NCBI GenBank assembly: GCA_964522485.1
Contig: CAZFUS010000008.1
Location: forward strand, 15,042 to 47,041
Direction: 5' to 3'
Source of the DNA: an uncultured Enterobacteriaceae bacterium
GTDB taxonomy: Bacteria > Pseudomonadota > Gammaproteobacteria > Methylohalomonadales > Methylohalomonadaceae
Length of the DNA stretch: 32,000 nucleotides
Both the position numbers and the translations under genes were made by a program. The notes under the pieces were generated by a model that made no database searches, had not been told where the DNA came from, and saw nothing but the letters and a program-made list of their open reading frames with translations. Positions within the stretch are counted from its first letter, which is position 1. Every line of letters starts with the position of its first letter. Shown one piece after another: positions 1 through 32,000 of this stretch.

Positions 1-10
1 GTGCGATTCA

Positions 11-38
11 AGGGCATCCTTCCAGATGCCCTTTTTTT
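11..38 (+). terminator. Intrinsic terminator of a + strand gene lying left of the window
   Basis: An 8-bp stem AGGGCATC (11-18) / GATGCCCT (25-32) with a 6-nt loop runs directly into a T7 tract (32-38). Confidence 0.7.
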
Positions 39-183
39 ACGAATTTTACTTGCTGCTACCCCGGGGGATGCCGCGGCTGTAATCAAACAGTCTGCAATTC
101 TGGTTTAGGGGTGCTATACACGGCCGACAGTCTCCCTCCGACCTTCAACTCATCAACGCCCTCTCCTGAGGTAACCGGAAGGC

Positions 184-232
184 AAAAAAGGCAGGTCGGC
201 CCCGTATCACTGGTACGGGATTGCCGGCTGCC
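184..232 (-). terminator. Intrinsic terminator downstream of etfA
   Basis: On the - strand the sequence reads GGCAGCCGGCAATCCCGTACCAGTGATACGGGGCCGACCTGCC. It forms a GC-rich compound hairpin with outer GGCAG/CTGCC and inner CCCGTA/TACGGG pairings, followed by TTTTTT (184-189). It begins a few nt after the etfA stop. Confidence 0.7.
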
Positions 233-235
233 ATC

Positions 236-1201
236 TCATTGTTCGAAATTGTTTCGCAGTTCATCAGCGATTTCAAACAGATCAACTACCACTCCATAAC
301 GAGCAATGCTGAATATGGAAGCCTCTGGATCCTTGTTGATGGCGATAATGTTTGGCACATGTTTCATACCGGCCATATGCTGAACAGAACCGGAAATACC
401 CATGGCTATGTAAACGTTGCAGTTGGCCACTGTTTTTCCTGACTGTCCCACCTGCCGTGATTTTGGCAGCCAGCCATTATCAGCAATAGGACGCGAACAG
501 CCCAGCGTGAACCCCATGATATCCGCAAGCTCCTGAAATTTTTCGACGTTATCCTCCTCGTCGATACCGCGGCCAATGGACAGCATGAATTCAGCCTGGC
601 TAATATCGACGTCGCCACCGCCTTCCGGCTCTATATATTCCAGATGCTGAGTATGCACTTCAGCCTGGGGCAGCTCAAAAGCCGTCATTTCGGCGTTACC
701 TTTGTCCTCGACCGGCTTGAAGACATTACCCCGCACCGTAAGCAATATCGTATCCCGGGCCGGAAAATCGAGTTCCATGTGAATTTTCTCCGCGTAAGCG
801 GCGCGGGTTGCCACGAGTTCGTCGTTTTCGTACCTGATGCCGAACACATCGGTGGCAAAACCGTAATTTCCCCGCATAGCGATTACGGGAGCGTAGCTCC
901 ATGCATCAACGCTGTGTGGCACCAGGACAACCGCCGGTTTGCGCTCACTGATGAGGGCACTGATAGCGGCTTCATAGGTGTCTACCTGAAACTCGTCTTC
1001 AGGGGTGGTGATCCTGATAATCTCATCCACTCCTTCCAGATTGAGCCGTTCCGAATATTTATCAGGGTCGCTGGCGAGCACTGTCACCATCAGTGGTTGA
1101 CTTTTTTCCGCCTTTAACTGCCTGGCTGCCGTAATAACTTCGAGACTGGCCGGCGTCAATTCACCCTGACGATGTTCCGATATCACAAGTATGCCGCTCA
1201 T
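236..1201 (-). CDS. etfA: Electron transfer flavoprotein alpha subunit (EtfA)
   Basis: The product is 322 aa from ATG 1199-1201 (MSGILVISEHRQGEL...). The C-terminal FAD-binding region (...YIAMGISGSVQHMAGMKHVPNIIAINKDPEASIF...) is typical of ETF alpha. The start lies 1 nt after the etfB stop. The 360-aa ORF-track form is an N-terminal extension that overlaps etfB. Confidence 0.9.
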   Translation of the reverse strand: MSGILVISEHRQGELTPASLEVITAARQLKAEKSQPLMVTVLASDPDKYSERLNLEGVDEIIRITTPEDEFQVDTYEAAISALISERKPAVVLVPHSVDAWSYAPVIAMRGNYGFATDVFGIRYENDELVATRAAYAEKIHMELDFPARDTILLTVRGNVFKPVEDKGNAEMTAFELPQAEVHTQHLEYIEPEGGGDVDISQAEFMLSIGRGIDEEDNVEKFQELADIMGFTLGCSRPIADNGWLPKSRQVGQSGKTVANCNVYIAMGISGSVQHMAGMKHVPNIIAINKDPEASIFSIARYGVVVDLFEIADELRNNFEQ

Positions 1202-1202
1202 T

Positions 1203-2003
1203 TTATGCCGCCCCCTGTAGTTCTTTAATGATTTCAGTGAGACGTGCAGCCTGTTCGGCCGGCGTCCCTTCAATGAACTCTGCCTGACCCTTTTCCGGCA
1301 TAACCATGCGCCTGACACGGGACAAAGAACCTTTCACACCGACATCATCATCCGTCAGACCAATGTCTTCATGCGACAAGACCTCGATCTCCTTGCTTTT
1401 TGCCTGTTTAATGCCACGCAAGGAGGCATAACGCGGATCGTTTATACCGAGTTGTATGGTCAGAACGGCCGGCAGATCGATGGACATCTTCTGTTCCAGA
1501 CCGCCTTCAAGTTCACGGTGTACCGTCGCCCTGGAATCACCCGGTTTCAGTTCCAGATGGTTAACCACGGCCGCATGCGGCCAGCCCAGTCCCGCTGCTA
1601 TATTCATCCCGGTCTGGGCAAATGCATGGTCAGAAGACAGTGTTCCCGCAAAGACAACGTCCGGCTGTTCACGCTCAATCACCTTGACCAGTATTCTGGC
1701 TATGGCGCTTGGATCCGAACCTTCTATGGCATCATCCCATATCCTTATACCGCGTTCGCCGCCTTTCGCCAGGCACCGGCGCAGGGCGTCATCAGCCTCT
1801 TCCGGCCCGACGGTTACAGGAACAACTTCGATATTTTCACCTTCATTGGCTTCCATGATCCGGAGCGCTTCCTCATAGGAATAGTCATCCCATTCATTCA
1901 GTTCATAATCCAGATAATCCGGGTCTACCCCCGTGCCATCCTCAAGAAGTTCAAAGTCTTCATCGAGTGCAGCTATCTGTTTGATCGGCACTAATATCTT
2001 CAT
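1203..2003 (-). CDS. etfB: Electron transfer flavoprotein beta subunit (EtfB)
   Basis: The 266-aa product starts MKILVPIKQ..., and its length and layout match the ETF beta family. It sits immediately upstream of etfA. TMADH is known to use ETF as its physiological electron acceptor. Confidence 0.9.
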   Translation of the reverse strand: MKILVPIKQIAALDEDFELLEDGTGVDPDYLDYELNEWDDYSYEEALRIMEANEGENIEVVPVTVGPEEADDALRRCLAKGGERGIRIWDDAIEGSDPSAIARILVKVIEREQPDVVFAGTLSSDHAFAQTGMNIAAGLGWPHAAVVNHLELKPGDSRATVHRELEGGLEQKMSIDLPAVLTIQLGINDPRYASLRGIKQAKSKEIEVLSHEDIGLTDDDVGVKGSLSRVRRMVMPEKGQAEFIEGTPAEQAARLTEIIKELQGAA

Positions 2004-2009
2004 AAAGCT

Positions 2010-3503
2010 TTACTCCGCTCTATTGGCTTTCATGTTTGAAGTTTCTGCTGATGTCATTTCAAGCGATTTACGAACCAGCATCTGGGTGGCAATAAATCGC
2101 ACCTGCGGCTCAGGATCATCAACCAGTCTGGTGTGTTCCGCCTCAGTAAGCACCGGATGCCTTGCCAGTATCGCCCGATTCAATGGATACGGGTCATCCA
2201 GCAGCATTTTCAGCACCACCAGTGGCGCCTGATTGTTCAGAATCACGGCGCGCCGGATATCCTTGTCGCTGTGTTCCGCTATTCTTTTCAGAATGCTCAG
2301 CGGCGTCGTCGGATTCTGGCCAATGCCGGACAGAATATCCGCGTCTTCCTCTTTCGCCAGTTCCAGGAGAATCGGCTCCGGCAAGTCGTCCCGGAATGCC
2401 ACCCCTGCCCGCACCCAGCTGTTGGGATCCCGGGCCAGCTCGTGCAACAACCCGGCCGGGCACGCCGGGTTGCGTGCCACAGCGCGCCTGACTTCGGCGG
2501 TTTCATCCAGTGCCAGCCGCCGGAGTATGTCTTCGGGCGTTGTGCGGTTCCGGGCCACCCAGCGCCGCACCCAGTGATCCTCGTCCTCTGACAGATGCTC
2601 GATCACGGCTGTTGTCAAGCCGGCCCGCTGGGCCTCGGAACGCCTGACCTGGCGCGAAGGATCATCGGACAGCGCCCCGACTTCCTCCGCCGGCAGCAGC
2701 AGATTGCGCACCGATGCCGCGCGCACCTGCGGCGCCGGGTCATTCAGCAGCCGCACAAGCCGCTCGATCTGTGCCGCCGGATTCGACGCCAGCATCCGCC
2801 GTACCAGTACCTCCTCATCCTTTTCAGCCATCTCCTGAATATCTGCTGGACAATGCTCATTGGCTGCCACCTCGCCACGCAGATACCTATCACCTCGGGC
2901 CCACAGATCGCGCAGCATGATGGCATCGGCATTTGGATGCTTGGCAATCTCCTTGAGCAACTCCAATGGCGCTTCAGCGACAATCTCCGCCAGAATCTCC
3001 CGGCCGGTGTTGGGGTTGCCGCACAGGGCTTTCTGTACCACCGCCGAACCGCGCCATTTCAGCCCTGCCAATAAATCCGCAGGCGCATTTCTGTGAGCGG
3101 CAACTGCCGCAGTGAGCGGTTCTGAACCGTTGTTGCTGACCAGTTCGCGCAGGGTTTCAAGCGGCGTCGCCGGGTGGCGTGCAAGTCGCGCCTTGAAATT
3201 CGGGTCAGCCGCTAAACGGGCCATTCTGGCCAGCACGGAGGCCGGCGTATAGGGTGCAGAGGAAAGCTGACGCCGGCGTTTACCGGTGGCAAACAGAAGA
3301 CTTTCCAGTTCACTGCGCCCGGCAGCATCCAGAAAAGGATGCAATGCCAGCCCAATGTAAATGTCATCCTGATCCACGGCCCGTTTCAGCAGTTCGTCAA
3401 GATACCGATTCCACTTGCCGCTGCCGGACCGTTGCCCGGAGTTACCGCTGATAGCCTGCATCACGCCCGTTACCCGGCTTTCAGACCTGTGCAGAATCTG
3501 CAT
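2010..3503 (-). CDS. Leucine-rich-repeat-variant (LRV) / HEAT-like repeat protein of unknown function
   Basis: A long ORF carries many degenerate ~24-30 aa repeats of the form xVRxxVAxNPxxPxxLLxxLAxDP. Examples are VRRAVARNPACPAGLLHELARDPNSWVRAGVA, QVRAASVRNLLLPAEEVGALSDDPSRQVRR and DIRRAVILNNQAPLVVLKMLLDDPYPLNRAILARHP. No Cys-cluster domain is present. The start is uncertain: TTG 3515, ATG 3503 (used here) or ATG 3461. None of these has a strong SD. Confidence 0.7.
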   Translation of the reverse strand: MQILHRSESRVTGVMQAISGNSGQRSGSGKWNRYLDELLKRAVDQDDIYIGLALHPFLDAAGRSELESLLFATGKRRRQLSSAPYTPASVLARMARLAADPNFKARLARHPATPLETLRELVSNNGSEPLTAAVAAHRNAPADLLAGLKWRGSAVVQKALCGNPNTGREILAEIVAEAPLELLKEIAKHPNADAIMLRDLWARGDRYLRGEVAANEHCPADIQEMAEKDEEVLVRRMLASNPAAQIERLVRLLNDPAPQVRAASVRNLLLPAEEVGALSDDPSRQVRRSEAQRAGLTTAVIEHLSEDEDHWVRRWVARNRTTPEDILRRLALDETAEVRRAVARNPACPAGLLHELARDPNSWVRAGVAFRDDLPEPILLELAKEEDADILSGIGQNPTTPLSILKRIAEHSDKDIRRAVILNNQAPLVVLKMLLDDPYPLNRAILARHPVLTEAEHTRLVDDPEPQVRFIATQMLVRKSLEMTSAETSNMKANRAE

Positions 3504-5628
3504 CAGTCCGGACAACTTTATCGAGTTCCATGCATTCCTCTACCAGTTCAATCAACTCACGGACCTTGATGTTCTTTTCGTTACCTGTTGACTTGACCGA
3601 ATCCTCGAACATGTTCATGCATTTGGGACAACTGACAACAAAAGTATCCAGGCCCTGAATTTCCGCCGCTTCTCGCATGCGGTTTTCCGAGGGTTTTTGC
3701 TTGTCCATGGGATCCGGGGTCCATATGCGGCCGCCTCCTGCCCCACAACAGAAAGAGTTGTCACGGGAACGTTTCATTTCAACAAGGTTGGCGCCCAGCA
3801 TGTGTATCGATTCGCGTGGTGCGTCATAGCCCTTGTTCATGCGCCCCAGATGGCAGGGATCATGAAAAGTTACGGTATTGTTGTTCAGGTTCTTCTTGAG
3901 TTTTATTTCGCCATTCGCAAGCATGTGTCGTATCAGCGTGCTGGCATGCTCGACATCATATTTACCGCCAAATTCCGGATATTCATTTTTTAACGTATTG
4001 AATGAATGCGGATCGGTTGTCACTATCCGCTTGAAATCGCATGACTCCAGCGTCTCGATATTCTCTTCTGCAAGGTGCTGGTACAAACCTTCCTCGCCCA
4101 CCCGGCGGACATCATTGCCGGCAGTCATCTCTGCTTCAAACAAAATACCAAAATCAACACCGGCAGAATGCAATATGCGTGCAAACGACTGCGACACCTT
4201 CTGATAGCGGGGGTCGAAAGAAGCAAAATCACCTACAAACCAGAGCACATCCACCGGCTCCTTGCGCGCATCTTTAATCTCAAAATCCAGTTTTTTGGTC
4301 CAGGCGGGACGCTTGCGTTTATTTTCGCCGAACGAATTGCCTTTCTTCTGTATATGCTGCAACGCAGTCTGGACCGCGGGTTCCATATCACCCTGTTCCA
4401 CCAGCTGGCGCCGCATCTCCACGATCATGGGTACGTGTTCGATGCCCACCGGACAGATTTCCACGCAGGCCGAGCAGGTCCGGCAGGCCCAGAGCGTTTC
4501 ACTGCGGATCTGATTGGGCCCGTCACCCAGTGCCGAAAGCGCCTCCGCTGCAGGCAGCGATCCGCCTTCCAGTTTGTCGGACGCCAGTTCGCGCAGAGAC
4601 AGCACCAGATCGCGCGGTGATAGCGGATAGCCGGTGGCATTGGCCGGACAGGCTTCATGACAGCGTCCGCATTTGGTGCAGGCATCAAGATGAAGCAGGT
4701 GCTTGCTGCTGAAGTCCGCGATGCTGCTATAACCGATTTTATCGCTCTCCAGATCCGCCATGGGCAGCCTGGAAGAAGGTTTCGGATCGCGCATCGACAG
4801 GGACGCCATGGCGGTGAATATATGCTTCACCTTGGTAAAGGGAATCAGGGCTATAAAAGCCAGGGCGAGAACGCCATGGAACCACCAGGTATAAAGACGC
4901 ACAGCCTCACCCGTCTCCGCCGACATGGACAGCCCCTGAAAAAGATAAGCCAGCAGCGTCCCGACCGGCGACCACCAGCGATAATCCCAGACGGTGGGAT
5001 CGTCCGCCAGCCATACCAGCCTGGCGGCCTCGAGTATATAACCTGTAATGGCAATAATAATCAGGGTCCATAAAAAGGCCCAGTCTTCCCGCCGGTAGAA
5101 GGTCCGGTCATAATCGGGGTCCTCCGGACTACGATCGGGGCGCTTGTAATCCAGTTTTGGTAGTGCGAGCCATTTCCGCCGGTACATCATGTACAGCAGG
5201 CCGGCGATCAGCGCCACCCCGGCAATATCCATCACGAGGGAGAACCATAAGTAGAAATCCCCGTACCAGAATGTGAATCCTAACAGCGGTTCGGTAATAT
5301 CATATTCAAGCGTAATGGTTGCTGTGCCAATGAACAGCAACACGAAGCCAAAGAAGATAAGCGCATGGGTATGACCGGCCGCCTTGTCACGACGCTTTAT
5401 CGGTCTGTGAGACAACAGGGCAGAAACCATGTCAACGATCCCGTTCCACAGATTTCTGATTCGTACAGGTTTTCCACGGCGATATTTCCTGATCTGGATG
5501 TAGCATCCGTATATAAAAACGGCTATGGCTAAAATGGCCACCACGTAAAACGACGCCAGCATCCAGCCAGGAAAGTCCTGGAACAATATGCGTGTAACGT
5601 TTTCAGGATCGTGTTGCGGATTGACCAT
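3481..5628 (-). CDS. Membrane-anchored heterodisulfide-reductase-like (Fe-S)-binding oxidoreductase (DgcB / EtfD-like), likely the ETF-oxidising quinone reductase
   Basis: The 715-aa product has a hydrophobic N-terminal ~270 aa with several predicted TM helices. It carries two ferredoxin-type motifs, CTKCGRCHEACP and CRTCSACVEICP. The C-terminal part has CCG-type cysteine-rich motifs (DPCHLGR, FCCGAGGG, VVSCPKC). It lies between tmd and etfBA. Confidence 0.8.
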   Translation of the reverse strand: MVNPQHDPENVTRILFQDFPGWMLASFYVVAILAIAVFIYGCYIQIRKYRRGKPVRIRNLWNGIVDMVSALLSHRPIKRRDKAAGHTHALIFFGFVLLFIGTATITLEYDITEPLLGFTFWYGDFYLWFSLVMDIAGVALIAGLLYMMYRRKWLALPKLDYKRPDRSPEDPDYDRTFYRREDWAFLWTLIIIAITGYILEAARLVWLADDPTVWDYRWWSPVGTLLAYLFQGLSMSAETGEAVRLYTWWFHGVLALAFIALIPFTKVKHIFTAMASLSMRDPKPSSRLPMADLESDKIGYSSIADFSSKHLLHLDACTKCGRCHEACPANATGYPLSPRDLVLSLRELASDKLEGGSLPAAEALSALGDGPNQIRSETLWACRTCSACVEICPVGIEHVPMIVEMRRQLVEQGDMEPAVQTALQHIQKKGNSFGENKRKRPAWTKKLDFEIKDARKEPVDVLWFVGDFASFDPRYQKVSQSFARILHSAGVDFGILFEAEMTAGNDVRRVGEEGLYQHLAEENIETLESCDFKRIVTTDPHSFNTLKNEYPEFGGKYDVEHASTLIRHMLANGEIKLKKNLNNNTVTFHDPCHLGRMNKGYDAPRESIHMLGANLVEMKRSRDNSFCCGAGGGRIWTPDPMDKQKPSENRMREAAEIQGLDTFVVSCPKCMNMFEDSVKSTGNEKNIKVRELIELVEECMELDKVVRTDADSAQV

Positions 5629-5710
5629 ATCGGATGACTGAAATCGGGATCATGAAATGCAACGAACTGCTGCCGGCCTGGGGGTTATCCGGACAATTTC
5701 TGAAAACACA

Positions 5711-5739
5711 CTCTGGCGCAGCCGTGGGCTGCGCCAGAG
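5711..5739 (-). terminator. Perfect 12-bp hairpin between tmd and the EtfD-like gene (partial terminator, attenuator or RNA-stability element)
   Basis: CTCTGGCGCAGC (5711-5722) and GCTGCGCCAGAG (5728-5739) pair around a 5-nt loop. On the - strand the hairpin is followed by TGTGTTTTCAG, a short U tract. It starts about 23 nt after the tmd stop. Confidence 0.5.
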
Positions 5740-5761
5740 TGATATTAAATGGCTGGCCATG

Positions 5762-7969
<2,208 letters not shown>

Positions 7970-8069
7970 TCAATATAAACAAATTGCAAGCTCAGCTGGA
8001 TCAACGATTTTGCATAACATCCAATTAAATAATTGCACTCGAAACATGAGAATACAGACATACCGATTA

Positions 8070-8819
8070 TTAAATAACAGCAGACTCCGCTGGCCTGTCA
8101 TCTTCCATCGGGTAGGCATATTTATCCCAAAACAGGTTGCCGATGTCCCATCCAGATTCGATCGCCGAATCAATCACATCCGATATAAAACGGCTGGAAC
8201 CGGAAATATACACAGTTACTGAATTATCTTTATCAGCAAAAATATTTCTAATATCAAACGAATGCACTTCAGTGGTTATCAACGTATTGATAGTTAAATA
8301 ATCAAGTGCTTCCCGGTTCAGATATTTAAAAATATCGTCCCTTTGCCTGACTATATGTGCAATTTCATAATTTTTATCCGTAAGACAGACCGTATTCAGA
8401 TGTGACAGAAAAGCGGCAATGCCGGATCCGCCGGCAATAAAATAGGCAGAATTATTATCATTGCTAAAATCAATACCCCGCCGCGGCATTGATATTTTCA
8501 GTCTGTCGCCTATGCGCGCATTCCTGTTAAGCCAGTTGTTTTTACTGTCATTATCAGACGGGCTGTCCACCACAATAATCTGGTAATGATCTGATTCATC
8601 AGGTGAGCTCGTTATGCTATAGGGCGTCGGTTTGTCGCCGGGTCTTAACGGAACACCTACCGCGATATTACTGCCTGCTTCAAAAGCCGGAAGCCTGCAA
8701 CAGTCGGCTGATCTAATCGTGAAACGTTTCGCAGATGCCGATACGATTTCCAGATCAGCAATGTAAACTGGCATTTCTCGCGTTCTTCCCATATTGTCTT
8801 CAACGATATGTTGACTCAC
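8070..8819 (-). CDS. Ferredoxin-NADP reductase-like (FNR/PDR-type) flavin and NAD(P)-binding oxidoreductase without an Fe-S domain
   Basis: The 249-aa product has an FNR-type beta-barrel segment with a xPYS flavin motif (KPTPYSITS) and a nucleotide-binding motif (YFIAGGSGIAAF). There is no CxxxxCxxC ferredoxin cluster. The GTG start overlaps the upstream stop as GTGA (8816-8819). In-frame ATGs at 8792 and 8774 are alternative starts. The gene is very AT-rich. Confidence 0.7.
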   Translation of the reverse strand: MSQHIVEDNMGRTREMPVYIADLEIVSASAKRFTIRSADCCRLPAFEAGSNIAVGVPLRPGDKPTPYSITSSPDESDHYQIIVVDSPSDNDSKNNWLNRNARIGDRLKISMPRRGIDFSNDNNSAYFIAGGSGIAAFLSHLNTVCLTDKNYEIAHIVRQRDDIFKYLNREALDYLTINTLITTEVHSFDIRNIFADKDNSVTVYISGSSRFISDVIDSAIESGWDIGNLFWDKYAYPMEDDRPAESAVI

Positions 8820-9952
8820 TTTCCCTTTTGTCTAAGGCGGAGAGGATCATAAAAAGGCGGCTTAAATACCGTCGCTTCACTGGTAAAATCGCCGCCATGC
8901 ACCTCTACCGACGTGCCTGGTGCGGAAAATTCGGGCTTGATATGAATAAGTGCAAGAGACTGCATTAAATACCGGCTGTAAACGGGTGTCGTGACAAGTC
9001 CCACCTCCTTGCCATCCTTGATTAACTTTGCCCCCTCGGGAGCTGCTTTATCACTCCTGCAGACGATTCCTGTCTGCAGAAATCTCTCTTTCCCTTTCTT
9101 TTGTTGCAAGGCTTTTTTTCCACGGAAATCGTCTCTTTCGACCTCGATTCCCCAGGACATACCATTCAAGTCTACGGCCCATGACATACCCAGTTCCCAT
9201 GGCGTGACATCGCCCTCAGGCATATCAAAAGGATAAAACAGGAGACCGGCCTCAACCCGGCAAAGATCCAGACAGGTGAACGAACAGGGCATTATGCCGA
9301 ACTCGGCACCTTCATCTAATATGGTGTCCCATAACTCGACAGCGTCATCGCTGGAGCAGAAAATCTCGTAGCCACGCTCGTGCGAATACCCTGCTCTGGA
9401 AATCAAAACATCTTTACCGAACAGCTTGCTCTTTTTATGATGAAAGTAAGGAAGTTCAGACAGTTCAATACTTGTATGGGGCGAGAGCAGATTTAACACC
9501 TGCGGACCTTGTACTGACAATATATGCACATCAGCATCCCTGGATATTGTTACATTCTTCCCTTTTGAATATTCTTCCAGGACCTCTTCGGCATCACCGT
9601 CACCATGGGTGGCTCGATACTGATTCTGATCATCACAGTAGACCAGGAAATCATCCGTAATGGCTCCTTCTTTATTGCACAGACATCCCAGTCTTGACTG
9701 TCCCGGCTTAAGCACTGACATGTCCGCTGCCTGCATGGCATTGATGACTTCAAGCGCATCTGGTCCAGTGATATTGATAACCTGCAGACAGGTAACATCC
9801 CACAGACCGACGCGTGACCTTACCGCGACATGCTCATCATCAGGATTTGTGTTATAAAGCCAGGGCACTCCCATATTCCATAACGGCTCCTCAAAACTGG
9901 CGCCAAGCTCTTTATGCCTGCTGTACAGAGCGTTATGTCTTAATTCAGTCAT
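8816..9952 (-). CDS. Aminomethyltransferase (GcvT) family folate-binding protein, a putative THF-dependent C1-capturing or demethylase component
   Basis: The 378-aa product starts at ATG 9950-9952 with a GGGAG SD 6 nt upstream. It has GcvT-like architecture: LYSRHKELGASF..., HVAVRSRVGLWDVTCLQVINITGPDALEVIN..., KPGQSRLGCLCNKEGAITDDFLVY. The ORF-track TTG 9973 start is less likely. Confidence 0.8.
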   Translation of the reverse strand: MTELRHNALYSRHKELGASFEEPLWNMGVPWLYNTNPDDEHVAVRSRVGLWDVTCLQVINITGPDALEVINAMQAADMSVLKPGQSRLGCLCNKEGAITDDFLVYCDDQNQYRATHGDGDAEEVLEEYSKGKNVTISRDADVHILSVQGPQVLNLLSPHTSIELSELPYFHHKKSKLFGKDVLISRAGYSHERGYEIFCSSDDAVELWDTILDEGAEFGIMPCSFTCLDLCRVEAGLLFYPFDMPEGDVTPWELGMSWAVDLNGMSWGIEVERDDFRGKKALQQKKGKERFLQTGIVCRSDKAAPEGAKLIKDGKEVGLVTTPVYSRYLMQSLALIHIKPEFSAPGTSVEVHGGDFTSEATVFKPPFYDPLRLRQKGK

Positions 9953-10071
9953 TGCCTGCTCCCGATATTTCAACTATATGCGCTTGATACCAAGACTTTT
10001 TCGGAAAAAGTCAAATAAAATTCAGGGCCCTATTTCAGGATTTTCAATCATGTACTCATGCCCCGAAGAGC

Positions 10072-10107
10072 GTCAATCGCCCCTAAGACATACCACCTAT
10101 GGAGTAA
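10072..10107 (-). promoter_or_regulatory. Composite upstream element facing the gcvT-like/tmd/etf operon
   Basis: On the - strand it reads TTACTCCATAGGTGGTAT-GTCTTA-GGGGCGATTGAC. The 18-nt box is a perfect inverted copy of 10163-10180. The 12-mer matches TGTGCAATTGAC at 9 of 12 positions and contains a TTGAC -35-like core about 120 nt upstream of the ATG at 9952. Confidence 0.55.
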
Positions 10108-10162
10108 ACTGATCAGCTGTTTATTTGCATGGCCTTCCGCTTACTTACTGAAAATTATGCAA

Positions 10163-10199
10163 TTACTCCATAGGTGGTATTACAGATGTGCAATTGACA
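10163..10199 (+). promoter_or_regulatory. Composite upstream element facing soxB/mgdA (18-nt box + 6 nt + TGTGCAATTGAC, with TTGACA as a -35 candidate)
   Basis: The sequence is TTACTCCATAGGTGGTAT-TACAGA-TGTGCAATTGAC(A). A possible -10 AATCAT lies 17 nt downstream of TTGACA. The element sits about 165 nt upstream of ATG 10361. The same 12-mer recurs exactly at 15682-15693 and, in reverse complement, at 30585-30596. Confidence 0.6.
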
Positions 10200-10360
10200 T
10201 ATAACCACCCTGCTTTAATCATGGTCCTGCTCTGGATTAGCAAAACAGATGACATTTAAACTAGGTCAACCAATCCCGTTGAGTCAGATTTATTGATTTT
10301 CAGAACAACAATAATAAATTACGACATTCCTGAAATTACATTTTCCGAGGGAGTCTCTGT

Positions 10361-11602
10361 ATGCCTTTGGGTTTAATTAAATATGGGCTTTCCAAAAAAT
10401 ATCCTGCTCGACGGGACATACCGCCGAATAAGGACCTGAAGAATTCCTACGACGTAGTTATTATCGGCGCTGGCGGCCACGGCGCATCGATTGCATACCA
10501 TCTTGCCCGTTATCAGGGCATTACGAATGTTGCGGTTCTTGATAAAGGTTATCTGGGTGGTGGCAACACAGCACGGAATACAGCAGTCATTCGTTCCAAC
10601 TACATAACCCCGGACTCAGTCAACTTCTACAAGGAATCCGTTGAGTTATACAAACAGCTGTCGAATGAGCTGGGTTATAACATGCTTTATTCACAGCGTG
10701 GACAGCTGACCCTCGCACATTCTGATGCAAGCATGCGCACATTCAGATTACGCGCTGAAGTCAACAAGCATTGTGGCGTGCGCTCAGAAATGGTTGATCG
10801 GGATCAAATAAGAGAAATCGTCCCTTGCCTTAACCTTGACAGGCATGCTCGTTTCCCGATTATCGGTGGCCTGTGGCACCGGGACGGTGGCACTGCCCGT
10901 CACGACTCCGTTGCCTGGGGATACGCCATGCGTGCCTCACAGCTGGGCGTAGAATTCCATCAGCGAACCGAAGTAACAGGTATCCAGAAGGCCAATGGGC
11001 GGGTAACAGCAATCGACACCAATCGCGGCACTATCCACTGCAAGGATGCAGTACAAGCAGTTGCCGGAATGAGCAGTGTGATCGCCAGAATGGCCGGAAT
11101 AAGACTGCCGATCAGAACCTTTCCTCTACAGGCTATGGTAACGCAACCGCTGAAACCGTTCATCGACCCGCTGGTCAGTTCTGCTGCGTTGCATTGCTAT
11201 ATATCACAGACAGCCCGGGGCGAGATTGTTATTGGTGGAGGATCTGATCCTTATGACCTTTATTCGACACGCTCGACGCTCGAACTCAAGGAGGGCCTGA
11301 TTGCACATATGCTGGAAATGTTTCCGTTTATGAGCGAAGTAAAGCTGCTTCGGCAATGGGCGGGCATGACGGACATGACTCCGGACTACAGTCCGATCAT
11401 GGGAGAAAGCCCGTTACAAAATTACTGGCTGGATGCCGGATGGGGTACCTGGGGTTTCAAAGCCACCCCCGTAGCAGGCAAACGTATGGCTGAAACTGTA
11501 GCCACCGGCAGGGTGCCTGATCAAATCAAGCCATTCAGTCTCGCAAGATTTGCGACTTACCAATTATCTAACGAAGCCGGAGCTACGGCGGCGAGTCACT
11601 AA
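10361..11602 (+). CDS. soxB: Sarcosine oxidase beta-subunit family flavoprotein (heterotetrameric SoxBDAG type), in this context likely N-methylglutamate dehydrogenase subunit MgdA
   Basis: The 413-aa product has an N-terminal dinucleotide fold (YDVVIIGAGGHGASIAYHLA) and the motifs GGGNTARNTAVIRSNY and GGLWHRDGGTARHD, the last being the region of the covalent-FMN histidine in SoxB. A GAGGGAG SD lies upstream. It is followed by delta, alpha and gamma genes. Confidence 0.9.
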   Translation: MPLGLIKYGLSKKYPARRDIPPNKDLKNSYDVVIIGAGGHGASIAYHLARYQGITNVAVLDKGYLGGGNTARNTAVIRSNYITPDSVNFYKESVELYKQLSNELGYNMLYSQRGQLTLAHSDASMRTFRLRAEVNKHCGVRSEMVDRDQIREIVPCLNLDRHARFPIIGGLWHRDGGTARHDSVAWGYAMRASQLGVEFHQRTEVTGIQKANGRVTAIDTNRGTIHCKDAVQAVAGMSSVIARMAGIRLPIRTFPLQAMVTQPLKPFIDPLVSSAALHCYISQTARGEIVIGGGSDPYDLYSTRSTLELKEGLIAHMLEMFPFMSEVKLLRQWAGMTDMTPDYSPIMGESPLQNYWLDAGWGTWGFKATPVAGKRMAETVATGRVPDQIKPFSLARFATYQLSNEAGATAASH

Positions 11603-11620
11603 ACAGCAGGAGTTTTCTGC

Positions 11621-11920
11621 ATGAAGATTATGCATTGCCCACTGAATGGTCCACGCAATATATCGGAATTTGCATCAGGCGGAGAAGTTACTCAGATGCC
11701 GGAACCATCTGAAACTGACGATCAGGCCTGGGCCGAGTACATATGGATGCACAATAACACTGCGGGAGTTGTAACTGAATGGTGGTGCCATGTACCCACC
11801 TCTTACTGGTTCCTTGCCGAACGCAACACGGTTACTGACGAGATTCTTCGCACTTATCCCGCCAATGAGAGATACAGGGAACGCATAACCTTCGCAGCGG
11901 GTCCGGAGAAGAAAAAATGA
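11621..11920 (+). CDS. soxD: Sarcosine oxidase delta-subunit family protein (MgdB-like)
   Basis: The 99-aa product starts MKIMHCPLNGPRNISEF..., which resembles the zinc-ribbon-like SoxD N-terminus. An AGGAG SD lies 8 nt upstream. Its stop overlaps the next start as ATGA. Confidence 0.85.
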   Translation: MKIMHCPLNGPRNISEFASGGEVTQMPEPSETDDQAWAEYIWMHNNTAGVVTEWWCHVPTSYWFLAERNTVTDEILRTYPANERYRERITFAAGPEKKK

Positions 11921-14865
11921 ATGGTATTGACAATACCAGCTCTTCCGGTACCGAACGCGGGACCAACACGCAATCCCGCAATGGCCTGTTTATTGATTCT
12001 TCTAAAATTATTGAGTTTTATTTTGAAGGACGAAAATACCAGGGGCATGAAGGCGATACCATAGCCAGTGCTTTAGCGGCTAATGGTGTCTGGCTGCTGG
12101 CCCGATCATTTAAATATCACCGTCCCAGAGGAATACGTTCTCTTGCAGGACTTGAAGCCGATCCTCTGGTGCAGCTTGAATATGAGCCGAATGTTCAGGC
12201 AGACAGTTATCCAATCTCGTCCGGCATTGAAATATATGGACAAAATTACAGCGGCAGTCTCGAAAATGATCGGCTGGCCATTATGGGTCTGTTCAGCCGC
12301 TTTATGCCTGTCGGTTTCTATTACAAGGCATTCTTCCGCCCCAAAGGCATCTGGCAGAAATTCTGGGAACCCTTAGTCAGGCGCAGTGCCGGACTCGGCA
12401 AGGTCAATCTGAAAACGCCACACGGTTACTATGACAAAAGCTACAGCTTTTACGACGTAGTGGTTATAGGAGCAGGACCAGCCGGCCTGTCCTCTGCAAT
12501 TGCCGCCGCGCGGGCCGGAGCCGAGGTGTTGCTAATTGAACGGGAAAGGAAAATCGGCGGTTCGCTTAATTATTTTCGCTTTGATGTGAACAATAAAATG
12601 GCGGCTAAAATCCGCGACGAACTTCTCAGCGAGCTGGACAGCCTGCCGAATATCGAAGTAATGACCGAGGCCAATTGCAATGCATGGTATGCGGATAACT
12701 GGCTGCCGATCATCAAGGAAAACCGCCTTTACAAAACCCGTGCAAAGGAAGTCATCCTTGCCACCGGTTCCATGGAACAGCCTGCTGTATTCAGGAACAA
12801 TGATCTGCCCGGTATTATGCTGGGTTCCGGTGCGCAGCGCCTTTTGAACCTCTATGGCGTCAAACCGGGAAAACGGGCTGTAATTCTTACCTGCAATTCC
12901 CACGGTTATGGCGTTGCGCTCGATTTACATGATGCAGGCGTAGACGTTGCTGCCATTATTGATATGCGAGTTGATATAGCGGAAGACGAATTTACCGAAG
13001 CGGCCAGAAGCAGCGGCATCAGAATTGAGAAGAACTCGACCGTCAGTGAAGCAATTCCAATATCCAGAAACAAACATATCAAGGGCGTCCGCGTAGCGCC
13101 CATTACCGGTCAGGGTAAATATGGTCAAAACAGCAGCGAAATTGACTGCGATCTCCTGTGCATGAGTATCGGCTATACACCGGCTTACCAGTTAGCCCTG
13201 CAGGCCGGAGGACAGCTCGAATACGATGATGCTAACGCTATTTTCGAGATTACCGGCACGCCAGCTCATCTTCGGCTGGCAGGTTCAACAGATGGGATTT
13301 ACGAGCTGAACGCTGTCAGGATCAGTGGCCAGCATGCCGGATGGCAGGCTGCAACCGCTTTAGCCCTTGAAGCCGGCGACGAACCCCGACTGCCGGCTGA
13401 AAAGGGGCAACAGGGCATCAATCATCCATGGCCGATATTTCCCCATCCCAAGGGCAAGGAATTTGTGGATCTGGATGAAGATCTTCATTACGCCGATATC
13501 GTGAACGCCTGTGCAGACGGATATGCAGAGCTCGAACTGGTCAAGCGCTATTCCACGGTTGGCATGGGTCCGTCCCAGGGTCGTCATTCCGCCCTGAGCA
13601 CGGCCAGAATTGTAGCCATGGCAACCAACAGAAGTGTTTCTGAAACCGGCGTTACTACTGCACGCCCGCCCCTCGCTGCTGAGAAGCTCGGTGTACTGGC
13701 GGGCAGGTCTTTTGAACCTGAGCGATTAACGGCAATACATCACCGGCATATGGAATCCGACGCTACCATGATGAATGTTGGTTTATGGTGGCGCCCGGCC
13801 TATTACGGTAGCAGCCAGCACAAGGCAGACTGCATTCAAAATGAAGTCCTGACCATCCGCAATAATGTCGGACTGATTGATGTTTCCACCCTGGGCAAAA
13901 TCAGGATTCGTGGCAGCGATGCTGCCGAGTTCCTCAACCGTATGTACACATTCGCTTATTTAAAGCAGCCGATCGGACGCGCCCGCTACTTATTGATGAC
14001 AAATGAGGCAGGCACAATAACGGATGACGGTGTGGCCGTACGCCTGTCAGATGACAGCTTTTATATAACGGCAACCACTGGCGGTGTTGATAACGTCTAC
14101 CGGGCCATGCTCTGGTGGAATGCCCAGTGGCGCCTTGATGTTGATATAACCAATGTGACAGCGGCCTATGCAGGCGTCAATATTGCCGGCCCCGGCTCCC
14201 GTGAGGTTCTGGAGAAGCTCTGTCCTGACATCGACTTATCAGCGCAGGCCTTTCCCGCCAATGAAGCGCGAACCGGCACGGTAGCTGACATACCTGCATA
14301 TCTTATACGCGTGGCCTTTGTTGGTGAGCTTGGCTATGAAATTCATGTACATGCCTCACAGGGGGAGGCACTCTGGGATAACCTGCTGGAGGCTGGCAAG
14401 TCACACGATATCAAGCCTGTCGGCATTGAAGCGCAGCGAAATCTGAGGATGGAGAAAGGCCATATTATTGTCGGCCAGGACACCGATGCCATGACTTATC
14501 CCGAGGAATGCGGCATGGGCTGGGCTGTAAAGTTCGATAAGCCTTTTTTTGTTGGAAAACGCTCACTTGAAATCCGCGCCAGATATCCCTCAAAACGCAA
14601 GCTGGTCGGCTTTGAAATCAAAGACAAGTCGATCGATATGCCGGAGGAATCAAACATTGTACTTCATGGCAATACCATTACGGGTCATGTGACATCAGTT
14701 GCCCGCTCTCCAGTACTGGATAAAGTCATCGGTATGGCCTATGCCAGATCAGACACAGAACCAGGTGACACTATTACCATAAAACTGACCAATGGCCAGA
14801 TAATTAATGCCGGTGTCGTCTCTATGCCCTTTTACGATCCGGAAAACAAACGCCAGGAGATGTAA
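11917..14865 (+). CDS. soxA: Sarcosine oxidase alpha-subunit family protein (MgdC-like) with a folate-binding GcvT-like C-terminal half
   Basis: The 982-aa product carries GDTIASALAANGVWLLARSFKYHRPRGI, a dinucleotide motif [14 protein letters not shown], and a C-terminal aminomethyltransferase-like region (LIDVSTLGKIRIRGSDAAEFLNRMY...). Confidence 0.9.
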   Translation: MNGIDNTSSSGTERGTNTQSRNGLFIDSSKIIEFYFEGRKYQGHEGDTIASALAANGVWLLARSFKYHRPRGIRSLAGLEADPLVQLEYEPNVQADSYPISSGIEIYGQNYSGSLENDRLAIMGLFSRFMPVGFYYKAFFRPKGIWQKFWEPLVRRSAGLGKVNLKTPHGYYDKSYSFYDVVVIGAGPAGLSSAIAAARAGAEVLLIERERKIGGSLNYFRFDVNNKMAAKIRDELLSELDSLPNIEVMTEANCNAWYADNWLPIIKENRLYKTRAKEVILATGSMEQPAVFRNNDLPGIMLGSGAQRLLNLYGVKPGKRAVILTCNSHGYGVALDLHDAGVDVAAIIDMRVDIAEDEFTEAARSSGIRIEKNSTVSEAIPISRNKHIKGVRVAPITGQGKYGQNSSEIDCDLLCMSIGYTPAYQLALQAGGQLEYDDANAIFEITGTPAHLRLAGSTDGIYELNAVRISGQHAGWQAATALALEAGDEPRLPAEKGQQGINHPWPIFPHPKGKEFVDLDEDLHYADIVNACADGYAELELVKRYSTVGMGPSQGRHSALSTARIVAMATNRSVSETGVTTARPPLAAEKLGVLAGRSFEPERLTAIHHRHMESDATMMNVGLWWRPAYYGSSQHKADCIQNEVLTIRNNVGLIDVSTLGKIRIRGSDAAEFLNRMYTFAYLKQPIGRARYLLMTNEAGTITDDGVAVRLSDDSFYITATTGGVDNVYRAMLWWNAQWRLDVDITNVTAAYAGVNIAGPGSREVLEKLCPDIDLSAQAFPANEARTGTVADIPAYLIRVAFVGELGYEIHVHASQGEALWDNLLEAGKSHDIKPVGIEAQRNLRMEKGHIIVGQDTDAMTYPEECGMGWAVKFDKPFFVGKRSLEIRARYPSKRKLVGFEIKDKSIDMPEESNIVLHGNTITGHVTSVARSPVLDKVIGMAYARSDTEPGDTITIKLTNGQIINAGVVSMPFYDPENKRQEM

Positions 14866-14869
14866 GCGC

Positions 14870-15583
14870 ATGTCGGAGAATCTTGCACAGCCCGCTGATT
14901 TCAAAGTCCGCAGTTTTCATTACCGAACACTGCTGGCCGACGGTGCCCACTTTACTGAATTTTCCGGTTGCGCAATAGCGTCCGGCTACGGAGCCTCCAT
15001 TGAAGAAGAGTCCGCCCAGGCCAGGGAACTCGGTCTTGCTGATCTGTCACCACTGCCAAGAACCGGTTTCAAAGGCCGCCGGGCACTTGAATGGCTGAAA
15101 CAGGCAGACCTGCAGATGGGTGATGACAACAACTTCTCATGGCTTCAGGACAGTGGTTCCATAGTAGCCAGACTTGCCAATACAGAAGCACTCATTTTGA
15201 GTGATCTGGCTAACAATTCAGGCATTTGTGCCCAGCTTGATAACAGAGTGACCAAAGAAAAACCCGAATCCTGTTATCACGTTCCCCGGCGTGAATCATC
15301 TGCATGGTTTCTGGTTACCGGCACCTGTGCAGACATCATGTTTGCAAAAATATGCGGCGTTGACATGAGAAGAACCAAATTCCCCTCCGGCAGGGTTGCC
15401 CAGACTTCCATGGCGCGCATGAATGTCATCAGTATACGGAGCGATTTGGGAGACGTGCCCGCCTATCATCTTATTTTTGACAGTGCCTCGGCTGATTATC
15501 TGTGGCGAATGCTAAAAGATGCCATGACCGAATTTGGCGGCAAACCGGTTGGTTATGATGCGATAGCCGACATAATACGGTAA
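14870..15583 (+). CDS. soxG: Sarcosine oxidase gamma-subunit family protein (MgdD-like)
   Basis: The 237-aa product starts at ATG 14870 (MSENLAQPADFK...), 4 nt after the soxA stop, with an AGGAGA SD. Position and size fit SoxG. The ORF-track start at 14807 would overlap soxA by 59 nt. Confidence 0.8.
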   Translation: MSENLAQPADFKVRSFHYRTLLADGAHFTEFSGCAIASGYGASIEEESAQARELGLADLSPLPRTGFKGRRALEWLKQADLQMGDDNNFSWLQDSGSIVARLANTEALILSDLANNSGICAQLDNRVTKEKPESCYHVPRRESSAWFLVTGTCADIMFAKICGVDMRRTKFPSGRVAQTSMARMNVISIRSDLGDVPAYHLIFDSASADYLWRMLKDAMTEFGGKPVGYDAIADIIR

Positions 15584-15671
15584 GGGTGACGTCCAGCCTG
15601 CGTGTGACAATATCAAGCCGATAAGTCACTGCAACACTAATATATTAAATATCCGGACTACCTCTTACGTG

Positions 15672-15694
15672 ATACTCATCATGTGCAATTGACC
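15672..15694 (+). promoter_or_regulatory. Truncated copy of the shared upstream element in front of the ABC transporter
   Basis: The sequence is ATACTCA-TCA-TGTGCAATTGAC(C). The 12-mer is exact and TTGACC is the -35 candidate. GATTAT lies 17 nt downstream as a -10 candidate. The element is about 175 nt upstream of ATG 15865. The central ATAGGnGGTAT part of the box is missing. Confidence 0.55.
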
Positions 15695-15864
15695 ACCACG
15701 AAGAGTCACACGATTATTCATTACATAATCATGGCTTTAGTTTAACGGTGGGAAGTGGTAGCGATCATGCCTGCCTGGACATCGTGATCATTTCCCTGAA
15801 AGTCACAGGGGTTTACATGGACGTACACAAAGCCGCCTGAAAATATCTTCACAGGAGGATGATC

Positions 15865-17133
15865 ATGGGCATTACTCGACGTGATTTGATTAAGGCAACG
15901 GCCTCAGGCGTTGTTTTAAGCGGTATCGGCTTACCTTTCTCGACTCTCAGGGCCGAGTCAAAAACGGTCAAGATCGGTTTTCTGGCACCGTTGACCGGCG
16001 AAGTCTCTGCATGGGGCTTGCCGGGTCTTTACGGCGCAGAAATCTGGGCCGAAAAGATCAACAAGACCGGTGGCATCAACGTTGGGGGCGAAAACTACAT
16101 GGTGGAGATCGTCTCCTTCGATAATGAATATGCTCCCGAAAAGGCGCTGCAGGGATATCGGCGTCTCGTGTCGGAGGACGACGTCAAGCTCATCATGATG
16201 CTCGGTGGCGATACCTGGCCGGCAGTACAGAGGTTCGCCAACCGTTCCAAGATGCTGACCTCGACGCTGTTGCCAAGCGATCTTTCTCCCGACACTCCCT
16301 ATCTGATTGCGCCCTGCGAGGTGCATCCCATCTATAATGTGACCGGTGTCGAATGGATGGCCGAACAATTCGGTGATCTCAAGAAAGTTGTCATCACTGC
16401 ACAGAACGATTCCCTCGGCCTGCCCTCGGTGGCAACCTACAAGGCCGCGTTCGAGGCCGCCGGTCTGGAAGTGGTCGGCCAGAACCTGTTCGATCCCGCC
16501 ACCACCGACTTCGCGGCAGTCACGGGATCACTGCTGGCCAACAACCCCGATGTCGTCTGCCTGGACACCTGCTACGCCGACTACGTCAACCTGCTGTGCG
16601 AACAGCTCTACCAAAAGCGGTTCAAGGGCAAGATCATTTCCTGCACGCTGGACACCTATCCGAAGATCATCGAGAAGACCAGCCAGGAATGGCTGGACGG
16701 CACGATCTTCCAGTTCCCGGATTTCGACGATCCGATGATGGAAAAGGACTTCATCAACTTCCCGAATCCTAAAGAGTTCCAGGAAGCCTATGACGCCCGG
16801 CATCCGGGCACCTGGACCGCTGTGTCCTGGGAATATGCTTCCATCATGGACCTGTGGAAGACCGCCGCCGAGGAGGCCGGCAGCGTCGAACCCATGGACG
16901 TGCTGGAACAGATGAAGGCCGGCGGCACGGCCCCGCATGCGTTCGGCGATGCCAAATGGTGGGGCGAGGAACTCTGGGGCATCAACAACGCCCTGGTGGG
17001 CAACTGGCCGGTGGTCGCACTGGATGGCGGCAAGGCCCGTATTCAGGCCTTCAAGAGCATCCCCGAATGGTGGGGCAAGCATGGCGACCTGCTGCTCAAG
17101 CACATGAAGGAGATGGACCTTCTGAGAACCTGA
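15865..17133 (+). CDS. ABC transporter periplasmic substrate-binding protein (Liv/HAAT, type I PBP) with a twin-arginine signal peptide
   Basis: The N-terminus MGITRRDLIKATASGVVLSGIGLPFSTLRA carries a Tat motif. VKIGFLAPLTGEVSAWGLPG... is typical of LivJ/K-like binding proteins. An AGGAGG SD lies 6 nt before ATG 15865. The ORF-track ATG 15859 directly abuts that SD. Confidence 0.85.
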   Translation: MGITRRDLIKATASGVVLSGIGLPFSTLRAESKTVKIGFLAPLTGEVSAWGLPGLYGAEIWAEKINKTGGINVGGENYMVEIVSFDNEYAPEKALQGYRRLVSEDDVKLIMMLGGDTWPAVQRFANRSKMLTSTLLPSDLSPDTPYLIAPCEVHPIYNVTGVEWMAEQFGDLKKVVITAQNDSLGLPSVATYKAAFEAAGLEVVGQNLFDPATTDFAAVTGSLLANNPDVVCLDTCYADYVNLLCEQLYQKRFKGKIISCTLDTYPKIIEKTSQEWLDGTIFQFPDFDDPMMEKDFINFPNPKEFQEAYDARHPGTWTAVSWEYASIMDLWKTAAEEAGSVEPMDVLEQMKAGGTAPHAFGDAKWWGEELWGINNALVGNWPVVALDGGKARIQAFKSIPEWWGKHGDLLLKHMKEMDLLRT

Positions 17134-17168
17134 CGCCAGCCACGTCTTTATCACTAATATGTGCTACG

Positions 17169-17197
17169 GGAGCCCGGACAACCTTTGTTCGGGCTCC
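17169..17197 (+). other. Intercistronic hairpin after the binding-protein gene
   Basis: GGAGCCCG (17169-17176) pairs with CGGGCTCC (17190-17197) around a 13-nt loop, with no T tract. This resembles the RNA-stabilising hairpins often found after ABC binding-protein cistrons. Confidence 0.4.
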
Positions 17198-17223
17198 TCA
17201 GCTCAAGTCTCAGGGGAACAGGA

Positions 17224-18093
17224 TTGGAACTTGTCATCCAGACTATTGTAAATGCAATAGTACAGAGTGGATTTTTTGCACTGACTGCTGTCGGTCTGGT
17301 TCTGATCTTCGGTGTGCTCGGCATTATCAATTTCGCCCACGGCGAGTTTTACATGGCCGGAGCTTTTACCGTCTGGTACCTGTACTCGATCCTGGGATGG
17401 CCGTTTCCGATCGCGGTCACATGCGCATTCCTGCTGGTCATGACGATCGGTATCGTCATGGAACGATTGCTGTTCCGGCCCATGCGTGACAATCCGCTCG
17501 GCGGCCTGATCATGTCGATCGGCGCCCTGTTCATACTCCAGGTCCTCGCGGTCAAGATCGGCGGTGTAGGCCTGATGAAACACGTGCCCGCCCCCTATCG
17601 CGGTACACTGAACATCTACGGCGATGTAGTAGTTGCAAATCAGAAGCTGGTGGCCCTTATCGTGGCGGCCGCACTGCTGTCATTCATCTGGTATTTCCTG
17701 ACCTACACGAGGCTTGGCTGGGCGCTGCGCGCAGTTGCCCAGGACCATGAGGCCGCTTCCTTGCAAGGCATCAGCATCAACAGGATTTCCATGATTGCCG
17801 TCGGTCTCGGCGCTGGCCTGGCCGGTGTCGCCGGCGGCCTGATAGCGCCGATGGCCCGCGTCGAACCCTACATGGGTCATCACGCCATAATCACTGCTTT
17901 CATCGTGACCATCGTCGGCGGACTCGGTAGCCTGAGCGGCGCCGTACTGGCCGCGATCCTGTATGCGTTCTTCCATACCTTTGTCACGACCTATTACGGC
18001 GGCACAATCGCAACCATGCTCGGTCTTTTGATCATGCTGCTTGTCCTGATCATCAAGCCAACCGGACTGATGGGTACACGGGTCAACGAGTAA
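17224..18093 (+). CDS. Branched-chain-amino-acid-type ABC transporter permease (LivH-like)
   Basis: The hydrophobic product begins ELVIQTIVNAIVQSGFFALTAVGLVLIFGVLG, matching the usual LivH N-terminus. I favour TTG 17224, which has AGGGGA 7 nt upstream. The ORF-track GTG 17161 would make the 17169-17197 hairpin coding. Confidence 0.8.
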   Translation: MELVIQTIVNAIVQSGFFALTAVGLVLIFGVLGIINFAHGEFYMAGAFTVWYLYSILGWPFPIAVTCAFLLVMTIGIVMERLLFRPMRDNPLGGLIMSIGALFILQVLAVKIGGVGLMKHVPAPYRGTLNIYGDVVVANQKLVALIVAAALLSFIWYFLTYTRLGWALRAVAQDHEAASLQGISINRISMIAVGLGAGLAGVAGGLIAPMARVEPYMGHHAIITAFIVTIVGGLGSLSGAVLAAILYAFFHTFVTTYYGGTIATMLGLLIMLLVLIIKPTGLMGTRVNE

Positions 18094-18098
18094 GAACA

Positions 18099-19085
18099 AT
18101 GAATACGCGTATCAAAACCATCATCGGCCTGTTCATACTGTTCGGGGTGCTGTCCGCGCTTCCGTTCGGACTCAAGCTCTGGCAGCAGGATTTCATGATC
18201 TTCCTGCTCATCAATATTCTCGTCGCCGTCAGCTACCGCCTGATGACCCTGACGGGGGAATGGTCGCTCATTCACGCGGTGCTCTGGGGCGCCGGCGGCT
18301 ACGGCAGCGCACTGCTTATGAAGGAATGGGGCTGGTCGTTCTGGATCGCCATGCCGGCCGCCGGTCTGATCACCGCCTCGATCGCCCTGATCCTGAGTTT
18401 TCCGCTGTTCCGCATGAAGGGATTCTTCTTTCTTATCGGATCATTCGCCATCGGCGAGGCCATCCGCCTGAGCTGGAACTATTTCCAGGTGCCGTTCGGC
18501 GGCCCCCGGGGACTGCAGTTGATCCCGTCGCCGGAACTCTGGATCCCGGGCGCCGGCATTATCGAGATATGGAATCCCGTGCATTATTACTTTATGACCC
18601 TGATCATTGTGTCGCTCTGCCTGTTGATACTGTACCGGCTGGAGCATTCCAGGATCGGCATGACGCTGAACGCCATTCATTGGCGTGATTCACTGGCGGA
18701 ATCCGTCGGCGTCAACACCTTCCGGTACAAGACGGTGGCATTCATGATTGCGTCATTTTTTGTCGGTATCGCCGGCAGTCTGTTCGCCCATTACCTGGGA
18801 TCGCTGAATCCGCATCAGTTCGAGGTCTCGGCCATGGTCTTCATCCTTGTCTGGGTAATCGTCGGCGGCACGAATACCTTTGCCGGGCCCATCATCGGCG
18901 TAACCGTGCTGTCCGTACTCAATGAATTCTTCCGTCAGGCCGAAGAATGGCGGCCGCTGATTTACGGCGTCATCCTGATCCTCAGCATACGTTTCATGCC
19001 GGATGGTATCGACAGCCTGCCGGGACGCATCCGACAGTATCTGGCCCGGCGGCGGGAAGGCAGCGGACAAGCAGTCAATGCCTGA
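18099..19085 (+). CDS. Branched-chain-amino-acid-type ABC transporter permease (LivM-like)
   Basis: The 328-aa polytopic membrane protein starts 5 nt after the LivH-like stop. Confidence 0.85.
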
Positions 19086-19112
19086 AGATTCCCGGCCTGT
19101 GGCTGAATCTTC
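19083..19112 (+). other. Intercistronic hairpin between the permease and ATPase genes
   Basis: TGAAGATTC (19083-19091) pairs with GAATCTTCA (19104-19112), giving a 9-bp stem and a 12-nt loop. The hairpin overlaps the LivM-like stop codon. Confidence 0.35.
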
Positions 19113-19139
19113 AGGCCTCTTCCGCATGGAGTAAGGAAC

Positions 19140-19892
19140 GTGACAGTACTGGAGATCCATAACGTAACCAAGCAATTCGGCGGTCTGGTTGCGCTGAACG
19201 ATGTATCCTTTCGGGTCGAAGAGGGTGAGATTCGCGGCCTGATCGGCCCGAACGGCGCCGGCAAGAGCACGATGTTCAAGAACATCGCCGGCTTTTACCG
19301 TCCCACCCATGGAAAAATACTATTCCAAAGTCAGGATATCAGCGGCTGCAAGCCCCATAGCATTGCCCGCATGGGTGTCGTGCGCACCTTTCAGGAAACC
19401 ACCCTGTTCAAGGAAATGACCGTTTTCGAGAACGTGCTGGTGGGATGCCATCTGCAGGCCGAGAGCGGGCTATTCGCCGCCATCTTCAATACCGATCGTG
19501 AGAGGCAGCGCGCCGCCGAGGAGAAATCGCTCGAAGTGCTGGAATTCCTGGGTCTGTCAGAGCGCAAGAACGACCTGGCTTCGAGTCTGCCACTGGGTTC
19601 TCAACGCGCCCTGGCGGTGGCTATCGCCCTCGCCTCCTCGCCCAGGCTCCTGCTGCTCGACGAACCGTTCGCCGGCATGAGCCAGGAGGAAAGACACATC
19701 CTGATGGATCTGCTCCGGAAAATACAACAATCCGGCGTGACCATGATCCTGGTGGAGCACGACATGTCGGCCGTCATGGGCGTGTGCGGCTTCCTGACCG
19801 TGCTGAACTTTGGCAGTCTGCTGGCCGAGGGCACGCCGGACGAAGTCCGCAAGAACGAAAGAGTCATCGAAGCATACCTGGGTTCCACTTGA
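19140..19892 (+). CDS. ABC transporter ATP-binding protein (LivG-like)
   Basis: The product has Walker [10 protein letters not shown], the signature LPLGSQRAL, and Walker B LLLLDEP. It uses a GTG start with AAGGAA upstream. Confidence 0.9.
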
Positions 19893-19893
19893 C

Positions 19894-20601
19894 ATGCCAT
19901 TAGAGCTGCAAAACATCGAGGTCTATTTCGACCAGGCCGCCGCCCTGCGCGGGGTTTCCATGAAAGTTGCCGAAGGCAAGATCACCACACTGATCGGCGC
20001 CAACGGCGCCGGTAAAAGCACGACACTCAGGACCATCTCCGGTCTCGAGAAACCGACTTCGGGGGCAATTCATTTCGAGGGCAAACGCATAGACAAACTG
20101 CCCCCGGACAGGATACTCAAGATGGGCATAGCCCACGTACCGGAAGGACGGCGGGTATTTCCCGACCTCAGCGTCAACGAAAACCTGAGGCTGGGCGCCT
20201 TCACCCGCAAGGACACTGCGGAGATTGCCCGGGATCTGGAATCGGTCTTTGAGCATTTCCCCCGCCTGCGCGAACGAAAAAACCAGAAAGCCAATACGCT
20301 GAGCGGCGGCGAACAGCAGATGGTGGCCATCGGCCGGGCGCTGATGTCCCGGCCCAGGCTGCTATTGCTAGACGAGCCGTCGCTCGGCCTTGCGCCGCTA
20401 ATCGTGAAGGAAATCGCCAGTATCCTGCTGGAAATCAACAGGCAGGGTGTAACCATCATTCTGGTTGAGCAGAATGCGGAACTGGCACTCGGAGTCGCGC
20501 AGTATGGCTATGTGCTGGAAAGAGGCGATATCACCCTCGAAGGAGAAGCCAACACCCTGATGAAGAATGAGCATGTAAAAAGGGCATATCTCGGTATATA
20601 A
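19894..20601 (+). CDS. ABC transporter ATP-binding protein (LivF-like)
   Basis: The product starts at ATG 19894 (MPLELQNIEVYF...), 1 nt after the LivG-like stop. It has Walker A GANGAGKST, the signature LSGGEQQM, and Walker B LLLLDEP. Confidence 0.9.
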   Translation: MPLELQNIEVYFDQAAALRGVSMKVAEGKITTLIGANGAGKSTTLRTISGLEKPTSGAIHFEGKRIDKLPPDRILKMGIAHVPEGRRVFPDLSVNENLRLGAFTRKDTAEIARDLESVFEHFPRLRERKNQKANTLSGGEQQMVAIGRALMSRPRLLLLDEPSLGLAPLIVKEIASILLEINRQGVTIILVEQNAELALGVAQYGYVLERGDITLEGEANTLMKNEHVKRAYLGI

Positions 20602-20649
20602 GAATCAGATAATTTGAATTCATCATAATAAATTTCAAGGATAAGTGAT

Positions 20650-21411
20650 TTGACTGATTCGTTTAAGGAACTGGATATTGAGAGTCAGGAGCTATTATGG
20701 GTAGACTGCTGCGAATGCGCCTGTAGTGAAATTCAAGCGAAACATTACAAAGCTGCCATGGATTATTGGCAGGAATCCCTGAATCTGGCTGAATCCTTTT
20801 CCGATAGCGATCCCCGCCATGCAGCCAGTCTTAATAATATGGCGGTCGTATTTCGCCTGCGGAACAATCTGGAACTCGCTGAAAAATATTATCAGCTGGC
20901 AAAACAGCAATGGGCTGCCGCCGCCGACTGGGTCAAATGTATGGAAATCAGGAGCCGGGCTTCCAGTTCGGTTTTTCATTTAAGAATGGAGAGGCGCCAC
21001 AGGGAAAAATACAACAAGCCGATTATAGAAGATTATCTGAATAAACTGGATGCAGGTTACGCTGCCACGCTCAACAATCATGCCGAACTTCTACAGAAAC
21101 AAGACAAAAATCAACAGGCCAGAGCACAATATGCTCTTGCATTAGATAAAAGAATCAAATCAAACCTGACAGCTGATACGGGAGCAAAACGCATTGCAAG
21201 CAATCTTCACGCCAGTCTAAATGACAATACTCACATTTCGAATCGCTCGCAGAACATTAATAGATTAATTGAGCCCTCATCGCTCAACTTCATCGAAAAG
21301 GCCAGGCGCGAAAACTGGCTTATCGATAAACCGCCGATATTTACTGATGAGGGGCGTTTGATGGCAGCCCTGCTATTTACTTACATAATTGAGATGGAGT
21401 CATCACATTAA
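20650..21411 (+). CDS. Tetratricopeptide-repeat (TPR)-like hypothetical protein
   Basis: The 253-aa product has a TTG start with AAGGA 8 nt upstream. Two TPR-like units are visible: HAASLNNMAVVFRLRNNLELAEKYYQLA and YAATLNNHAELLQKQDKNQQARAQYALAL. The gene is AT-rich. Confidence 0.5.
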   Translation: MTDSFKELDIESQELLWVDCCECACSEIQAKHYKAAMDYWQESLNLAESFSDSDPRHAASLNNMAVVFRLRNNLELAEKYYQLAKQQWAAAADWVKCMEIRSRASSSVFHLRMERRHREKYNKPIIEDYLNKLDAGYAATLNNHAELLQKQDKNQQARAQYALALDKRIKSNLTADTGAKRIASNLHASLNDNTHISNRSQNINRLIEPSSLNFIEKARRENWLIDKPPIFTDEGRLMAALLFTYIIEMESSH

Positions 21412-21521
21412 TCAGTCAAACTGATTATCCAGAATAGCCAACACTGAGATTTTTACAGATATTGTAATGAGTTAACGAGGGCAAGGAAGATGGTATTCGG
21501 CATTGACACTGCCAGCAGACG

Positions 21522-22316
21522 ATGAATTCTTATAGCTACATAAAAGGCAGCAGCCCCCTGATCATAAGCATACCGCATAGCGGTACATATGTACCGGATG
21601 AAATTCTTCAACGCATGACAGCAGAAGCAAGAGTACTACCGGATACTGATTGGCATGTCGACAAGCTGTATGATTTTGCCGAGTCCATGGACGTTTCTAT
21701 AATAAAGGGAAACTACTCTAGGTATGTAATTGATCTGAACAGACCTCCTGATGATGCATCTTTATATCCCGGTATGGATACAACCGGTCTCTGTCCGGAA
21801 ACCCTTTTCAGTGGCAATCCCATCTACCGGGCCGGACAAACACCCGGATCAAAAGATGTCGCCAGACGAATCGAAAAAATATGGGCCCCCTATCACGAAT
21901 GTCTCAGTAAAATTATTCACGACAAAGTCGTCGATTATGGTTATGTGCTGCTGTACGAAGCACACTCCATCAAATCGGTGGTTCCGCGTCTTTTTGAAGG
22001 CAGATTGCCCGACCTGAATCTCGGCACGGCTGATGGCGCCAGTGTAGACTATGACCTGCAACAGAAACTGTACCAGATATGCAGCAGCAATGCCGATAAC
22101 TATACCAGCACGATTGACGGACGCTTCAAGGGGGGATATATAACCCGCTACTATGGACAACCAGACAGCGGCGTGCACGCCGTCCAGCTTGAATTGACTC
22201 AATGCAGCTATATGAATGAATGCTATCCGTACAATTACATGCCGGAAAATGCCATGAAAATACGTGGTATTCTGATCCGGCTGATACGCTGTATGCTGGA
22301 ATGGCGGCCGTCCTGA
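21522..22316 (+). CDS. N-formylglutamate amidohydrolase (HutG/FGase) family protein
   Basis: The 264-aa product has N-terminal SPLIISIPHSGTYVPDE and downstream motifs DTDWHVDKLY, SRYVIDLNR, LYEAHS and VQLELTQ, all characteristic of the FGase family. Confidence 0.8.
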   Translation: MNSYSYIKGSSPLIISIPHSGTYVPDEILQRMTAEARVLPDTDWHVDKLYDFAESMDVSIIKGNYSRYVIDLNRPPDDASLYPGMDTTGLCPETLFSGNPIYRAGQTPGSKDVARRIEKIWAPYHECLSKIIHDKVVDYGYVLLYEAHSIKSVVPRLFEGRLPDLNLGTADGASVDYDLQQKLYQICSSNADNYTSTIDGRFKGGYITRYYGQPDSGVHAVQLELTQCSYMNECYPYNYMPENAMKIRGILIRLIRCMLEWRPS

Positions 22317-22327
22317 AGCAGTACCAG

Positions 22328-22555
22328 ATGATGAACACTCAGGACTCAGCCATGCCGGGGTCTCCACCTCATACACTGCTTGATAAAGCCAGGCAGATGG
22401 CAGATCTCAAGGGCAAATCGGTATATTTATATAAAGAAGGGGACAACTGGTGTCTTGGTGAATCCCTGGGCATGATATCTGACTGTAGCAGGATCCTGGA
22501 AGTCAAGCCCCGTACCGATGAAGACAGCGAAACGGACAACTTTGGAGGTTGCTGA
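22328..22555 (+). CDS. Hypothetical small protein (75 aa), doubtful
   Basis: This is an open frame only, starting at ATGATG after the FGase stop. It has no recognisable motif and no clear SD. Confidence 0.25.
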   Translation: MMNTQDSAMPGSPPHTLLDKARQMADLKGKSVYLYKEGDNWCLGESLGMISDCSRILEVKPRTDEDSETDNFGGC

Positions 22556-22572
22556 AAACAGCATCAATCACC

Positions 22573-22770
22573 ATGAAATCTACTAATCGACAGGAGAAGA
22601 ATCGCAACACAGCTTCCGTAAGGCTGACAGATGACGATGTCTATATGATCATGATGTTACATCAGAATCAGAATATGAGCAGCAGAGACATCGCCAGGAA
22701 ATTCGGCATCAGTACCGCCCGGGTACGTGATATCGTGGCCAGACGGGTCGGCGGCAGCTGTTGCGGCTGA
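22573..22770 (+). CDS. Small putative helix-turn-helix DNA-binding protein (65 aa)
   Basis: The segment MSSRDIARKFGISTARVRDIVARR looks like a classical HTH of the resolvase or sigma-70-region-4 type. The stop lies only 6 nt from the convergent GFA stop, so the coding status is uncertain. Confidence 0.4.
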   Translation: MKSTNRQEKNRNTASVRLTDDDVYMIMMLHQNQNMSSRDIARKFGISTARVRDIVARRVGGSCCG

Positions 22771-22776
22771 CAGAAA

Positions 22777-23190
22777 TCAGTCGTTCCCGATATCGGTGCT
22801 GTCCAGGCCTTGCTGCTTTTTCGGCAAATCATCCATTAACTTGTAATAATCACCCGCAAAGTTCACATGGATATGGCACCGTGTCTGCAGCCCCGTCGGT
22901 TCCGTGAGCGAACCCGCAGCTATTCTCAACAAATCGGAGTCCAGCCGGTCCCAGAACAGACTGCTGCCGCATTCGCGGCAGAAGCCGCGTCTGGCCTGAG
23001 AAGATGAGCTATACCAGTTCAGAGCCCCTCGGCCGTCATCGATCTCAACGGCGTCACGACGGGCTGCCGTGTAAGCGGCATAATGACCATGGAATCGTCG
23101 GCATTGCCGACAATGACAGTTGACAATATCACGCAGGACTGTATTGACAGTGTATGTAACTGCTCCGCACAGGCACTGCCCCCTCTGCAT
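22777..23190 (-). CDS. GFA (glutathione-dependent formaldehyde-activating enzyme / CENP-V) family zinc protein
   Basis: The 137-aa product starts at ATG 23190 (MQRGQCLCGAVTY...). Its Cys pattern CxC...CHCxxCRR...CxxCG is typical of the GFA domain. The ORF-track start at 23226 adds 12 residues with no support. Confidence 0.8.
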   Translation of the reverse strand: MQRGQCLCGAVTYTVNTVLRDIVNCHCRQCRRFHGHYAAYTAARRDAVEIDDGRGALNWYSSSSQARRGFCRECGSSLFWDRLDSDLLRIAAGSLTEPTGLQTRCHIHVNFAGDYYKLMDDLPKKQQGLDSTDIGND

Positions 23191-23262
23191 GATTACTGAC
23201 TGATTCCTCTCAAACCCGGCCACCATGCATGCGTATCGGCAACGAATACAGGCACAGCAGGA

Positions 23263-23886
23263 TCACGATGGCTCAGGCTCGGCAACTGCCAGTGTCCAGT
23301 CAGGCTTGAATGCAACCACCTGTACGCCTGGCGGCATAAAAGGATTAAAGAGCTGATTATGCCAGTAGGTTGCCTGGTATAGATAACTGTCTGCGTCCAG
23401 ATTGATCACTTCACACGGTAGTGAAAAATACTGGCGCGTCTGATTGAATTCCAGCGTGCAAGTGCCCTGCTTTTCAAGATAATTAACCAGCGGTTCATCC
23501 GGCCCGAATAATGCAGTAAGCTGATCGGTAAATTCTCTCTTGTCCTGGTAATATTCAGCGGCGAGAAATTCCAGTCCGCTGTCGTAGCGCTTTTTCGGGT
23601 CCTGGGTGCGCCGGACCATGTGCCTGAACTCCGGCACTGTTGAACAGTGTTCATGCTTGTTGATCAGAACAATAATCTGAATCAACGTGCTCTTATCAAC
23701 AACAACGCCTGGGCACATGGACTCTGAAGGCTTGCCTGCATTCCTGCGCACGGCATTCTGTCTGGCCTTGCATTGCCATTTCAGAAAATGCTCACGTAAA
23801 GCCAATGCGGCCGTTTGATGGCGCACAACATTCTGGTGATTACCGTCAGTCACGTTTGTACTGCTGCCCTCTGTCGCCGGCATCAT
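23263..23886 (-). CDS. Hypothetical protein (207 aa) co-oriented with the NMG operon
   Basis: The long ORF starts ATGATG 10 nt after the upstream stop. I recognise no family. A notable segment is LREHFLKWQCKARQNAVRRNAGKPSESMCPGVVV. Confidence 0.5.
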   Translation of the reverse strand: MMPATEGSSTNVTDGNHQNVVRHQTAALALREHFLKWQCKARQNAVRRNAGKPSESMCPGVVVDKSTLIQIIVLINKHEHCSTVPEFRHMVRRTQDPKKRYDSGLEFLAAEYYQDKREFTDQLTALFGPDEPLVNYLEKQGTCTLEFNQTRQYFSLPCEVINLDADSYLYQATYWHNQLFNPFMPPGVQVVAFKPDWTLAVAEPEPS

Positions 23887-23896
23887 GTGAAATTAC

Positions 23897-24286
23897 TCAA
23901 AATTTCGCATAGGCCTTTTTCAGATCCACCAGCGGATGATCCGGCGACATCTGGAACTTCACCAGCAGCTCACGGGCAATCATGTCACGGTCCTGCTGAT
24001 TGTCAGGCAATTTAATGTCCCCCGGCACCTGCACCCAGCCGTTGATATTCCGGTCGAAAACCGCGGGTTTGCCTTCCTCATAACCCATGTGAACGTCCTC
24101 CAACCAGTTCAGGTCCTGCCAGTCCATGATTTCCATGTATTTCTCGAGAAACGGGGTGACACGGTTCATATCCGGCACCAGATTCACATCATAGCGATAG
24201 CCAATATGCTGCCCGATTAATTTTTCACGTTCTGTATCGACACCTGTACTTGTAACGTAGTAATCAATGTCTTTTTCCTTACTCAT
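23897..24286 (-). CDS. Hypothetical acidic protein (129 aa) immediately downstream of mgsC
   Basis: The ORF starts 31 nt after the mgsC stop with an AGAGAG-type SD. It has no Cys and no motif that I recognise. Confidence 0.5.
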   Translation of the reverse strand: MSKEKDIDYYVTSTGVDTEREKLIGQHIGYRYDVNLVPDMNRVTPFLEKYMEIMDWQDLNWLEDVHMGYEEGKPAVFDRNINGWVQVPGDIKLPDNQQDRDMIARELLVKFQMSPDHPLVDLKKAYAKF

Positions 24287-24317
24287 GGCGATCTCTCTAT
24301 CAATAAACAGATATTGA

Positions 24318-25706
24318 TTAATAGCGGGTCATATCGGGGCGACCGACCGTGTGCTGTGAACCCGCCATCGGCACCTGTGCCATGGAAGACGCCTCCATAG
24401 TCAAGGCTGCCAAATCTTCCGGTTCCAGTGAATGCACGTTGGTTTTTGCACAAGCCCTGGCAAACAGCTGACACTCAATAGCAAGCGTATGCAGGAAATT
24501 ATAGACACGCTCCGCAGCCTCATCCGGATGCAGACGTTTGCGCAGCTGTGGATCCTGGGTGGTAACGCCGACCGGGCAGCGACCGGTATGGCAATGGTAA
24601 CAATAGCCTGCCTCGACCCCCATTTCCTTCGGAAAATCGGCTTCCGGAATATCCTTGTTGCAGTTCAGGGCAATGAGTGACGCATGGCCGATTGCTACCG
24701 CATCGGCACCCAGGGCAAGCGCCTTGGCCAGATCAGAGCCGTTACGAATGCCGCCCGCATAAATCAGGGAGATTTCCCCCGTTTTACCTACGTCATCAAG
24801 CGCCTTCCTGGCCTGACGTATGGCGGCAATACCAGGTACACCGGTATCTTCGGTGGCAAGGTGGGGGCCGGCACCGGTACCACCCTCCATACCGTCAATA
24901 TAAATACAGTCAGGATCACACTTGGCCGCCATACGGACGTCATCATAAACACGGGCCGCACCAAGTTTCAGCTGGATCGGGATCTCCCAATTGGTAGCTT
25001 CGCGTATTTCCTGAACCTTGAGAGCAAGATCGTCCGGACCGAGCCAGTCGGGATGGCGAGCCGGCGAACGCTGATCGATGCCTGCCGGCAGCGAACGCAT
25101 TTCAGCAACCTGATCGGTAACTTTCTGTCCCATGAGATGCCCGCCCATACCGACCTTGCAGCCCTGACCGATGAAGAACTCGATCGCATCAGCCAGGCGC
25201 GCATGATGCGGATTGAAGCCATAACGTGACTGGATCAGCTGATAAAACCATTTCTCAGAATAACGACGTTCATCCGGTATCATGCCTCCTTCACCGGAAC
25301 AGGTTGCCGTACCAGCCATCGTCGCACCACGGGCCAGGGCACACTTCGCCTCATAGCTCAGGGCGCCGAAGCTCATGCCGGTAATATACACCGGTATATC
25401 CAGCTCCAGCGGACGCTTGGCGCGCGGACCGAGGATCGTTTTTGTCTCACATTTTTCTCTATAACCCTCGATAACAAAGCGTGTCAAAGTACCAGGCAGA
25501 AAAGTCAGATCATCAAAATGCGGGATTTTCTTGAACAGGGAAAAGCCGCGCATCCGATACCGGCCAAGTTCAGCCTTGACGTGTATATCATCGATAACAC
25601 GCGGCTGGAAAATAAAACTGGAACCGAGAACATGACGGTTGCGCTCGGGTTTGGTTTCCGGCACTATTTCAGGTGCTGGTTCTGTTGCTGGATTTTGCTG
25701 TGACAT
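24318..25706 (-). CDS. mgsC: FMN-binding glutamate-synthase-family protein (GlxD / GltB FMN domain), N-methylglutamate synthase subunit C-like
   Basis: The product is about 462 aa. It has a GltS FMN-domain signature (MSFGALSYEAKCALARGA..., IDGMEGGTGAGP..., ISLIYAGGIRNGSDLAKALALGADAV). It follows the GATase and GXGXG genes. I prefer ATG 25706 over the ORF-track TTG 25715. Confidence 0.85.
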   Translation of the reverse strand: MSQQNPATEPAPEIVPETKPERNRHVLGSSFIFQPRVIDDIHVKAELGRYRMRGFSLFKKIPHFDDLTFLPGTLTRFVIEGYREKCETKTILGPRAKRPLELDIPVYITGMSFGALSYEAKCALARGATMAGTATCSGEGGMIPDERRYSEKWFYQLIQSRYGFNPHHARLADAIEFFIGQGCKVGMGGHLMGQKVTDQVAEMRSLPAGIDQRSPARHPDWLGPDDLALKVQEIREATNWEIPIQLKLGAARVYDDVRMAAKCDPDCIYIDGMEGGTGAGPHLATEDTGVPGIAAIRQARKALDDVGKTGEISLIYAGGIRNGSDLAKALALGADAVAIGHASLIALNCNKDIPEADFPKEMGVEAGYCYHCHTGRCPVGVTTQDPQLRKRLHPDEAAERVYNFLHTLAIECQLFARACAKTNVHSLEPEDLAALTMEASSMAQVPMAGSQHTVGRPDMTRY

Positions 25707-25763
25707 TTTATTCAAACCTCTCGTAAGACCTTTCTGGGCAACTCATGCGGGTACGCATACCGG

Positions 25764-26606
25764 TTAAAGAACCAGTTTCTTTTCGGTAGGCTCAAGATTG
25801 TCGTAATTCCAGAGTTTCTTGCCTGAAACAATCTTGCGCACATTTGCCACACCATTGGGCGCTTCCAGTCCGTATATTGAAAGCTTTTTCGTAAGCCACT
25901 GGATATCGATATCGGTCATCTCGCTTTCAACTGCATCAACACCCAGGCTTTCATACTTGCCGGCTATATAAATGGTGCCGTCATACATTGAATCGCCAAG
26001 GTTGGAACCTGCATCACCCAGAATGACCATCCTGCCGCGTTGCATCATAAAACCCGAATTCATACCGGTCCGGCCACCGATAATGATGGTGCCACCCTTC
26101 ATGTCAATTCCGGTACGGGAGCCGACGTCACCCTTGCATACCAGATCACCGCCCCGTATAGCCGCGCCAAAGGTTGAACCGGCATTTTTCTCTACCACTA
26201 CAGTGCCGGCCATCATGTTCTCGGCACATGACCAGCCAACACGTCCCTTGATGCGCACGTTCGGCCCATCGATCAATCCGCAGCCGAAATAGCCAAGGCT
26301 GCCGTCGAAAGTAAGATTCAGCCGGTTAAGAATGCAGACACCCATTGAATGTTTGGCCCCTGGATTCCTGATCGTTATGCTGCCGTAACCTTCCTTCATA
26401 AGCTCACGAAGCTTGATATTCACGTCCTTATTGCTCATGTCGGCAGCGTCGAACTCAGTTTCCTTGTTAAAATCGACTTCAAAAGCACCAGGGTAAGTAA
26501 AATTCTCCTCGGCTGCCGGTTTGAAGAATATCTGCTGTGTGCGTCCTGCCAGCTGCTCATCGTGCATTCCCATTGCATGGGAATCTCTGGATTCTAGCTG
26601 TGCCAT
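25764..26606 (-). CDS. mgsB: GXGXG-motif protein (GlxC / glutamate synthase alpha C-terminal domain-like), N-methylglutamate synthase subunit B-like
   Basis: The 280-aa product has repeated Gly-rich beta-helix motifs (GYFGCGLIDGPNVRIKGRVGWSCAENMMAGTVVV..., GDVGSRTGIDMKGGTIIIGG..., ILGDAGSNLGDSMYDGTIYIAG). It overlaps the mgsA stop by 13 nt. Confidence 0.85.
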   Translation of the reverse strand: MAQLESRDSHAMGMHDEQLAGRTQQIFFKPAAEENFTYPGAFEVDFNKETEFDAADMSNKDVNIKLRELMKEGYGSITIRNPGAKHSMGVCILNRLNLTFDGSLGYFGCGLIDGPNVRIKGRVGWSCAENMMAGTVVVEKNAGSTFGAAIRGGDLVCKGDVGSRTGIDMKGGTIIIGGRTGMNSGFMMQRGRMVILGDAGSNLGDSMYDGTIYIAGKYESLGVDAVESEMTDIDIQWLTKKLSIYGLEAPNGVANVRKIVSGKKLWNYDNLEPTEKKLVL

Positions 26607-27547
26607 ACTTTCACCGCTCCATCATAAGGATCATAGGTATCAATCTCATGGGGAAAGATACTTCTTATGGCAACCTCTTCGGATGCCAAGGCAATGAAGT
26701 CATCACTCTCATAGAGAACCATAGGTTTTGCAGCCATAGTGTCTTTCGCCATGCCCAGAGAATTGCTGGTCGCAACAAGATAGGTAAAAACGCCATCCAG
26801 ATCCGTTACCGAGTCATGCATCGCTTCTTCCAGCGTTTTTCCCTGATCGAGTTTGTCTGCAATGTAGACGGCTATCAGTTCGGAGTCGCAGTTGGAAGCA
26901 AAGCGATGTCCTTTACGCTCGAGGGCCCGGCGCTTGGTCCAGTAATTCGTCAACTGCCCATTGTGCACCACGGAAATATCACTGTACGGATATGCCCAGT
27001 AAGGATGGGCCGAACGGATATCAACATCAGATTCCGTGGCCATACGGGTATGCCCCATTGCATGCGTGCCCTGGAAGTCGCCCAGATCATATCCATCACT
27101 GACGGTCTTGGCATCACCGAGGTCCTTGATTAATTCAAGTGCACGTCCCATGGAGAGAATTTCCACTCCCTCCAGATCCTCGAGATAGTCGGCGAGCTTT
27201 CCGAGATCACCGTCATATTCAATAGTATACCTAAAGGCATATTCTTTAGGTTGATCAATGTTTACTATTTTACCGTCCAGCTCTTTTATACGTGTCTCAA
27301 CGTCTTCCTTACGCTGTATGATCAGATCATGAATGCCCCATGCGCCCTTTTTGCTATGCGTCGACTCAACATCCGCACCCTCGGCTACTTTCAGGCGTAT
27401 GATATACTGCTTCGGATTTCCCTGACCATAAAGTGCATAGCCGGTTGAGTCTGGCCCTCTATGTTTTAATGCCTGTAGCATTAAGGCCATTTCCTTACCA
27501 ATACCAGCACTTTTGCCTTTATGAATAAGTCCTGCTATTCCACACAT
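26594..27547 (-). CDS. mgsA: Class II (Ntn) glutamine amidotransferase-family protein (GlxB-like), N-methylglutamate synthase subunit A-like
   Basis: The 317-aa product begins MCGIAG, with the catalytic Cys directly after Met. GHTRMATES and VVHNGQLTNY motifs are present. A GGAGGA SD lies upstream. Confidence 0.85.
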   Translation of the reverse strand: MCGIAGLIHKGKSAGIGKEMALMLQALKHRGPDSTGYALYGQGNPKQYIIRLKVAEGADVESTHSKKGAWGIHDLIIQRKEDVETRIKELDGKIVNIDQPKEYAFRYTIEYDGDLGKLADYLEDLEGVEILSMGRALELIKDLGDAKTVSDGYDLGDFQGTHAMGHTRMATESDVDIRSAHPYWAYPYSDISVVHNGQLTNYWTKRRALERKGHRFASNCDSELIAVYIADKLDQGKTLEEAMHDSVTDLDGVFTYLVATSNSLGMAKDTMAAKPMVLYESDDFIALASEEVAIRSIFPHEIDTYDPYDGAVKVWHS

Positions 27548-27564
27548 GTATTAATTCCTCCAGT

Positions 27565-29034
27565 TTACGGCAGGCAATCCATGTATTGCTCTAGATCCCA
27601 TTCCGTTACCGTTGCCAGAAAGGTTTCCCATTCGTCACGTTTATAGTCATCAAAAACCTTGTACAGTTCTCCCGGCAGCGCTGATTTGACAGTTTCATCC
27701 TGTTCCAGAGCATCGAGCGCTTCTCCAAGTGAAATCGGGATCCTGGTATATTTTTCCTTAACCTCTTCCATTACATCATAAATATTACGCTGCTCAGGCT
27801 CTCCCGGATCCGCCTTCTCATTAATGCCTTCGCTCATCGTTTTCAGAAGGCCAGCACCGAGCAGATAAGGATTGTTGGCAGAATCAACCGTCTTATATTC
27901 GAAGCGTCCCGGCGCTGAATTGCGAACACCGGCGGTGCGGTTTTGATACCCCCAGTTGGCGTATACCGGCGCCCAGTAACCGGTATCAAGAAGACGGCGA
28001 TAGGAATTAACATTGGAACAGCCCAGAACAGTCAGGCCGCGTAAATGCTTCAGAATACCGCCCAGAGCATATTTACCGATTTTCCCCGGTTCACGCGGAT
28101 TATCACCTTCCGGCATAAAAGTATTATCACCCTCTAAGGCATAGGTGAAAACAGCCTCCATGCCTGGCAGATCAGTGTTGCCCAGCTGCTTTACCTCGGT
28201 TTTGCCACCGCGCCAAAGGGAGATATTGGTATGACATGCAGAAGCGGAAACATGCATGAACGGCTTTGACATGAAACAGGCAATAAGATTGTATTCACGT
28301 GCCACCTGGGCACAGATCTGGCGATAGGTCGTCAACCGATCAGAGTTCCGCAAAATATCATCAAATGTGAAATTCAGTTCCAGTTGTCCAGGCGCATCTT
28401 CATGATCACCCTGAATAATGTCCAGCCCCATCTGCCGGGAATATTCGATAACCTGCATATAAACCGGCCGTAGCGATTCGAACTGATCGATGTGATAGCA
28501 GAACGGCTTGCTATAACCACCGGCAGGTTTGCCATCTTCACCCCGCTTCAGCCACATCATTTCCGGCTCGGTACCTGCACGTAGTTGCAGACCATGCTCA
28601 TCCTGGAATTCCTGGTGTATGCGGCGCAGATTGCCGCGGCAGTCGGAGTCAAGAAATGCACCGGGATTGTCCGGATGCTCGCGGCCTCGAAACAATGTAC
28701 AGAAAACACGTGCCACGCGCTTATCCCAGGGCAGCTGAACAAAGGTTTCAGGCTCCGGAATACCAACCAGCTCCCAGGCTTCGGGGCCATAACCAAGATA
28801 GTGACCATGCCTGTCTATAAACAGATTGGCTGTCGAGCCATAAACAAGCTGAAAACCCTTTTCGGCAAAGCGCTCCCAGTGATCGGCTGGAGCACCCTTG
28901 CCCATAATGCGTCCGGTTACGGATACAAACTGAAAATAGATGTAATTAACGCCCAGAGTATTAATTTTCTTGCGAACTTCCTGGACCTTTTTATCCCGAC
29001 CAGGCGTATTGATAAAGTTCTCATAGTCAGTCAT
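27565..29034 (-). CDS. gmaS: Glutamine-synthetase-family ligase (GlnT/type III-like), likely gamma-glutamylmethylamide synthetase
   Basis: The 489-aa product has a GS catalytic-domain layout (...TEPEMMW..., GDHEDAPGQLELNF, MSKPF...SASACHTNISLW, NSYRRL, NRTAGVR). It lies directly upstream of mgsABC, the arrangement known for NMG-pathway clusters. An AGGGGA SD lies upstream. Confidence 0.8.
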   Translation of the reverse strand: MTDYENFINTPGRDKKVQEVRKKINTLGVNYIYFQFVSVTGRIMGKGAPADHWERFAEKGFQLVYGSTANLFIDRHGHYLGYGPEAWELVGIPEPETFVQLPWDKRVARVFCTLFRGREHPDNPGAFLDSDCRGNLRRIHQEFQDEHGLQLRAGTEPEMMWLKRGEDGKPAGGYSKPFCYHIDQFESLRPVYMQVIEYSRQMGLDIIQGDHEDAPGQLELNFTFDDILRNSDRLTTYRQICAQVAREYNLIACFMSKPFMHVSASACHTNISLWRGGKTEVKQLGNTDLPGMEAVFTYALEGDNTFMPEGDNPREPGKIGKYALGGILKHLRGLTVLGCSNVNSYRRLLDTGYWAPVYANWGYQNRTAGVRNSAPGRFEYKTVDSANNPYLLGAGLLKTMSEGINEKADPGEPEQRNIYDVMEEVKEKYTRIPISLGEALDALEQDETVKSALPGELYKVFDDYKRDEWETFLATVTEWDLEQYMDCLP

Positions 29035-29106
29035 GTTTATTCCCCTAGACTTGATAGTTTCGGTGTTGATTTACAATTCATGATTTCAGAGGGTTCAATA
29101 TATATC

Positions 29107-30450
29107 CTAGCTCCAAGGGAAGGGACTATGAGACGTGGGGTGCAGTCTCCCTTCCTTGTAACGCGAGAAGCGAAATGGTTCGAGCAACTCACTGGTCTTG
29201 CCCAATACTTCCTGAGCCACAAGTTCACCAACACCAATCATTTTGTAACCATGATTGGAATCGGCAATGATGTAACAGTTTTCGCGAAAAACATCGAACA
29301 ATGGGAAATTGTCCGGCGAGAAAGCTCCTATGCCGCCTGATGGCTCTTTCTTGTATGAAGGAAACTTGTCTTCAAACCGCTTCTGACAATGTGCCAGAGC
29401 CGAGCACCACATATTGGCGAAGTCTTCACCGACAATATAATCCGGTGACTCGGTTCCATAGGGATCAATTCGCACTTTATCCGGATCCGTTTTGACTTCA
29501 AACGGAGCGGATCCACCCTGGATACCACCGAAATAGGGGTCCGGCTTATAATAAATTCCCCATATTTTATCTGTAACAAGAGAGCCATCCTTGACGGAAT
29601 ACAAAGGTGCGTCCGTATCAACATGCACTACAGGAGGCAACTTTCCGTCATTAGTTCTTTGTAAGTCAGGATCCACACCCAGTGTGCCTTCCTGCAGCGA
29701 CCAGAAGACCCACATGGGAACATCTTTGTGAATTTTTCCCTGCAGATCCTTGACCTCAATCTTCTTGGGAAGCTCCAGCATATCCCATATCGGTTTGATC
29801 CATGGGCCTGCACCGACGATGACGTAATCACATTCAATAACACCTTTATCGGTTTCCACTGCTTTAACGGTCTTGCTGCCATCTGCAGATTTAAAGCCGG
29901 TGACCTTGATACCCGTTTCAATGTTTACGCCTTCATTACGCGCCTTATCCGCCAGGCCATGCATGCTTTTAATGTTATTGGCATAACCTCCACGTTTTTC
30001 ATGCAGCACTGATGTTATGTTCTTTGCCTGCCAGTCGTCGAATATGTTACGCATGTATTTCATTGACTCTTTTTCGCCTTCAATGAAAACAGACTCATAT
30101 CCAATTTCCTGCTGCTGTTTGGCAATGCTGGCCACATCTTCACGCATTACCTCGCAGCTAATCTGCAGATAGCCAACGGAATGATAAGTGTATGCCTCCG
30201 GATCCCTTTCCCAGACTCCTACACTATGCGCCATAAGCTTGCGCATTGCCGGTTGATAATAATTATTTCTTACTACTCCGCAAGCTATGCCGGAAGCGCC
30301 TGCACCAATATCCTTTTTGTCAACAACCAGAATATCCTTGCCGTCACCTAGCTTGCGCTCCTTTAACTGCCTGGCAAGATGATACGCTGTGCTGAGCCCA
30401 TGCACACCTGCGCCGATAACCAGGTACTTTGTATGACTGGGAAGCCCCAT
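29107..30450 (-). CDS. FAD-dependent oxidoreductase (DAO family; monomeric SoxB-like amine oxidase/dehydrogenase)
   Basis: The 447-aa product has the N-terminal motif KYLVIGAGVHGLSTAYHLA. GASGIACGVVRNNY parallels the GGGNTARNTAVIRSNY motif of the soxB product in this window. It is the first gene of the gmaS-mgs operon. Confidence 0.8.
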   Translation of the reverse strand: MGLPSHTKYLVIGAGVHGLSTAYHLARQLKERKLGDGKDILVVDKKDIGAGASGIACGVVRNNYYQPAMRKLMAHSVGVWERDPEAYTYHSVGYLQISCEVMREDVASIAKQQQEIGYESVFIEGEKESMKYMRNIFDDWQAKNITSVLHEKRGGYANNIKSMHGLADKARNEGVNIETGIKVTGFKSADGSKTVKAVETDKGVIECDYVIVGAGPWIKPIWDMLELPKKIEVKDLQGKIHKDVPMWVFWSLQEGTLGVDPDLQRTNDGKLPPVVHVDTDAPLYSVKDGSLVTDKIWGIYYKPDPYFGGIQGGSAPFEVKTDPDKVRIDPYGTESPDYIVGEDFANMWCSALAHCQKRFEDKFPSYKKEPSGGIGAFSPDNFPLFDVFRENCYIIADSNHGYKMIGVGELVAQEVLGKTSELLEPFRFSRYKEGRLHPTSHSPFPWS

Positions 30451-30584
30451 AATCAGAGAACCTCTTGAAATATTGCGAATGTACGATTAGCCATGAAATA
30501 TTTACACTGTTTCTGTGCTGCGGCAGAAAGCTGATATACACATAACCTGAATAACGTGAACTTCAACACAGGCCGGCAAATACC

Positions 30585-30620
30585 GTCAATTGCACACAAG
30601 ATATACCCCCTATTGAGTAT
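30585..30620 (-). promoter_or_regulatory. Composite upstream element facing the SoxB-like/gmaS/mgs operon
   Basis: On the - strand it reads ATACTCAATAGGGGGTAT-ATCTTG-TGTGCAATTGAC. Box, spacer length (6 nt) and 12-mer match the element at 10163-10198 (28 of 35 positions identical). It lies about 135 nt upstream of ATG 30450. Confidence 0.6.
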
Positions 30621-30828
30621 TTCTGCGGGGTCTTGTCTGGCTCTATTCTGTTATAGACAAGAAGTACAATTTTACCCGGTTGAACGGTCCGGAAATCAAC
30701 GGGATGCGAAAACAGGATTTTATAAAGAGCGGCATCCCCCGTCGCCTGATGCATAACCGAATATATTCCATGACGCCGGACAGCCGTCCCCGGCTGATGT
30801 ACCCATGCTAGAAAGAGGAAATGGCAGA

Positions 30829-31644
30829 ATGAATTATCCCGCAACACTCACCAGTCAGATCTCGGATGTTCAGAGAGAAGATGACATGCGCAACATCGCG
30901 ATCGACAAGGTAGGGATTAAGGATATCAATCATCCTGTAGTGATTATGGGCCACATGAACAGGGAGCAGCATACCGTAGCCAATTTCAATATGTATGTCA
31001 GCCTGCCGCATAATTTCAAAGGCACACACATGTCTCGATTCGTAGAGATACTGAATAATCACGAATACGAAATTACAGTTGAATCCTTCAAACTCATGCT
31101 CAGAGAAATGACCGATATGCTGGATTCCGATTCCGGTCATATAGAAATGTCATTCCCCTATTTCGTGGAAAAATTCGCGCCCGTGACCGGCGTCAAGAGT
31201 CTGCTGGACTACCGCGTGTCCTTTATTGCCGATATGCATAATGGTGGCGAGCCTTTAATGAAAATCAAGATTATTGTTCCCGTCACCACATTATGTCCAT
31301 GTGCAAAAAAAATCTCTGACTACGGCGCTCACAACCAGCGATCACATGTCACCTTGCATGTCGTGTTAAATACGGCGATCTGGATTGAAGAATTAATTGA
31401 TATGATTGAAAATTCCGCATCATGCGAACTCTACAGTCTACTGAAACGCACAGACGAGAAATATGTTACGGAGTACGCGTATAACAATCCAAAATTCGTC
31501 GAAGATATAGTTCGAGATATAGCAGTCAAGTTGAACAAAGACCTGCGCATTTCCGGGTACAGCGTGGAGTCTGAAAATTTCGAATCAATACACAATCATT
31601 CCGCATATGCAATGGTAACGAAAGATTACCATATACCAACATAA
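30829..31644 (+). CDS. folE2: GTP cyclohydrolase I type 2 (FolE2 / GCYH-IB, MptA family)
   Basis: [25 protein letters not shown], the KGTHMSRF motif and the C-terminal [12 protein letters not shown] are characteristic of FolE2. I prefer ATG 30829, which has GAGG about 10 nt upstream, over ATG 30805. Confidence 0.85.
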
Positions 31645-31694
31645 TGAAATCTGCGTCGATTATAAGACAGACAACTAAAAAGGGTTGATAAATC

Positions 31695-31892
31695 ATGAAT
31701 TTTGGTGTGTGGGAACTGTTGATAGTTATGATAATTGTTGCCCTGGTCTTTGGAACGGCCAGACTTCGCAATATTGGCAGCGATCTTGGCAATGCTCTCA
31801 GAAGCTTTCGCGGCGCATTGAATGATGACGATGACGAGCACATGGCATTGCATGCTATGGATAAGGATGGCAGAGAAACTAAAGACAAATAA
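31695..31892 (+). CDS. tatA: Twin-arginine translocase subunit TatA/E
   Basis: The 65-aa product starts MNFGVWELLIVMIIVALVFGTARLRNIGSDLGNALRSFRGAL. This gives a single N-terminal TM helix, an amphipathic helix and an acidic tail, matching the TatA consensus. Confidence 0.85.
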   Translation: MNFGVWELLIVMIIVALVFGTARLRNIGSDLGNALRSFRGALNDDDDEHMALHAMDKDGRETKDK

Positions 31893-32000
31893 ATCGATTA
31901 TTGTTTGAGACAGGTTCGGCTACAGGCGCGTCGACCGAACAAAGGCAGCTGTAGAAAATCGCATCTTAACGGAATCAACCGCTTTTACTTTTAAATTCAC

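What the first reader, a model, noticed from the sequence alone, without database searches (positions are those of the whole stretch)
236..30450. Self-contained methylated-amine island: TMADH with its own ETF chain next to a full N-methylglutamate pathway
TMADH, EtfAB and an ETF-oxidising membrane Fe-S protein lie back to back with soxBDAG-type genes. About 7 kb further on is a gmaS-mgsABC operon. Together these match the known parts list for TMA oxidation (TMADH to ETF) and for the N-methylglutamate route of methylamine oxidation (GmaS, NMG synthase MgsABC, NMG dehydrogenase MgdABCD). I saw no mau-type methylamine dehydrogenase genes, no flavin TMA monooxygenase or TMAO demethylase, and no classical ETF-QO. 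Having the dehydrogenase route for TMA physically fused to the NMG route, with a transporter, a GFA protein and folE2, is an unusually complete arrangement. It also implies that the sarcosine-oxidase-type annotation is probably wrong for the soxBDAG set.
Basis: partly seen in the sequence, partly recalled or inferred. Interest (0 to 1): 0.6.

Follow-up and report, generated by a model that had tools for sequence, protein, structure and literature searches.

The report
Trimethylamine island with variant glutamate module
This is a co-regulated gene island for burning trimethylamine in a salt-loving methylotroph; most of it is a known kind, but its supposed gmaS-mgsABC operon is a divergent, unstudied module that may be a missing route for dimethylamine breakdown.

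Summary
The genes are there as described. TMADH is genuine, with every catalytic and TMA-specific residue kept. Its ETF is the W3A1 type. The membrane Fe-S protein is an EtfD/DgcB homologue, and the genome has no ETF-QO. The soxBDAG set falls in a gamma-type clade that usually sits beside canonical gmaS, not in the TIGR sarcosine-oxidase family. NMG dehydrogenase is therefore the better call.

The "gmaS-mgsABC" operon is not the canonical one. The canonical xre-mgsABC-gmaS lies on another contig. dmmABC and mauAB are also elsewhere. The window instead carries a divergent module: dao-GS'-mgsA'B'C'-o129-o207-gfa.

The island is not unusual. tmd-etfD-LRV-etfBA recurs in about 30 genomes, often with NMG genes. 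Four operons here share a 35-bp element found nowhere else in the genome.

The new lead concerns the divergent module. It co-occurs with DMA-producing enzymes (TMADH or Tdm) in 20 of 22 genomes. It is anticorrelated with both known DMA enzymes, Dmm and DMADH. It is therefore a candidate third DMA route. This rests on comparative genomics only.

The parts
236..1201 (-). etfA, electron transfer flavoprotein alpha subunit (W3A1 type)
   Evidence: Best PDB match is the Methylophilus W3A1 ETF alpha chain 1O94_D at 377 bits; the next ETF scores 152. The real start is MSGILV at residue 40 of the listed ORF.
1203..2003 (-). etfB, ETF beta subunit
   Evidence: NCBIfam ETF beta hits. Conserved next to etfA in about 30 tmd loci.
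2010..3503 (-). LRV/HEAT-repeat protein, conserved between etfD and etfB. Role unknown. Start uncertain.
   Evidence: Pfam LRV, LRV_2 and HEAT. Orthologues sit in the same position in about 25 tmd loci.
3481..5628 (-). EtfD/DgcB-type membrane Fe-S ETF:quinone oxidoreductase
   Evidence: 257.6 bits to 9OJN, M. smegmatis EtfD (PMC13083937). Five hydrophobic segments, two CX2CX2CX3C motifs and CCG domains. No ETF-QO was found in the genome.
5762..7966 (-). tmd, trimethylamine dehydrogenase
   Evidence: 1292 bits over the full length to TMADH 1DJN. Cys30, Tyr60, Ser74, Trp105, Trp264, Asp267, Trp355, Cys345/348/351/364 and Tyr442 are all kept.
8070..8819 (-). FNR-like flavin reductase-type protein, with weak DmmA-like similarity
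   Evidence: NCBIfam BenC/FNR-type hits. Pfam DmmA-like_N at E=0.0015.
8816..9973 (-). GcvT-family, DmmD-like folate-binding protein. Inferred to trap formaldehyde from TMADH as methylene-THF.
   Evidence: GcvT at 218.7 bits. 36.5% identical to Acinetobacter DmmD. Adjacent to tmd in about 20 loci.
10072..10198 (.). Divergent promoter region holding two copies of the composite element TACTCCATAGGTGGTAT-N6-(T/G)G(T/G)GC(A/G)ATTGAC. One copy faces the gcvT/tmd operon and the other faces soxB.
10361..11602 (+). soxB-type beta subunit, read as mgdA of NMG dehydrogenase
   Evidence: TIGR01373 scores 486 against a cut-off of 529. 69% identical to the copy in the Acinetobacter tmm-tdm-dmm-gmaS-mgsABC island. 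Gamma-type clade, 100/100 support.
11621..11920 (+). soxD-type delta subunit (mgdB)
   Evidence: TIGR01374 scores 66.8 against a cut-off of 116.5.
11917..14865 (+). soxA-type alpha subunit with a C-terminal GcvT/THF domain (mgdC)
   Evidence: TIGR01372 scores 862.7 against a cut-off of 1164. GcvT hit at residues 605-977.
14870..15583 (+). soxG-type gamma subunit (mgdD)
   Evidence: Weak TIGR01375 hit and Pfam GCV_T. Start taken at MSENLAQ.
15682..15693 (+). Third exact copy of the 12-mer TGTGCAATTGAC, upstream of the transporter operon. The 5' half of the composite element is degenerate here.
15859..20601 (+). HAAT (Liv/Urt-type) ABC transporter: binding protein, two permeases and two ATPases. 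Candidate methylated-amine importer.
   Evidence: The same five genes lie next to tmd in alpha- and gammaproteobacterial loci L018, L025, L036, L020, L080 and L082.
20650..21411 (+). TPR protein following the transporter
   Evidence: Pfam TPR_12. Conserved after the ATPases in L020, L061 and L082.
21522..22316 (+). HutG-type N-formylglutamate deformylase
   Evidence: TIGR02017 scores 336.3 against a cut-off of 278.75. Also next to gfa in M. lacus.
22777..23226 (-). GFA-family protein (glutathione-dependent formaldehyde-activating enzyme family), last gene of the variant module
   Evidence: Pfam GFA at 75 bits. Same position in M. lacus and G254.
23263..23886 (-). o207, unknown protein of the variant module
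   Evidence: No family hit. Orthologues at 43-69% identity in L059, L073, L074, L076 and L077.
23897..24286 (-). o129, unknown and highly conserved small protein of the variant module
   Evidence: 79% mean column identity over 8 genomes. No family and no fold match.
24318..25715 (-). mgsC', FMN/GltB-domain subunit of the variant NMG-synthase-like enzyme
   Evidence: Pfam Glu_synthase. 52.5% identical to canonical MgsC.
25764..26606 (-). mgsB', GXGXG subunit
   Evidence: Pfam GXGXG. 41% identical to canonical.
26594..27547 (-). mgsA', class-II amidotransferase subunit with an N-terminal MCGI motif
   Evidence: 32% identical to canonical.
27565..29034 (-). GS', a divergent GmaS-like gamma-glutamyl-amine ligase
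   Evidence: TIGR03105 scores 271.8 against a cut-off of 469.6. GmaS-type pocket residues are kept, and the GS Asp50' and Glu327 positions are replaced by Val and Trp. Orthologues in 22 of 401 genomes.
29107..30450 (-). dao, DAO-family FAD oxidoreductase and first gene of the variant module
   Evidence: Pfam DAO. Best PDB hit is only 53.7 bits. Orthologues in 19 of 21 GS' genomes checked.
30585..30619 (-). Composite regulatory element upstream of dao
30805..31644 (+). folE2, GTP cyclohydrolase IB (folate supply), divergent from dao
   Evidence: NF010200 scores 293.4 against a cut-off of 215. Also next to dao or tmd in L058, L077 and L005.

Best explanation
The window is one co-regulated trimethylamine (TMA) catabolic island of a Methylohalomonas species.

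Shown by homology and conserved residues: TMA is probably imported by the HAAT ABC transporter. TMADH oxidises it to dimethylamine (DMA) plus formaldehyde. Electrons pass from TMADH to a W3A1-type ETF, then to an EtfD/DgcB-type membrane Fe-S/haem protein, and on to quinone. The genome has no ETF-QO.

Inferred: the GcvT-like protein traps the formaldehyde on tetrahydrofolate, and folE2 supports folate supply.

Inferred from clade and gene neighbourhood (about 0.75): soxBDAG is the gamma-type N-methylglutamate dehydrogenase (MgdABCD). It is the only such set left in this genome.

The operon read as gmaS-mgsABC is a divergent module, dao-GS'-mgsA'B'C'-o129-o207-gfa. My committed reading (about 0.5) is that this module takes over DMA, the product of TMADH. 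GS' would gamma-glutamylate the amine. Mgs' would transfer it onto the glutamate alpha-nitrogen. The DAO flavoprotein would remove one methyl group as free formaldehyde, which the GFA-family protein handles. The resulting N-methylglutamate would go to MgdABCD. The order of these steps and the exact DAO substrate are not shown.

Four transcription units share a private 35-bp element. It is probably bound by the NarL-type response regulator encoded just upstream of the window.
For: TMADH:
- 1292 bits over the full length to 1DJN.
- The TMA-specific triad Tyr60/Ser74/Trp105 and all cofactor residues are kept. DMADH-type Gln/Thr/Phe paralogues occur only in Methylophilaceae loci.

Electron chain:
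- ETF alpha scores 377 bits to the W3A1 ETF.
- The EtfD homologue scores 257.6 bits to 9OJN, with 5 TM segments, two 4Fe-4S motifs and CCG domains.
- No ETF-QO in a 97% complete genome.

sox set:
- All four subunits score below the TIGR cut-offs.
- About 16 of 28 gamma-type SoxB copies lie within 25 kb of a canonical gmaS.
- 69% identity to the copy in an Acinetobacter tmm-tdm-dmm-gmaS-mgsABC island. Tree.
- The canonical mgdABC next to mgsABC-gmaS on C88 is reduced to an mgdD remnant.

Regulon:
- The composite element lies upstream of all four units.
- The 12-mer occurs 3 times in 2.68 Mb, all in this window.
- A histidine kinase and a NarL-type response regulator are encoded just upstream.

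Variant module:
- GS' keeps the GmaS pocket but is 28-30% identical to GmaS.
- 19 of 22 GS' genomes also keep a canonical gmaS.
- All 7 TMADH genomes in a sample of about 400 Gammaproteobacteria have GS'.
- 13 of the 15 others have Tdm, often adjacent to GS'.
- 17 of 22 lack DmmB.
- Among 30 TMADH genomes, 12 of 15 with GS' lack both DmmB and a DMADH-like paralogue. Among those without GS', 12-13 of 15 have one of them. Fisher p=0.003, not corrected for phylogeny.
- G254 is a complete 1.85-Mb genome with the whole island but no Dmm, no DMADH and no canonical mgsA.
- Solved GmaS accepts DMA in vitro (PMC7948447).
- RNA-library contigs of a 97-99% identical relative lie on sox, sbp, gfa, mgs', GS' and dao.
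Against: - There is no biochemical or genetic evidence for any part of the variant module, and no precedent for gamma-glutamyl-dimethylamide or N,N-dimethylglutamate as pathway intermediates.
- GS' keeps the same amine-pocket residues as GmaS, so monomethylamine remains a plausible substrate.
- This genome, M. lacus, G015 and G296 carry DmmABC as well as the module.
- In G254, G174 and G336, Mgs' is the only NMG-synthase-like enzyme, so it probably handles gamma-glutamylmethylamide too.
- DAO also occurs without GS', next to a canonical NMG cluster, in G368 and G213.
- sox copies linked to variant and to canonical modules intermix in the tree.
- The co-occurrence statistics are not phylogenetically corrected, and many of the genomes are MAGs.
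- No experimentally characterised Mgd or TSOX sequence could be placed in the tree.
Confidence: 0.5

Rival explanations
1. The divergent module is simply a second, isofunctional N-methylglutamate route for monomethylamine (GS' acting as GmaS, Mgs' as NMG synthase) under TMA-specific control. In this genome DMA would be demethylated by DmmABC on contig C18. DAO would have an accessory role.
For: - GS' keeps Lys30', Gln175, Asp177, Glu179, Glu186, Asn188 and Trp300 of GmaS.
- DmmABC is present in G000, M. lacus, G015 and G296.
- Mgs' is the only NMG-synthase-like enzyme in G254, G174 and G336.
- sox copies next to variant and canonical modules are not separate clades.
Against: - 19 of 22 carriers keep a canonical gmaS as well, which argues against simple replacement.
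- 17 of 22 carriers lack DmmB, although 20 of 22 make DMA through TMADH or Tdm.
- The module is anticorrelated with Dmm and DMADH among TMADH genomes.
- dmm on C18 does not carry the island's private regulatory element.
Confidence: 0.3
2. soxBDAG is a true sarcosine oxidase/dehydrogenase. It would serve glycine betaine, dimethylglycine and sarcosine catabolism, possibly in addition to N-methylglutamate.
For: - The genome encodes dgcAB with its own etfAB, a GbdR-like regulator, sdaA and a DmdA-like methyltransferase on C18.
- It has no other soxB-type gene except dao.
- The beta subunit still scores 379 bits to TSOX 2GAG_B, and the His aligned with the covalent-FMN site is kept.
Against: - All four subunits fall below the TIGR sarcosine-oxidase family cut-offs.
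- The clade is separated from the TIGR-type clade with 100/100 support, and its members sit next to gmaS/mgsABC or tmd.
- It shares a private operator with tmd and the GS' operon, not with the C18 betaine genes.
Confidence: 0.12
3. The translationally coupled GcvT-like/FNR-like pair at the head of the tmd operon is the DMA-demethylating enzyme, and the variant module acts only from monomethylamine onward.
For: - The pair heads the tmd operon.
- The GcvT-like protein is DmmD-like and the FNR-like protein has a weak DmmA-like_N hit.
- GcvT-like genes flank tmd in about 20 loci.
Against: - There is no catalytic DmmB (haem-PAS, PF11927) partner in the window.
- DmmD is dispensable for Dmm activity and is thought to trap formaldehyde (PMC5520151).
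- GcvT-like genes also flank tmd in genomes that do have Dmm or DMADH, such as L012 and L014.
- The FNR-like partner is often absent.
Confidence: 0.08

Closest known systems
TMADH-ETF system of Methylophilus methylotrophus W3A1 (PDB 1DJN, 1O94)
   Same: Full-length orthologue of TMADH with Cys30, the 4Fe-4S cysteines, the aromatic bowl and the TMA-specific Tyr60/Ser74/Trp105. The ETF alpha subunit is closest to the W3A1 ETF.
   Different: Here the operon also encodes the ETF oxidase (EtfD-type), an LRV-repeat protein, and a GcvT-like/FNR-like pair. Unlike Methylophilaceae loci, there is no adjacent DMADH paralogue.
EtfD of Mycobacterium smegmatis (9OJN) and DgcB of Pseudomonas aeruginosa
   Same: Same architecture: five TM helices, two 4Fe-4S domains and two CCG domains. 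Encoded next to ETF and to an OYE-type Fe-S flavoprotein, as in dgcAB-etfBA (PMC13083937). The genome's own dgcB-like protein is 36% identical.
   Different: 715 aa, without the long disordered C-terminus of mycobacterial EtfD. It serves an amine dehydrogenase, not beta-oxidation. Haem ligands and cluster D1 cysteines were not checked.
N-methylglutamate pathway (GmaS, MgsABC, MgdABCD) of Methyloversatilis universalis FAM5, Methylobacterium extorquens and Methylocella silvestris
   Same: Same parts list and same domain architecture: a GS-like ligase lacking the ammonium residues, a GATase-II/GXGXG/FMN trio, and four Sox-like subunits with a THF domain.
   Different: The canonical ligase and synthase of this genome are on contig C88. 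The window's GS' and MgsA' are only 28-32% identical to canonical proteins and come with DAO, o129, o207 and GFA. The sox set belongs to a gamma-type clade distinct from alphaproteobacterial Mgd.
Heterotetrameric sarcosine oxidase (TSOX; PDB 2GAG, 1X31)
   Same: Beta-delta-alpha-gamma gene order. The beta subunit scores 379 bits to 2GAG_B. The alpha subunit has the GcvT-type THF domain.
   Different: Below all four TIGR family cut-offs. Separate clade. Genomic context is methylated amines, not glyA-purU/sarcosine.
Dimethylamine monooxygenase DmmDABC and dimethylamine dehydrogenase DMADH
   Same: They do the step (DMA to monomethylamine plus formaldehyde) that the island needs after TMADH. The GcvT-like protein resembles DmmD.
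   Different: Neither DmmB nor a DMADH-type (Gln60/Thr74/Phe105) paralogue is in the window. DmmABC is on C18, outside the island's regulon. Across genomes the variant module tends to occur where both are missing.

Membership tests
Trimethylamine dehydrogenase (EC 1.5.8.2) | Full-length similarity to the characterised W3A1 enzyme (about 730 aa: OYE barrel plus two ADP-binding-type domains) | tested here: met
   1292 bits, residues 5-732 against 1-727 of 1DJN_A. Pfam Oxidored_FMN plus OYE-like second domain.
Trimethylamine dehydrogenase (EC 1.5.8.2) | Cys30 (6-S-cysteinyl FMN) and 4Fe-4S ligands Cys345/348/351/364 | tested here: met
   All conserved. The roles of these residues come from my knowledge of the Scrutton-lab literature.
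Trimethylamine dehydrogenase (EC 1.5.8.2) | TMA-type substrate residues Tyr60/Ser74/Trp105, Trp264 and Trp355 (DMADH has Gln/Thr/Phe at the first three) | tested here: met
   The window has Y/S/W. 61-62% identical paralogues with Q/T/F were seen only in L006 and L028.
Trimethylamine dehydrogenase (EC 1.5.8.2) | Catalytic activity on TMA with ETF as acceptor | not testable with these tools
   Needs an enzyme assay.
EtfD/DgcB-type membrane ETF:quinone oxidoreductase | N-terminal five-helix membrane domain, two 4Fe-4S ferredoxin motifs and two CCG domains; homology to solved EtfD | tested here: met
   257.6 bits to 9OJN_A.
EtfD/DgcB-type membrane ETF:quinone oxidoreductase | Haem b histidine ligands and a quinone site | not tested
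   No residue-level alignment to 9OJN was made.
N-methylglutamate dehydrogenase MgdABCD | Four genes in beta-delta-alpha-gamma order, with a THF (GcvT) domain in alpha | tested here: met
N-methylglutamate dehydrogenase MgdABCD | Orthology with copies that sit in NMG gene clusters | tested here: met
   About 16 of 28 same-clade copies lie within 25 kb of a canonical gmaS. Acinetobacter island at 69% identity. Tree.
N-methylglutamate dehydrogenase MgdABCD | Clustering with a genetically or biochemically proven Mgd (FAM5, PA1/DM4, BL2) | tested here: inconclusive
   No referenced sequence of a proven Mgd could be fetched. Context-defined alphaproteobacterial Mgd (Rhizobium, Paracoccus) fall in the other, TIGR-type clade.
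Heterotetrameric sarcosine oxidase (TIGR01372-01375) | Scores above the curated family cut-offs | tested here: not met
   Scores against cut-offs: 486.2 vs 529.45; 66.8 vs 116.5; 862.7 vs 1164; 21.7 vs 143.95.
GmaS, gamma-glutamylmethylamide synthetase (TIGR03105) | Score above the curated cut-off, or close similarity to solved GmaS | tested here: not met
   271.8 bits against 469.6. About 173-175 bits to 7CQL and 9QUR, no better than to ordinary GS. The C88 protein scores 649 bits, and 605 bits to 7CQL.
GmaS, gamma-glutamylmethylamide synthetase (TIGR03105) | Lacks GS Asp50' and the Glu327 flap residue; has GmaS pocket residues Lys30', Gln175, Asp177, Glu179, Glu186, Asn188 and Trp300 | tested here: met
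   Val and Trp stand at the two GS positions, and all the pocket residues listed are kept. Differences are Tyr174Ile, Trp189Phe and a 10-residue insertion (numbering from PMC7948447).
N-methylglutamate synthase MgsABC | Three subunits: class-II amidotransferase with N-terminal Cys, GXGXG, and FMN GltB domain | tested here: met
   (MCGI N-terminus).
N-methylglutamate synthase MgsABC | Orthology to canonical MgsABC | tested here: not met
   32, 41 and 52% identity to canonical proteins, while the C88 set is 57, 61 and 72.5% identical. The window set is a paralogous lineage, conserved at 62-94% among carriers.
Dimethylamine monooxygenase DmmDABC | Catalytic DmmB (PF11927) with DmmA and DmmC | tested here: not met
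   Absent from the window. Present on C18.

The most novel reading that the evidence does not exclude
dao-GS'-mgsA'B'C'-o129-o207(-gfa) is a third, glutamate-mediated route for dimethylamine oxidation. In this reading it replaces dimethylamine monooxygenase and dimethylamine dehydrogenase downstream of both DMA-producing enzymes (TMADH and TMAO demethylase). It would explain how bacteria that carry tmd or tdm but lack dmm close the methylated-amine pathway, the "DMA bottleneck" of Lidbury et al. 2017.
Probability: 0.45. Interest if true: 0.85.

Novelty: new variant of a known kind. Interest (0 to 1): 0.62.

Why it matters
The TMADH/ETF/EtfD core and the Mgd-type dehydrogenase are ordinary members of known systems. 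The correction that matters for annotation is this: "sarcosine oxidase" and "glutamine synthetase" labels in this clade hide methylated-amine enzymes.

The wider point is the divergent module. At least 2957 database proteins match GS' at E<=1e-120, and all are named only "glutamine synthetase". The module sits beside either of the two unrelated DMA-producing enzymes. It tends to occur in genomes that lack both known DMA-consuming enzymes.

DMA degradation is a recognised genetic gap in marine methylated-amine cycling, with links to aerosol-forming amines. If the module fills that gap, gene-based budgets of DMA turnover would change. It would also add a new ATP-dependent, glutamate-carried demethylation chemistry that can be tested in a cultured strain, Methylohalomonas lacus HMT 1.

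Tried and rejected
- I assumed at first that the organism might be an anaerobe, because of the Hdr-like Fe-S protein. I rejected this. The relatives are Methylohalomonas, and the protein is an EtfD/DgcB homologue found in aerobes.
- I took the second Paracoccus ferrooxidans sox set as a stand-in for true TSOX. The tree shows it is nearly identical to the Paracoccus aminovorans copy in a tmm-tdm-dmm island, so it is not a clean TSOX reference. No PDB TSOX or proven Mgd sequence could be put in the tree, because those sequences have no reference here.
- o129: the AlphaFold model is only moderate (pLDDT 65.5) and Foldseek against the PDB gave nothing at E<=0.001.
- o207: no Pfam, NCBIfam or Atlas lead. 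Two Atlas calls failed because the service was busy.
- The Atlas and a 5.8-billion-protein search gave only generic "glutamine synthetase" names for GS'. A similar search gave only "sarcosine oxidase" or "FAD-dependent oxidoreductase" names for SoxB.
- Literature searches found nothing linking N-formylglutamate to the NMG pathway, nothing on gamma-glutamyl-dimethylamide or N,N-dimethylglutamate as metabolites of amine catabolism, and no paper on Methylohalomonas amine genes.
- I considered that a missing second mgdABCD next to the C88 cluster was an assembly gap. The C88 head has no mgdC homology, only the last 100 or so codons of mgdD, so loss is more likely. A misassembly cannot be excluded.
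- I considered direct oxidation of the amide N-methyl of a gamma-glutamyl amide by DAO (the PuuB analogy). I ranked it below oxidation of a tertiary amine on chemical grounds (my inference).

Full report

On the minus strand, 9973 to 236, lie:
- a GcvT-like gene;
- an FNR-like gene;
- tmd;
- a 715-aa membrane Fe-S protein;
- an LRV/HEAT-repeat protein;
- etfB and etfA.

On the plus strand, from 10361, lie:
- soxB, soxD, soxA and soxG;
- a five-gene HAAT ABC transporter;
- a TPR protein;
- a HutG-type deformylase.

On the minus strand, 30450 to 22777, lie:
- a DAO-family flavoprotein;
- a GS-like protein;
- a class-II amidotransferase;
- a GXGXG protein;
- a GltB FMN-domain protein;
- two unknown ORFs (o129, o207);
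- a GFA-family protein.

folE2 follows, divergently. Some listed ORF starts are too long. Homology and in-frame ATGs put etfA at 236-1201, soxG at 14870-15583 and the second ATPase at 19894-20601.

**The organism.** The window is contig C8:15042-47041 of a 2.68-Mb, 161-contig genome, 97% complete and 56% G+C. The same-genus genome G210 has a contig of exactly the length of the Methylohalomonas lacus HMT 1 record found with TMADH. The organism is therefore a Methylohalomonas species. Near-identical DNA occurs in soil and rhizosphere metagenomes.

**TMADH and its electron chain.**
- The 734-aa protein aligns end to end with W3A1 TMADH (1292 bits).
- It keeps Cys30, the four Fe-S cysteines, Trp264, Trp355, Asp267 and Tyr442. 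It also keeps the Tyr60/Ser74/Trp105 triad that distinguishes TMA-type from DMA-type enzymes.
- A survey of about 40 homologues found the Gln/Thr/Phe (DMADH) signature only in 61-62% identical paralogues beside tmd in two Methylophilaceae loci. The residue roles are from my knowledge of the TMADH literature; this survey agrees with them.
- The genome has no second TMADH-family protein closer than 29% identity.
- EtfA is far closer to the W3A1 ETF (377 bits) than to any other solved ETF (152 bits or less).
- The membrane protein matches M. smegmatis EtfD (9OJN, 257.6 bits). It has five hydrophobic segments, two CX2CX2CX3C motifs and CCG domains. This is the architecture shown to wire ETF to quinone, and it is shared with DgcB (PMC13083937).
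- No ETF-QO domain is found in the genome.
- A second, only 28-36% identical dgcA-dgcB-etfAB set sits on contig C18.

**How common the arrangement is.** tblastn of the window's proteins on 41 TMADH loci shows tmd-etfD-(LRV)-etfB-etfA in about 30 genomes of Gamma-, Beta- and Alphaproteobacteria. A GcvT-like gene is often adjacent, and so is the same ABC transporter. Sox-type and NMG-type genes are adjacent in L004, L011, L012, L014, L031, L038, L043 and L029. L012 carries xre-soxBDA-gmaS-mgsABC-tmd-etfD-etfBA-dmmABCD, which is a fuller island than this one. Genome announcements already note tmd, dmd and NMG genes together (PMC6256518). The "unusually complete" claim does not hold.

**soxBDAG.**
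- All four products score below the curated TIGR sarcosine-oxidase cut-offs.
- In plasmids and in about 400 sampled Gammaproteobacteria, SoxB homologues split into two groups. One is 51-87% identical to the window protein and is named "FAD-dependent oxidoreductase" by PGAP. The other is 40-47% identical and is of the TIGR type.
- Comparing coordinates with canonical gmaS hits, about 16 of 28 copies of the first group lie within 25 kb of a gmaS that scores above cut-off.
- The best plasmid match (69%) sits in an Acinetobacter island: tdm, tmm, dmmABCD, purU, folD, sox, amt, gmaS, mgsABC.
- An ML tree separates the two groups with 100/100 support and puts the window copy in the first.
- Alphaproteobacterial Mgd defined by context (Rhizobium next to glnT-glxBCD; Paracoccus aminovorans next to tmm-tdm-dmm) fall in the TIGR-type group. 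So "Mgd" is not one clade. I could not place a proven Mgd or a proven TSOX in the tree.
- M. lacus has a second, 62% identical set in a canonical dmmABC-mgdABCD-xre-mgsABC-gmaS cluster.
- In this genome that cluster (contig C88) retains only the last 100 or so codons of mgdD. The window's set is therefore the sole candidate NMG dehydrogenase.
- The sarcosine-oxidase rival keeps some weight, because the genome has dgcAB and betaine-type genes on C18.

**The "gmaS-mgsABC" operon is a divergent paralogue.**
- The GS-like protein scores 271.8 bits on TIGR03105 (cut-off 469.6). It is no closer to solved GmaS than to ordinary GS.
- The true GmaS of this genome is on C88: 649 bits on TIGR03105 and 605 bits to RhGmaS 7CQL. 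It follows xre-mgsABC.
- The window's MgsA', MgsB' and MgsC' are 32, 41 and 52% identical to canonical proteins. The C88 set is 57, 61 and 72.5% identical.
- An alignment mapped onto RhGmaS numbering shows that GS' lacks the GS Asp50' and Glu327 residues (Val and Trp instead). It keeps Lys30', Gln175, Asp177, Glu179, Glu186, Asn188, Arg312 and Arg317. Its changes are Tyr174Ile, Trp189Phe and a 10-residue insertion (PMC7948447). It is therefore an amine ligase of the GmaS type.
- MgsA' starts with MCGI, so the catalytic Cys is present.

**The module is conserved.** dao-GS'-mgsA'-mgsB'-mgsC'-o129-o207(-gfa) recurs in the same order in M. lacus, G296, G254, G336, G015, L043 and others. In G062 and G260 it is inserted inside a sox operon, right after a canonical gmaS. 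o129 is 79% conserved across eight genomes, but neither it nor o207 gave any family or fold lead.

**One regulon.** A 35-bp composite element, TACTCCATAGGTGGTAT-N6-TGTGCAATTGAC, lies upstream of the gcvT/tmd operon, soxB and dao. A copy with a degenerate 5' half lies upstream of the transporter. The exact 12-mer occurs three times in the whole genome, all in this window. The composite element is found nowhere else, and in particular not at the C88 NMG cluster or the C18 dmm genes. The first half resembles an inverted pair of NarL-type heptamers with a 2-bp spacer; this is my reading. A HisKA_3 kinase and a NarL/LuxR response regulator are encoded 3 kb upstream of the window. In a soil metatranscriptome, contigs 97-99% identical to the window lie on soxB, soxG, the binding-protein gene, gfa, o129/mgsC', mgsA', GS' and dao. 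Their depth is uneven, unlike the flat DNA run. This is weak evidence of transcription in a close relative.

**What the module may do.**
- GS' orthologues (56-92% identical) occur in 22 of 401 sampled Gammaproteobacteria.
- 19 of the 22 also have a canonical gmaS, so GS' is an addition and not a replacement.
- All seven genomes with a TMADH orthologue have GS'.
- Of the other fifteen, thirteen have TMAO demethylase. It is directly beside GS' in G064, G262, G319, G264 and G152, and within 8-17 kb in G211, G260, G062 and G174.
- Thus 20 of 22 carriers make DMA by one of two unrelated enzymes, yet 17 of 22 lack DmmB.
- In 30 further TMADH genomes, 12 of 15 with GS' have neither DmmB nor a 62-66% DMADH-like paralogue. 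Among those without GS', 12-13 of 15 have one of them. Fisher p=0.003, uncorrected for relatedness.
- G254, a complete 1.85-Mb chromosome, carries the whole island (module, gfa, etfAB, LRV, etfD, tmd, GcvT-like, transporter, TPR, sox, canonical gmaS). It has no Dmm, no DMADH and no canonical mgsA.
- DAO orthologues accompany GS' in 19 of 21 carriers checked. They also occur with a canonical NMG cluster in G368 and G213.
- Solved GmaS accepts DMA in vitro (PMC7948447).

My proposal follows, and it is inferred, not shown. GS' ligates DMA to glutamate. Mgs' moves the amine to the alpha-nitrogen. DAO removes one methyl group as free formaldehyde, which the GFA-family protein handles. MgdABCD then finishes the pathway.

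**Counter-evidence.** The GmaS-like pocket is unchanged at most positions. Dmm coexists with the module in four carriers, including this genome. Mgs' is the only synthase in three genomes. sox copies of variant and canonical clusters intermix in the tree. I put the DMA reading at about 0.45-0.5 and the isofunctional reading at about 0.3.

**Known or new.** The island as a TMA-to-NMG unit is a new member of a known kind. The module is a new variant: I found no paper or annotation that describes it. Its possible role bears on the reported absence of dmmDABC from abundant marine bacteria (PMC5520151).

Noticed in passing
Own genome contig C18 (L049:944-13062): A glycine-betaine/dimethylglycine-type cluster: etfB, etfA, a dgcB-like 642-aa Fe-S membrane protein, a dgcA-like 684-aa OYE flavoprotein, an MTHFR-like protein, a DmdA-like GcvT-family protein, L-serine ammonia-lyase and GbdR-like regulators. 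It is a second ETF system, parallel to the TMADH one.
   Followed up: partly
Own genome contig C18 (L050:1988-11166): dmmA, dmmC and dmmB (PF11927) with a GcvT-like gene, a PAS protein, a sigma-54 activator and folD. This dimethylamine monooxygenase is encoded outside the island and lacks its regulatory element.
   Followed up: partly
Own genome contig C88 (L048:1-7208): A canonical xre-mgsABC-gmaS cluster preceded by only a C-terminal remnant of mgdD (1124-1429). The first 1.1 kb has no mgdC homology, so the canonical mgdABC appears to have been lost or misassembled.
   Followed up: yes
Own genome contig C103:784-3646: mauA (methylamine dehydrogenase light chain, 270.9 bits, above cut-off) and a mauB-like heavy chain (323 bits, below cut-off). 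The genome may also oxidise methylamine directly.
   Followed up: partly
window:21522-22316: A HutG-type N-formylglutamate deformylase scoring above its equivalog cut-off sits in the transporter unit of the regulon. It is conserved next to gfa in M. lacus. This hints that N-formylglutamate could be an intermediate (over-oxidation of the N-methyl group). No literature link was found.
   Followed up: partly
window:2010-3503 and about 25 related loci: An LRV/HEAT-repeat protein is conserved between etfD and etfB across Gamma- and Alphaproteobacteria (31-88% identity). Its role in the TMADH-ETF-EtfD chain is unknown.
   Followed up: partly
L006:4559 and L028:5049: In Methylobacillus and Methylophilaceae loci, a 61-62% identical paralogue with Gln60/Thr74/Phe105 (DMADH signature) and Phe442 lies next to tmd. 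This is a tandem dmd-tmd arrangement, absent from the window's lineage.
   Followed up: yes
L079:8092 (G351:C14): One of two TMADH copies in genome G351 has Asn in place of the Fe-S ligand Cys348. It may be a degenerate or altered enzyme.
   Followed up: no
Own genome contig C8:9793-14975 (L051), just upstream of the window: A HisKA_3 histidine kinase, a NarL/LuxR response regulator, a PAS-GGDEF-EAL protein and a Gcw_chp outer-membrane-type protein precede etfA. The Acinetobacter methylated-amine island also starts with a kinase, a regulator and a PAS protein.
   Followed up: partly
L064 and L072 (G260, G062): In two small (1.9-2.0 Mb) gammaproteobacterial genomes the variant module is inserted inside the sox operon: gmaS-soxB-dao-GS'-mgsA'B'C'-o129-soxD-soxA-soxG, with tdm 8-10 kb away.
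   Followed up: partly
window:15859-20601: The HAAT-type ABC transporter is a conserved neighbour of tmd in Hyphomicrobiaceae, Methyloceanibacter and several Gammaproteobacteria. Its binding-protein gene has the highest depth in the RNA library, which fits a TMA or methylated-amine importer.
   Followed up: partly

Follow-up and report, generated by a model that had tools for sequence, protein, structure and literature searches.

Trimethylamine dehydrogenase (TMADH) and ETF of Methylophilus methylotrophus W3A1 serve as the textbook model of interprotein electron transfer, and the route past ETF, together with any helper proteins, lies outside that picture. The W3A1 TMADH reduces ETF in vitro without a third protein. 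To our knowledge the system has been described as two proteins, with neither an EtfD nor an LRV gene discussed, and we know of no partner of ~50 kDa described as co-purifying with TMADH or ETF. The W3A1 literature searched, which excludes subscription journals and with them the 1990s cloning papers, describes two proteins and leaves EtfD and LRV genes unmentioned; within the same limits, no paper was found that connects TMADH or ETF with an LRV or HEAT protein.

Among LRV-repeat proteins, A. vinelandii 1LRV possesses an N-terminal 4Fe-4S domain; we are aware of neither a function for it nor a connection to ETF or EtfD. For EtfD itself, the 2026 structure paper of Courbon et al. reports that ETF failed to co-purify with EtfD; in an AlphaFold 3 prediction ETF docks via a disordered C-terminal tail of ~30 kDa in the mycobacterial protein, a tail that DgcB and FadF do not have (PMC13083937).

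Genomic context of lrv

The window (the whole stretch of DNA analysed, 32,000 nucleotides) contains a repeat-protein gene, lrv, whose orthologues carry the label "hypothetical protein" in all public annotations examined. The gene and its neighbours are as follows:

tmd, 5762..7966, minus strand: trimethylamine dehydrogenase, orthologue of the W3A1 enzyme (PDB 1DJN/2TMD)
etfD-like, 3481..5628, minus strand: 715 aa; N-terminal transmembrane helices, two 4Fe-4S motifs and two CCG domains
lrv, 2010..3503, minus strand: ATG at 3503; 497 aa; predicted LRV/HEAT-like alpha-solenoid of 15 repeats of 26 residues
etfB, 1203..2003, minus strand: ETF beta, orthologue of W3A1 ETF-beta (PDB 1O94 chain C)
etfA, 236..1201, minus strand: ETF alpha; ATG at 1201, 1 nt after the etfB stop

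The initial annotation had described a repeat ORF inside a redox operon with these neighbours, and Pfam and structure-sequence matches agree. TMADH and ETF are orthologues of the W3A1 pair (1292 bits for TMADH against 1DJN and 345 bits for EtfB against 1O94_C), and EtfA contains the Pfam ETF and ETF_alpha domains. The EtfD-like protein matches M. smegmatis EtfD (9OJN) with E 1.7e-75, and shows Fer4, two CCG stretches and a weak nitrate reductase gamma match in Pfam, together with 37 hydrophobic windows. The positions of M. smegmatis Cys503, Cys538, Cys581 and Cys584 are occupied by D467, T502, D539 and S542. The ligands of the linear 3Fe-4S cluster D1 are thus absent while those of D2 are kept, and the chain stops ~15 residues past the second CCG domain, with no long C-terminal disordered region. 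In these respects (D1 ligands absent, D2 kept, short C-terminus) the protein agrees with the DgcB/FadF type, DgcB being known from dimethylglycine catabolism in Pseudomonas. The DgcB-type EtfD of the lrv operon is the likely quinone reductase.

The spacing of lrv is that of a translationally coupled gene. Its TAA stop (2012-2010) and the start codon of etfB (ATG at 2003) are 6 nt apart. If translation begins at the ATG at 3503, the overlap with the EtfD-like stop (3483-3481) amounts to 23 nt, so that the junctions proposed initially (a 5' end abutting or overlapping the EtfD-like gene, and 6 nt before etfB) are confirmed by the coordinates. The start itself is uncertain, with ATG 3503, ATG 3461 and TTG 3515 as candidates; the product has ~480-497 residues, and residues 1-27 are both unconserved and disordered in the model. 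In orthologous loci the start and stop codons of lrv likewise overlap or abut those of its neighbours, as in Azoarcus, where the overlaps are 17 nt and 4 nt.

One metagenome locus encodes an ETF-beta with only 3 differences in 264 residues from the W3A1 protein that was crystallised (~99% identical), and this locus has the same five-gene arrangement, lrv included. Very probably, then, to go by this near-identical locus, lrv and a DgcB-type etfD are also present in W3A1 itself. The operon of the textbook enzyme would accordingly carry two further conserved genes, as the TMADH operon does here.

Repeat architecture and predicted fold of the lrv product

The lrv product scores above the Pfam cut-offs for LRV (PF01816; 70.9 bits, cut-off 21.6) and LRV_2 (PF25591; 60.4 bits, cut-off 27). 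For HEAT (PF02985) the whole-protein score is 31.1 bits (cut-off 23.5), from one matched stretch, and Foldseek TM-scores to PP2A-A reach only 0.3-0.4. In-register alignment resolves 15 consecutive units of 26 residues with the form P.tP..iL..La.D.d..VR..vA.N, extending from residue 84-88 or thereabouts to 473-479 and preceded by cap helices; the estimate of more than ten copies filling almost the entire ORF was thus sound. The AF2 model (pLDDT 90.3) is a confident all-helical solenoid of 34 helices, in which 15 helix pairs follow one another from residue 88 with a period of 26 residues; the DSSP summary on which the helix count is based leaves alpha and 3-10 helices undistinguished. Profile scan and structure prediction are in accord with a solenoid of LRV/HEAT-like repeats. 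A match to the NCBIfam entry SpbR was discarded, its score of 17 bits lying below the cut-off of 400.

Besides LRV, LRV_2 and HEAT, the Pfam scan returned no domain, and no Fe-S, cofactor- or nucleotide-binding motif. An N-terminal cysteine-ligated 4Fe-4S domain was sought and is absent: the N-terminus shows no conservation and is disordered in the model, and the three cysteines of the protein are unclustered and all at repeat-consensus positions. The Pfam scan and the cysteine positions support the original view that catalytic and cofactor motifs and an N-terminal Fe-S domain are lacking. No hydrophobic segment is found either (Kyte-Doolittle maximum 0.98 over 19 residues). The membrane tethering once suggested for this protein is consequently unlikely as a role of its own, the more so as EtfD is itself membrane-anchored. 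The lrv product is a predicted soluble, non-catalytic alpha-solenoid.

The profile of the lrv family matches 1LRV (E 9.4e-15), which with the Pfam LRV and LRV_2 hits places both in the same repeat family (PF01816), and also matches designed alphaRep binders. However, 1LRV has 244 residues; the lrv product is longer, with 15 repeats, three cysteines and no Fe-S domain. The top structural matches of the model in Foldseek are scaffolds of the PP2A A subunit (PR65; E ~1e-7), a likeness of fold class and not of family membership given TM-scores of 0.3-0.4 and 13-17% identity. The repeat of PR65 comprises ~39 residues, and that of lrv, at 26, is shorter. PR65 nonetheless offers a plausible working model, as an elongated solenoid that holds at least two partners on a conserved ridge.

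Composition and selection

The G+C content of lrv is 0.60, compared to 0.51-0.56 in the neighbouring genes. The hand counts reported initially are exact (44/60 at 2401-2460 and 40/60 at 3001-3060, with etfB at 26-40/60), and it had been proposed initially that lrv might be a recently acquired insertion. The excess is confined to GC1 and GC2, whereas GC3 is 0.657 and falls inside the range of the neighbours (TMADH 0.671, EtfD 0.606). Gly, Ala, Arg and Pro make up 34.5% of the residues, versus 26-29% in the neighbours, and the GC1/GC2 excess arises because the protein is rich in these four. A foreign origin deduced from G+C was rejected accordingly.

Purifying selection acts on lrv, with dN/dS at 0.05-0.18. 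This ratio is 3-10 times that of its neighbours, and the gene evolves 2.8 times faster than EtfD. Among LRV orthologues 33 invariant columns are kept, and 38 of the 58 near-invariant columns fall in repeats 9-15, which form a conserved core. One orthologue of 370 aa retains the N-cap and the C-terminal repeats and is missing the middle ones.

Distribution and association with the EtfD-ETF module

Full-length LRV orthologues with 34-63% identity were recovered from 20 species genomes of Alpha-, Beta- and Gammaproteobacteria, 7 plasmid or chromid records and 34 metagenome loci; the GTDB species-genome scan was based on an 11-sequence LRV alignment. The tmd-linked LRV family is defined here by a full-length match of 450-500 aa together with a position between etfD and etfB. 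Sequenced cultured carriers include Paracoccus aminovorans JCM 7685, Methylohalomonas lacus, Paraburkholderia phymatum and Azoarcus sp. KH32C; the orthologue in P. aminovorans is WP_074966978.1. The gene lies directly upstream of etfB-etfA in 7/7 orthologue look-ups, in 20/20 GTDB species genomes and in the 34 metagenome loci, as well as in all seven plasmid records with an EtfD of at least 60% identity. On every contig that is long enough it also directly follows etfD, giving the order etfD-lrv-etfB-etfA. All LRV orthologues with E ~1e-60 or better and an examined context occupy this position; weaker matches (e.g. P0033, L027-L038) do not. Homologues are thus linked to etfD-etfBA across three classes, plasmids and metagenomes rather than scattered. 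In more distant EtfD modules, from Haloterrigena and Agrobacterium (39% identity), the order is etfB-etfA-etfD and lrv is absent. The lrv-bearing clusters carry regulators of their own, of the TetR, FCD-domain (GntR-type) or two-component kind.

The same position in three proteobacterial classes, the occurrence of lrv in every basal clade of the EtfD tree, purifying selection and ordinary GC3 contradict the proposal of a recent insertion and point to an old accessory gene. The wider notion of a recent insertion, a functionless passenger or an untranslated frame could draw on the raised G+C and on the many orthologous clusters from which lrv is missing; set against the conserved position, the dN/dS and GC3 values, the 33 invariant columns and the confident structure model, it is very improbable.

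The initial annotation also envisaged an assembly, docking or tethering factor for the whole TMADH-ETF-EtfD chain. The strict linkage fits such a factor, but synteny and distance correlations indicate that the constant partner of lrv is the EtfD-ETF module and not TMADH. The position of TMADH relative to the module varies (upstream, downstream or none nearby). It is downstream in loci L006, L052 and L056, and it is absent from the 21-kb locus of a Hyphomicrobium MAG, which spans TetR-etfD-lrv-etfBA with flanks of ~7.8 kb on the upstream and 8 kb on the downstream side. For LRV, the correlation of pairwise distances with those of EtfD, EtfB and EtfA is r = 0.84, compared to 0.51 for TMADH, for which the partial correlation is -0.12.

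Clusters that lack lrv

In 38 of 72 resolved EtfD-seeded orthologous loci, etfD is joined directly to etfB and lrv is absent. In all else these clusters appear identical to the others, with the same TMA/DMA pathway encoded, and in the one examined for a replacement repeat protein nearby (L108) none was found. At least two independent losses have occurred, L046 being an independent one. Because lrv is absent from so many otherwise identical-looking clusters, it cannot be indispensable and a strict docking requirement is excluded; gene content indicates that lrv is dispensable in some lineages.

An assembly or maturation chaperone would accommodate such losses. The solenoid would transiently bind a nascent partner and help with the loading or retention of a cofactor, while remaining outside the working complex; candidate cofactors are the FAD/AMP of ETF, the non-cubane Fe-S cluster or haem of EtfD and the covalent 6-S-cysteinyl-FMN of TMADH. 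The linkage evidence for this role equals that for an adaptor, and gene order alone does not discriminate between docking and chaperone functions. Loss in whole lineages is more tolerable for a helper than for a subunit, and the faster evolution relative to EtfD, with the elevated dN/dS, also suits a helper protein. The CpcE/F lyases, which couple bilins to cysteine, are all-HEAT proteins, and recombinant TMADH from E. coli is largely flavin-free. On the other hand, the flavinylation of TMADH is regarded as an autocatalytic process, and expression of W3A1 ETF in E. coli has succeeded with no helper present. The linkage to EtfD-ETF and not TMADH weakens the flavinylation version in particular, and a nucleotide- or cofactor-binding motif is absent from the Pfam scan of the lrv product.

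A further point in favour of a chaperone is that the lrv-less clade has fixed changes at 4 of 153 otherwise conserved columns of ETF, versus 1 of 560 in TMADH and EtfD together (Fisher p = 0.009), although all the ETF changes stem from a single lineage. They include EtfA S273A, inside the motif GISGSVQH, which we take to be flavin-binding. On the EtfD tree, EtfA T156A, I201M and S273A had appeared to be convergent after lrv loss, an interpretation that was dropped: the ETF tree puts L072 and L098 inside the lrv-less clade and the independent loss L046 retains T/I/S, so the three substitutions are single-lineage markers only. On balance, a chaperone role is the main rival to the adaptor proposed below, though itself rather unlikely.

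A regulator of the module has also been considered, in which the lrv product would sequester or inactivate ETF, as ETFRF1/LYRM5 does in mitochondria, or would gate electron flow according to redox or substrate state. The non-catalytic binding fold, the operon membership and the dispensability in some lineages are all compatible with this, but nothing speaks specifically in its favour. The Pfam scan shows no sensor or DNA-binding domain, the clusters already have regulators, and translational coupling suggests near-stoichiometric synthesis; regulation is hence an improbable function.

An EtfD C-terminal peptide specific to lrv-bearing clusters was sought as a possible LRV ligand and gave no usable signal. 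The EtfD tails are acidic in most lrv-bearing loci and contain Pro/Arg in the lrv-less clade, but they are nearly absent in both L049 (with lrv) and L046 (without) and do not track the presence of lrv.

A possible adaptor between ETF and EtfD

The explanation that we prefer, tentatively and with appreciable doubt, is that the lrv product is a soluble ancestral accessory of the EtfD-ETF module, serving trimethylamine and dimethylamine dehydrogenases, which binds through repeats 9-15 and aids transfer from ETF to EtfD and on to quinone. The partner of their conserved surface would be ETF, the Fe-S domain on the cytoplasmic side of EtfD, or both. ETF, which is strongly acidic (net charge -25 and -23), would thereby be kept at its membrane acceptor, and the transfer would be made efficient. 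This role would be analogous to that predicted for the disordered tail of mycobacterial EtfD, which is missing from the DgcB type. The tail is an accessory non-redox element with a predicted function in ETF docking, and lrv sits where a gene with that task would be expected, directly 3' of etfD and often overlapping its stop. The two nevertheless differ, as the tail is disordered and fused to EtfD while the lrv product is a separate folded 50-kDa protein with no sequence relation to it; docking is a prediction in both cases. The docking of ETF on EtfD, above all on a tail-less one, is left open by the EtfD structure paper (PMC13083937), and a separate, translationally coupled solenoid gene next to such an EtfD provides a concrete, testable candidate.

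Among the best 150 of 25,873 LRV profile hits there is no Rosetta-stone fusion of LRV to EtfD or ETF, and the long matches among them are generic multi-repeat LRV proteins. The lrv product contains 52 Arg arranged in ladders, which could be set against the acidic ETF; the support that this lends to an adaptor is weak, since the net charge across LRV orthologues varies from -13 to +21.

A stronger form of the adaptor proposal, in which the lrv product is a dedicated coupling subunit that brings ETF, perhaps together with TMADH, to the DgcB-type EtfD and so builds an electron-transfer complex associated with the membrane, is more doubtful. If true, it would account for the ETF-docking element that short EtfDs lack and for the step missing between the quinone pool and the textbook TMADH-ETF pair, and would give a bacterial LRV-repeat protein its first assigned function. 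The natural presence/absence polymorphism of lrv, with its repeated losses, makes comparison strains readily available.

A helical repeat protein encoded between etfD and etfB

Five tightly spaced genes occupy the minus strand, with tmd, encoding trimethylamine dehydrogenase (TMADH), at the head.

Genes of the tmd-etf cluster, in order of transcription (window positions)
tmd, minus strand: TMADH, 734 aa, orthologue of the Methylophilus methylotrophus W3A1 enzyme (1292 bits to 1DJN)
etfD-like, 3481-5628, minus strand: 715 aa, homologue of M. smegmatis EtfD (9OJN, E 1.7e-75)
lrv, minus strand: stop TAA 2012-2010; candidate starts TTG 3515, ATG 3503 and ATG 3461
etfB, ATG at 2003, minus strand: orthologue of W3A1 ETF-beta (345 bits to 1O94_C)
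etfA, start 1201, minus strand: EtfA

A gap of 6 nt separates the lrv stop from the etfB ATG and, with ATG 3503 as the start, the one chosen in the initial annotation, lrv overlaps the stop of the etfD-like gene (3483-3481) by 23 nt. The start could be any of the three candidates, since residues 1–27, with a mean column identity of 0.15, are not conserved and are disordered in the structural model, and most orthologues begin only 2–20 residues ahead of the first helix.

The protein consists of an N-terminal helical cap followed by 15 tandem units of 26 residues with the consensus P.tP..iL..La.D.d..VR..vA.N. The Pfam scan proposed in the initial annotation returned LRV (70.9 bits), LRV_2 (60.4 bits) and HEAT (31.1 bits) and no further domain, and a search of NCBIfam returned no family. 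The three cysteines each sit at a repeat-consensus position and no Fe-S domain is present, unlike in LRV proteins of the A. vinelandii type. There is no hydrophobic segment (maximum 19-residue Kyte-Doolittle score 0.98, against 37 windows above 1.6 in EtfD). The repeat ORF, its location and its lack of an Fe-S domain, as first described, are borne out in every particular. The hand counts of G+C given with that description were exact on recount, and the high value is accounted for by amino acid composition: Gly, Ala, Arg and Pro make up 34.5% of residues and thereby raise GC1 and GC2, while GC3 is 0.657 versus 0.671 for TMADH and 0.606 for EtfD.

Structure prediction, which had likewise been suggested, was performed with AlphaFold2 using a 27-sequence alignment and gave an unbroken helical solenoid from residue 28 onwards (pLDDT 90.3, pTM 0.80). 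The structural neighbours are generic HEAT scaffolds, the best being the PP2A A subunit (E ~1e-7), with TM-scores of only 0.3–0.4; the likeness to these scaffolds is at the level of fold class only. Among solved structures, the closest in sequence profile are 1LRV and designed alphaRep binders; profile and fold alike place the protein in the LRV repeat family. LRV is a soluble, cofactor-less fold of the protein-binding type.

Conservation and age of the gene arrangement

A search of 5.8 billion proteins identified approximately 30 clusters of full-length orthologues at 33–97% identity, all unnamed or "hypothetical". The order EtfD-LRV-EtfB-EtfA was seen in seven of seven context look-ups, as far as the contigs reach; these included a Methylophilus MAG and a short form of 370 aa. 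A scan with the orthologue alignment of one genome per GTDB species yielded 20 species with a full-length relative (34–63% identity), distributed over Gammaproteobacteria (including the cultured Methylohalomonas lacus), Betaproteobacteria (Methylotenera) and Alphaproteobacteria (Hyphomicrobium, Rhodobacteraceae). By tblastn, lrv is directly upstream of etfB-etfA in all 20, and directly downstream of etfD in all 18 for which the contig is long enough. In a plasmid collection, lrv adjoins etfD in each of the seven records with an EtfD at least 60% identical: Paracoccus aminovorans (two), Azoarcus sp. KH32C, Cupriavidus oxalaticus and Paraburkholderia (three). RefSeq labels WP_074966978.1 and WP_015451872.1 "hypothetical protein". 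The Azoarcus gene overlaps etfD by 17 nt at its start and etfB by 4 nt at its stop. Weaker matches (at most 30% identity, partial coverage) occur in unrelated contexts, and the orthologous family is consequently clearly bounded.

The linkage of lrv to etfD and the ETF genes is strict and translationally coupled. The initial annotation had raised the possibility of a recently acquired insertion; this is rejected, given the same operon position in Alpha-, Beta- and Gammaproteobacteria, the presence of lrv in all basal clades of the EtfD tree, the purifying selection on it and the ordinary GC3.

The most studied TMADH-ETF system, that of W3A1, almost certainly has lrv directly upstream of etfB, judging from two loci with closely similar ETF-beta. 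The ETF-beta of metagenome locus L064 shares all but 3 of 264 residues with the crystallised W3A1 protein (1O94 to 1O97, 3CLR to 3CLU), and a Methylophilus MAG encodes an ETF-beta of ~95% identity; both loci have the order TMADH-EtfD-LRV-EtfB-EtfA. The gene is unmentioned in the literature searched, which is absence of evidence only as most subscription journals lie outside the coverage.

On one 2.43-Mb metagenome contig (ctg836508_38x_l) the whole tmd-etfD-lrv-etfBA region occurs twice (L003 and L004, positions 198533-219978 and 2421132-2434286) with identical LRV proteins. One copy meets the contig end, and the doubling may reflect either overlapping assembly or a genuine duplication.

Absence of lrv from some lineages

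A metagenome scan seeded with EtfD rather than LRV returned 80 loci (EtfD 61–86% identical). LRV is present at the etfD/etfB junction in 34; in 38 the two genes are joined directly, within 0–101 nt, with no LRV match anywhere in the locus; and in eight the junction is cut by the contig end or unclear. In a neighbour-joining tree of EtfD all basal clades carry lrv, and one large derived clade, sampled from soil and peat, uniformly lacks it (G+C 0.63–0.67 in three loci checked). The EtfB+EtfA tree adds L072 and L098 to this clade and nests L046, which lacks lrv and has a G+C of 0.41, among relatives that have it, a separate loss. The most economical reading is an ancestral lrv with at least two losses.

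One lrv-lacking locus was inspected in detail: its genes (amino-acid permease, DmmABC-like dimethylamine monooxygenase, GCV_T) specify the same pathway, and none encodes a substitute repeat protein. LRV is therefore an accessory protein, dispensable in some lineages, rather than an obligate component of the chain.

The nearest EtfD among the metagenome contigs (86% identity) is on L039 (3237-4433), which has no LRV or etfB match within 1.2 kb downstream of etfD, where an unrelated 188-aa minus-strand ORF is found. Rearrangement or chimerism of the contig could be the cause, or the locus could have a third architecture.

Selection on lrv

Nei-Gojobori dN/dS, calculated on close locus pairs with unsaturated dS, was 0.126, 0.169, 0.134 and 0.184 for lrv, which is clear purifying selection, compared with 0.006–0.08 for the four neighbouring genes. 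That lrv is a passenger or an untranslated frame is accordingly very improbable. Constraint is 3–10 times more relaxed than in the neighbours, and LRV proteins are 2.8 times as distant from one another as EtfD proteins are. Selection is focused on the C-terminal repeats: repeats 9–15 contain 38 of the 58 near-invariant columns, including the family-specific W311, W363 and Y439, and also the Arg ladders. The 370-aa orthologue (P0030 / L119:6001-7113), seen on several contigs, one of 226 kb, is missing about five middle repeats (query residues ~105–226); it keeps the N-cap, the C-terminal repeats and the operon position.

EtfD type and the putative role of LRV

The etfD-like product was aligned to the M. 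smegmatis EtfD residues named in PMC13083937. All four Cys that ligate the linear 3Fe-4S cluster D1 are replaced, by D467, T502, D539 and S542; the residues that bind the non-cubane cluster D2 (H541, C592, C627, C628, C667, C670) and both cubane motifs are kept, and the chain ends ~15 residues past the second CCG domain. It is therefore an EtfD of the DgcB/FadF type, which lacks the disordered C-terminal tail (PMC13083937). Its position beside tmd and etfBA suggests a physiological role as electron acceptor for the TMADH-specific ETF.

One lrv-containing subclade has EtfDs of 795–803 aa (L015, L018, L045, L047) or 740–762 aa (L017, L022, L044), with a low-complexity C-terminal extension of 40–100 residues rich in Ala, Glu, Lys and Pro, reminiscent of the mycobacterial disordered tail. 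In some of these loci it terminates in a conserved motif, SQW.RFEAKM.AYRAA. The label of L015 is uncultured Gammaproteobacteria, and L017 and L018 are labelled as Pseudomonadales MAGs.

The four genes etfD-lrv-etfB-etfA form the invariant unit. TMADH mostly lies immediately upstream, is downstream of etfA in L006, L052 and L056, and is found nowhere in the 21-kb locus of a Hyphomicrobium MAG, where the four-gene module is preceded by a TetR gene and flanked by genes of unrelated function. Over 41 non-redundant loci, pairwise LRV distances correlate at r = 0.84 with those of EtfD, EtfB and EtfA and at r = 0.51 with those of TMADH (partial correlation -0.12), weak evidence that likewise points to EtfD-ETF rather than TMADH as the partner. 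In more distant EtfD subfamilies (Haloterrigena and Agrobacterium, at 39% identity) the genes run etfB-etfA-etfD and an LRV gene is absent.

Six loci (L021, L024, L061, L069, L071, L074) have two TMADH-family genes around one etfD-lrv-etfBA module, ~72–76% and 62–66% identical to the TMADH of the window; presumably these are TMADH and a DMADH-like enzyme with a common ETF/EtfD/LRV set.

We tentatively favour a role as adaptor, in which LRV would bind ETF, the cytoplasmic domain of EtfD, or both, and so promote their productive encounter. The strongest external argument for an adaptor is supplied by the 2026 EtfD structure study (PMC13083937), in which ETF did not remain attached to EtfD, AlphaFold 3 placed the contact in the disordered tail of the mycobacterial protein, and EtfDs of the DgcB/FadF type were noted to lack that tail. 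The EtfD here is of the tail-less type and is followed by a separate 50-kDa protein of the binding type. An essential docking role is opposed by the lineages without lrv, by the lack of LRV fusion proteins among the best 150 of 25,873 profile matches and by the EtfD tails, which show no feature correlated with LRV. Efficient TMADH-to-ETF transfer by the W3A1 proteins in vitro, without a third component, also counts against it.

The main rival to an adaptor, a maturation chaperone, is somewhat less likely. It fits the fast evolution of LRV, its losses, and the distribution of changes fixed at conserved columns in the large lrv-lacking clade, 4/153 in ETF over 1/560 in TMADH and EtfD (p = 0.009). 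EtfA T156A, I201M and S273A, the last within the GISGSVQH motif, affect columns at least 95% conserved in loci with lrv. However, these changes come from a single lineage and are not repeated in the independent loss L046, which keeps T/I/S at EtfA 156, 201 and 273. A regulatory role is improbable.

The system thus comprises the known TMADH-ETF-EtfD chain and an additional uncharacterised, separately encoded solenoid. The survey of homologues called for at the outset makes, at the level of gene context, a strong guilt-by-association case within a textbook system, one that bears on ETF docking to short EtfDs and on the onward route of electrons from W3A1 ETF.

Neighbouring genes

The remainder of the window is a methylated-amine island (8816-31644). 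A 249-aa ORF at its edge is missing at the equivalent position in metagenome locus L001, so conservation of the cluster does not extend to it.

Features beyond the tmd-etf cluster (window positions)
8070-8819, minus strand: ORF of 249 aa, no Pfam match, between the GCV_T-family gene and tmd
8816-9973: GCV_T-family aminomethyltransferase gene, overlapping the 249-aa ORF by 4 nt
10361-15583: sarcosine-oxidase/N-methylglutamate-dehydrogenase-like subunits
15859-20601: branched-chain-type ABC transporter, GC3 0.70–0.77
24318-27547: N-methylglutamate-synthase-like genes
27565-29034: glutamine-synthetase-like gene
Also within 8816-31644: TPR protein, N-formylglutamate amidohydrolase, DAO oxidoreductase and FolE2

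Follow-up and report, generated by a model that had tools for sequence, protein, structure and literature searches.

Organization of the TMADH operon

The window, by which we mean the whole 32-kb stretch of DNA analysed, contains a trimethylamine dehydrogenase (TMADH) operon on its minus strand, with the gene order GcvT-like, FNR-like, TMADH (tmd), membrane FeS protein, LRV/HEAT-repeat protein, and ETF beta and alpha. The first gene (8816..9952) encodes a 378-aa, DmmD-like protein of the GcvT family that is predicted to bind tetrahydrofolate (THF), as judged from Pfam, clade membership and identity to DmmD. The second (8070..8819) encodes 249 amino acids from a GTG at 8819, and matches to solved structures and folds assign its product as an FNR-fold flavin/NAD(P)H module of the phthalate dioxygenase reductase (PDR) type without a 2Fe-2S domain. 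The TMADH gene (5762..7957; probable start ATG 7957, with GAGGAG upstream) matched Methylophilus methylotrophus TMADH (1djn) over its full length with 1292 bits. It is followed by the gene for a membrane-anchored FeS/CCG-domain oxidoreductase (3481..5628; two Pfam CCG domains, a 4Fe-4S dicluster domain and a QmoC-like N-terminus), which is kept after tmd in every related locus and whose product probably passes electrons from ETF on to quinone. The ORF for the LRV/HEAT-repeat protein (2010..3515; Pfam LRV, 4.8e-20) probably contains the true start internally; its position is conserved and its product is 50-65% identical in relatives. The ETF beta subunit (1203..2003) was assigned by Pfam ETF (5e-36) and conserved synteny, and the ETF alpha subunit (236..1201; 321 aa from ATG 1201, with homologues of 320 aa) by Pfam ETF and ETF_alpha.

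A consensus scan gave a weak minus-strand promoter-like site upstream of the GcvT-like gene (TTGACG-18-CATGAT, 10047..10076; 9 of 12 matches), within the intergenic region that separates it from the divergent mgdA. A search for terminators and structured RNA between the FNR-like gene and tmd gave nothing convincing (z-score 0.64), so the operon was kept undivided at this point. A weak hairpin overlaps the 3' end of the FNR-like gene. NMG pathway genes, whose products consume monomethylamine, flank the TMADH operon in the window, and MgdC, which is of the sarcosine-oxidase type, is encoded 2 kb away.

Both ORFs at the head of the operon, as delimited in the first-pass annotation (8816-9952 and 8070-8819, minus strand), are real. 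The GcvT-like ORF gives 378 aa from ATG 9952, and the longest ORF begins at TTG 9973. The reported GTGA overlap is present as TCAC on the plus strand at 8816-8819, where the GTG start of the FNR-like gene overlaps the TGA stop of the GcvT-like gene. The translational coupling that had been read from it is less certain than the overlap itself, as the start codon of the FNR-like gene is ambiguous. Alternative starts are ATG 8792 (Met10) and ATG 8774 (Met16, 234 aa); public gene calls differ, one using Met16 and others the GTG (249 aa). The GTG has the best Shine-Dalgarno-like sequence among the starts (AAGGGA), but this lies only about 3 nt upstream. Four homologues start with a Met that aligns to Met10, residues 1-12 have pLDDT values below 50 in the AlphaFold model, and in relatives the two genes are separated by a gap of 5-28 nt with no overlap.

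The neighbouring dehydrogenase

The equivalents of Cys30, Tyr60, Ser74 and Trp105 are identical in the TMADH of the window and in those of L001, L002, L004, L007 and L011. We take Cys30 to be the flavinylation site and Tyr60, Ser74 and Trp105 to be the TMA-specific residues identified by engineering TMADH toward dimethylamine dehydrogenase (DMADH). Because the latter three are retained, the neighbouring enzyme was assigned as TMADH and not DMADH. TMADH is a flavin/iron-sulfur enzyme with a 4Fe-4S cluster, whose formaldehyde is commonly taken to leave the enzyme as a free product. We read the operon as a self-contained trimethylamine-oxidising unit, in which TMADH converts TMA to DMA and a formaldehyde unit and the electrons exit by way of ETF beta/alpha and the membrane FeS/CCG protein.

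Identity of the GcvT-like protein

Pfam GCV_T (6e-64) and GCV_T_C (1.7e-12) confirmed the earlier placement of the 378-aa protein in the GcvT family. The protein has the fold, domain order and catalytic Asp of glycine-cleavage T proteins: within ITDDFLVY, the second Asp of the DD pair lines up with Thermotoga maritima Asp96, the catalytic residue that activates N10 of THF. Among solved structures it matches bacterial T proteins best (1yx2, 5e-48; 1woo, 5.5e-43), as would be expected of a housekeeping T protein that lies next to tmd by accident, a concern raised in the first-pass annotation. However, the protein scored below every NCBIfam GcvT cut-off (PRK00389, 218.8 vs. 300 bits; TIGR00528, 191.2 vs. 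235.85; PRK13579, 133.5 vs. 459), neither gcvH nor gcvP is among the annotated ORFs of the window, and the protein belongs to a distinct, tmd-linked clade that is found beside TMADH in every readable locus and whose nearest outside neighbours are DmmD proteins. A housekeeping function is therefore barely credible.

The closest known counterpart is DmmD, the delta subunit of the Pseudomonas mendocina haem-dependent oxidative N-demethylase (HODM). Two complete dmm operons, from Methylophilaceae and Methylophaga, encode a GcvT-family protein, DmmA (PF22290 and PF22289), a Fer2 reductase and a PF11927 haem subunit. Over its full length the GcvT-like protein of the window is 50% and 51% identical to the products of the first genes (the DmmD position) of the dmm operons in L009 and L010, and the verified DmmD proteins of these operons likewise fall below threshold on the GcvT models. 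Both kinds of protein head a methylated-amine operon in which an FNR-related gene follows. They differ in partners, as DmmD is encoded with a haem oxygenase, DmmA and a Fer2 reductase, whereas the window protein is encoded with TMADH, an ETF-using flavin/FeS dehydrogenase.

They also differ in clade. In a neighbour-joining tree, which is a distance tree without support values, the window protein fell into a 20-sequence clade with at least 68.6% identity within it, and both verified DmmD proteins fell into a second clade of 88 sequences that does not overlap the first; identity between the TMADH-linked clade and the DmmD clade was 47-57%. TMADH adjoins the GcvT-like gene in all seven readable loci of the 20-sequence clade (the window, L001, L003, L004, L007, L008 and L024). 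L002 has the same arrangement, with its GcvT-like gene cut by the contig end and left out of the tree, and two further TMADH-linked pairs are implied by consecutive accession numbers. On these sequence comparisons the GcvT-like protein appears to be a TMADH-dedicated paralogue of DmmD.

DmmD is considered an auxiliary protein that conjugates formaldehyde with H4F, a role largely inferred in the papers that describe it (PMC5520151, PMC4543880). The GcvT-like protein also resembles the modules of Tdm (9q5a), dimethylglycine oxidase/dehydrogenase and the heterotetrameric sarcosine oxidase alpha subunit/MgdC in that a THF-binding GcvT module is placed beside the release of formaldehyde derived from N-methyl groups; it matched Tdm at 5e-37 and the NCBIfam Tdm model with 187 bits over the C-terminal half. 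Fused GcvT-like domains hand the formaldehyde unit to THF in TMAO demethylase, dimethylglycine oxidase and the sarcosine-oxidase-type MgdC. In contrast to Tdm, dimethylglycine oxidase and MgdC, in which the GcvT module is fused, the module is free-standing here. TMADH, which we presume to be its partner, is a member of the OYE/FeS family, for which, as for TMADH itself, no folate partner was found in the literature searched. By homology to DmmD and linkage to TMADH, we infer that the GcvT-like protein would condense the formaldehyde unit made by TMADH with THF to give 5,10-methylene-THF; this would supply C1 metabolism and keep formaldehyde toxicity in check. The first-pass annotation had offered formaldehyde capture in the service of TMADH as its fallback suggestion, and this is the reading we favour for the GcvT-like protein.

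Fold and ancestry of the FNR-like protein

No Pfam domain reached threshold in the FNR-like protein, and its earlier assignment to the FNR type was borne out by comparison with the PDB. Sequence searches matched the CYP116B reductase domain (6kbh, 9e-13) and phthalate dioxygenase reductase (2pia, 6e-8), profile searches matched the same two structures (1.5e-17 and 5.8e-15, respectively), and both were the top Foldseek matches (about 1e-16) of an AlphaFold model with a pLDDT of 79.8. The protein shares with PDR, CYP116B and DmmC, the gamma subunit of HODM, a two-domain module of flavin barrel and NAD(P)H-binding Rossmann domain that aligns end to end. Identity to the Dmm reductase of L009 was 25% (E 4e-24) over such an alignment and was 40% for an intermediate homologue in L011.

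The FNR-like protein differs from DmmC and PDR in lacking the C-terminal, plant-type 2Fe-2S domain. It ends about 20 residues past the NAD-binding domain, and none of its three Cys residues is conserved or part of a CX4CX2C motif, in agreement with the earlier report that a ferredoxin Cys cluster is missing. The TPYS noted in place of RxYS is present as well and is conserved in six of seven family members, the other having RPFS. Dmm reductases carry NPYS at this position, so the Arg of RxYS is not universal in the PDR/Dmm-reductase group and the xPYS form is a point of likeness. The Tyr-Ser that stacks on the flavin is retained, as are a GGSGxxxF nucleotide loop and the C-terminal aromatic residue, but both flavin-phosphate contacts are replaced (Arg by Thr in RxYS, and RGGS by DSKN) and CGP has become SGS. 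Across 11 sequences, the invariant residues S68, P112, G115, G130, G131, G133 and G207 occupy canonical FNR motif positions; W96, W231 and D232 are also invariant, specific to the family, and set it apart from DmmC and PDR.

Homologues are very rare, with six among 5.8 billion proteins and a single species genome, that of Methylohalomonas lacus. In loci with readable context the family was found only next to TMADH. A metagenome scan with the 11-sequence alignment of this Fer2-less family listed 12 matches, all of them generic PDR-type reductases with no TMADH nearby. Ten long relatives contained no fusion to GcvT or TMADH, only fusions to PNPOx, Rieske, fatty-acid desaturase and PepSY domains. 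For P0249 and P0250, the intermediate homologues, Dmm reductases ranked 5th to 10th among 156-157 relatives, and they ranked lower for the other family members, which is suggestive of, but not decisive for, descent specifically from DmmC. Since long branches make any tree of these proteins unreliable, we limit the claim to ancestry of the PDR/Dmm-reductase type, from which the FNR-like protein appears to have descended by loss of the 2Fe-2S domain.

DmmA, the beta subunit of HODM, was considered as an identity for the FNR-like protein and rejected. DmmA follows dmmD in canonical operons, and its N-terminal domain (PF22290), a Rossmann module, has relatives among PDR-type NAD-binding domains; however, the FNR-like protein scored 19.4 bits on PF22290 (cut-off 33), a model that also matches ordinary PDR-type reductases, had no PF22289 domain and matched real DmmA over only 36 residues by BLAST. 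DmmA is about 200 aa long with PF22289 as its C-terminal domain, and only the window protein has a flavin-barrel domain.

Gene-order variants and evolutionary rates

Genomic context was known for nine loci, mostly short metagenomic contigs from one gammaproteobacterial group, and three layouts were observed. GcvT-FNR-TMADH is the order in the window, L001-L004 and L024, so that the co-occurrence of the pair with tmd in other genomes, proposed as a check with the first-pass annotation, was found at five independent loci. Their FNR-like proteins are 30-57% identical to that of the window, and recurrence of one gene order at this divergence argues that the pairing is beyond chance. L007 and L008, from close relatives, have GcvT-TMADH without the FNR gene. 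L011, from a distant relative, shows the order FNR-TMADH and lacks an upstream GcvT gene; a GcvT-like gene may sit elsewhere in that genome. Because each gene also occurs beside TMADH without the other, the two are not an obligate pair, and the three layouts point to two independent accessories of TMADH rather than a two-part enzyme.

The genes of the operon diverge at different rates. Identity between L001 and the window was 93% for TMADH, 87% for both the FeS protein and ETF beta, 80% for the GcvT-like protein, 65% for the LRV protein and 46% for the FNR-like protein; for L024 it was 81% for TMADH, 70% for the GcvT-like protein and 30% for the FNR-like protein. The FNR-like gene is the fastest-evolving gene of the operon, and its ORF is intact in every locus. 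The DNA pairs at hand for comparison were either identical or saturated, at 30-57% amino-acid identity. The FNR-like protein is thus under selection despite its rapid evolution.

These variants also bear on a quite different function for the pair, that of maturing or repairing the [4Fe-4S] cluster of TMADH in a YgfZ/IBA57-like manner with an NAD(P)H-driven electron donor. TMADH has such a cluster, and the pairing of a reductase with a GcvT-fold protein superficially matches such a scheme. YgfZ/IBA57 are GcvT-fold proteins that act in the maturation of 4Fe-4S proteins (PMC9551070). The GcvT-like protein of the window, however, is of the T-protein/DmmD type (GCV_T_C domain, 50% identity to DmmD, catalytic Asp), has no match to a YgfZ model and no KGCYxGQE-type signature, and its gene and the FNR-like gene occur independently of each other. 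We consider a role in cluster maturation highly improbable.

Possible roles of the FNR-like protein

As the FNR-like protein has no cluster domain of its own, we propose that it docks directly on TMADH or its ETF. Our best guess, to which we commit on the basis of its motifs and gene neighbourhood, is that it would be a flavin- and NAD(P)H-binding module that acts there as a redox-poising or activating accessory and not as an amine-oxidising enzyme. The cofactor potentials of TMADH lie far above that of NAD(P)H, and we know of no productive NAD(P)-linked reaction with TMADH. The loss of the flavin-phosphate contacts and of the CGP Cys fits a cofactor-less scaffold equally well as an active reductase.

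Such a scaffold would be a pseudo-enzyme serving as an adaptor that holds the GcvT-like protein on TMADH for channelling of the formaldehyde or iminium product, much as the degenerate Rossmann module of DmmA might be viewed in Dmm. The loss of both flavin-phosphate contacts (Arg to Thr, RGGS to DSKN) together with the Cys-to-Ser change in CGP, the highest evolutionary rate in the operon, the position of the gene between the GcvT-like gene and tmd, and the lineages without the FNR gene, which show that catalysis does not depend on its product, are all consistent with an adaptor. On the other hand, the Tyr/Ser that stacks on the isoalloxazine, the GGxG loop and the C-terminal aromatic residue can still be recognised from invariant residues, the FNR-like gene of L011 adjoins TMADH with no GcvT-like gene beside it, and GcvT-TMADH operons exist without an FNR-like gene. 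We regard an adaptor as unlikely.

Free flavin could instead be the substrate of the FNR-like protein, if it were an NAD(P)H:flavin reductase of the Fre/LuxG type that supplies reduced flavin to a partner such as a two-component amine monooxygenase encoded elsewhere. Loss of flavin-phosphate contacts would be expected of a protein that uses flavin as a substrate rather than a prosthetic group, the size (225-260 aa) and missing Fe-S domain fit, and one homologue has RPFS, which we take to be the motif of Escherichia coli Fre. The NCBIfam match to the NAD(P)H-flavin reductase model PRK08051 (E 6e-4) was weak, however, with 19.2 bits where the cut-off is 230; the PDB sequence and fold matches listed included no structure of Fre or LuxG, no flavin-dependent monooxygenase is encoded in any locus, and the strict linkage to TMADH would be left unexplained. 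A flavin reductase of this type therefore seems improbable.

Taken as a whole, the interpretation that we prefer is a DmmD-type, THF-dependent formaldehyde acceptor dedicated to TMADH together with an optional, reductase-derived accessory. Sequence relationships and synteny make this arrangement reasonably likely.

The dimethylamine step

The first-pass annotation had noted that no DMADH or complete Dmm is encoded in the window and had put forward the pair as a candidate for the missing step between DMA and monomethylamine. Tblastn searches bore out the absence: DmmA and DmmB (the PF11927 haem subunit), searched with queries from two operons, and DMADH were absent from the window and from eight related loci of up to 21 kb, a result that covers these sequences, and the window holds no second TMADH/DMADH paralogue. 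The suggested resemblance to Dmm modules is genuine for both proteins, which are homologous to Dmm components (50% identity for one; 25%, E 4e-24, for the other), but the composition given for Dmm omitted its fourth subunit, DmmA.

A reduced or novel dimethylamine N-demethylase formed by the GcvT-like and FNR-like proteins, alone or with TMADH, would draw on this homology, on the shared relative order of THF subunit and reductase-type module, on the local absence of DmmA, DmmB and DMADH, and on the NMG genes for monomethylamine consumption that flank the operon. Yet TMADH is the sole catalytic partner present, with no other oxygen-activating or amine-oxidising subunit; the reductase no longer has the 2Fe-2S domain, which in Dmm supplies the haem subunit; the FNR gene is missing in close relatives with the same operon and the GcvT gene is missing upstream in L011; and the evidence that other DMA genes are absent comes from the window and related loci only. 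In E. coli, DMA demethylation proceeds without DmmD (PMC5520151). In addition, TMADH and a full dmm operon seem to coexist in one Methylophilaceae assembly, as the longest contig listed is 1,249,755 bp for cluster P0168 and for cluster P0071 alike; in that case, TMADH with a separately encoded Dmm would already exist as a solution. The proposal of an N-demethylase is accordingly not sustained, and we consider it very unlikely that the pair supplies the DMA-to-monomethylamine step.

A more elaborate scheme would let the FNR-like protein use the surface-exposed [4Fe-4S] cluster of TMADH in place of the cluster that it lacks. A complex of TMADH, the FNR-like protein and the DmmD-like protein could then have a second, NAD(P)H-linked activity, for example oxidative demethylation of DMA at or near the TMADH site, so that both formaldehyde units would pass to THF and TMA would be converted to monomethylamine without Dmm or DMADH. 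We give this scheme little credence.

Implications for TMADH-using methylotrophs

For the question of the DMA step the outcome is mainly negative, as the pair is not credible as a stand-alone dimethylamine enzyme. The 2Fe-2S-less reductase constitutes a small, undescribed family found only beside TMADH and could reveal a new redox or assembly requirement of that enzyme. The oxygenase routes already pass C1 units to THF by way of Tdm, Dmm and NMG dehydrogenase. If the GcvT-like protein is a free-standing folate partner of TMADH, then the dehydrogenase route would also hand its C1 unit to tetrahydrofolate, which would have consequences for models of carbon flux and formaldehyde stress in TMADH-using methylotrophs.

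Organization of the TMADH operon

The GcvT-like gene (8816-9952, minus strand; 378 aa from an ATG) and the FNR-like gene (8070-8819, minus strand; 249 aa from a GTG) are the upstream and downstream members of an adjacent pair that heads the operon for trimethylamine dehydrogenase (TMADH; 5762-7957, minus strand). TMADH matched the M. methylotrophus enzyme over its full length with 1292 bits and retained Cys30, Tyr60, Ser74 and Trp105, the last three of which we take to be the residues telling TMADH from dimethylamine dehydrogenase (DMADH), where Gln, Thr and Phe would occupy these positions. Downstream on the same strand are genes for a membrane FeS/CCG oxidoreductase (3481-5628), an LRV/HEAT-repeat protein (2010-3515), ETF beta (1203-2003) and ETF alpha (236-1201). 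The same four genes followed TMADH in all five full-length related loci (L001, L002, L004, L007, and L008); two others (L003 and L011) end inside the first of the four. The products are a 715-aa membrane protein (N-terminal membrane domain, 4Fe-4S dicluster and two CCG domains), an LRV/HEAT-repeat protein of 470-500 aa, ETF beta and ETF alpha, and together they resemble a dedicated route by which electrons leave TMADH for the membrane, in place of a classical ETF:quinone oxidoreductase.

The sarcosine-oxidase-like genes mgdABCD and those of an ABC transporter are transcribed divergently from the operon, with mgsCBA and gmaS farther along. Also present among the methylamine genes were an N-formylglutamate amidohydrolase (FGase/HutG; 21522-22316, plus strand) that scored over its NCBIfam cut-off, a GFA-family, glutathione-dependent formaldehyde-activating-like protein (22777-23226, minus strand) and the GTP cyclohydrolase FolE2 (30805-31644, plus strand). 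Two loci with complete dimethylamine monooxygenase (dmm) operons have similar neighbors: L009 has an FGase gene close to the operon, and in L010 a FolE2-type gene precedes dmmD. Two ORFs between the GFA-like gene and mgsC (23263-23886, 207 aa, and 23897-24286, 129 aa; both minus strand) had no Pfam or NCBIfam match.

The first-pass annotation described the pair as translationally coupled. The overlapping GTGA at 8816-8819 was confirmed in the sequence, but the ambiguous start of the FNR-like gene makes coupling itself uncertain. Gene callers were split between 249 aa (GTG) and 234 aa (Met16), and Met10 lines up with the start of four homologues. Residues 1-12 were predicted to be disordered in the AlphaFold model, and the best Shine-Dalgarno-like sequence among the possible starts was that of the GTG, though very near the start codon. 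Relatives had a gap of 5-28 nt between the two genes and no overlap. At the 3' end of the FNR-like gene, and overlapping it, is a weak terminator-like hairpin (8078-8092, minus strand) with a stem of 6 bp, a loop of 3 nt and a T-poor tail; the 103-nt spacer upstream of tmd was no more structured than shuffled sequence (z-score of 0.64).

A DmmD relative associated with TMADH

The GcvT-like protein matched Pfam GCV_T (6e-64) and GCV_T_C (1.7e-12) and kept the catalytic Asp of T protein, but it fell under all NCBIfam GcvT cut-offs (e.g., 218.8 bits vs. 300), as did the verified DmmD proteins of L009 and L010. More than 1100 homologues were detected at E ≤ 1e-40. Those about 50% identical to it included the first gene of the complete dmm operons of L009 (Methylophilaceae; 11137-13762) and L010 (Methylophaga sp. 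OBS1; 11210-13825). Both operons have the order dmmD (GcvT), dmmA (PF22290 and PF22289), a 317-aa reductase with a 2Fe-2S ferredoxin (Fer2) domain, and the PF11927 haem subunit; the published order in R. pomeroyi is dmmD-A-B-C.

A neighbor-joining tree of 126 sequences placed the window protein in a clade of 20 sequences sharing at least 68.6% identity, and both verified DmmD proteins in a separate clade of 88; identity between the two clades was 47-57%. TMADH adjoined the GcvT-like gene in all seven loci of the smaller clade whose context could be read (the window, L001, L003, L004 from Methylohalomonas lacus, L007, L008, and L024). L002 is arranged likewise, but there the contig ends within the GcvT-like gene, which was not included in the tree; consecutive protein accessions imply two more such pairs. 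Sequence and gene context thus mark the GcvT-like protein as a TMADH-dedicated relative of DmmD. The accession numbers of some TMADH-type GcvT-like proteins lie close together (MGH8501369.1, P0018, with MGH8502255.1, P0022; MBA2408947.1 with MBA2408260.1), so some gammaproteobacterial MAGs may carry two copies, perhaps in two TMADH-family operons of which one could be a DMADH operon.

DmmD is described in published work as an auxiliary subunit that joins released formaldehyde to H4F; it is not needed for dimethylamine demethylation in E. coli, yet is important when cells grow on methylated amines (PMC5520151; PMC4543880). As the TMADH reaction also releases formaldehyde, we infer by analogy that the GcvT-like protein most likely does DmmD's job for TMADH and would conjugate the formaldehyde that TMADH releases with THF, the role ascribed to DmmD in Dmm. 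Tdm, dimethylglycine oxidase and the next-door MgdC have fused GcvT domains, which follow the same logic and support a formaldehyde-acceptor role. A formaldehyde-capturing accessory to TMADH had been the fallback proposal for the pair, and for the GcvT-like protein it is the reading favored here.

The FNR-like protein

The FNR-like protein scored under every Pfam threshold. It did align with the CYP116B P450 reductase domain (6kbh, 9e-13) and phthalate dioxygenase reductase (PDR; 2pia, 6e-8), and a seven-sequence family profile strengthened both matches (1.5e-17 and 5.8e-15, respectively). The AlphaFold model (pLDDT 79.8, pTM 0.77) had a beta-barrel plus Rossmann layout with 6kbh and 2pia as top Foldseek matches. 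The protein is an FNR-fold, PDR-type module without a 2Fe-2S domain; the absence of a ferredoxin Cys cluster and the TPYS in place of RxYS were as first described. The Dmm reductases of L009 and L010 have NPYS at this site, and the L009 reductase aligned end to end with the FNR-like protein (25% identity, E of 4e-24). Its similarity to genuine DmmA was not meaningful, and its PF22290 match (19.4 bits vs. a cut-off of 33) was non-diagnostic, the same domain being matched by the NAD-binding domains of PDR-type proteins at large.

A search of 5.8 billion proteins yielded only six homologues, and M. lacus was the only one of 185,579 species genomes with the gene. An exhaustive profile search returned three close cluster representatives, then other proteins of 237-270 aa that also lack a ferredoxin domain, and then Fer2-bearing reductases of about 320 aa. 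The FNR-like gene is by far the fastest evolving of the operon: identities between L001 and the window were 93% for TMADH, 87% for the FeS protein, 87% for ETF beta, 80% for GcvT, 65% for LRV and 46% for FNR.

Both classical flavin-phosphate contacts are replaced in the FNR-like protein (Arg by Thr, and RGGS by DSKN, with K93, N94, and W96 invariant within the close family) and the Cys of CGP is Ser, changes that would fit a protein serving as a scaffold. The ORF was nevertheless intact in every locus, and the residues invariant over 11 divergent sequences occupy canonical FNR motif positions, namely the Ser of xPYS, the GGxG of the nucleotide loop, the PxG junction and the Gly of xGP/xGS. Also invariant was a Trp-Asp at the C-terminus; the aromatic residue after it aligns with the region of the flavin-stacking Phe in PDR-type proteins. 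The protein may therefore retain a modified binding of flavin and NAD(P)H, or it may be a scaffold. We tentatively propose that, lacking a cluster domain, this flavin/NAD(P)H module docks directly on TMADH or ETF, where it could be a redox-poising or activating accessory; this is a guess held with low confidence. The potentials of the TMADH cofactors are far above that of NAD(P)H, so no productive NAD(P)-linked reaction can be named.

Candidates for the dimethylamine step

Three layouts were observed. GcvT-FNR-TMADH also occurs in L024, where homologue P0249 (30% identical to the window FNR-like protein) lies between a GcvT-like gene (70%) and TMADH (81%). In L007 and L008 (MAG GCA_051001175.1) a spacer of 68 bp separates a GcvT-like gene (72%) from TMADH (83%) downstream, and the FNR gene is absent. 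In L011, homologue P0250 (28% identical to the window FNR-like protein and 40% to Dmm reductase) is immediately followed by TMADH and is not preceded by a GcvT-like gene. Each accessory thus associates with TMADH independently of the other, which argues against a two-component enzyme.

The first-pass annotation had proposed the pair as a candidate N-demethylase for the dimethylamine step. It rightly sensed the connection to Dmm, given that the GcvT-like protein is about 50% identical to DmmD and the FNR-like protein aligns with Dmm reductase, but the proposed activity is not supported: an oxygenase subunit is absent, as is the ferredoxin domain by which that subunit is fed in Dmm, the two genes can occur one without the other, and the GcvT-type subunit is dispensable for dimethylamine turnover in the characterized system. 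Searches with tblastn, using DmmA, Dmm reductase and haem subunit of the two dmm operons and TMADH as queries, found no DmmA, haem subunit or second TMADH/DMADH paralogue in the window; this absence concerns 32 kb and cannot show that the step is missing from the genome. The Methylophilaceae assembly behind L009 appears to contain both TMADH and a full dmm operon, since the longest contig listed is 1,249,755 bp for the cluster of P0168 as well as for that of P0071. In that case nature would already provide a solution in TMADH combined with a Dmm encoded separately.

The first gene of the gmaS-mgsABC operon encodes a 447-aa DAO-family FAD oxidoreductase (29107-30450, minus strand). Its PF01266 match (5e-34) was limited to residues 9-226, the C-terminal 220 or so residues had no family match, and its best solved relatives were sarcosine oxidase beta-type subunits (1y56_B, 1e-13). 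Beyond a weak cross-match to MgdA, no homologue was found in the related loci fetched. Given that the substrates of sarcosine and dimethylglycine oxidases are N-methyl amines, this protein is an alternative candidate for a dimethylamine-oxidizing enzyme.

Implications for methylated-amine metabolism

No paper linking TMADH to a GcvT, DmmD or aminomethyltransferase partner was found in the literature searched, the incomplete coverage of which makes this weak evidence of novelty. The finding leaves the motivating pathway question unanswered and is useful to specialists in methylated-amine metabolism and TMADH enzymology. A folate-binding formaldehyde acceptor is a known device; new here would be its free-standing form, attached to a different class of amine-oxidizing enzyme, as well as a family of reductase-like proteins, undescribed and linked to TMADH, that lack Fer2.

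What the first reader, a model, noticed from the sequence alone, without database searches (positions are those of the whole stretch)
10072..10199. Divergent promoter region with a perfect 18-bp inverted repeat, each arm followed by a TTGAC-containing 12-mer
ATACCACCTATGGAGTAA (10090-10107) and its exact reverse complement (10163-10180) are separated by 55 bp. Read toward its own downstream operon, each arm is followed after exactly 6 nt by nGnGCnATTGAC. Toward soxB/mgdA this is TGTGCAATTGAC at 10187-10198. Toward the gcvT-like/tmd/etf operon it is GGGGCGATTGAC (reverse complement of 10072-10083). The architecture looks like an activator site abutting a -35 (TTGAC), mirrored for two divergent operons. 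The same composite element recurs at 30585-30620 and in truncated form at 15672-15694. An exact 12-mer present three times in 32 kb, always in an intergenic region and always oriented toward the downstream operon, is very unlikely by chance.
Basis: seen in the sequence. Interest (0 to 1): 0.7.

Follow-up and report, generated by a model that had tools for sequence, protein, structure and literature searches.

The report
NarL-type promoter module for methylamine genes
The repeated sequence is a conserved 35-bp promoter module, a NarL-type regulator binding site fixed upstream of a sigma-70 -35 box, that heads all four methylamine-breakdown operons in this window and in related marine bacteria, and so points to a candidate for the still-unidentified regulator of methylamine oxidation genes.

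Summary

The functional unit is not the inverted repeat. It is a directional 35-bp module, TACyCmnTwGGkGGTA-N13-ATTGAC, present four times in the window. Each copy points at an operon start: soxBDAG/mgd-like, gcvT-like/tmd/dgcB/etf, FAD-oxidoreductase/gmaS/mgsABC, and an ABC transporter. The copy at 15659-15693 is full length but degenerate, not truncated.

The 16-bp core has the NarL/NarP '7-2-7' layout of two inverted TACYYMT heptamers. ATTGAC supplies a -35 box, and a conserved nAnnAT -10 follows 17-18 bp later.

I collected 30 sites from about 15 related genomes or contigs. All lie upstream of methylamine-pathway genes, and complete 2-Mb chromosomes hold only one strict match each. It is therefore a regulon signal, not a REP-like repeat.

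In seven lineages a soluble NarX/Q-like kinase, a NarL-like response regulator (recognition helix identical to E. coli NarL) and a PAS-GGDEF protein are encoded next to the sites. A blind test confirmed this link.

The regulator is not encoded in this window and was not found for its lineage. Activation and the signal are inferred.

The parts
10164..10198 (+). Module A: 7-2-7 core TACTCCA-TA-GGTGGTA (10164-10179), 13-nt linker, ATTGAC (10193-10198). It points at the soxB/mgdA-like gene.
   Evidence: 44 bits; orthologous sites in L001, L005, L007, L009, L019, L020, L035
10194..10222 (+). Predicted sigma-70 promoter of the soxBDAG-like operon: -35 TTGACA 10194-10199, 17-nt spacer, -10 AATCAT 10217-10222. 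The inferred start is near 10229, which puts the core centre (10171.5) at about -57.5.
   Evidence: 10 of 12 matches; -35 and -10 columns invariant in 5 genomes; transcription start not mapped
10072..10106 (-). Module B: the same core (reverse complement of 10091-10106), linker, ATTGAC (reverse complement of 10072-10077). It points at the gcvT-like gene.
   Evidence: 49 bits; orthologous sites in L001/L014, L019, L025, L027, L034, L035, L037
10047..10076 (-). Predicted sigma-70 promoter of the gcvT-like/tmd/etf operon: -35 TTGACG (10076-10071), 18-nt spacer, -10 CATGAT (10052-10047).
   Evidence: GTACATkATTG conserved with M. lacus
15659..15693 (+). Module D: degenerate full-length core TACCTCT-TA-CGTGATA, linker, ATTGAC. 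It points at the ABC-transporter substrate-binding protein gene. The promoter has -35 TTGACC 15689-15694 and -10 GATTAT 15712-15717.
   Evidence: D9; 32-34 bits; orthologous position in L012/L029/L031 and L037 upstream of an SBP 51% identical
30585..30619 (-). Module C: core TACTCAA-TA-GGGGGTA, linker, ATTGAC. It points at the 447-aa FAD oxidoreductase that opens the gmaS/mgsABC operon. The -35 is TTGACG (30589-30584); no clear -10 is present.
   Evidence: I1; 43-46 bits; orthologous sites L008, L017
236..9973 (-). Operon served by module B: gcvT-like aminomethyltransferase, DmmA-like reductase, trimethylamine/dimethylamine-dehydrogenase-like OYE flavoenzyme (734 aa), DgcB-like Fe-S oxidoreductase, LRV/HEAT-repeat protein, etfB, etfA.
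   Evidence: same order in L001 and L037
10361..15583 (+). Operon served by module A: soxB-D-A-G-like heterotetrameric oxidase/dehydrogenase. It is probably N-methylglutamate dehydrogenase mgdABCD, given the neighbouring gmaS and mgsABC.
15859..22316 (+). Genes downstream of module D: Liv/Urt-type ABC transporter (SBP, 2 permeases, 2 ATPases), a TPR protein and a hutG-like N-formylglutamate deformylase. Operon extent is not established.
22777..30450 (-). Genes downstream of module C: FAD oxidoreductase, gmaS-like type III glutamine synthetase, mgsA/B/C-like (GATase, GXGXG, FMN glutamate-synthase domain), 129-aa and 207-aa unknown proteins, and a GFA-family protein.
   Evidence: same order in L002, L003, L017, L022

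Best explanation
Each copy is a complete, directional promoter module for a methylamine-catabolic operon. A dimer of a phosphorylated NarL-family (GerE/LuxR-type HTH) response regulator binds the 16-bp core. The core consists of two inverted TACYYMT-like heptamers separated by 2 bp, a '7-2-7' site, centred about 57 bp upstream of the inferred transcription start. A linker of invariant length (13 nt) places this dimer next to a near-consensus -35 box (ATTGAC). A sub-optimal -10 (nAnnAT, never T at the first position) lies 17-18 bp downstream. From that position the bound regulator most likely helps RNA polymerase and switches on four units together: the tmd/etf operon, the mgd (soxBDAG-like) operon, the gmaS-mgsABC operon and an ABC transporter.

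The 'perfect inverted repeat' is simply two such modules placed back to back for two divergent operons. In related genomes the regulator is encoded with a cytoplasmic NarX/NarQ-like kinase that lacks the periplasmic nitrate sensor. The signal is therefore probably intracellular, either methylamine or a pathway metabolite, rather than nitrate.

Shown here: the motif, its directionality, its fixed geometry, its conservation, its restriction to methylamine genes, and its linkage to the kinase/regulator pair in relatives. Inferred: which protein binds in this genome, that it activates, and what the signal is.
For: Motif and statistics: four modules at 34-49 bits against 4 bits for the next best position. 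The exact repeats exceed all shuffles.

Phylogenetic footprint: in five genomes with SoxB 76-87% identical to the window's, only the core, one G, ATTGAC and AAnnAT are invariant between the site and the start codon. The gcvT side behaves the same way.

Promoter: -35/-10 pairs are called at A, B and D. 27 of 30 sites have a -10-like hexamer at 17-18 bp.

Specificity:
- The strict-pattern scan of 185,579 species genomes gave 11 loci. Nine are in methylamine-gene contexts and two are chance.
- The metagenome scan gave 14 loci, 10 of them in such contexts.
- All sites point at gcvT-like, soxB, tmd, FAD oxidoreductase, SBP, hutG-like, folE2-like or cupin genes.

NarL class: the core has the layout and sequence of NarL 7-2-7 sites. 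The published heptamer is TACYYMT (PMC4886647) and the engineered consensus site is TACCCCTAAAGGGGTA (PMC4549865). Examples found here are TACCTCTTAAGGGGTA and TACACCTAAAGGTGTA.

Candidate regulator:
- HK, RR and PAS/GGDEF genes lie next to sites in L007/L013, L009, L012/L029/L031/L032, L019, L020, L021 and L025.
- The RR scores 284.5 bits on the NCBIfam NarL model (cutoff 250) and is 54% identical to E. coli NarL. The TVKVHVK recognition-helix segment and the LLDLNM acceptor-Asp motif are both retained.
- The kinase matches only positions 315-562 of the 565-position NarQ model.

Blind test: a kinase homolog chosen only by sequence (P0297) was fetched. It lies between the gcvT-tmd-dgcB-LRV-etfBA operon and the ABC transporter, with three modules exactly upstream of gcvT-like, tmd and the SBP gene.
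Against: - No NarL-like regulator or kinase gene lies in the 32-kb window or within 10 kb of the M. lacus sites.
- No M. lacus protein is among the 120 best homologs of the regulator or of the kinase. The cognate protein of the window's own lineage is therefore unidentified.
- The inferred centre, about -57.5, is not one of the positions (-44.5, -66.5, -77.5) shown to work for a single NarL site at the E. coli ogt promoter (PMC9314961).
- The -35 box is already near consensus, which is unusual for an activator-dependent promoter.
- Conserved linker bases (C20, G25, G27, A30 of the module) are not explained by NarL heptamers.
- Module C has no recognisable -10.
- There are no transcription start, expression or binding data.
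Confidence: 0.72

Rival explanations
1. The sites are targets of the canonical nitrate/nitrite-responsive NarX/NarQ-NarL/NarP system. On this reading, methylamine catabolism is tied to nitrate availability (respiration or nitrogen status) rather than to methylamines.
For: The core is indistinguishable from E. coli-type NarL 7-2-7 sites (PMC4549865, PMC4886647). The linked regulators pass the NCBIfam NarL cutoff. No dedicated regulator is linked in the window or in M. lacus.
Against: In seven lineages the regulator next to the sites is paired with a kinase that lacks the whole N-terminal periplasmic/transmembrane/HAMP part of NarX/NarQ. That pair is embedded among the methylamine genes. No nitrate-respiration gene was seen downstream of any site.
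Confidence: 0.12
2. The 16-bp core is the operator of a repressor. Candidates are a GntR-type regulator as proposed for Ruegeria TMA genes, or the small HTH-like ORF at 22573-22770. The strong -35 box would then drive transcription once the repressor leaves.
For: The -35 box is near consensus. A 65-aa ORF with sub-threshold HTH matches is the only HTH-like ORF in the window. PMC13199381 cites a putative GntR repressor for TMA genes in Ruegeria.
Against: The core lies wholly upstream of the -35 box, at roughly -65 to -50, where a repressor would not block polymerase. Single modules (C, D) work without a partner site for looping, and the distance between paired modules is not conserved. The small ORF has a poor ribosome-binding site, no homolog in any fetched locus and a recognition helix unlike NarL's. 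The -10 is consistently sub-optimal, as in activated promoters.
Confidence: 0.08
3. The 35-bp module is bound by two factors. A NarL-type dimer binds the core, and a second protein (or a special sigma factor) reads the conserved linker plus ATTGAC. ATTGAC would then not be an ordinary sigma-70 -35 box.
For: The linker length is invariant and some linker bases are conserved (C20, G25, G27, A30). These bases are neither heptamer nor canonical -35. ATTGAC is invariant in 30 of 30 sites, more than expected for a -35 hexamer, although the search patterns required it.
Against: A -10-like hexamer at 17-18 bp in 27 of 30 sites fits ordinary sigma-70 geometry. No second regulator gene is consistently linked, and the PAS-GGDEF protein has no DNA-binding domain. 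No sigma-54 signature is present.
Confidence: 0.06
4. The repeats are a dispersed REP-like or mobile-element remnant, or a DNA/RNA hairpin (for example a bidirectional terminator), with no role in regulation.
For: It is a perfect 18-bp inverted repeat in an intergenic region.
Against: The window holds only four copies, all at operon starts and all pointing at the gene. Complete chromosomes have one strict match each. The two arms are not complementary in M. lacus or L035, and the arm distance varies. The repeat lies between the two inferred divergent starts and so is not transcribed. No terminator-like site was called and there was no Rfam hit.
Confidence: 0.02

Closest known systems
NarL/NarP '7-2-7' binding sites of Escherichia coli (heptamer TACYYMT; e.g. 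at napF, yeaR, ogt, frdA)
   Same: Both have two inverted heptamers beginning with TAC, separated by 2 bp, giving a 16-bp site. Some sites here differ from the engineered consensus TACCCCTAAAGGGGTA at only 2 positions. The linked regulators share 54% identity and the TVKVHVK recognition-helix segment with NarL. A single site upstream of a sigma-70 promoter can suffice for activation (PMC9314961).
   Different: The target genes are methylamine catabolism, not anaerobic respiration. The linked kinase has no periplasmic nitrate-sensing, transmembrane or HAMP region. The site sits at about -57.5, at a fixed 13-nt distance from an invariant ATTGAC, with partly conserved linker bases. I found no such architecture reported for NarL promoters in the papers read here.
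SecR, atypical NarL/FixJ-family regulator of the serine cycle in Aminobacter and other alphaproteobacterial methylotrophs (PMC13199381, 2026)
   Same: It is a NarL/FixJ-family HTH dimer that binds an inverted repeat with a TAC-containing half-site (CCYACCCG...CGGGTRGG). It activates genes needed for growth on methylamines.
   Different: SecR lacks the phospho-acceptor motif and a kinase, and its half-sites are spaced differently. It controls serine-cycle genes and its own gene, and it does not bind the mgsA promoter. That paper states that the system sensing methylamines and inducing the oxidation genes is unidentified. The module here sits on those oxidation genes, in Gammaproteobacteria, and is linked to a typical Asp-containing regulator with a kinase.
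Simple activator-dependent sigma-70 promoters with one upstream dimer site (Class I type, e.g. CRP at -61.5)
   Same: A single dyad site lies upstream of the -35 box, on a promoter with an imperfect core element. The same module is reused across a regulon and mirrored in divergent regions.
   Different: The -35 box is near consensus and it is the -10 that is weak. The position is about -57.5. The contact with polymerase (alpha-CTD or sigma region 4) is unknown.
GbdR/SouR (AraC-family) control of dgcAB and soxBDAG in Pseudomonas aeruginosa (from my own knowledge, not checked here)
   Same: It regulates homologous enzyme genes (DgcA/DgcB-like, SoxBDAG-like, EtfAB) in response to methylated amines.
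   Different: It belongs to a different regulator family, and I do not expect its sites to be 7-2-7 sites (from memory; not checked here). No AraC-family gene was found in the window or in the related loci.

Membership tests
NarL/NarP 7-2-7 operator | Two heptamers matching TACYYMT in inverted orientation, separated by exactly 2 bp | tested here: met
   In 29 unique sites T1, A2, C3 and T15, A16 are invariant. Position 4 is mostly T or C, position 5 mostly C, position 6 mostly C or A, and positions 10-14 are mostly G-rich (G/T at 12). Window core: TACTCCA-TA-GGTGGTA. L019 has the perfect palindrome TACACCT-AA-AGGTGTA. Published consensus from PMC4886647 and PMC4549865.
NarL/NarP 7-2-7 operator | Bound by a NarL-family response regulator (REC + GerE HTH) with the NarL recognition helix | not testable with these tools
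   Binding was not assayed. Indirect support: regulators encoded next to sites in seven lineages have REC + GerE domains, score 284.5 bits on the NarL model (cutoff 250), and carry the TVKVHVK segment identical to 1A04. No such gene lies in the window.
Nitrate/nitrite NarX-NarL or NarQ-NarP system | Membrane kinase with a periplasmic nitrate-binding domain, transmembrane helices and HAMP | tested here: not met
   The linked kinases (385-414 aa) match NarQ model positions 315-562 of 565 and NarX positions 363-590 of 598 only. Pfam finds only HisKA_3 and HATPase_c. This was tested in relatives, not in the window's genome.
Nitrate/nitrite NarX-NarL or NarQ-NarP system | Regulon of nitrate/nitrite respiration genes | tested here: not met
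   All 30 sites precede methylamine-pathway, transporter, folate or unknown genes. None precedes nar, nap, nir, nrf, frd or fdn genes.
Sigma-70 promoter | -35 and -10 hexamers 17 +/- 1 bp apart | tested here: met
   TTGACA-17-AATCAT, TTGACG-18-CATGAT and TTGACC-17-GATTAT. Both elements are invariant in a 5-genome alignment. 27 of 30 sites comply. Module C does not.
Sigma-70 promoter | Transcription starts about 7 nt after the -10 | not testable with these tools
   No transcript data are available.
REP-like / dispersed intergenic repeat | Many copies per genome, unrelated to the function of neighbouring genes | tested here: not met
   Complete chromosomes of 2.05, 2.14 and 2.41 Mb have one strict match each. 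All non-chance matches are at methylamine genes.
SecR regulon (PMC13199381) | Motif CCYACCCG / CGGGTRGG; regulator without phospho-acceptor or kinase; serine-cycle targets | tested here: not met
   The half-site spacing and sequence differ. The linked regulator keeps the LLDLNM acceptor motif and has a kinase. The targets are oxidation genes, including the gmaS-mgs operon, whose promoter SecR does not bind.
Sigma-54 promoter with upstream enhancer site | TGGCAC-N5-TTGCW between the site and the gene | tested here: not met
   18 matches with up to 2 mismatches against 19.7 expected. None lies in the right orientation downstream of a module.

The most novel reading that the evidence does not exclude
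A cytoplasmic NarX/NarQ-like kinase (GAF-like input only), a NarL-like regulator and a PAS-GGDEF(-EAL) protein together form the methylamine-sensing system that switches on the primary methylamine oxidation genes (tmd/etf, gmaS-mgsABC, mgdABCD, transporter) in marine and halophilic Gammaproteobacteria. A 2026 study describes this sensor as still unidentified. The system would act through a new NarL promoter architecture: a 7-2-7 site at about -57.5, locked by a 13-nt, partly conserved linker to an invariant ATTGAC.
Probability: 0.4. Interest if true: 0.72.

Novelty: new variant of a known kind. Interest (0 to 1): 0.6.

Why it matters
Methylamines (TMA, DMA, MMA) are major marine carbon and nitrogen compounds. 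How bacteria sense them and induce the oxidation genes is largely unknown. PMC13199381 (2026) states that the sensor for the methylamine oxidation operons is unidentified.

This finding offers three things:
- A precise and testable cis-element, with four copies in this window and 30 across relatives.
- A regulon definition: TMA/DMA-dehydrogenase-like enzyme with ETF, the N-methylglutamate pathway, an ABC transporter, and in relatives folE2, hutG-like, cupin and secreted unknown proteins.
- A concrete candidate sensor/regulator pair in uncultured marine Gammaproteobacteria.

It also shows a nitrate-type regulator family apparently re-used for a different nutrient with its DNA specificity nearly unchanged. 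The motif can serve to annotate methylamine regulons and their uncharacterised members in metagenomes.

Tried and rejected
- Sigma-54 reading. By my count the GG and GC dinucleotides within the module are 2 bp too far apart. A TGGCAC-N5-TTGCW scan gave no more than chance.
- Riboswitch or RNA element in the leaders. There were no Rfam hits at gathering thresholds, and leaders are not conserved between genomes.
- Hairpin or terminator reading of the inverted repeat. The arms are not complementary in relatives and lie outside the inferred transcripts.
- A second NarL heptamer in the linker. Inspection of the consensus on both strands found none.
- FNR/CRP-type reading of TTGAC. The second half-site is absent.
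- Regulator inside the window. NCBIfam and Pfam scans of 27 ORFs found none. The only HTH-like ORF (65 aa, 22573-22770) is sub-threshold and has no homolog in any fetched locus.
- Finding the window's own contig. Exact look-ups of the SoxB-like protein and of its 100%-identical database entry failed.
- Finding the regulator of the Methylohalomonas/window lineage. It is not within 10 kb and not among the 120 best homologs of RR2 or of the L025 kinase. ORFs beside sites in L008, L015 and L017 are GFA, PP2C or unknown proteins, not regulators.
- The closest coding relative, L022 (Woeseia sp. MAG), has no motif at all. The module is therefore not tied to the coding cluster itself.
- L016, L018, L028, L030 and L033 were taken as chance matches. 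L023 is unresolved.
Full report
**1. Observation**

ATACCACCTATGGAGTAA lies at 10090-10107, and its exact reverse complement lies at 10163-10180. With up to 3 mismatches allowed, only one further copy appears in the window, at 30603-30620. The chance expectation is 0.01.

TGTGCAATTGAC occurs exactly three times: 10187-10198 (+), 15682-15693 (+) and 30585-30596 (-). The expected count is 0.02, and no shuffle reached three. With 2 mismatches allowed the 12-mer is not enriched (5 found, 3.65 expected). It is therefore the exact copies and their context that carry the signal.

The repeat finder reports three pairings as one family. These are A/C (38 nt, 79%), the mirrored pair A/B (36 nt, 81%), and A/D (35 nt, 71%, in register).

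**2. Gene context**

The window is a methylamine-utilisation island.

| Strand and range | Genes |
|---|---|
| Minus, 9973 to 236 | gcvT-like aminomethyltransferase, DmmA-like reductase, 734-aa trimethylamine/dimethylamine-dehydrogenase-like OYE flavoenzyme, DgcB-like Fe-S oxidoreductase, LRV/HEAT-repeat protein, etfB, etfA |
| Plus, 10361 to 15583 | soxB-D-A-G-like genes |
| Plus, 15859 to 22316 | Liv/Urt-type ABC transporter, TPR protein, hutG-like deformylase |
| Minus, 30450 to 22777 | FAD oxidoreductase, gmaS-like type III glutamine synthetase, mgsABC-like genes, two unknown proteins, GFA-family protein |
| Plus, 30805 | folE2 |

Each of the four modules lies 100-170 bp upstream of the first gene of one of these four units, and each points toward that gene. 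No regulator gene was found in the window.

**3. The unit is a directional 35-bp module**

In relatives the same composite recurs. It consists of TAC-N11-TA, then 13 nt, then ATTGAC. I collected 30 sites, 29 of them unique in sequence, from the window and about 15 other genomes or contigs. The consensus is TACtcnntagGnggTAnnnctnangngcnATTGAC.

A PWM built from the sites splits the window cleanly. Four positions score 34-49 bits and the next best scores 4 bits. The best score among 200 shuffled windows was 20 bits.

A scan with the 16-bp core alone found no good core that lacks ATTGAC exactly 13 nt downstream. The only exceptions were reverse-strand readings of the same near-palindromic cores.

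The perfect inverted repeat in the window is two modules placed back to back. In M. lacus the two cores differ from each other (TACTCAATAGGTGGTA and TACCCCGTAGGTGGTA). The gap between the two cores is 77 bp in M. lacus, 57 bp in the window and 33 bp in L035. Neither arm complementarity nor arm distance is conserved. The modules therefore act separately.

**4. It is a promoter**

I aligned the soxB upstream regions of five genomes whose SoxB is 76-87% identical to the window's. Between the site and the ribosome-binding site, the only invariant columns are the core, one linker G, ATTGAC, and AA..AT located 17-18 bp after TTGACn. The gcvT side shows the same pattern, with GTACATkATTG conserved.

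The consensus promoter scan calls three promoters:
- TTGACA-17-AATCAT (10194-10222, +)
- TTGACG-18-CATGAT (10076-10047, -)
- TTGACC-17-GATTAT (15689-15717, +)

Module C has no clear -10, although the orthologous sites in L008 and L017 do. Overall 27 of 30 sites have an nAnnAT-type hexamer at 17-18 bp, and its first base is never T.

With a start about 7 nt after the -10, the core centre (10171.5) sits near -57.5. For promoters with an 18-nt spacer it sits near -58.5. No start has been mapped. There is no sigma-54 signature, no Rfam element and no terminator in the divergent region.

**5. It is regulon-specific, not dispersed**

One strict pattern (TACYCNNTNGNNGGTA-N8-G-N3-RATTGAC) was run over one genome from each of 185,579 species. 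It matched 11 loci.
- Eight are Gammaproteobacteria (M. lacus plus MAGs). They lie upstream of soxB-like, gcvT-like, tmd-like or FAD-oxidoreductase genes.
- One (L012, labelled Chloroflexi) lies upstream of an SBP that is 51% identical to the window's. This contig is identical in site and gene order to several marine contigs, so it is probably misbinned.
- Two (L016, L018) look like chance.

Three complete chromosomes of 2.05-2.41 Mb carry one strict match each.

The same pattern run over JGI metagenomes matched 14 loci, and 10 of them are in the same gene contexts.

**6. Which protein**

The core has the layout of NarL/NarP '7-2-7' sites. These are two inverted TACYYMT heptamers separated by 2 bp, bound by a dimer of the GerE-type output domain (PMC4886647; PMC4549865). 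The engineered consensus site is TACCCCTAAAGGGGTA. Sites found here include TACCTCTTAAGGGGTA and the perfect palindrome TACACCTAAAGGTGTA.

In several lineages, three genes lie directly beside module-bearing soxB, gcvT-like, tmd or SBP genes. They encode a HisKA_3 kinase, a REC+GerE response regulator and a PAS-GGDEF(-EAL) protein. The lineages are L007/L013, L009, L012/L029/L031/L032, L019, L020, L021 and L025.

The regulator (RR2 of L007) has these properties:
- It scores 284.5 bits on the NCBIfam NarL equivalog (cutoff 250).
- It aligns to E. coli NarL (1A04) at E = 9e-64 with 54% identity.
- It keeps the TVKVHVK segment of the recognition helix and the LLDLNM acceptor-Asp motif.

From memory (Maris et al. 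2002), Lys188, Val189 and Lys192 in that helix make the base contacts. This was not checked here.

The kinases are 385-414 aa long. They match only the C-terminal cytoplasmic part of NarQ/NarX, which is model positions 315-562 of 565 for NarQ. They therefore lack the periplasmic nitrate sensor, the transmembrane helices and HAMP. Homologs of this short form are common in uncultured Gammaproteobacteria.

Blind test. A kinase homolog chosen by sequence alone (P0297, 56% identical to the L025 kinase) was fetched. It lies between an etfA-etfB-LRV-dgcB-tmd-gcvT operon and the ABC transporter. Three modules sit exactly upstream of gcvT-like, tmd and the SBP gene.

**7. Limits**

The window and the 21 kb around the M. 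lacus sites encode no such kinase or regulator. No M. lacus protein appears among the best 120 homologs of the regulator or of the kinase. The window's own contig could not be retrieved. The cognate regulator of this lineage is therefore inferred, not identified.

The closest coding relative is a Woeseia sp. MAG whose SoxB falls in the same 90% cluster. It carries the genes as one co-directional block with no module. The module therefore travels with the host's regulatory system, not with the enzymes.

The position of about -57.5 differs from the positions at which a single NarL site activates the ogt promoter: -44.5, -66.5 and -77.5 (PMC9314961). The invariant linker length and the conserved linker bases are unexplained.

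**8. Mechanism proposed**

A cytoplasmic signal, methylamine or a pathway intermediate, activates the soluble kinase. The phosphorylated NarL-like regulator then dimerises on the 7-2-7 core. From about -57 it helps sigma-70 polymerase at promoters that have a good -35 box but a weak -10. This turns on uptake, the TMA/DMA-dehydrogenase-like enzyme with ETF, and the N-methylglutamate pathway together.

| Claim | Probability |
|---|---|
| The module is a transcription-factor site plus promoter | about 0.9 |
| The factor is a NarL-family response regulator | about 0.75 |
| It activates | about 0.7 |
| The signal is methylamine-related rather than nitrate | about 0.6 |

The rivals are canonical nitrate control, a repressor operator, a two-factor composite, and a meaningless repeat. 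They are weighed in the Rival explanations section.

**9. Comparison and novelty**

The site is a member of the NarL 7-2-7 class by sequence and layout. The system is not the nitrate Nar system, because the kinase input and the regulon differ.

The nearest methylamine-related regulator is SecR (PMC13199381). It is an atypical, kinase-less NarL/FixJ protein of Alphaproteobacteria with a different motif, and it controls the serine cycle. It does not bind the mgsA promoter. That paper states that the sensor inducing the methylamine oxidation genes is unidentified.

Literature searches found no paper linking NarL-type systems to the primary methylamine oxidation genes (tmd, gmaS, mgs, mgd); the only hit pairing NarL with methylamines was the SecR study. 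I rate this a new variant of a known kind, of moderate to good interest. It offers a precise cis-element, a regulon and a candidate sensor for an acknowledged gap. All of it still needs experiment.

Noticed in passing
window 22573-22770 (+): A 65-aa ORF (MKSTNRQEKNRNTASVRLTDDDVYMIMMLHQNQNMSSRDIARKFGISTARVRDIVARRVGGSCCG) with many sub-threshold HTH matches (best E = 7e-5). It is the only HTH-like ORF in the window. It has a poor ribosome-binding site and no homolog in any fetched locus.
   Followed up: partly
window 23897-24286 (-) and 23263-23886 (-): Two proteins (129 aa and 207 aa) have no Pfam or NCBIfam match. They are nevertheless conserved directly after the mgsC-like gene in L002, L003 (129-aa protein, followed by a 145-aa ORF), L007, L017 (129-aa protein only, at the contig end) and L022. 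They look like uncharacterised components associated with the N-methylglutamate pathway.
   Followed up: partly
window 2010-3515 (-): A 501-aa LRV/HEAT-repeat protein lies between the DgcB-like Fe-S oxidoreductase gene and etfB. Proteins in the same position occur in L001 (481 aa), L029 and L037 (455 aa). Its role in the TMA/DMA-dehydrogenase/ETF operon is unknown.
   Followed up: no
L022 (Woeseia sp. MAG GCA_040902105.1), whole locus: Its SoxB falls in the same 90% cluster as the window's. The genes form one co-directional block (FAD oxidoreductase-gmaS-mgsABC-129-207-soxBDAG-gcvT) with GC-rich intergenic DNA and no module. This suggests the coding cluster was transferred without its promoters.
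   Followed up: partly
L007 2273-2307, L010 5952-5986, L020 19190-19224: Module variants precede an EutQ-like cupin and/or a roughly 485-aa signal-peptide protein with no family match. That protein is also encoded after soxG in L005. These are possible new regulon members of unknown function.
   Followed up: partly
L021 6248-6282 and 9280-9314: In a more distant lineage, weaker module variants precede hutG-like (FGase) and folE2-like genes. The window has both genes (21522-22316 and 30805-31644), but no module points at either of them.
   Followed up: partly
L007 6789-8951, L009, L012, L019, L020, L021, L037: A PAS-GGDEF(-EAL) gene always follows the response-regulator gene. This hints at a c-di-GMP link to methylamine sensing.
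   Followed up: no
L012 (CAJWJL010000060.1, labelled Chloroflexi MAG): Its site and gene order are identical to those of marine contigs L029, L031, L032 and L036, and its proteins resemble gammaproteobacterial ones. The contig is probably misbinned.
   Followed up: partly
window 31686-31880 (+): A TatA/E-like small ORF ([38 protein letters not shown]...) lies after folE2.
   Followed up: no
window 11652-11681 and 30743-30772: A 30-nt inverted repeat (77% complementary) has one arm inside the soxD-like gene and the other upstream of folE2 (I4). It is probably chance.
   Followed up: no
L023 8680-8714: A strict pattern match on a 12-kb metagenome contig with no homolog of any window protein. It is either a chance match or an unknown regulon member.
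   Followed up: no

Follow-up and report, generated by a model that had tools for sequence, protein, structure and literature searches.

A small protein of no known family is encoded behind a paralogue of the N-methylglutamate synthase genes

The window, which is the whole stretch of 32,000 nucleotides analyzed, carries a string of genes lying on the minus strand. The string is headed by a gene for a sarcosine-oxidase-beta-like FAD oxidoreductase (29107–30450), and continues with a GS-like ligase of 489 aa (27565–29034), called gmaS in the original prediction. Three genes follow, encoding an MgsA-like class-II (Ntn, Cys1) amidotransferase subunit (26594–27547), an MgsB-like GXGXG subunit (25764–26606), whose gene shares 13 nt with the mgsA-like one, and an MgsC-like FMN subunit featuring a Glu_synthase domain (24318–25715, stop codon TAA at 24318–24320). 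According to Pfam, the three-subunit make-up (class-II amidotransferase with Cys1, GXGXG protein, FMN Glu_synthase domain) is present in the window. The ligase and the three subunits are hereafter called set 1. A spacer of 31 nt (24287–24317), in which the sequence GAGAGA is found 7–12 nt before the ATG, separates the mgsC-like stop from orf129 (23897–24286; 129 aa). The gap from orf129 to orf207 (23263–23886; 207 aa) measures 10 nt, that from orf207 to a GFA-family gene (glutathione-dependent formaldehyde-activating enzyme-like, 22777–23226; PF04828 at 5.7e-21) 36 nt. Both ORFs were called at the coordinates, and with the 31 and 10 nt spacing, first reported for them. Co-transcription had been deduced from the spacing, which is compatible with it; no terminator-like sites were found in the gaps of the mgsC-orf129-orf207-GFA stretch, the minus-strand matches all falling within coding sequence.

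An island for the catabolism of methylated amines is present in the window. Also found there are mgd/sox-like genes, genes encoding ETF and a TMADH/DgcA-like enzyme, and GcvT-like, GFA and folE2 genes. The same gene string is found in the cultured Methylohalomonas lacus, including the sarcosine-oxidase-beta-like head gene. Of 80 genome loci sampled, 30 have a sarcosine-oxidase-beta-like gene upstream of that for the GS-like protein; most set-1 loci lack the FAD oxidase, and a GntR/FCD regulator is found upstream in its place. Genes of the mgd type adjoin set 1 in the window, as they do in 16 of the 80 loci. tdm genes flank set 1 in both loci checked by Pfam (L010, L036), and weak GcvT-like matches, comparable to those seen in these two, occur upstream of set 1 in 26/80. 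This gene context suggests that methylamine would be the substrate of set 1, and that the chemistry would be of the NMG type.

The operon had been taken for the described gmaS-mgsABC. This assignment was not borne out, as identities to the P. aminophilus pAMI6 set are low (GmaS 30%, MgsA 32%, MgsB 39%, MgsC 53%) and on TIGR03105 (type III GS, gamma-glutamylmethylamide synthetase) the GS-like protein reaches 272 bits, below the cut-off of 470; the P. aminophilus GmaS scores 642 bits. Matches of the GS-like protein to the solved GmaS structures 7cql and 9qur (about 1e-50) are no better than its matches to true glutamine synthetases, whereas the Paracoccus GmaS matches these GmaS structures at 8e-178 and 9e-98. 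On sequence comparison, the ligase is not orthologous to characterised GmaS, and the window operon is a deep paralogue, distinct from the characterised NMG synthase operon. All four set-1 proteins are 22–55 residues longer than their canonical counterparts, and have specific insertions. Set-1 and canonical sets lie side by side within single loci (L048, L113).

The canonical module, as known from Methyloversatilis universalis FAM5, Methylobacterium extorquens DM4 and P. aminophilus pAMI6, includes the same four protein types as set 1, and both occur in linkage with methylated-amine genes and with an mgd operon, which is of the heterotetrameric sarcosine-oxidase type. In contrast to set 1, which is accompanied by orf129, the canonical module features neither orf129 nor orf207. 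The NMG genes of FAM5 are eight, with consecutive locus tags, mgsC and mgdA being immediate neighbours. The mgsABC and gmaS genes of DM4 alone suffice to yield N-methylglutamate in P. putida. No description of a fourth NMGS subunit ('mgsD'), or of extra ORFs in NMG clusters, was found in the literature. ORFs of this kind are absent from the characterised canonical clusters, as FAM5 and DM4 show, and no plasmid encodes orf129. The latter was not found by tblastn in any PLSDB plasmid (72,556 records), and canonical-type mgsC is present on 475 of these plasmids. It was similarly not found in the 19-kb stretch of P. aminophilus pAMI6 (L081). orf129 is absent wherever the canonical set occurs alone.

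Linkage of orf129 to set 1 is near-absolute. Of 102 copies that could be tested, 101 come directly after the set-1 mgsC-like gene and share its strand, the gap having a median length of about 15 nt; the exception (L009) lies behind an ABC-transporter gene. Among the 80 genome loci, the arrangement is the same in 77, and in the remaining 3 no more than about 370 nt separate orf129 from the end of the contig. The orf129-bearing system was found in at least 595 GTDB species representatives. A pathway gene is present within 5 kb of orf207 in 35 of the 41 testable orf207-anchored metagenome loci. That the two ORFs are conserved, and are tied in the genome to glutamate-mediated methylamine genes, is upheld by these figures; an analysis of the neighbourhood of homologues had been suggested as a check. 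orf207 is tied to the pathway differently. It resides behind orf129 on the same strand in only 14/120 cases, and is more often convergent, or found beside mgd-like or GFA genes; only one set-1 operon in two has orf207 within 10 kb. A fixed place in the operon, as implied for orf207 in the window, is not the rule, and orf207 is a looser companion of the pathway, changing position and strand.

Set-1 and canonical MgsC proteins differ in their cysteines. Set-1 MgsC-like proteins feature the three Cys which in GOGAT are ligands of the 3Fe-4S cluster, and a fourth Cys (C352; C372-x2-C375-x4-C380-P). The residues align with the 3Fe-4S Cys of GltB in 7mfm and 2vdc. The motif CYHCH[TS]GRCP is found in 102/102 set-1 sequences, and is replaced by YDDWHEGKDP in the four canonical-type MgsC examined. 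Retention of the Fe-S site suggests a redox requirement absent from the canonical NMG synthase. A third type of mgsC (38–40% identity), found in loci L045 and L115, also bears the Cys motif, and no orf129 was detected behind it. The Fe-S cluster alone, therefore, does not require orf129, and the notion that orf129 is present because of the cluster is weakened. Each of the three set-1 subunits has its counterpart in a domain of GltB (amidotransferase, FMN or GXGXG). In contrast to GltB, however, these domains are split over three polypeptides, the central domain is missing, and a 17-residue insertion and the fourth Cys are found beside the cluster motif. Neither a GltB central domain nor a GltD-type NAD(P)H subunit was found among the window ORFs scanned. 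The possibility of orf129 being a stray fragment of the central domain of GltB was dismissed, as no similarity to any GltB region was detected (E up to 10).

orf129 and orf207 are real genes under purifying selection. As originally described, the orf129 protein is acidic (pI 4.8) and contains no Cys. Its dN/dS is about 0.03 (measured against L082), and identity to the window copy ranges from 73 to 97% over Alpha-, Beta- and Gammaproteobacteria. In the operon it ranks second for conservation, after MgsC (81–97% identical). Homologues form at least 8000 clusters, with 75–100% identity among the matches listed. As many as 55 of the 129 columns in the family alignment are invariant, and include the polar or charged residues E21, H27, R31, D33, N35, D58, N60, E63, D64, H66, E70, R79, N80, D95, Q97, Q98, R100, D101, R105 and E106.

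orf129 belongs to no known family or fold. Pfam and NCBIfam searches returned no significant match for either ORF product, in line with the initial failure to recognise a family. With E values up to 5 allowed, searching all members of the orf129 alignment against the same databases yielded no consistent match, the top one being HypF_C at E 0.055, below threshold. The orf129 profile gave one chance-level match only among PDB sequences, an unrelated Toxoplasma protein (E 0.008). When 1.84 billion representatives were searched exhaustively with HMMER, the profile retrieved only the same tight family and fragments thereof, and zero remote relatives. No fusion to a partner was found among 302 representatives. 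Longer matches carry no Pfam domain, except for one apparent chimera with an ADH_N fragment. The AF2 model of orf129, of moderate quality (pLDDT 77), features a small helix and three-strand core and a disordered N-terminus; no structural neighbour was found in the PDB by Foldseek (best E 0.77). Residues 20–36 are invariant or nearly so, yet have pLDDT <50 when the protein is modelled in isolation, which fits a partner-binding segment.

The orf207 product has 5 Cys and dN/dS of 0.15–0.17. A profile search identified 1236 clusters of homologues, none of which carries a Pfam domain. Two features had originally been singled out in this protein, a basic N-terminal segment and an HEHC motif. The first corresponds to the best-conserved part of the family (F34, W37, Q38, C39, R42, Q43, R47, G51, P53); the second is not conserved in the family alignment, and was for this reason discarded as a metal or catalytic site. 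The conserved residues make a motif, F-L-x-W-Q-C-[RK]-x-R-Q, on a long N-terminal helix, which is followed by a predicted PNPOx-like split beta-barrel. The AF2 model has a mean pLDDT of 91.7. In Foldseek searches all matches to residues ~55–205 were FMN, FAD, F420 or heme split-barrel proteins (probability 1.0, E 4e-4 to 1e-2), with TM values, obtained on a predicted model and not on a solved structure, of 0.4 by query and 0.6 by target. None of 64 members of the orf207 family matched Pfam at E up to 5, and no match to PDB sequences was obtained with the family profile at E up to 10. The predicted fold is that of PNPOx-like FMN-binding split-barrel proteins such as Rv2074, 3db0, 2i02 and general stress protein 26. 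No relationship to these proteins is seen at the sequence level, and orf207 differs from them also in the extra 35-residue N-terminal helix, on which the most conserved motif resides.

Set 1 forms a separate, very strongly conserved paralogue module. The reading preferred here, in which our confidence is about evenly balanced, is that orf129 is its fifth component, likely a subunit or adaptor, and that orf207 is an accessory split-barrel protein. The module would comprise the GS-like ligase, the Ntn amidotransferase, the GXGXG protein, the FMN subunit with the Fe-S Cys and, as its defining co-transcribed fifth component, orf129. The latter would most likely be a small stoichiometric subunit or adaptor physically associated with the MgsC-like FMN/Fe-S subunit, and its invariant N-terminal segment, disordered alone, would fold onto the partner. 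Within the same regulon, orf207 would be a separate accessory protein, which probably binds flavin or a related cofactor and probably serves the flavoenzymes of the pathway in a redox or cofactor role; it may be encoded wherever convenient near mgs-like, mgd-like or GFA genes. The moderate model of orf129 and the lack of structural neighbours do not favour a subunit over an enzyme or a regulator.

orf129 may act on set 1 only transiently, either as a chaperone in assembly or maturation (of the FMN/Fe-S subunit, for example) or as a small regulator of ligase or amidotransferase activity. Other bacteria are known to have small proteins that bind GS. Synteny and set-1 specificity of orf129 fit this hypothesis equally well, as does its place at the end of the core operon. 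Two features, the Fe-S Cys and orf129, distinguish set 1 from the canonical set; orf129, being Cys-free and acidic, cannot itself carry the cluster. This alternative is nevertheless rather unlikely, as 55 invariant columns out of 129 exceed the norm for chaperones and regulators, and Cys-bearing mgsC genes of the third type have no orf129 behind. That orf129, and possibly also orf207, are small enzymes catalysing an unrecognised pathway step, such as the handling of gamma-glutamylmethylamide, of an imine intermediate or of formaldehyde, is less probable still. The many invariant polar and charged residues of orf129, the recurrence of orf207 beside GFA-family and mgd-like genes, and the fact that PNPOx-like folds are usually enzymes are in keeping with it; however, orf129 resembles no enzyme family or fold, its model is limited to a small core with a disordered N-terminus, and canonical NMG pathways work without either protein.

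Instead of an N-methylglutamate synthase, set 1 may form a split, redox-active enzyme of the GOGAT type that is coupled to the GS-like ligase. The sarcosine-oxidase-like FAD enzyme could, for example, oxidatively demethylate gamma-glutamylmethylamide to glutamine, from which, with 2-oxoglutarate, the Fe-S/FMN complex would make glutamate; orf129 would dock the electron donor, replacing the absent GltD subunit. Although conservation of the 3Fe-4S Cys in all set-1 MgsC and their loss in the four canonical-type proteins, the sarcosine-oxidase-beta-like gene heading the string in the window, in 30/80 loci and in M. lacus, and the nearby GcvT-like or tdm genes are all consistent with such a scheme, as are the gene order and the response to nitrogen limitation in SAR11 described below, it is decidedly improbable, as most set-1 loci have the GntR/FCD regulator in place of the FAD oxidase, the adjacent mgd-like genes imply an N-methylglutamate intermediate, and no electron donor has been identified.

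Methylated amines are major sources of carbon and nitrogen in sea and soil, and their turnover is tracked by gmaS/mgsABC markers derived from few model methylotrophs. Set 1 is a widespread and extremely conserved paralogue, often located beside tdm or mgd-like genes, at times with the canonical set in the same genome, and its hallmark is a small protein which has no description in any database. Should orf129 be a required subunit, attempts at reconstitution or heterologous expression from the four recognisable genes would fail, and orf129 would provide a clean one-gene marker for set 1. A more far-reaching proposal, made tentatively and held as somewhat unlikely, is that orf129 marks an abundant five-component Fe-S/FMN, GS-coupled amine-assimilating complex, neither the known NMG synthase nor an ordinary GOGAT, in which a 15-kDa subunit of new fold is indispensable. 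In such a complex orf129 may, for example, dock an electron donor or bridge the ligase to the synthase. If so, surveys based on canonical gmaS/mgsABC markers may miss a substantial part of environmental methylamine turnover.

The five-component complex could possibly exist in SAR11, as SAR11_1305–1309. In strain HTCC1062 (Ca. Pelagibacter ubique), SAR11_1304–1309 are annotated as monomeric sarcosine oxidase, glnT, two genes, gltB2 and a hypothetical protein. The adjoining glxBCD-glnT set is the best match to the FAM5 NMGS, and the 'second' glnT/gltB2 cluster, SAR11_1304–1309, resembles the window string in annotated gene order. SAR11_1304, the 'monomeric sarcosine oxidase' gene preceding SAR11_1305–1309, is induced by nitrogen limitation. 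The microarray signal of SAR11_1309, located behind gltB2 (SAR11_1308), correlates with that of SAR11_1308 (r = 0.95 over 29 arrays). No function was found described in the literature for the SAR11_1304–1309 cluster. The two marine orf129 homologues checked (L164, L165) are not from SAR11. By published annotation and gene order, SAR11_1309 is a candidate homologue of orf129, to be regarded as a lead.

The GFA gene, unmentioned in the original prediction, is a third cistron downstream of mgsC in the window. A GFA gene adjoins orf207 in 7 of 80 orf207-anchored metagenome loci. In M. lacus it is found two genes downstream of orf207, a 67-aa ORF being interposed.

The two small ORFs lie on the minus strand at the 3' end of an mgsC-like gene (24318–25715, minus strand, TAA stop), and position and spacing agree with the original prediction. 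orf129 (23897–24286) starts 31 nt past the mgsC-like stop and is preceded by a GAGAGA purine run; orf207 (23263–23886) starts 10 nt past the orf129 stop. A third downstream gene, of the GFA family (22777–23226, minus strand) and absent from the original list, is found 36 nt past orf207. None of the minus-strand terminator-like sites found falls in the gaps between the mgsC-like gene, orf129, orf207 and the GFA gene. Both ORFs are genuine genes. Neither product had been assigned to a family, and Pfam and NCBIfam scans of both returned no match.

The host operon, previously taken for the described gmaS-mgsABC, does not consist of those characterised genes. Its products do show the domain types anticipated (Gln-synt_C, class-II amidotransferase, GXGXG, Glu_synthase), yet identity to the mgsABC-gmaS products of Paracoccus aminophilus pAMI6 is 32% for MgsA, 39% for MgsB, 53% for MgsC and 30% for GmaS. 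On TIGR03105 (cut-off 470) the GS-like protein reaches 272 bits, and it matches the solved GmaS structures 7cql and 9qur at about 1e-50, no better than it matches true glutamine synthetases. By contrast, Paracoccus GmaS scores 642 bits, and matches the same structures at 8e-178 and 9e-98. An mgsC homologue is carried by 475 plasmids, in every case less than 60% identical to that of the window. Sets of the two types reside side by side at one locus in L048 and L113, and are thus paralogues with separate identities. The host operon, hereafter set 1, is a paralogue of the NMG synthase/GmaS module, distinct and of the Fe-S type, the characterised gmaS and mgsABC genes being the canonical set.

Set-1 MgsC retains the three 3Fe-4S ligand cysteines of glutamate synthase; they align with those of GltB in structures 7mfm and 2vdc. 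In the window MgsC-like protein (residues 352–381), 17 residues are inserted relative to GltB and a fourth Cys is present. All 102 of 102 set-1 sequences conserve the motif C-[YH]-H-C-H-[TS]-G-R-C-P, whereas Y-D-D-W-[HQ]-[ED]-G-x-D-P stands at that site in the four canonical-type MgsC sequences examined. The ligand cysteines, found in set 1 and not in those canonical-type sequences, suggest that set 1 probably carries an Fe-S cluster, lost from canonical NMG synthase.

Relatives of orf129 were searched in one genome per GTDB species; at least 595 were identified, and the best 80 loci were fetched. orf129 directly follows the set-1 mgsC-like gene, on the same strand, in 77 of them, and in the remaining 3 the contig ends within about 370 nt of orf129. 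Set-1 mgsC-like products across the fetched loci are 81–97% identical to that of the window. Addition of 80 orf207-anchored metagenome loci raised the total to 120 orf129 copies, 101 of which follow set-1 mgsC (median gap about 15 nt), and 18 of which are at contig ends. The proposed linkage to NMG-type genes was therefore observed in 101 of 102 testable copies, the single exception being a second copy in L009 (15043–15420, 76% identity), located after an ABC-transporter ATPase gene. orf129 was found neither in plasmids nor in the 19-kb pAMI6 stretch examined; in Methyloversatilis universalis FAM5 the eight genes carry consecutive locus tags, with no orf129 among them, and mgsABC-gmaS of Methylobacterium extorquens DM4 alone are enough for N-methylglutamate production in P. 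putida. Because orf129 follows set-1 mgsC, and is missing wherever the canonical set stands alone (plasmids, pAMI6 stretch, FAM5, DM4), it is a defining component exclusive to set 1. A further paralogous set of amidotransferase, GXGXG and FMN proteins (third type; 38–43% identity), marked by the motif C-x2-C-x2-C-x4-C, resides near set 1 in L045, L060 and L115; orf129 was not detected after the third-type mgsC in L045 and L115.

The orf129 product is acidic and Cys-free, as had been noted (pI 4.8, 0 Cys). Homologues form at least 8000 clusters, with 75–100% identity among the matches listed, and 55 of the 129 columns are invariant in an alignment of 52 sequences from Alpha- and Gammaproteobacteria. 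dN/dS is 0.03 versus the nearest DNA homologue; versus more distant homologues, non-synonymous divergence is at most 0.17 and synonymous sites are saturated. The family is a tight one: when 1.84 billion representatives were searched exhaustively with its profile, all 302 matches were full-length members or fragments of one family, with no distant relatives or informative fusions among them. The AF2 model, of moderate confidence (pLDDT 77), combines one helix with a three-stranded sheet and a pair of C-terminal helices. Residues 24–34 have pLDDT <50, yet residues 20–36 are invariant or nearly so. Foldseek gave no match in the PDB (best E 0.77), and orf129 is an uncharacterised family without known fold. 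Near-total surface conservation, the invariant segment predicted as unstructured, the operon-terminal position and the perfect co-occurrence with one enzyme clade lead us to favour a role within the set-1 complex, as an adaptor or a small subunit. The likeliest partner would be MgsC, the product of the adjacent, equally conserved gene.

A further lead comes from SAR11 (HTCC1062). FAM5 NMGS proteins best match glxBCD-glnT (SAR11_1313–1316), not the neighbouring glnT...gltB2 cluster (SAR11_1305–1308), which looks like set 1 by gene order. A hypothetical protein, SAR11_1309, is annotated between gltB2 (SAR11_1308) and amt (SAR11_1310). Over 29 arrays its signal correlates with SAR11_1308 (r = 0.95) and SAR11_1305–1307 (0.78–0.89); values are 0.59 with amt and -0.46 with SAR11_1304. 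Gene position and array correlation make SAR11_1309 a candidate orf129 homologue. SAR11_1304, strongly induced under N limitation, may correspond to the sarcosine-oxidase-beta-like FAD oxidoreductase (447 aa; 29107–30450, minus strand) at the head of the gene string in the window. In 30 of the 80 loci the latter gene is conserved ahead of the GS-like gene, and so it is in Methylohalomonas lacus.

A single-sequence search gives 69 homologues of orf207 and a profile search 1236; all carry the annotation hypothetical, and none in either group features a Pfam domain. dN/dS is 0.15–0.17. The basic N-terminal segment singled out originally is the best-conserved part (F34, W37, Q38, C39, R42, Q43, R47, G51, P53); the HEHC motif, also highlighted, varies freely across the family alignment. 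The AF2 model is confident (pLDDT 91.7); in it an N-terminal helix of 35 residues leads into a beta-barrel with helices. The 50 top-scoring of the Foldseek matches listed belong to the PNPOx-like superfamily of split-barrel proteins and bind FMN, FAD, F420 or heme (probability 1.0; E values from 4e-4 upward; TM near 0.4 normalised by query and 0.6 by target). At the sequence level, no profile backs this placement. Most economically, orf207 may have a flavin-linked role, in redox chemistry or cofactor handling. Flanking sequence of 2 kb or more is available for 41 of the metagenome loci anchored on orf207, and in 35 of these a pathway gene lies within 5 kb, but only 14 of 120 copies follow orf129 on the same strand, as in the window. 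Of the others, 33 converge with orf129, 17 diverge from an mgdA-like gene, 7 adjoin a GFA gene, 5 come after an mgdD-like gene and 3 after canonical-type gmaS. Since its position shifts, and only half of set-1 operons have it within 10 kb, orf207 behaves as an accessory regulon member rather than a synthase subunit. The idea of unrecognised pathway components has strong support for orf129 and looser support for orf207.

The window is a methylated-amine island. A demethylating dehydrogenase module (236–7966, minus strand), with TMA, DMA and dimethylglycine as candidate substrates, comprises both ETF subunits (alpha and beta), an LRV/HEAT-repeat protein, a DgcB-like Fer4+CCG Fe-S oxidoreductase and an OYE-like flavoprotein of 734 aa from the TMADH/DMADH/DgcA family. 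A GcvT-like aminomethyltransferase (385 aa) and an overlapping 249-aa ORF, which has no Pfam domain and only weak similarity to a BenC-like reductase (8070–9973, minus strand), could be a formaldehyde/THF-capture pair for this dehydrogenase. An mgd/sox-like heterotetrameric operon (10361–15583, plus strand) encodes beta (413 aa), delta (99 aa; 11621–11920), alpha (982 aa) and gamma (258 aa) subunits. Beta and alpha score under the NCBIfam Sox cut-offs and gamma has no NCBIfam match, scores consistent with an NMG dehydrogenase rather than a true sarcosine oxidase. The binding protein of an amide/branched-chain-type ABC transporter is 44% identical to that beside Paracoccus gmaS. A HutG-type N-formylglutamate deformylase (21522–22316, plus strand) passes the equivalog cut-off; behind it come two small ORFs (22220–22770, plus strand), one of which has a helix-turn-helix. 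A divergent GntR/FCD regulator adjoins the GS-like gene, ahead of set 1, in three of the loci checked (L001, L005, L047), and in the two loci checked by Pfam (L010, L036; about 1630–4180, minus strand) set 1 has tdm upstream of it (TMAO demethylase of about 786 aa; DUF1989 + GCV_T). In cultured M. lacus the same string runs from the FAD oxidase to orf129, orf207 and GFA; FGase is convergent, and ribBA is a neighbour. These surroundings support, and do not prove, methylamine as the set-1 substrate.

Cofactor-supply genes flank the clusters, ribBA (riboflavin) in M. lacus (L162, 13090–14205) and folE2 (folate) in M. lacus and the window (30805–31644), consistent with a pathway that needs much flavin and folate. 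HutG and the two small ORFs converge on the GFA gene, and the same trio occurs in M. lacus. Weak matches to the 385-aa GcvT-like ORF were seen in other loci, and FTHFS (formate-tetrahydrofolate ligase) lies directly downstream of orf129 in some marine contigs (L164, L165).
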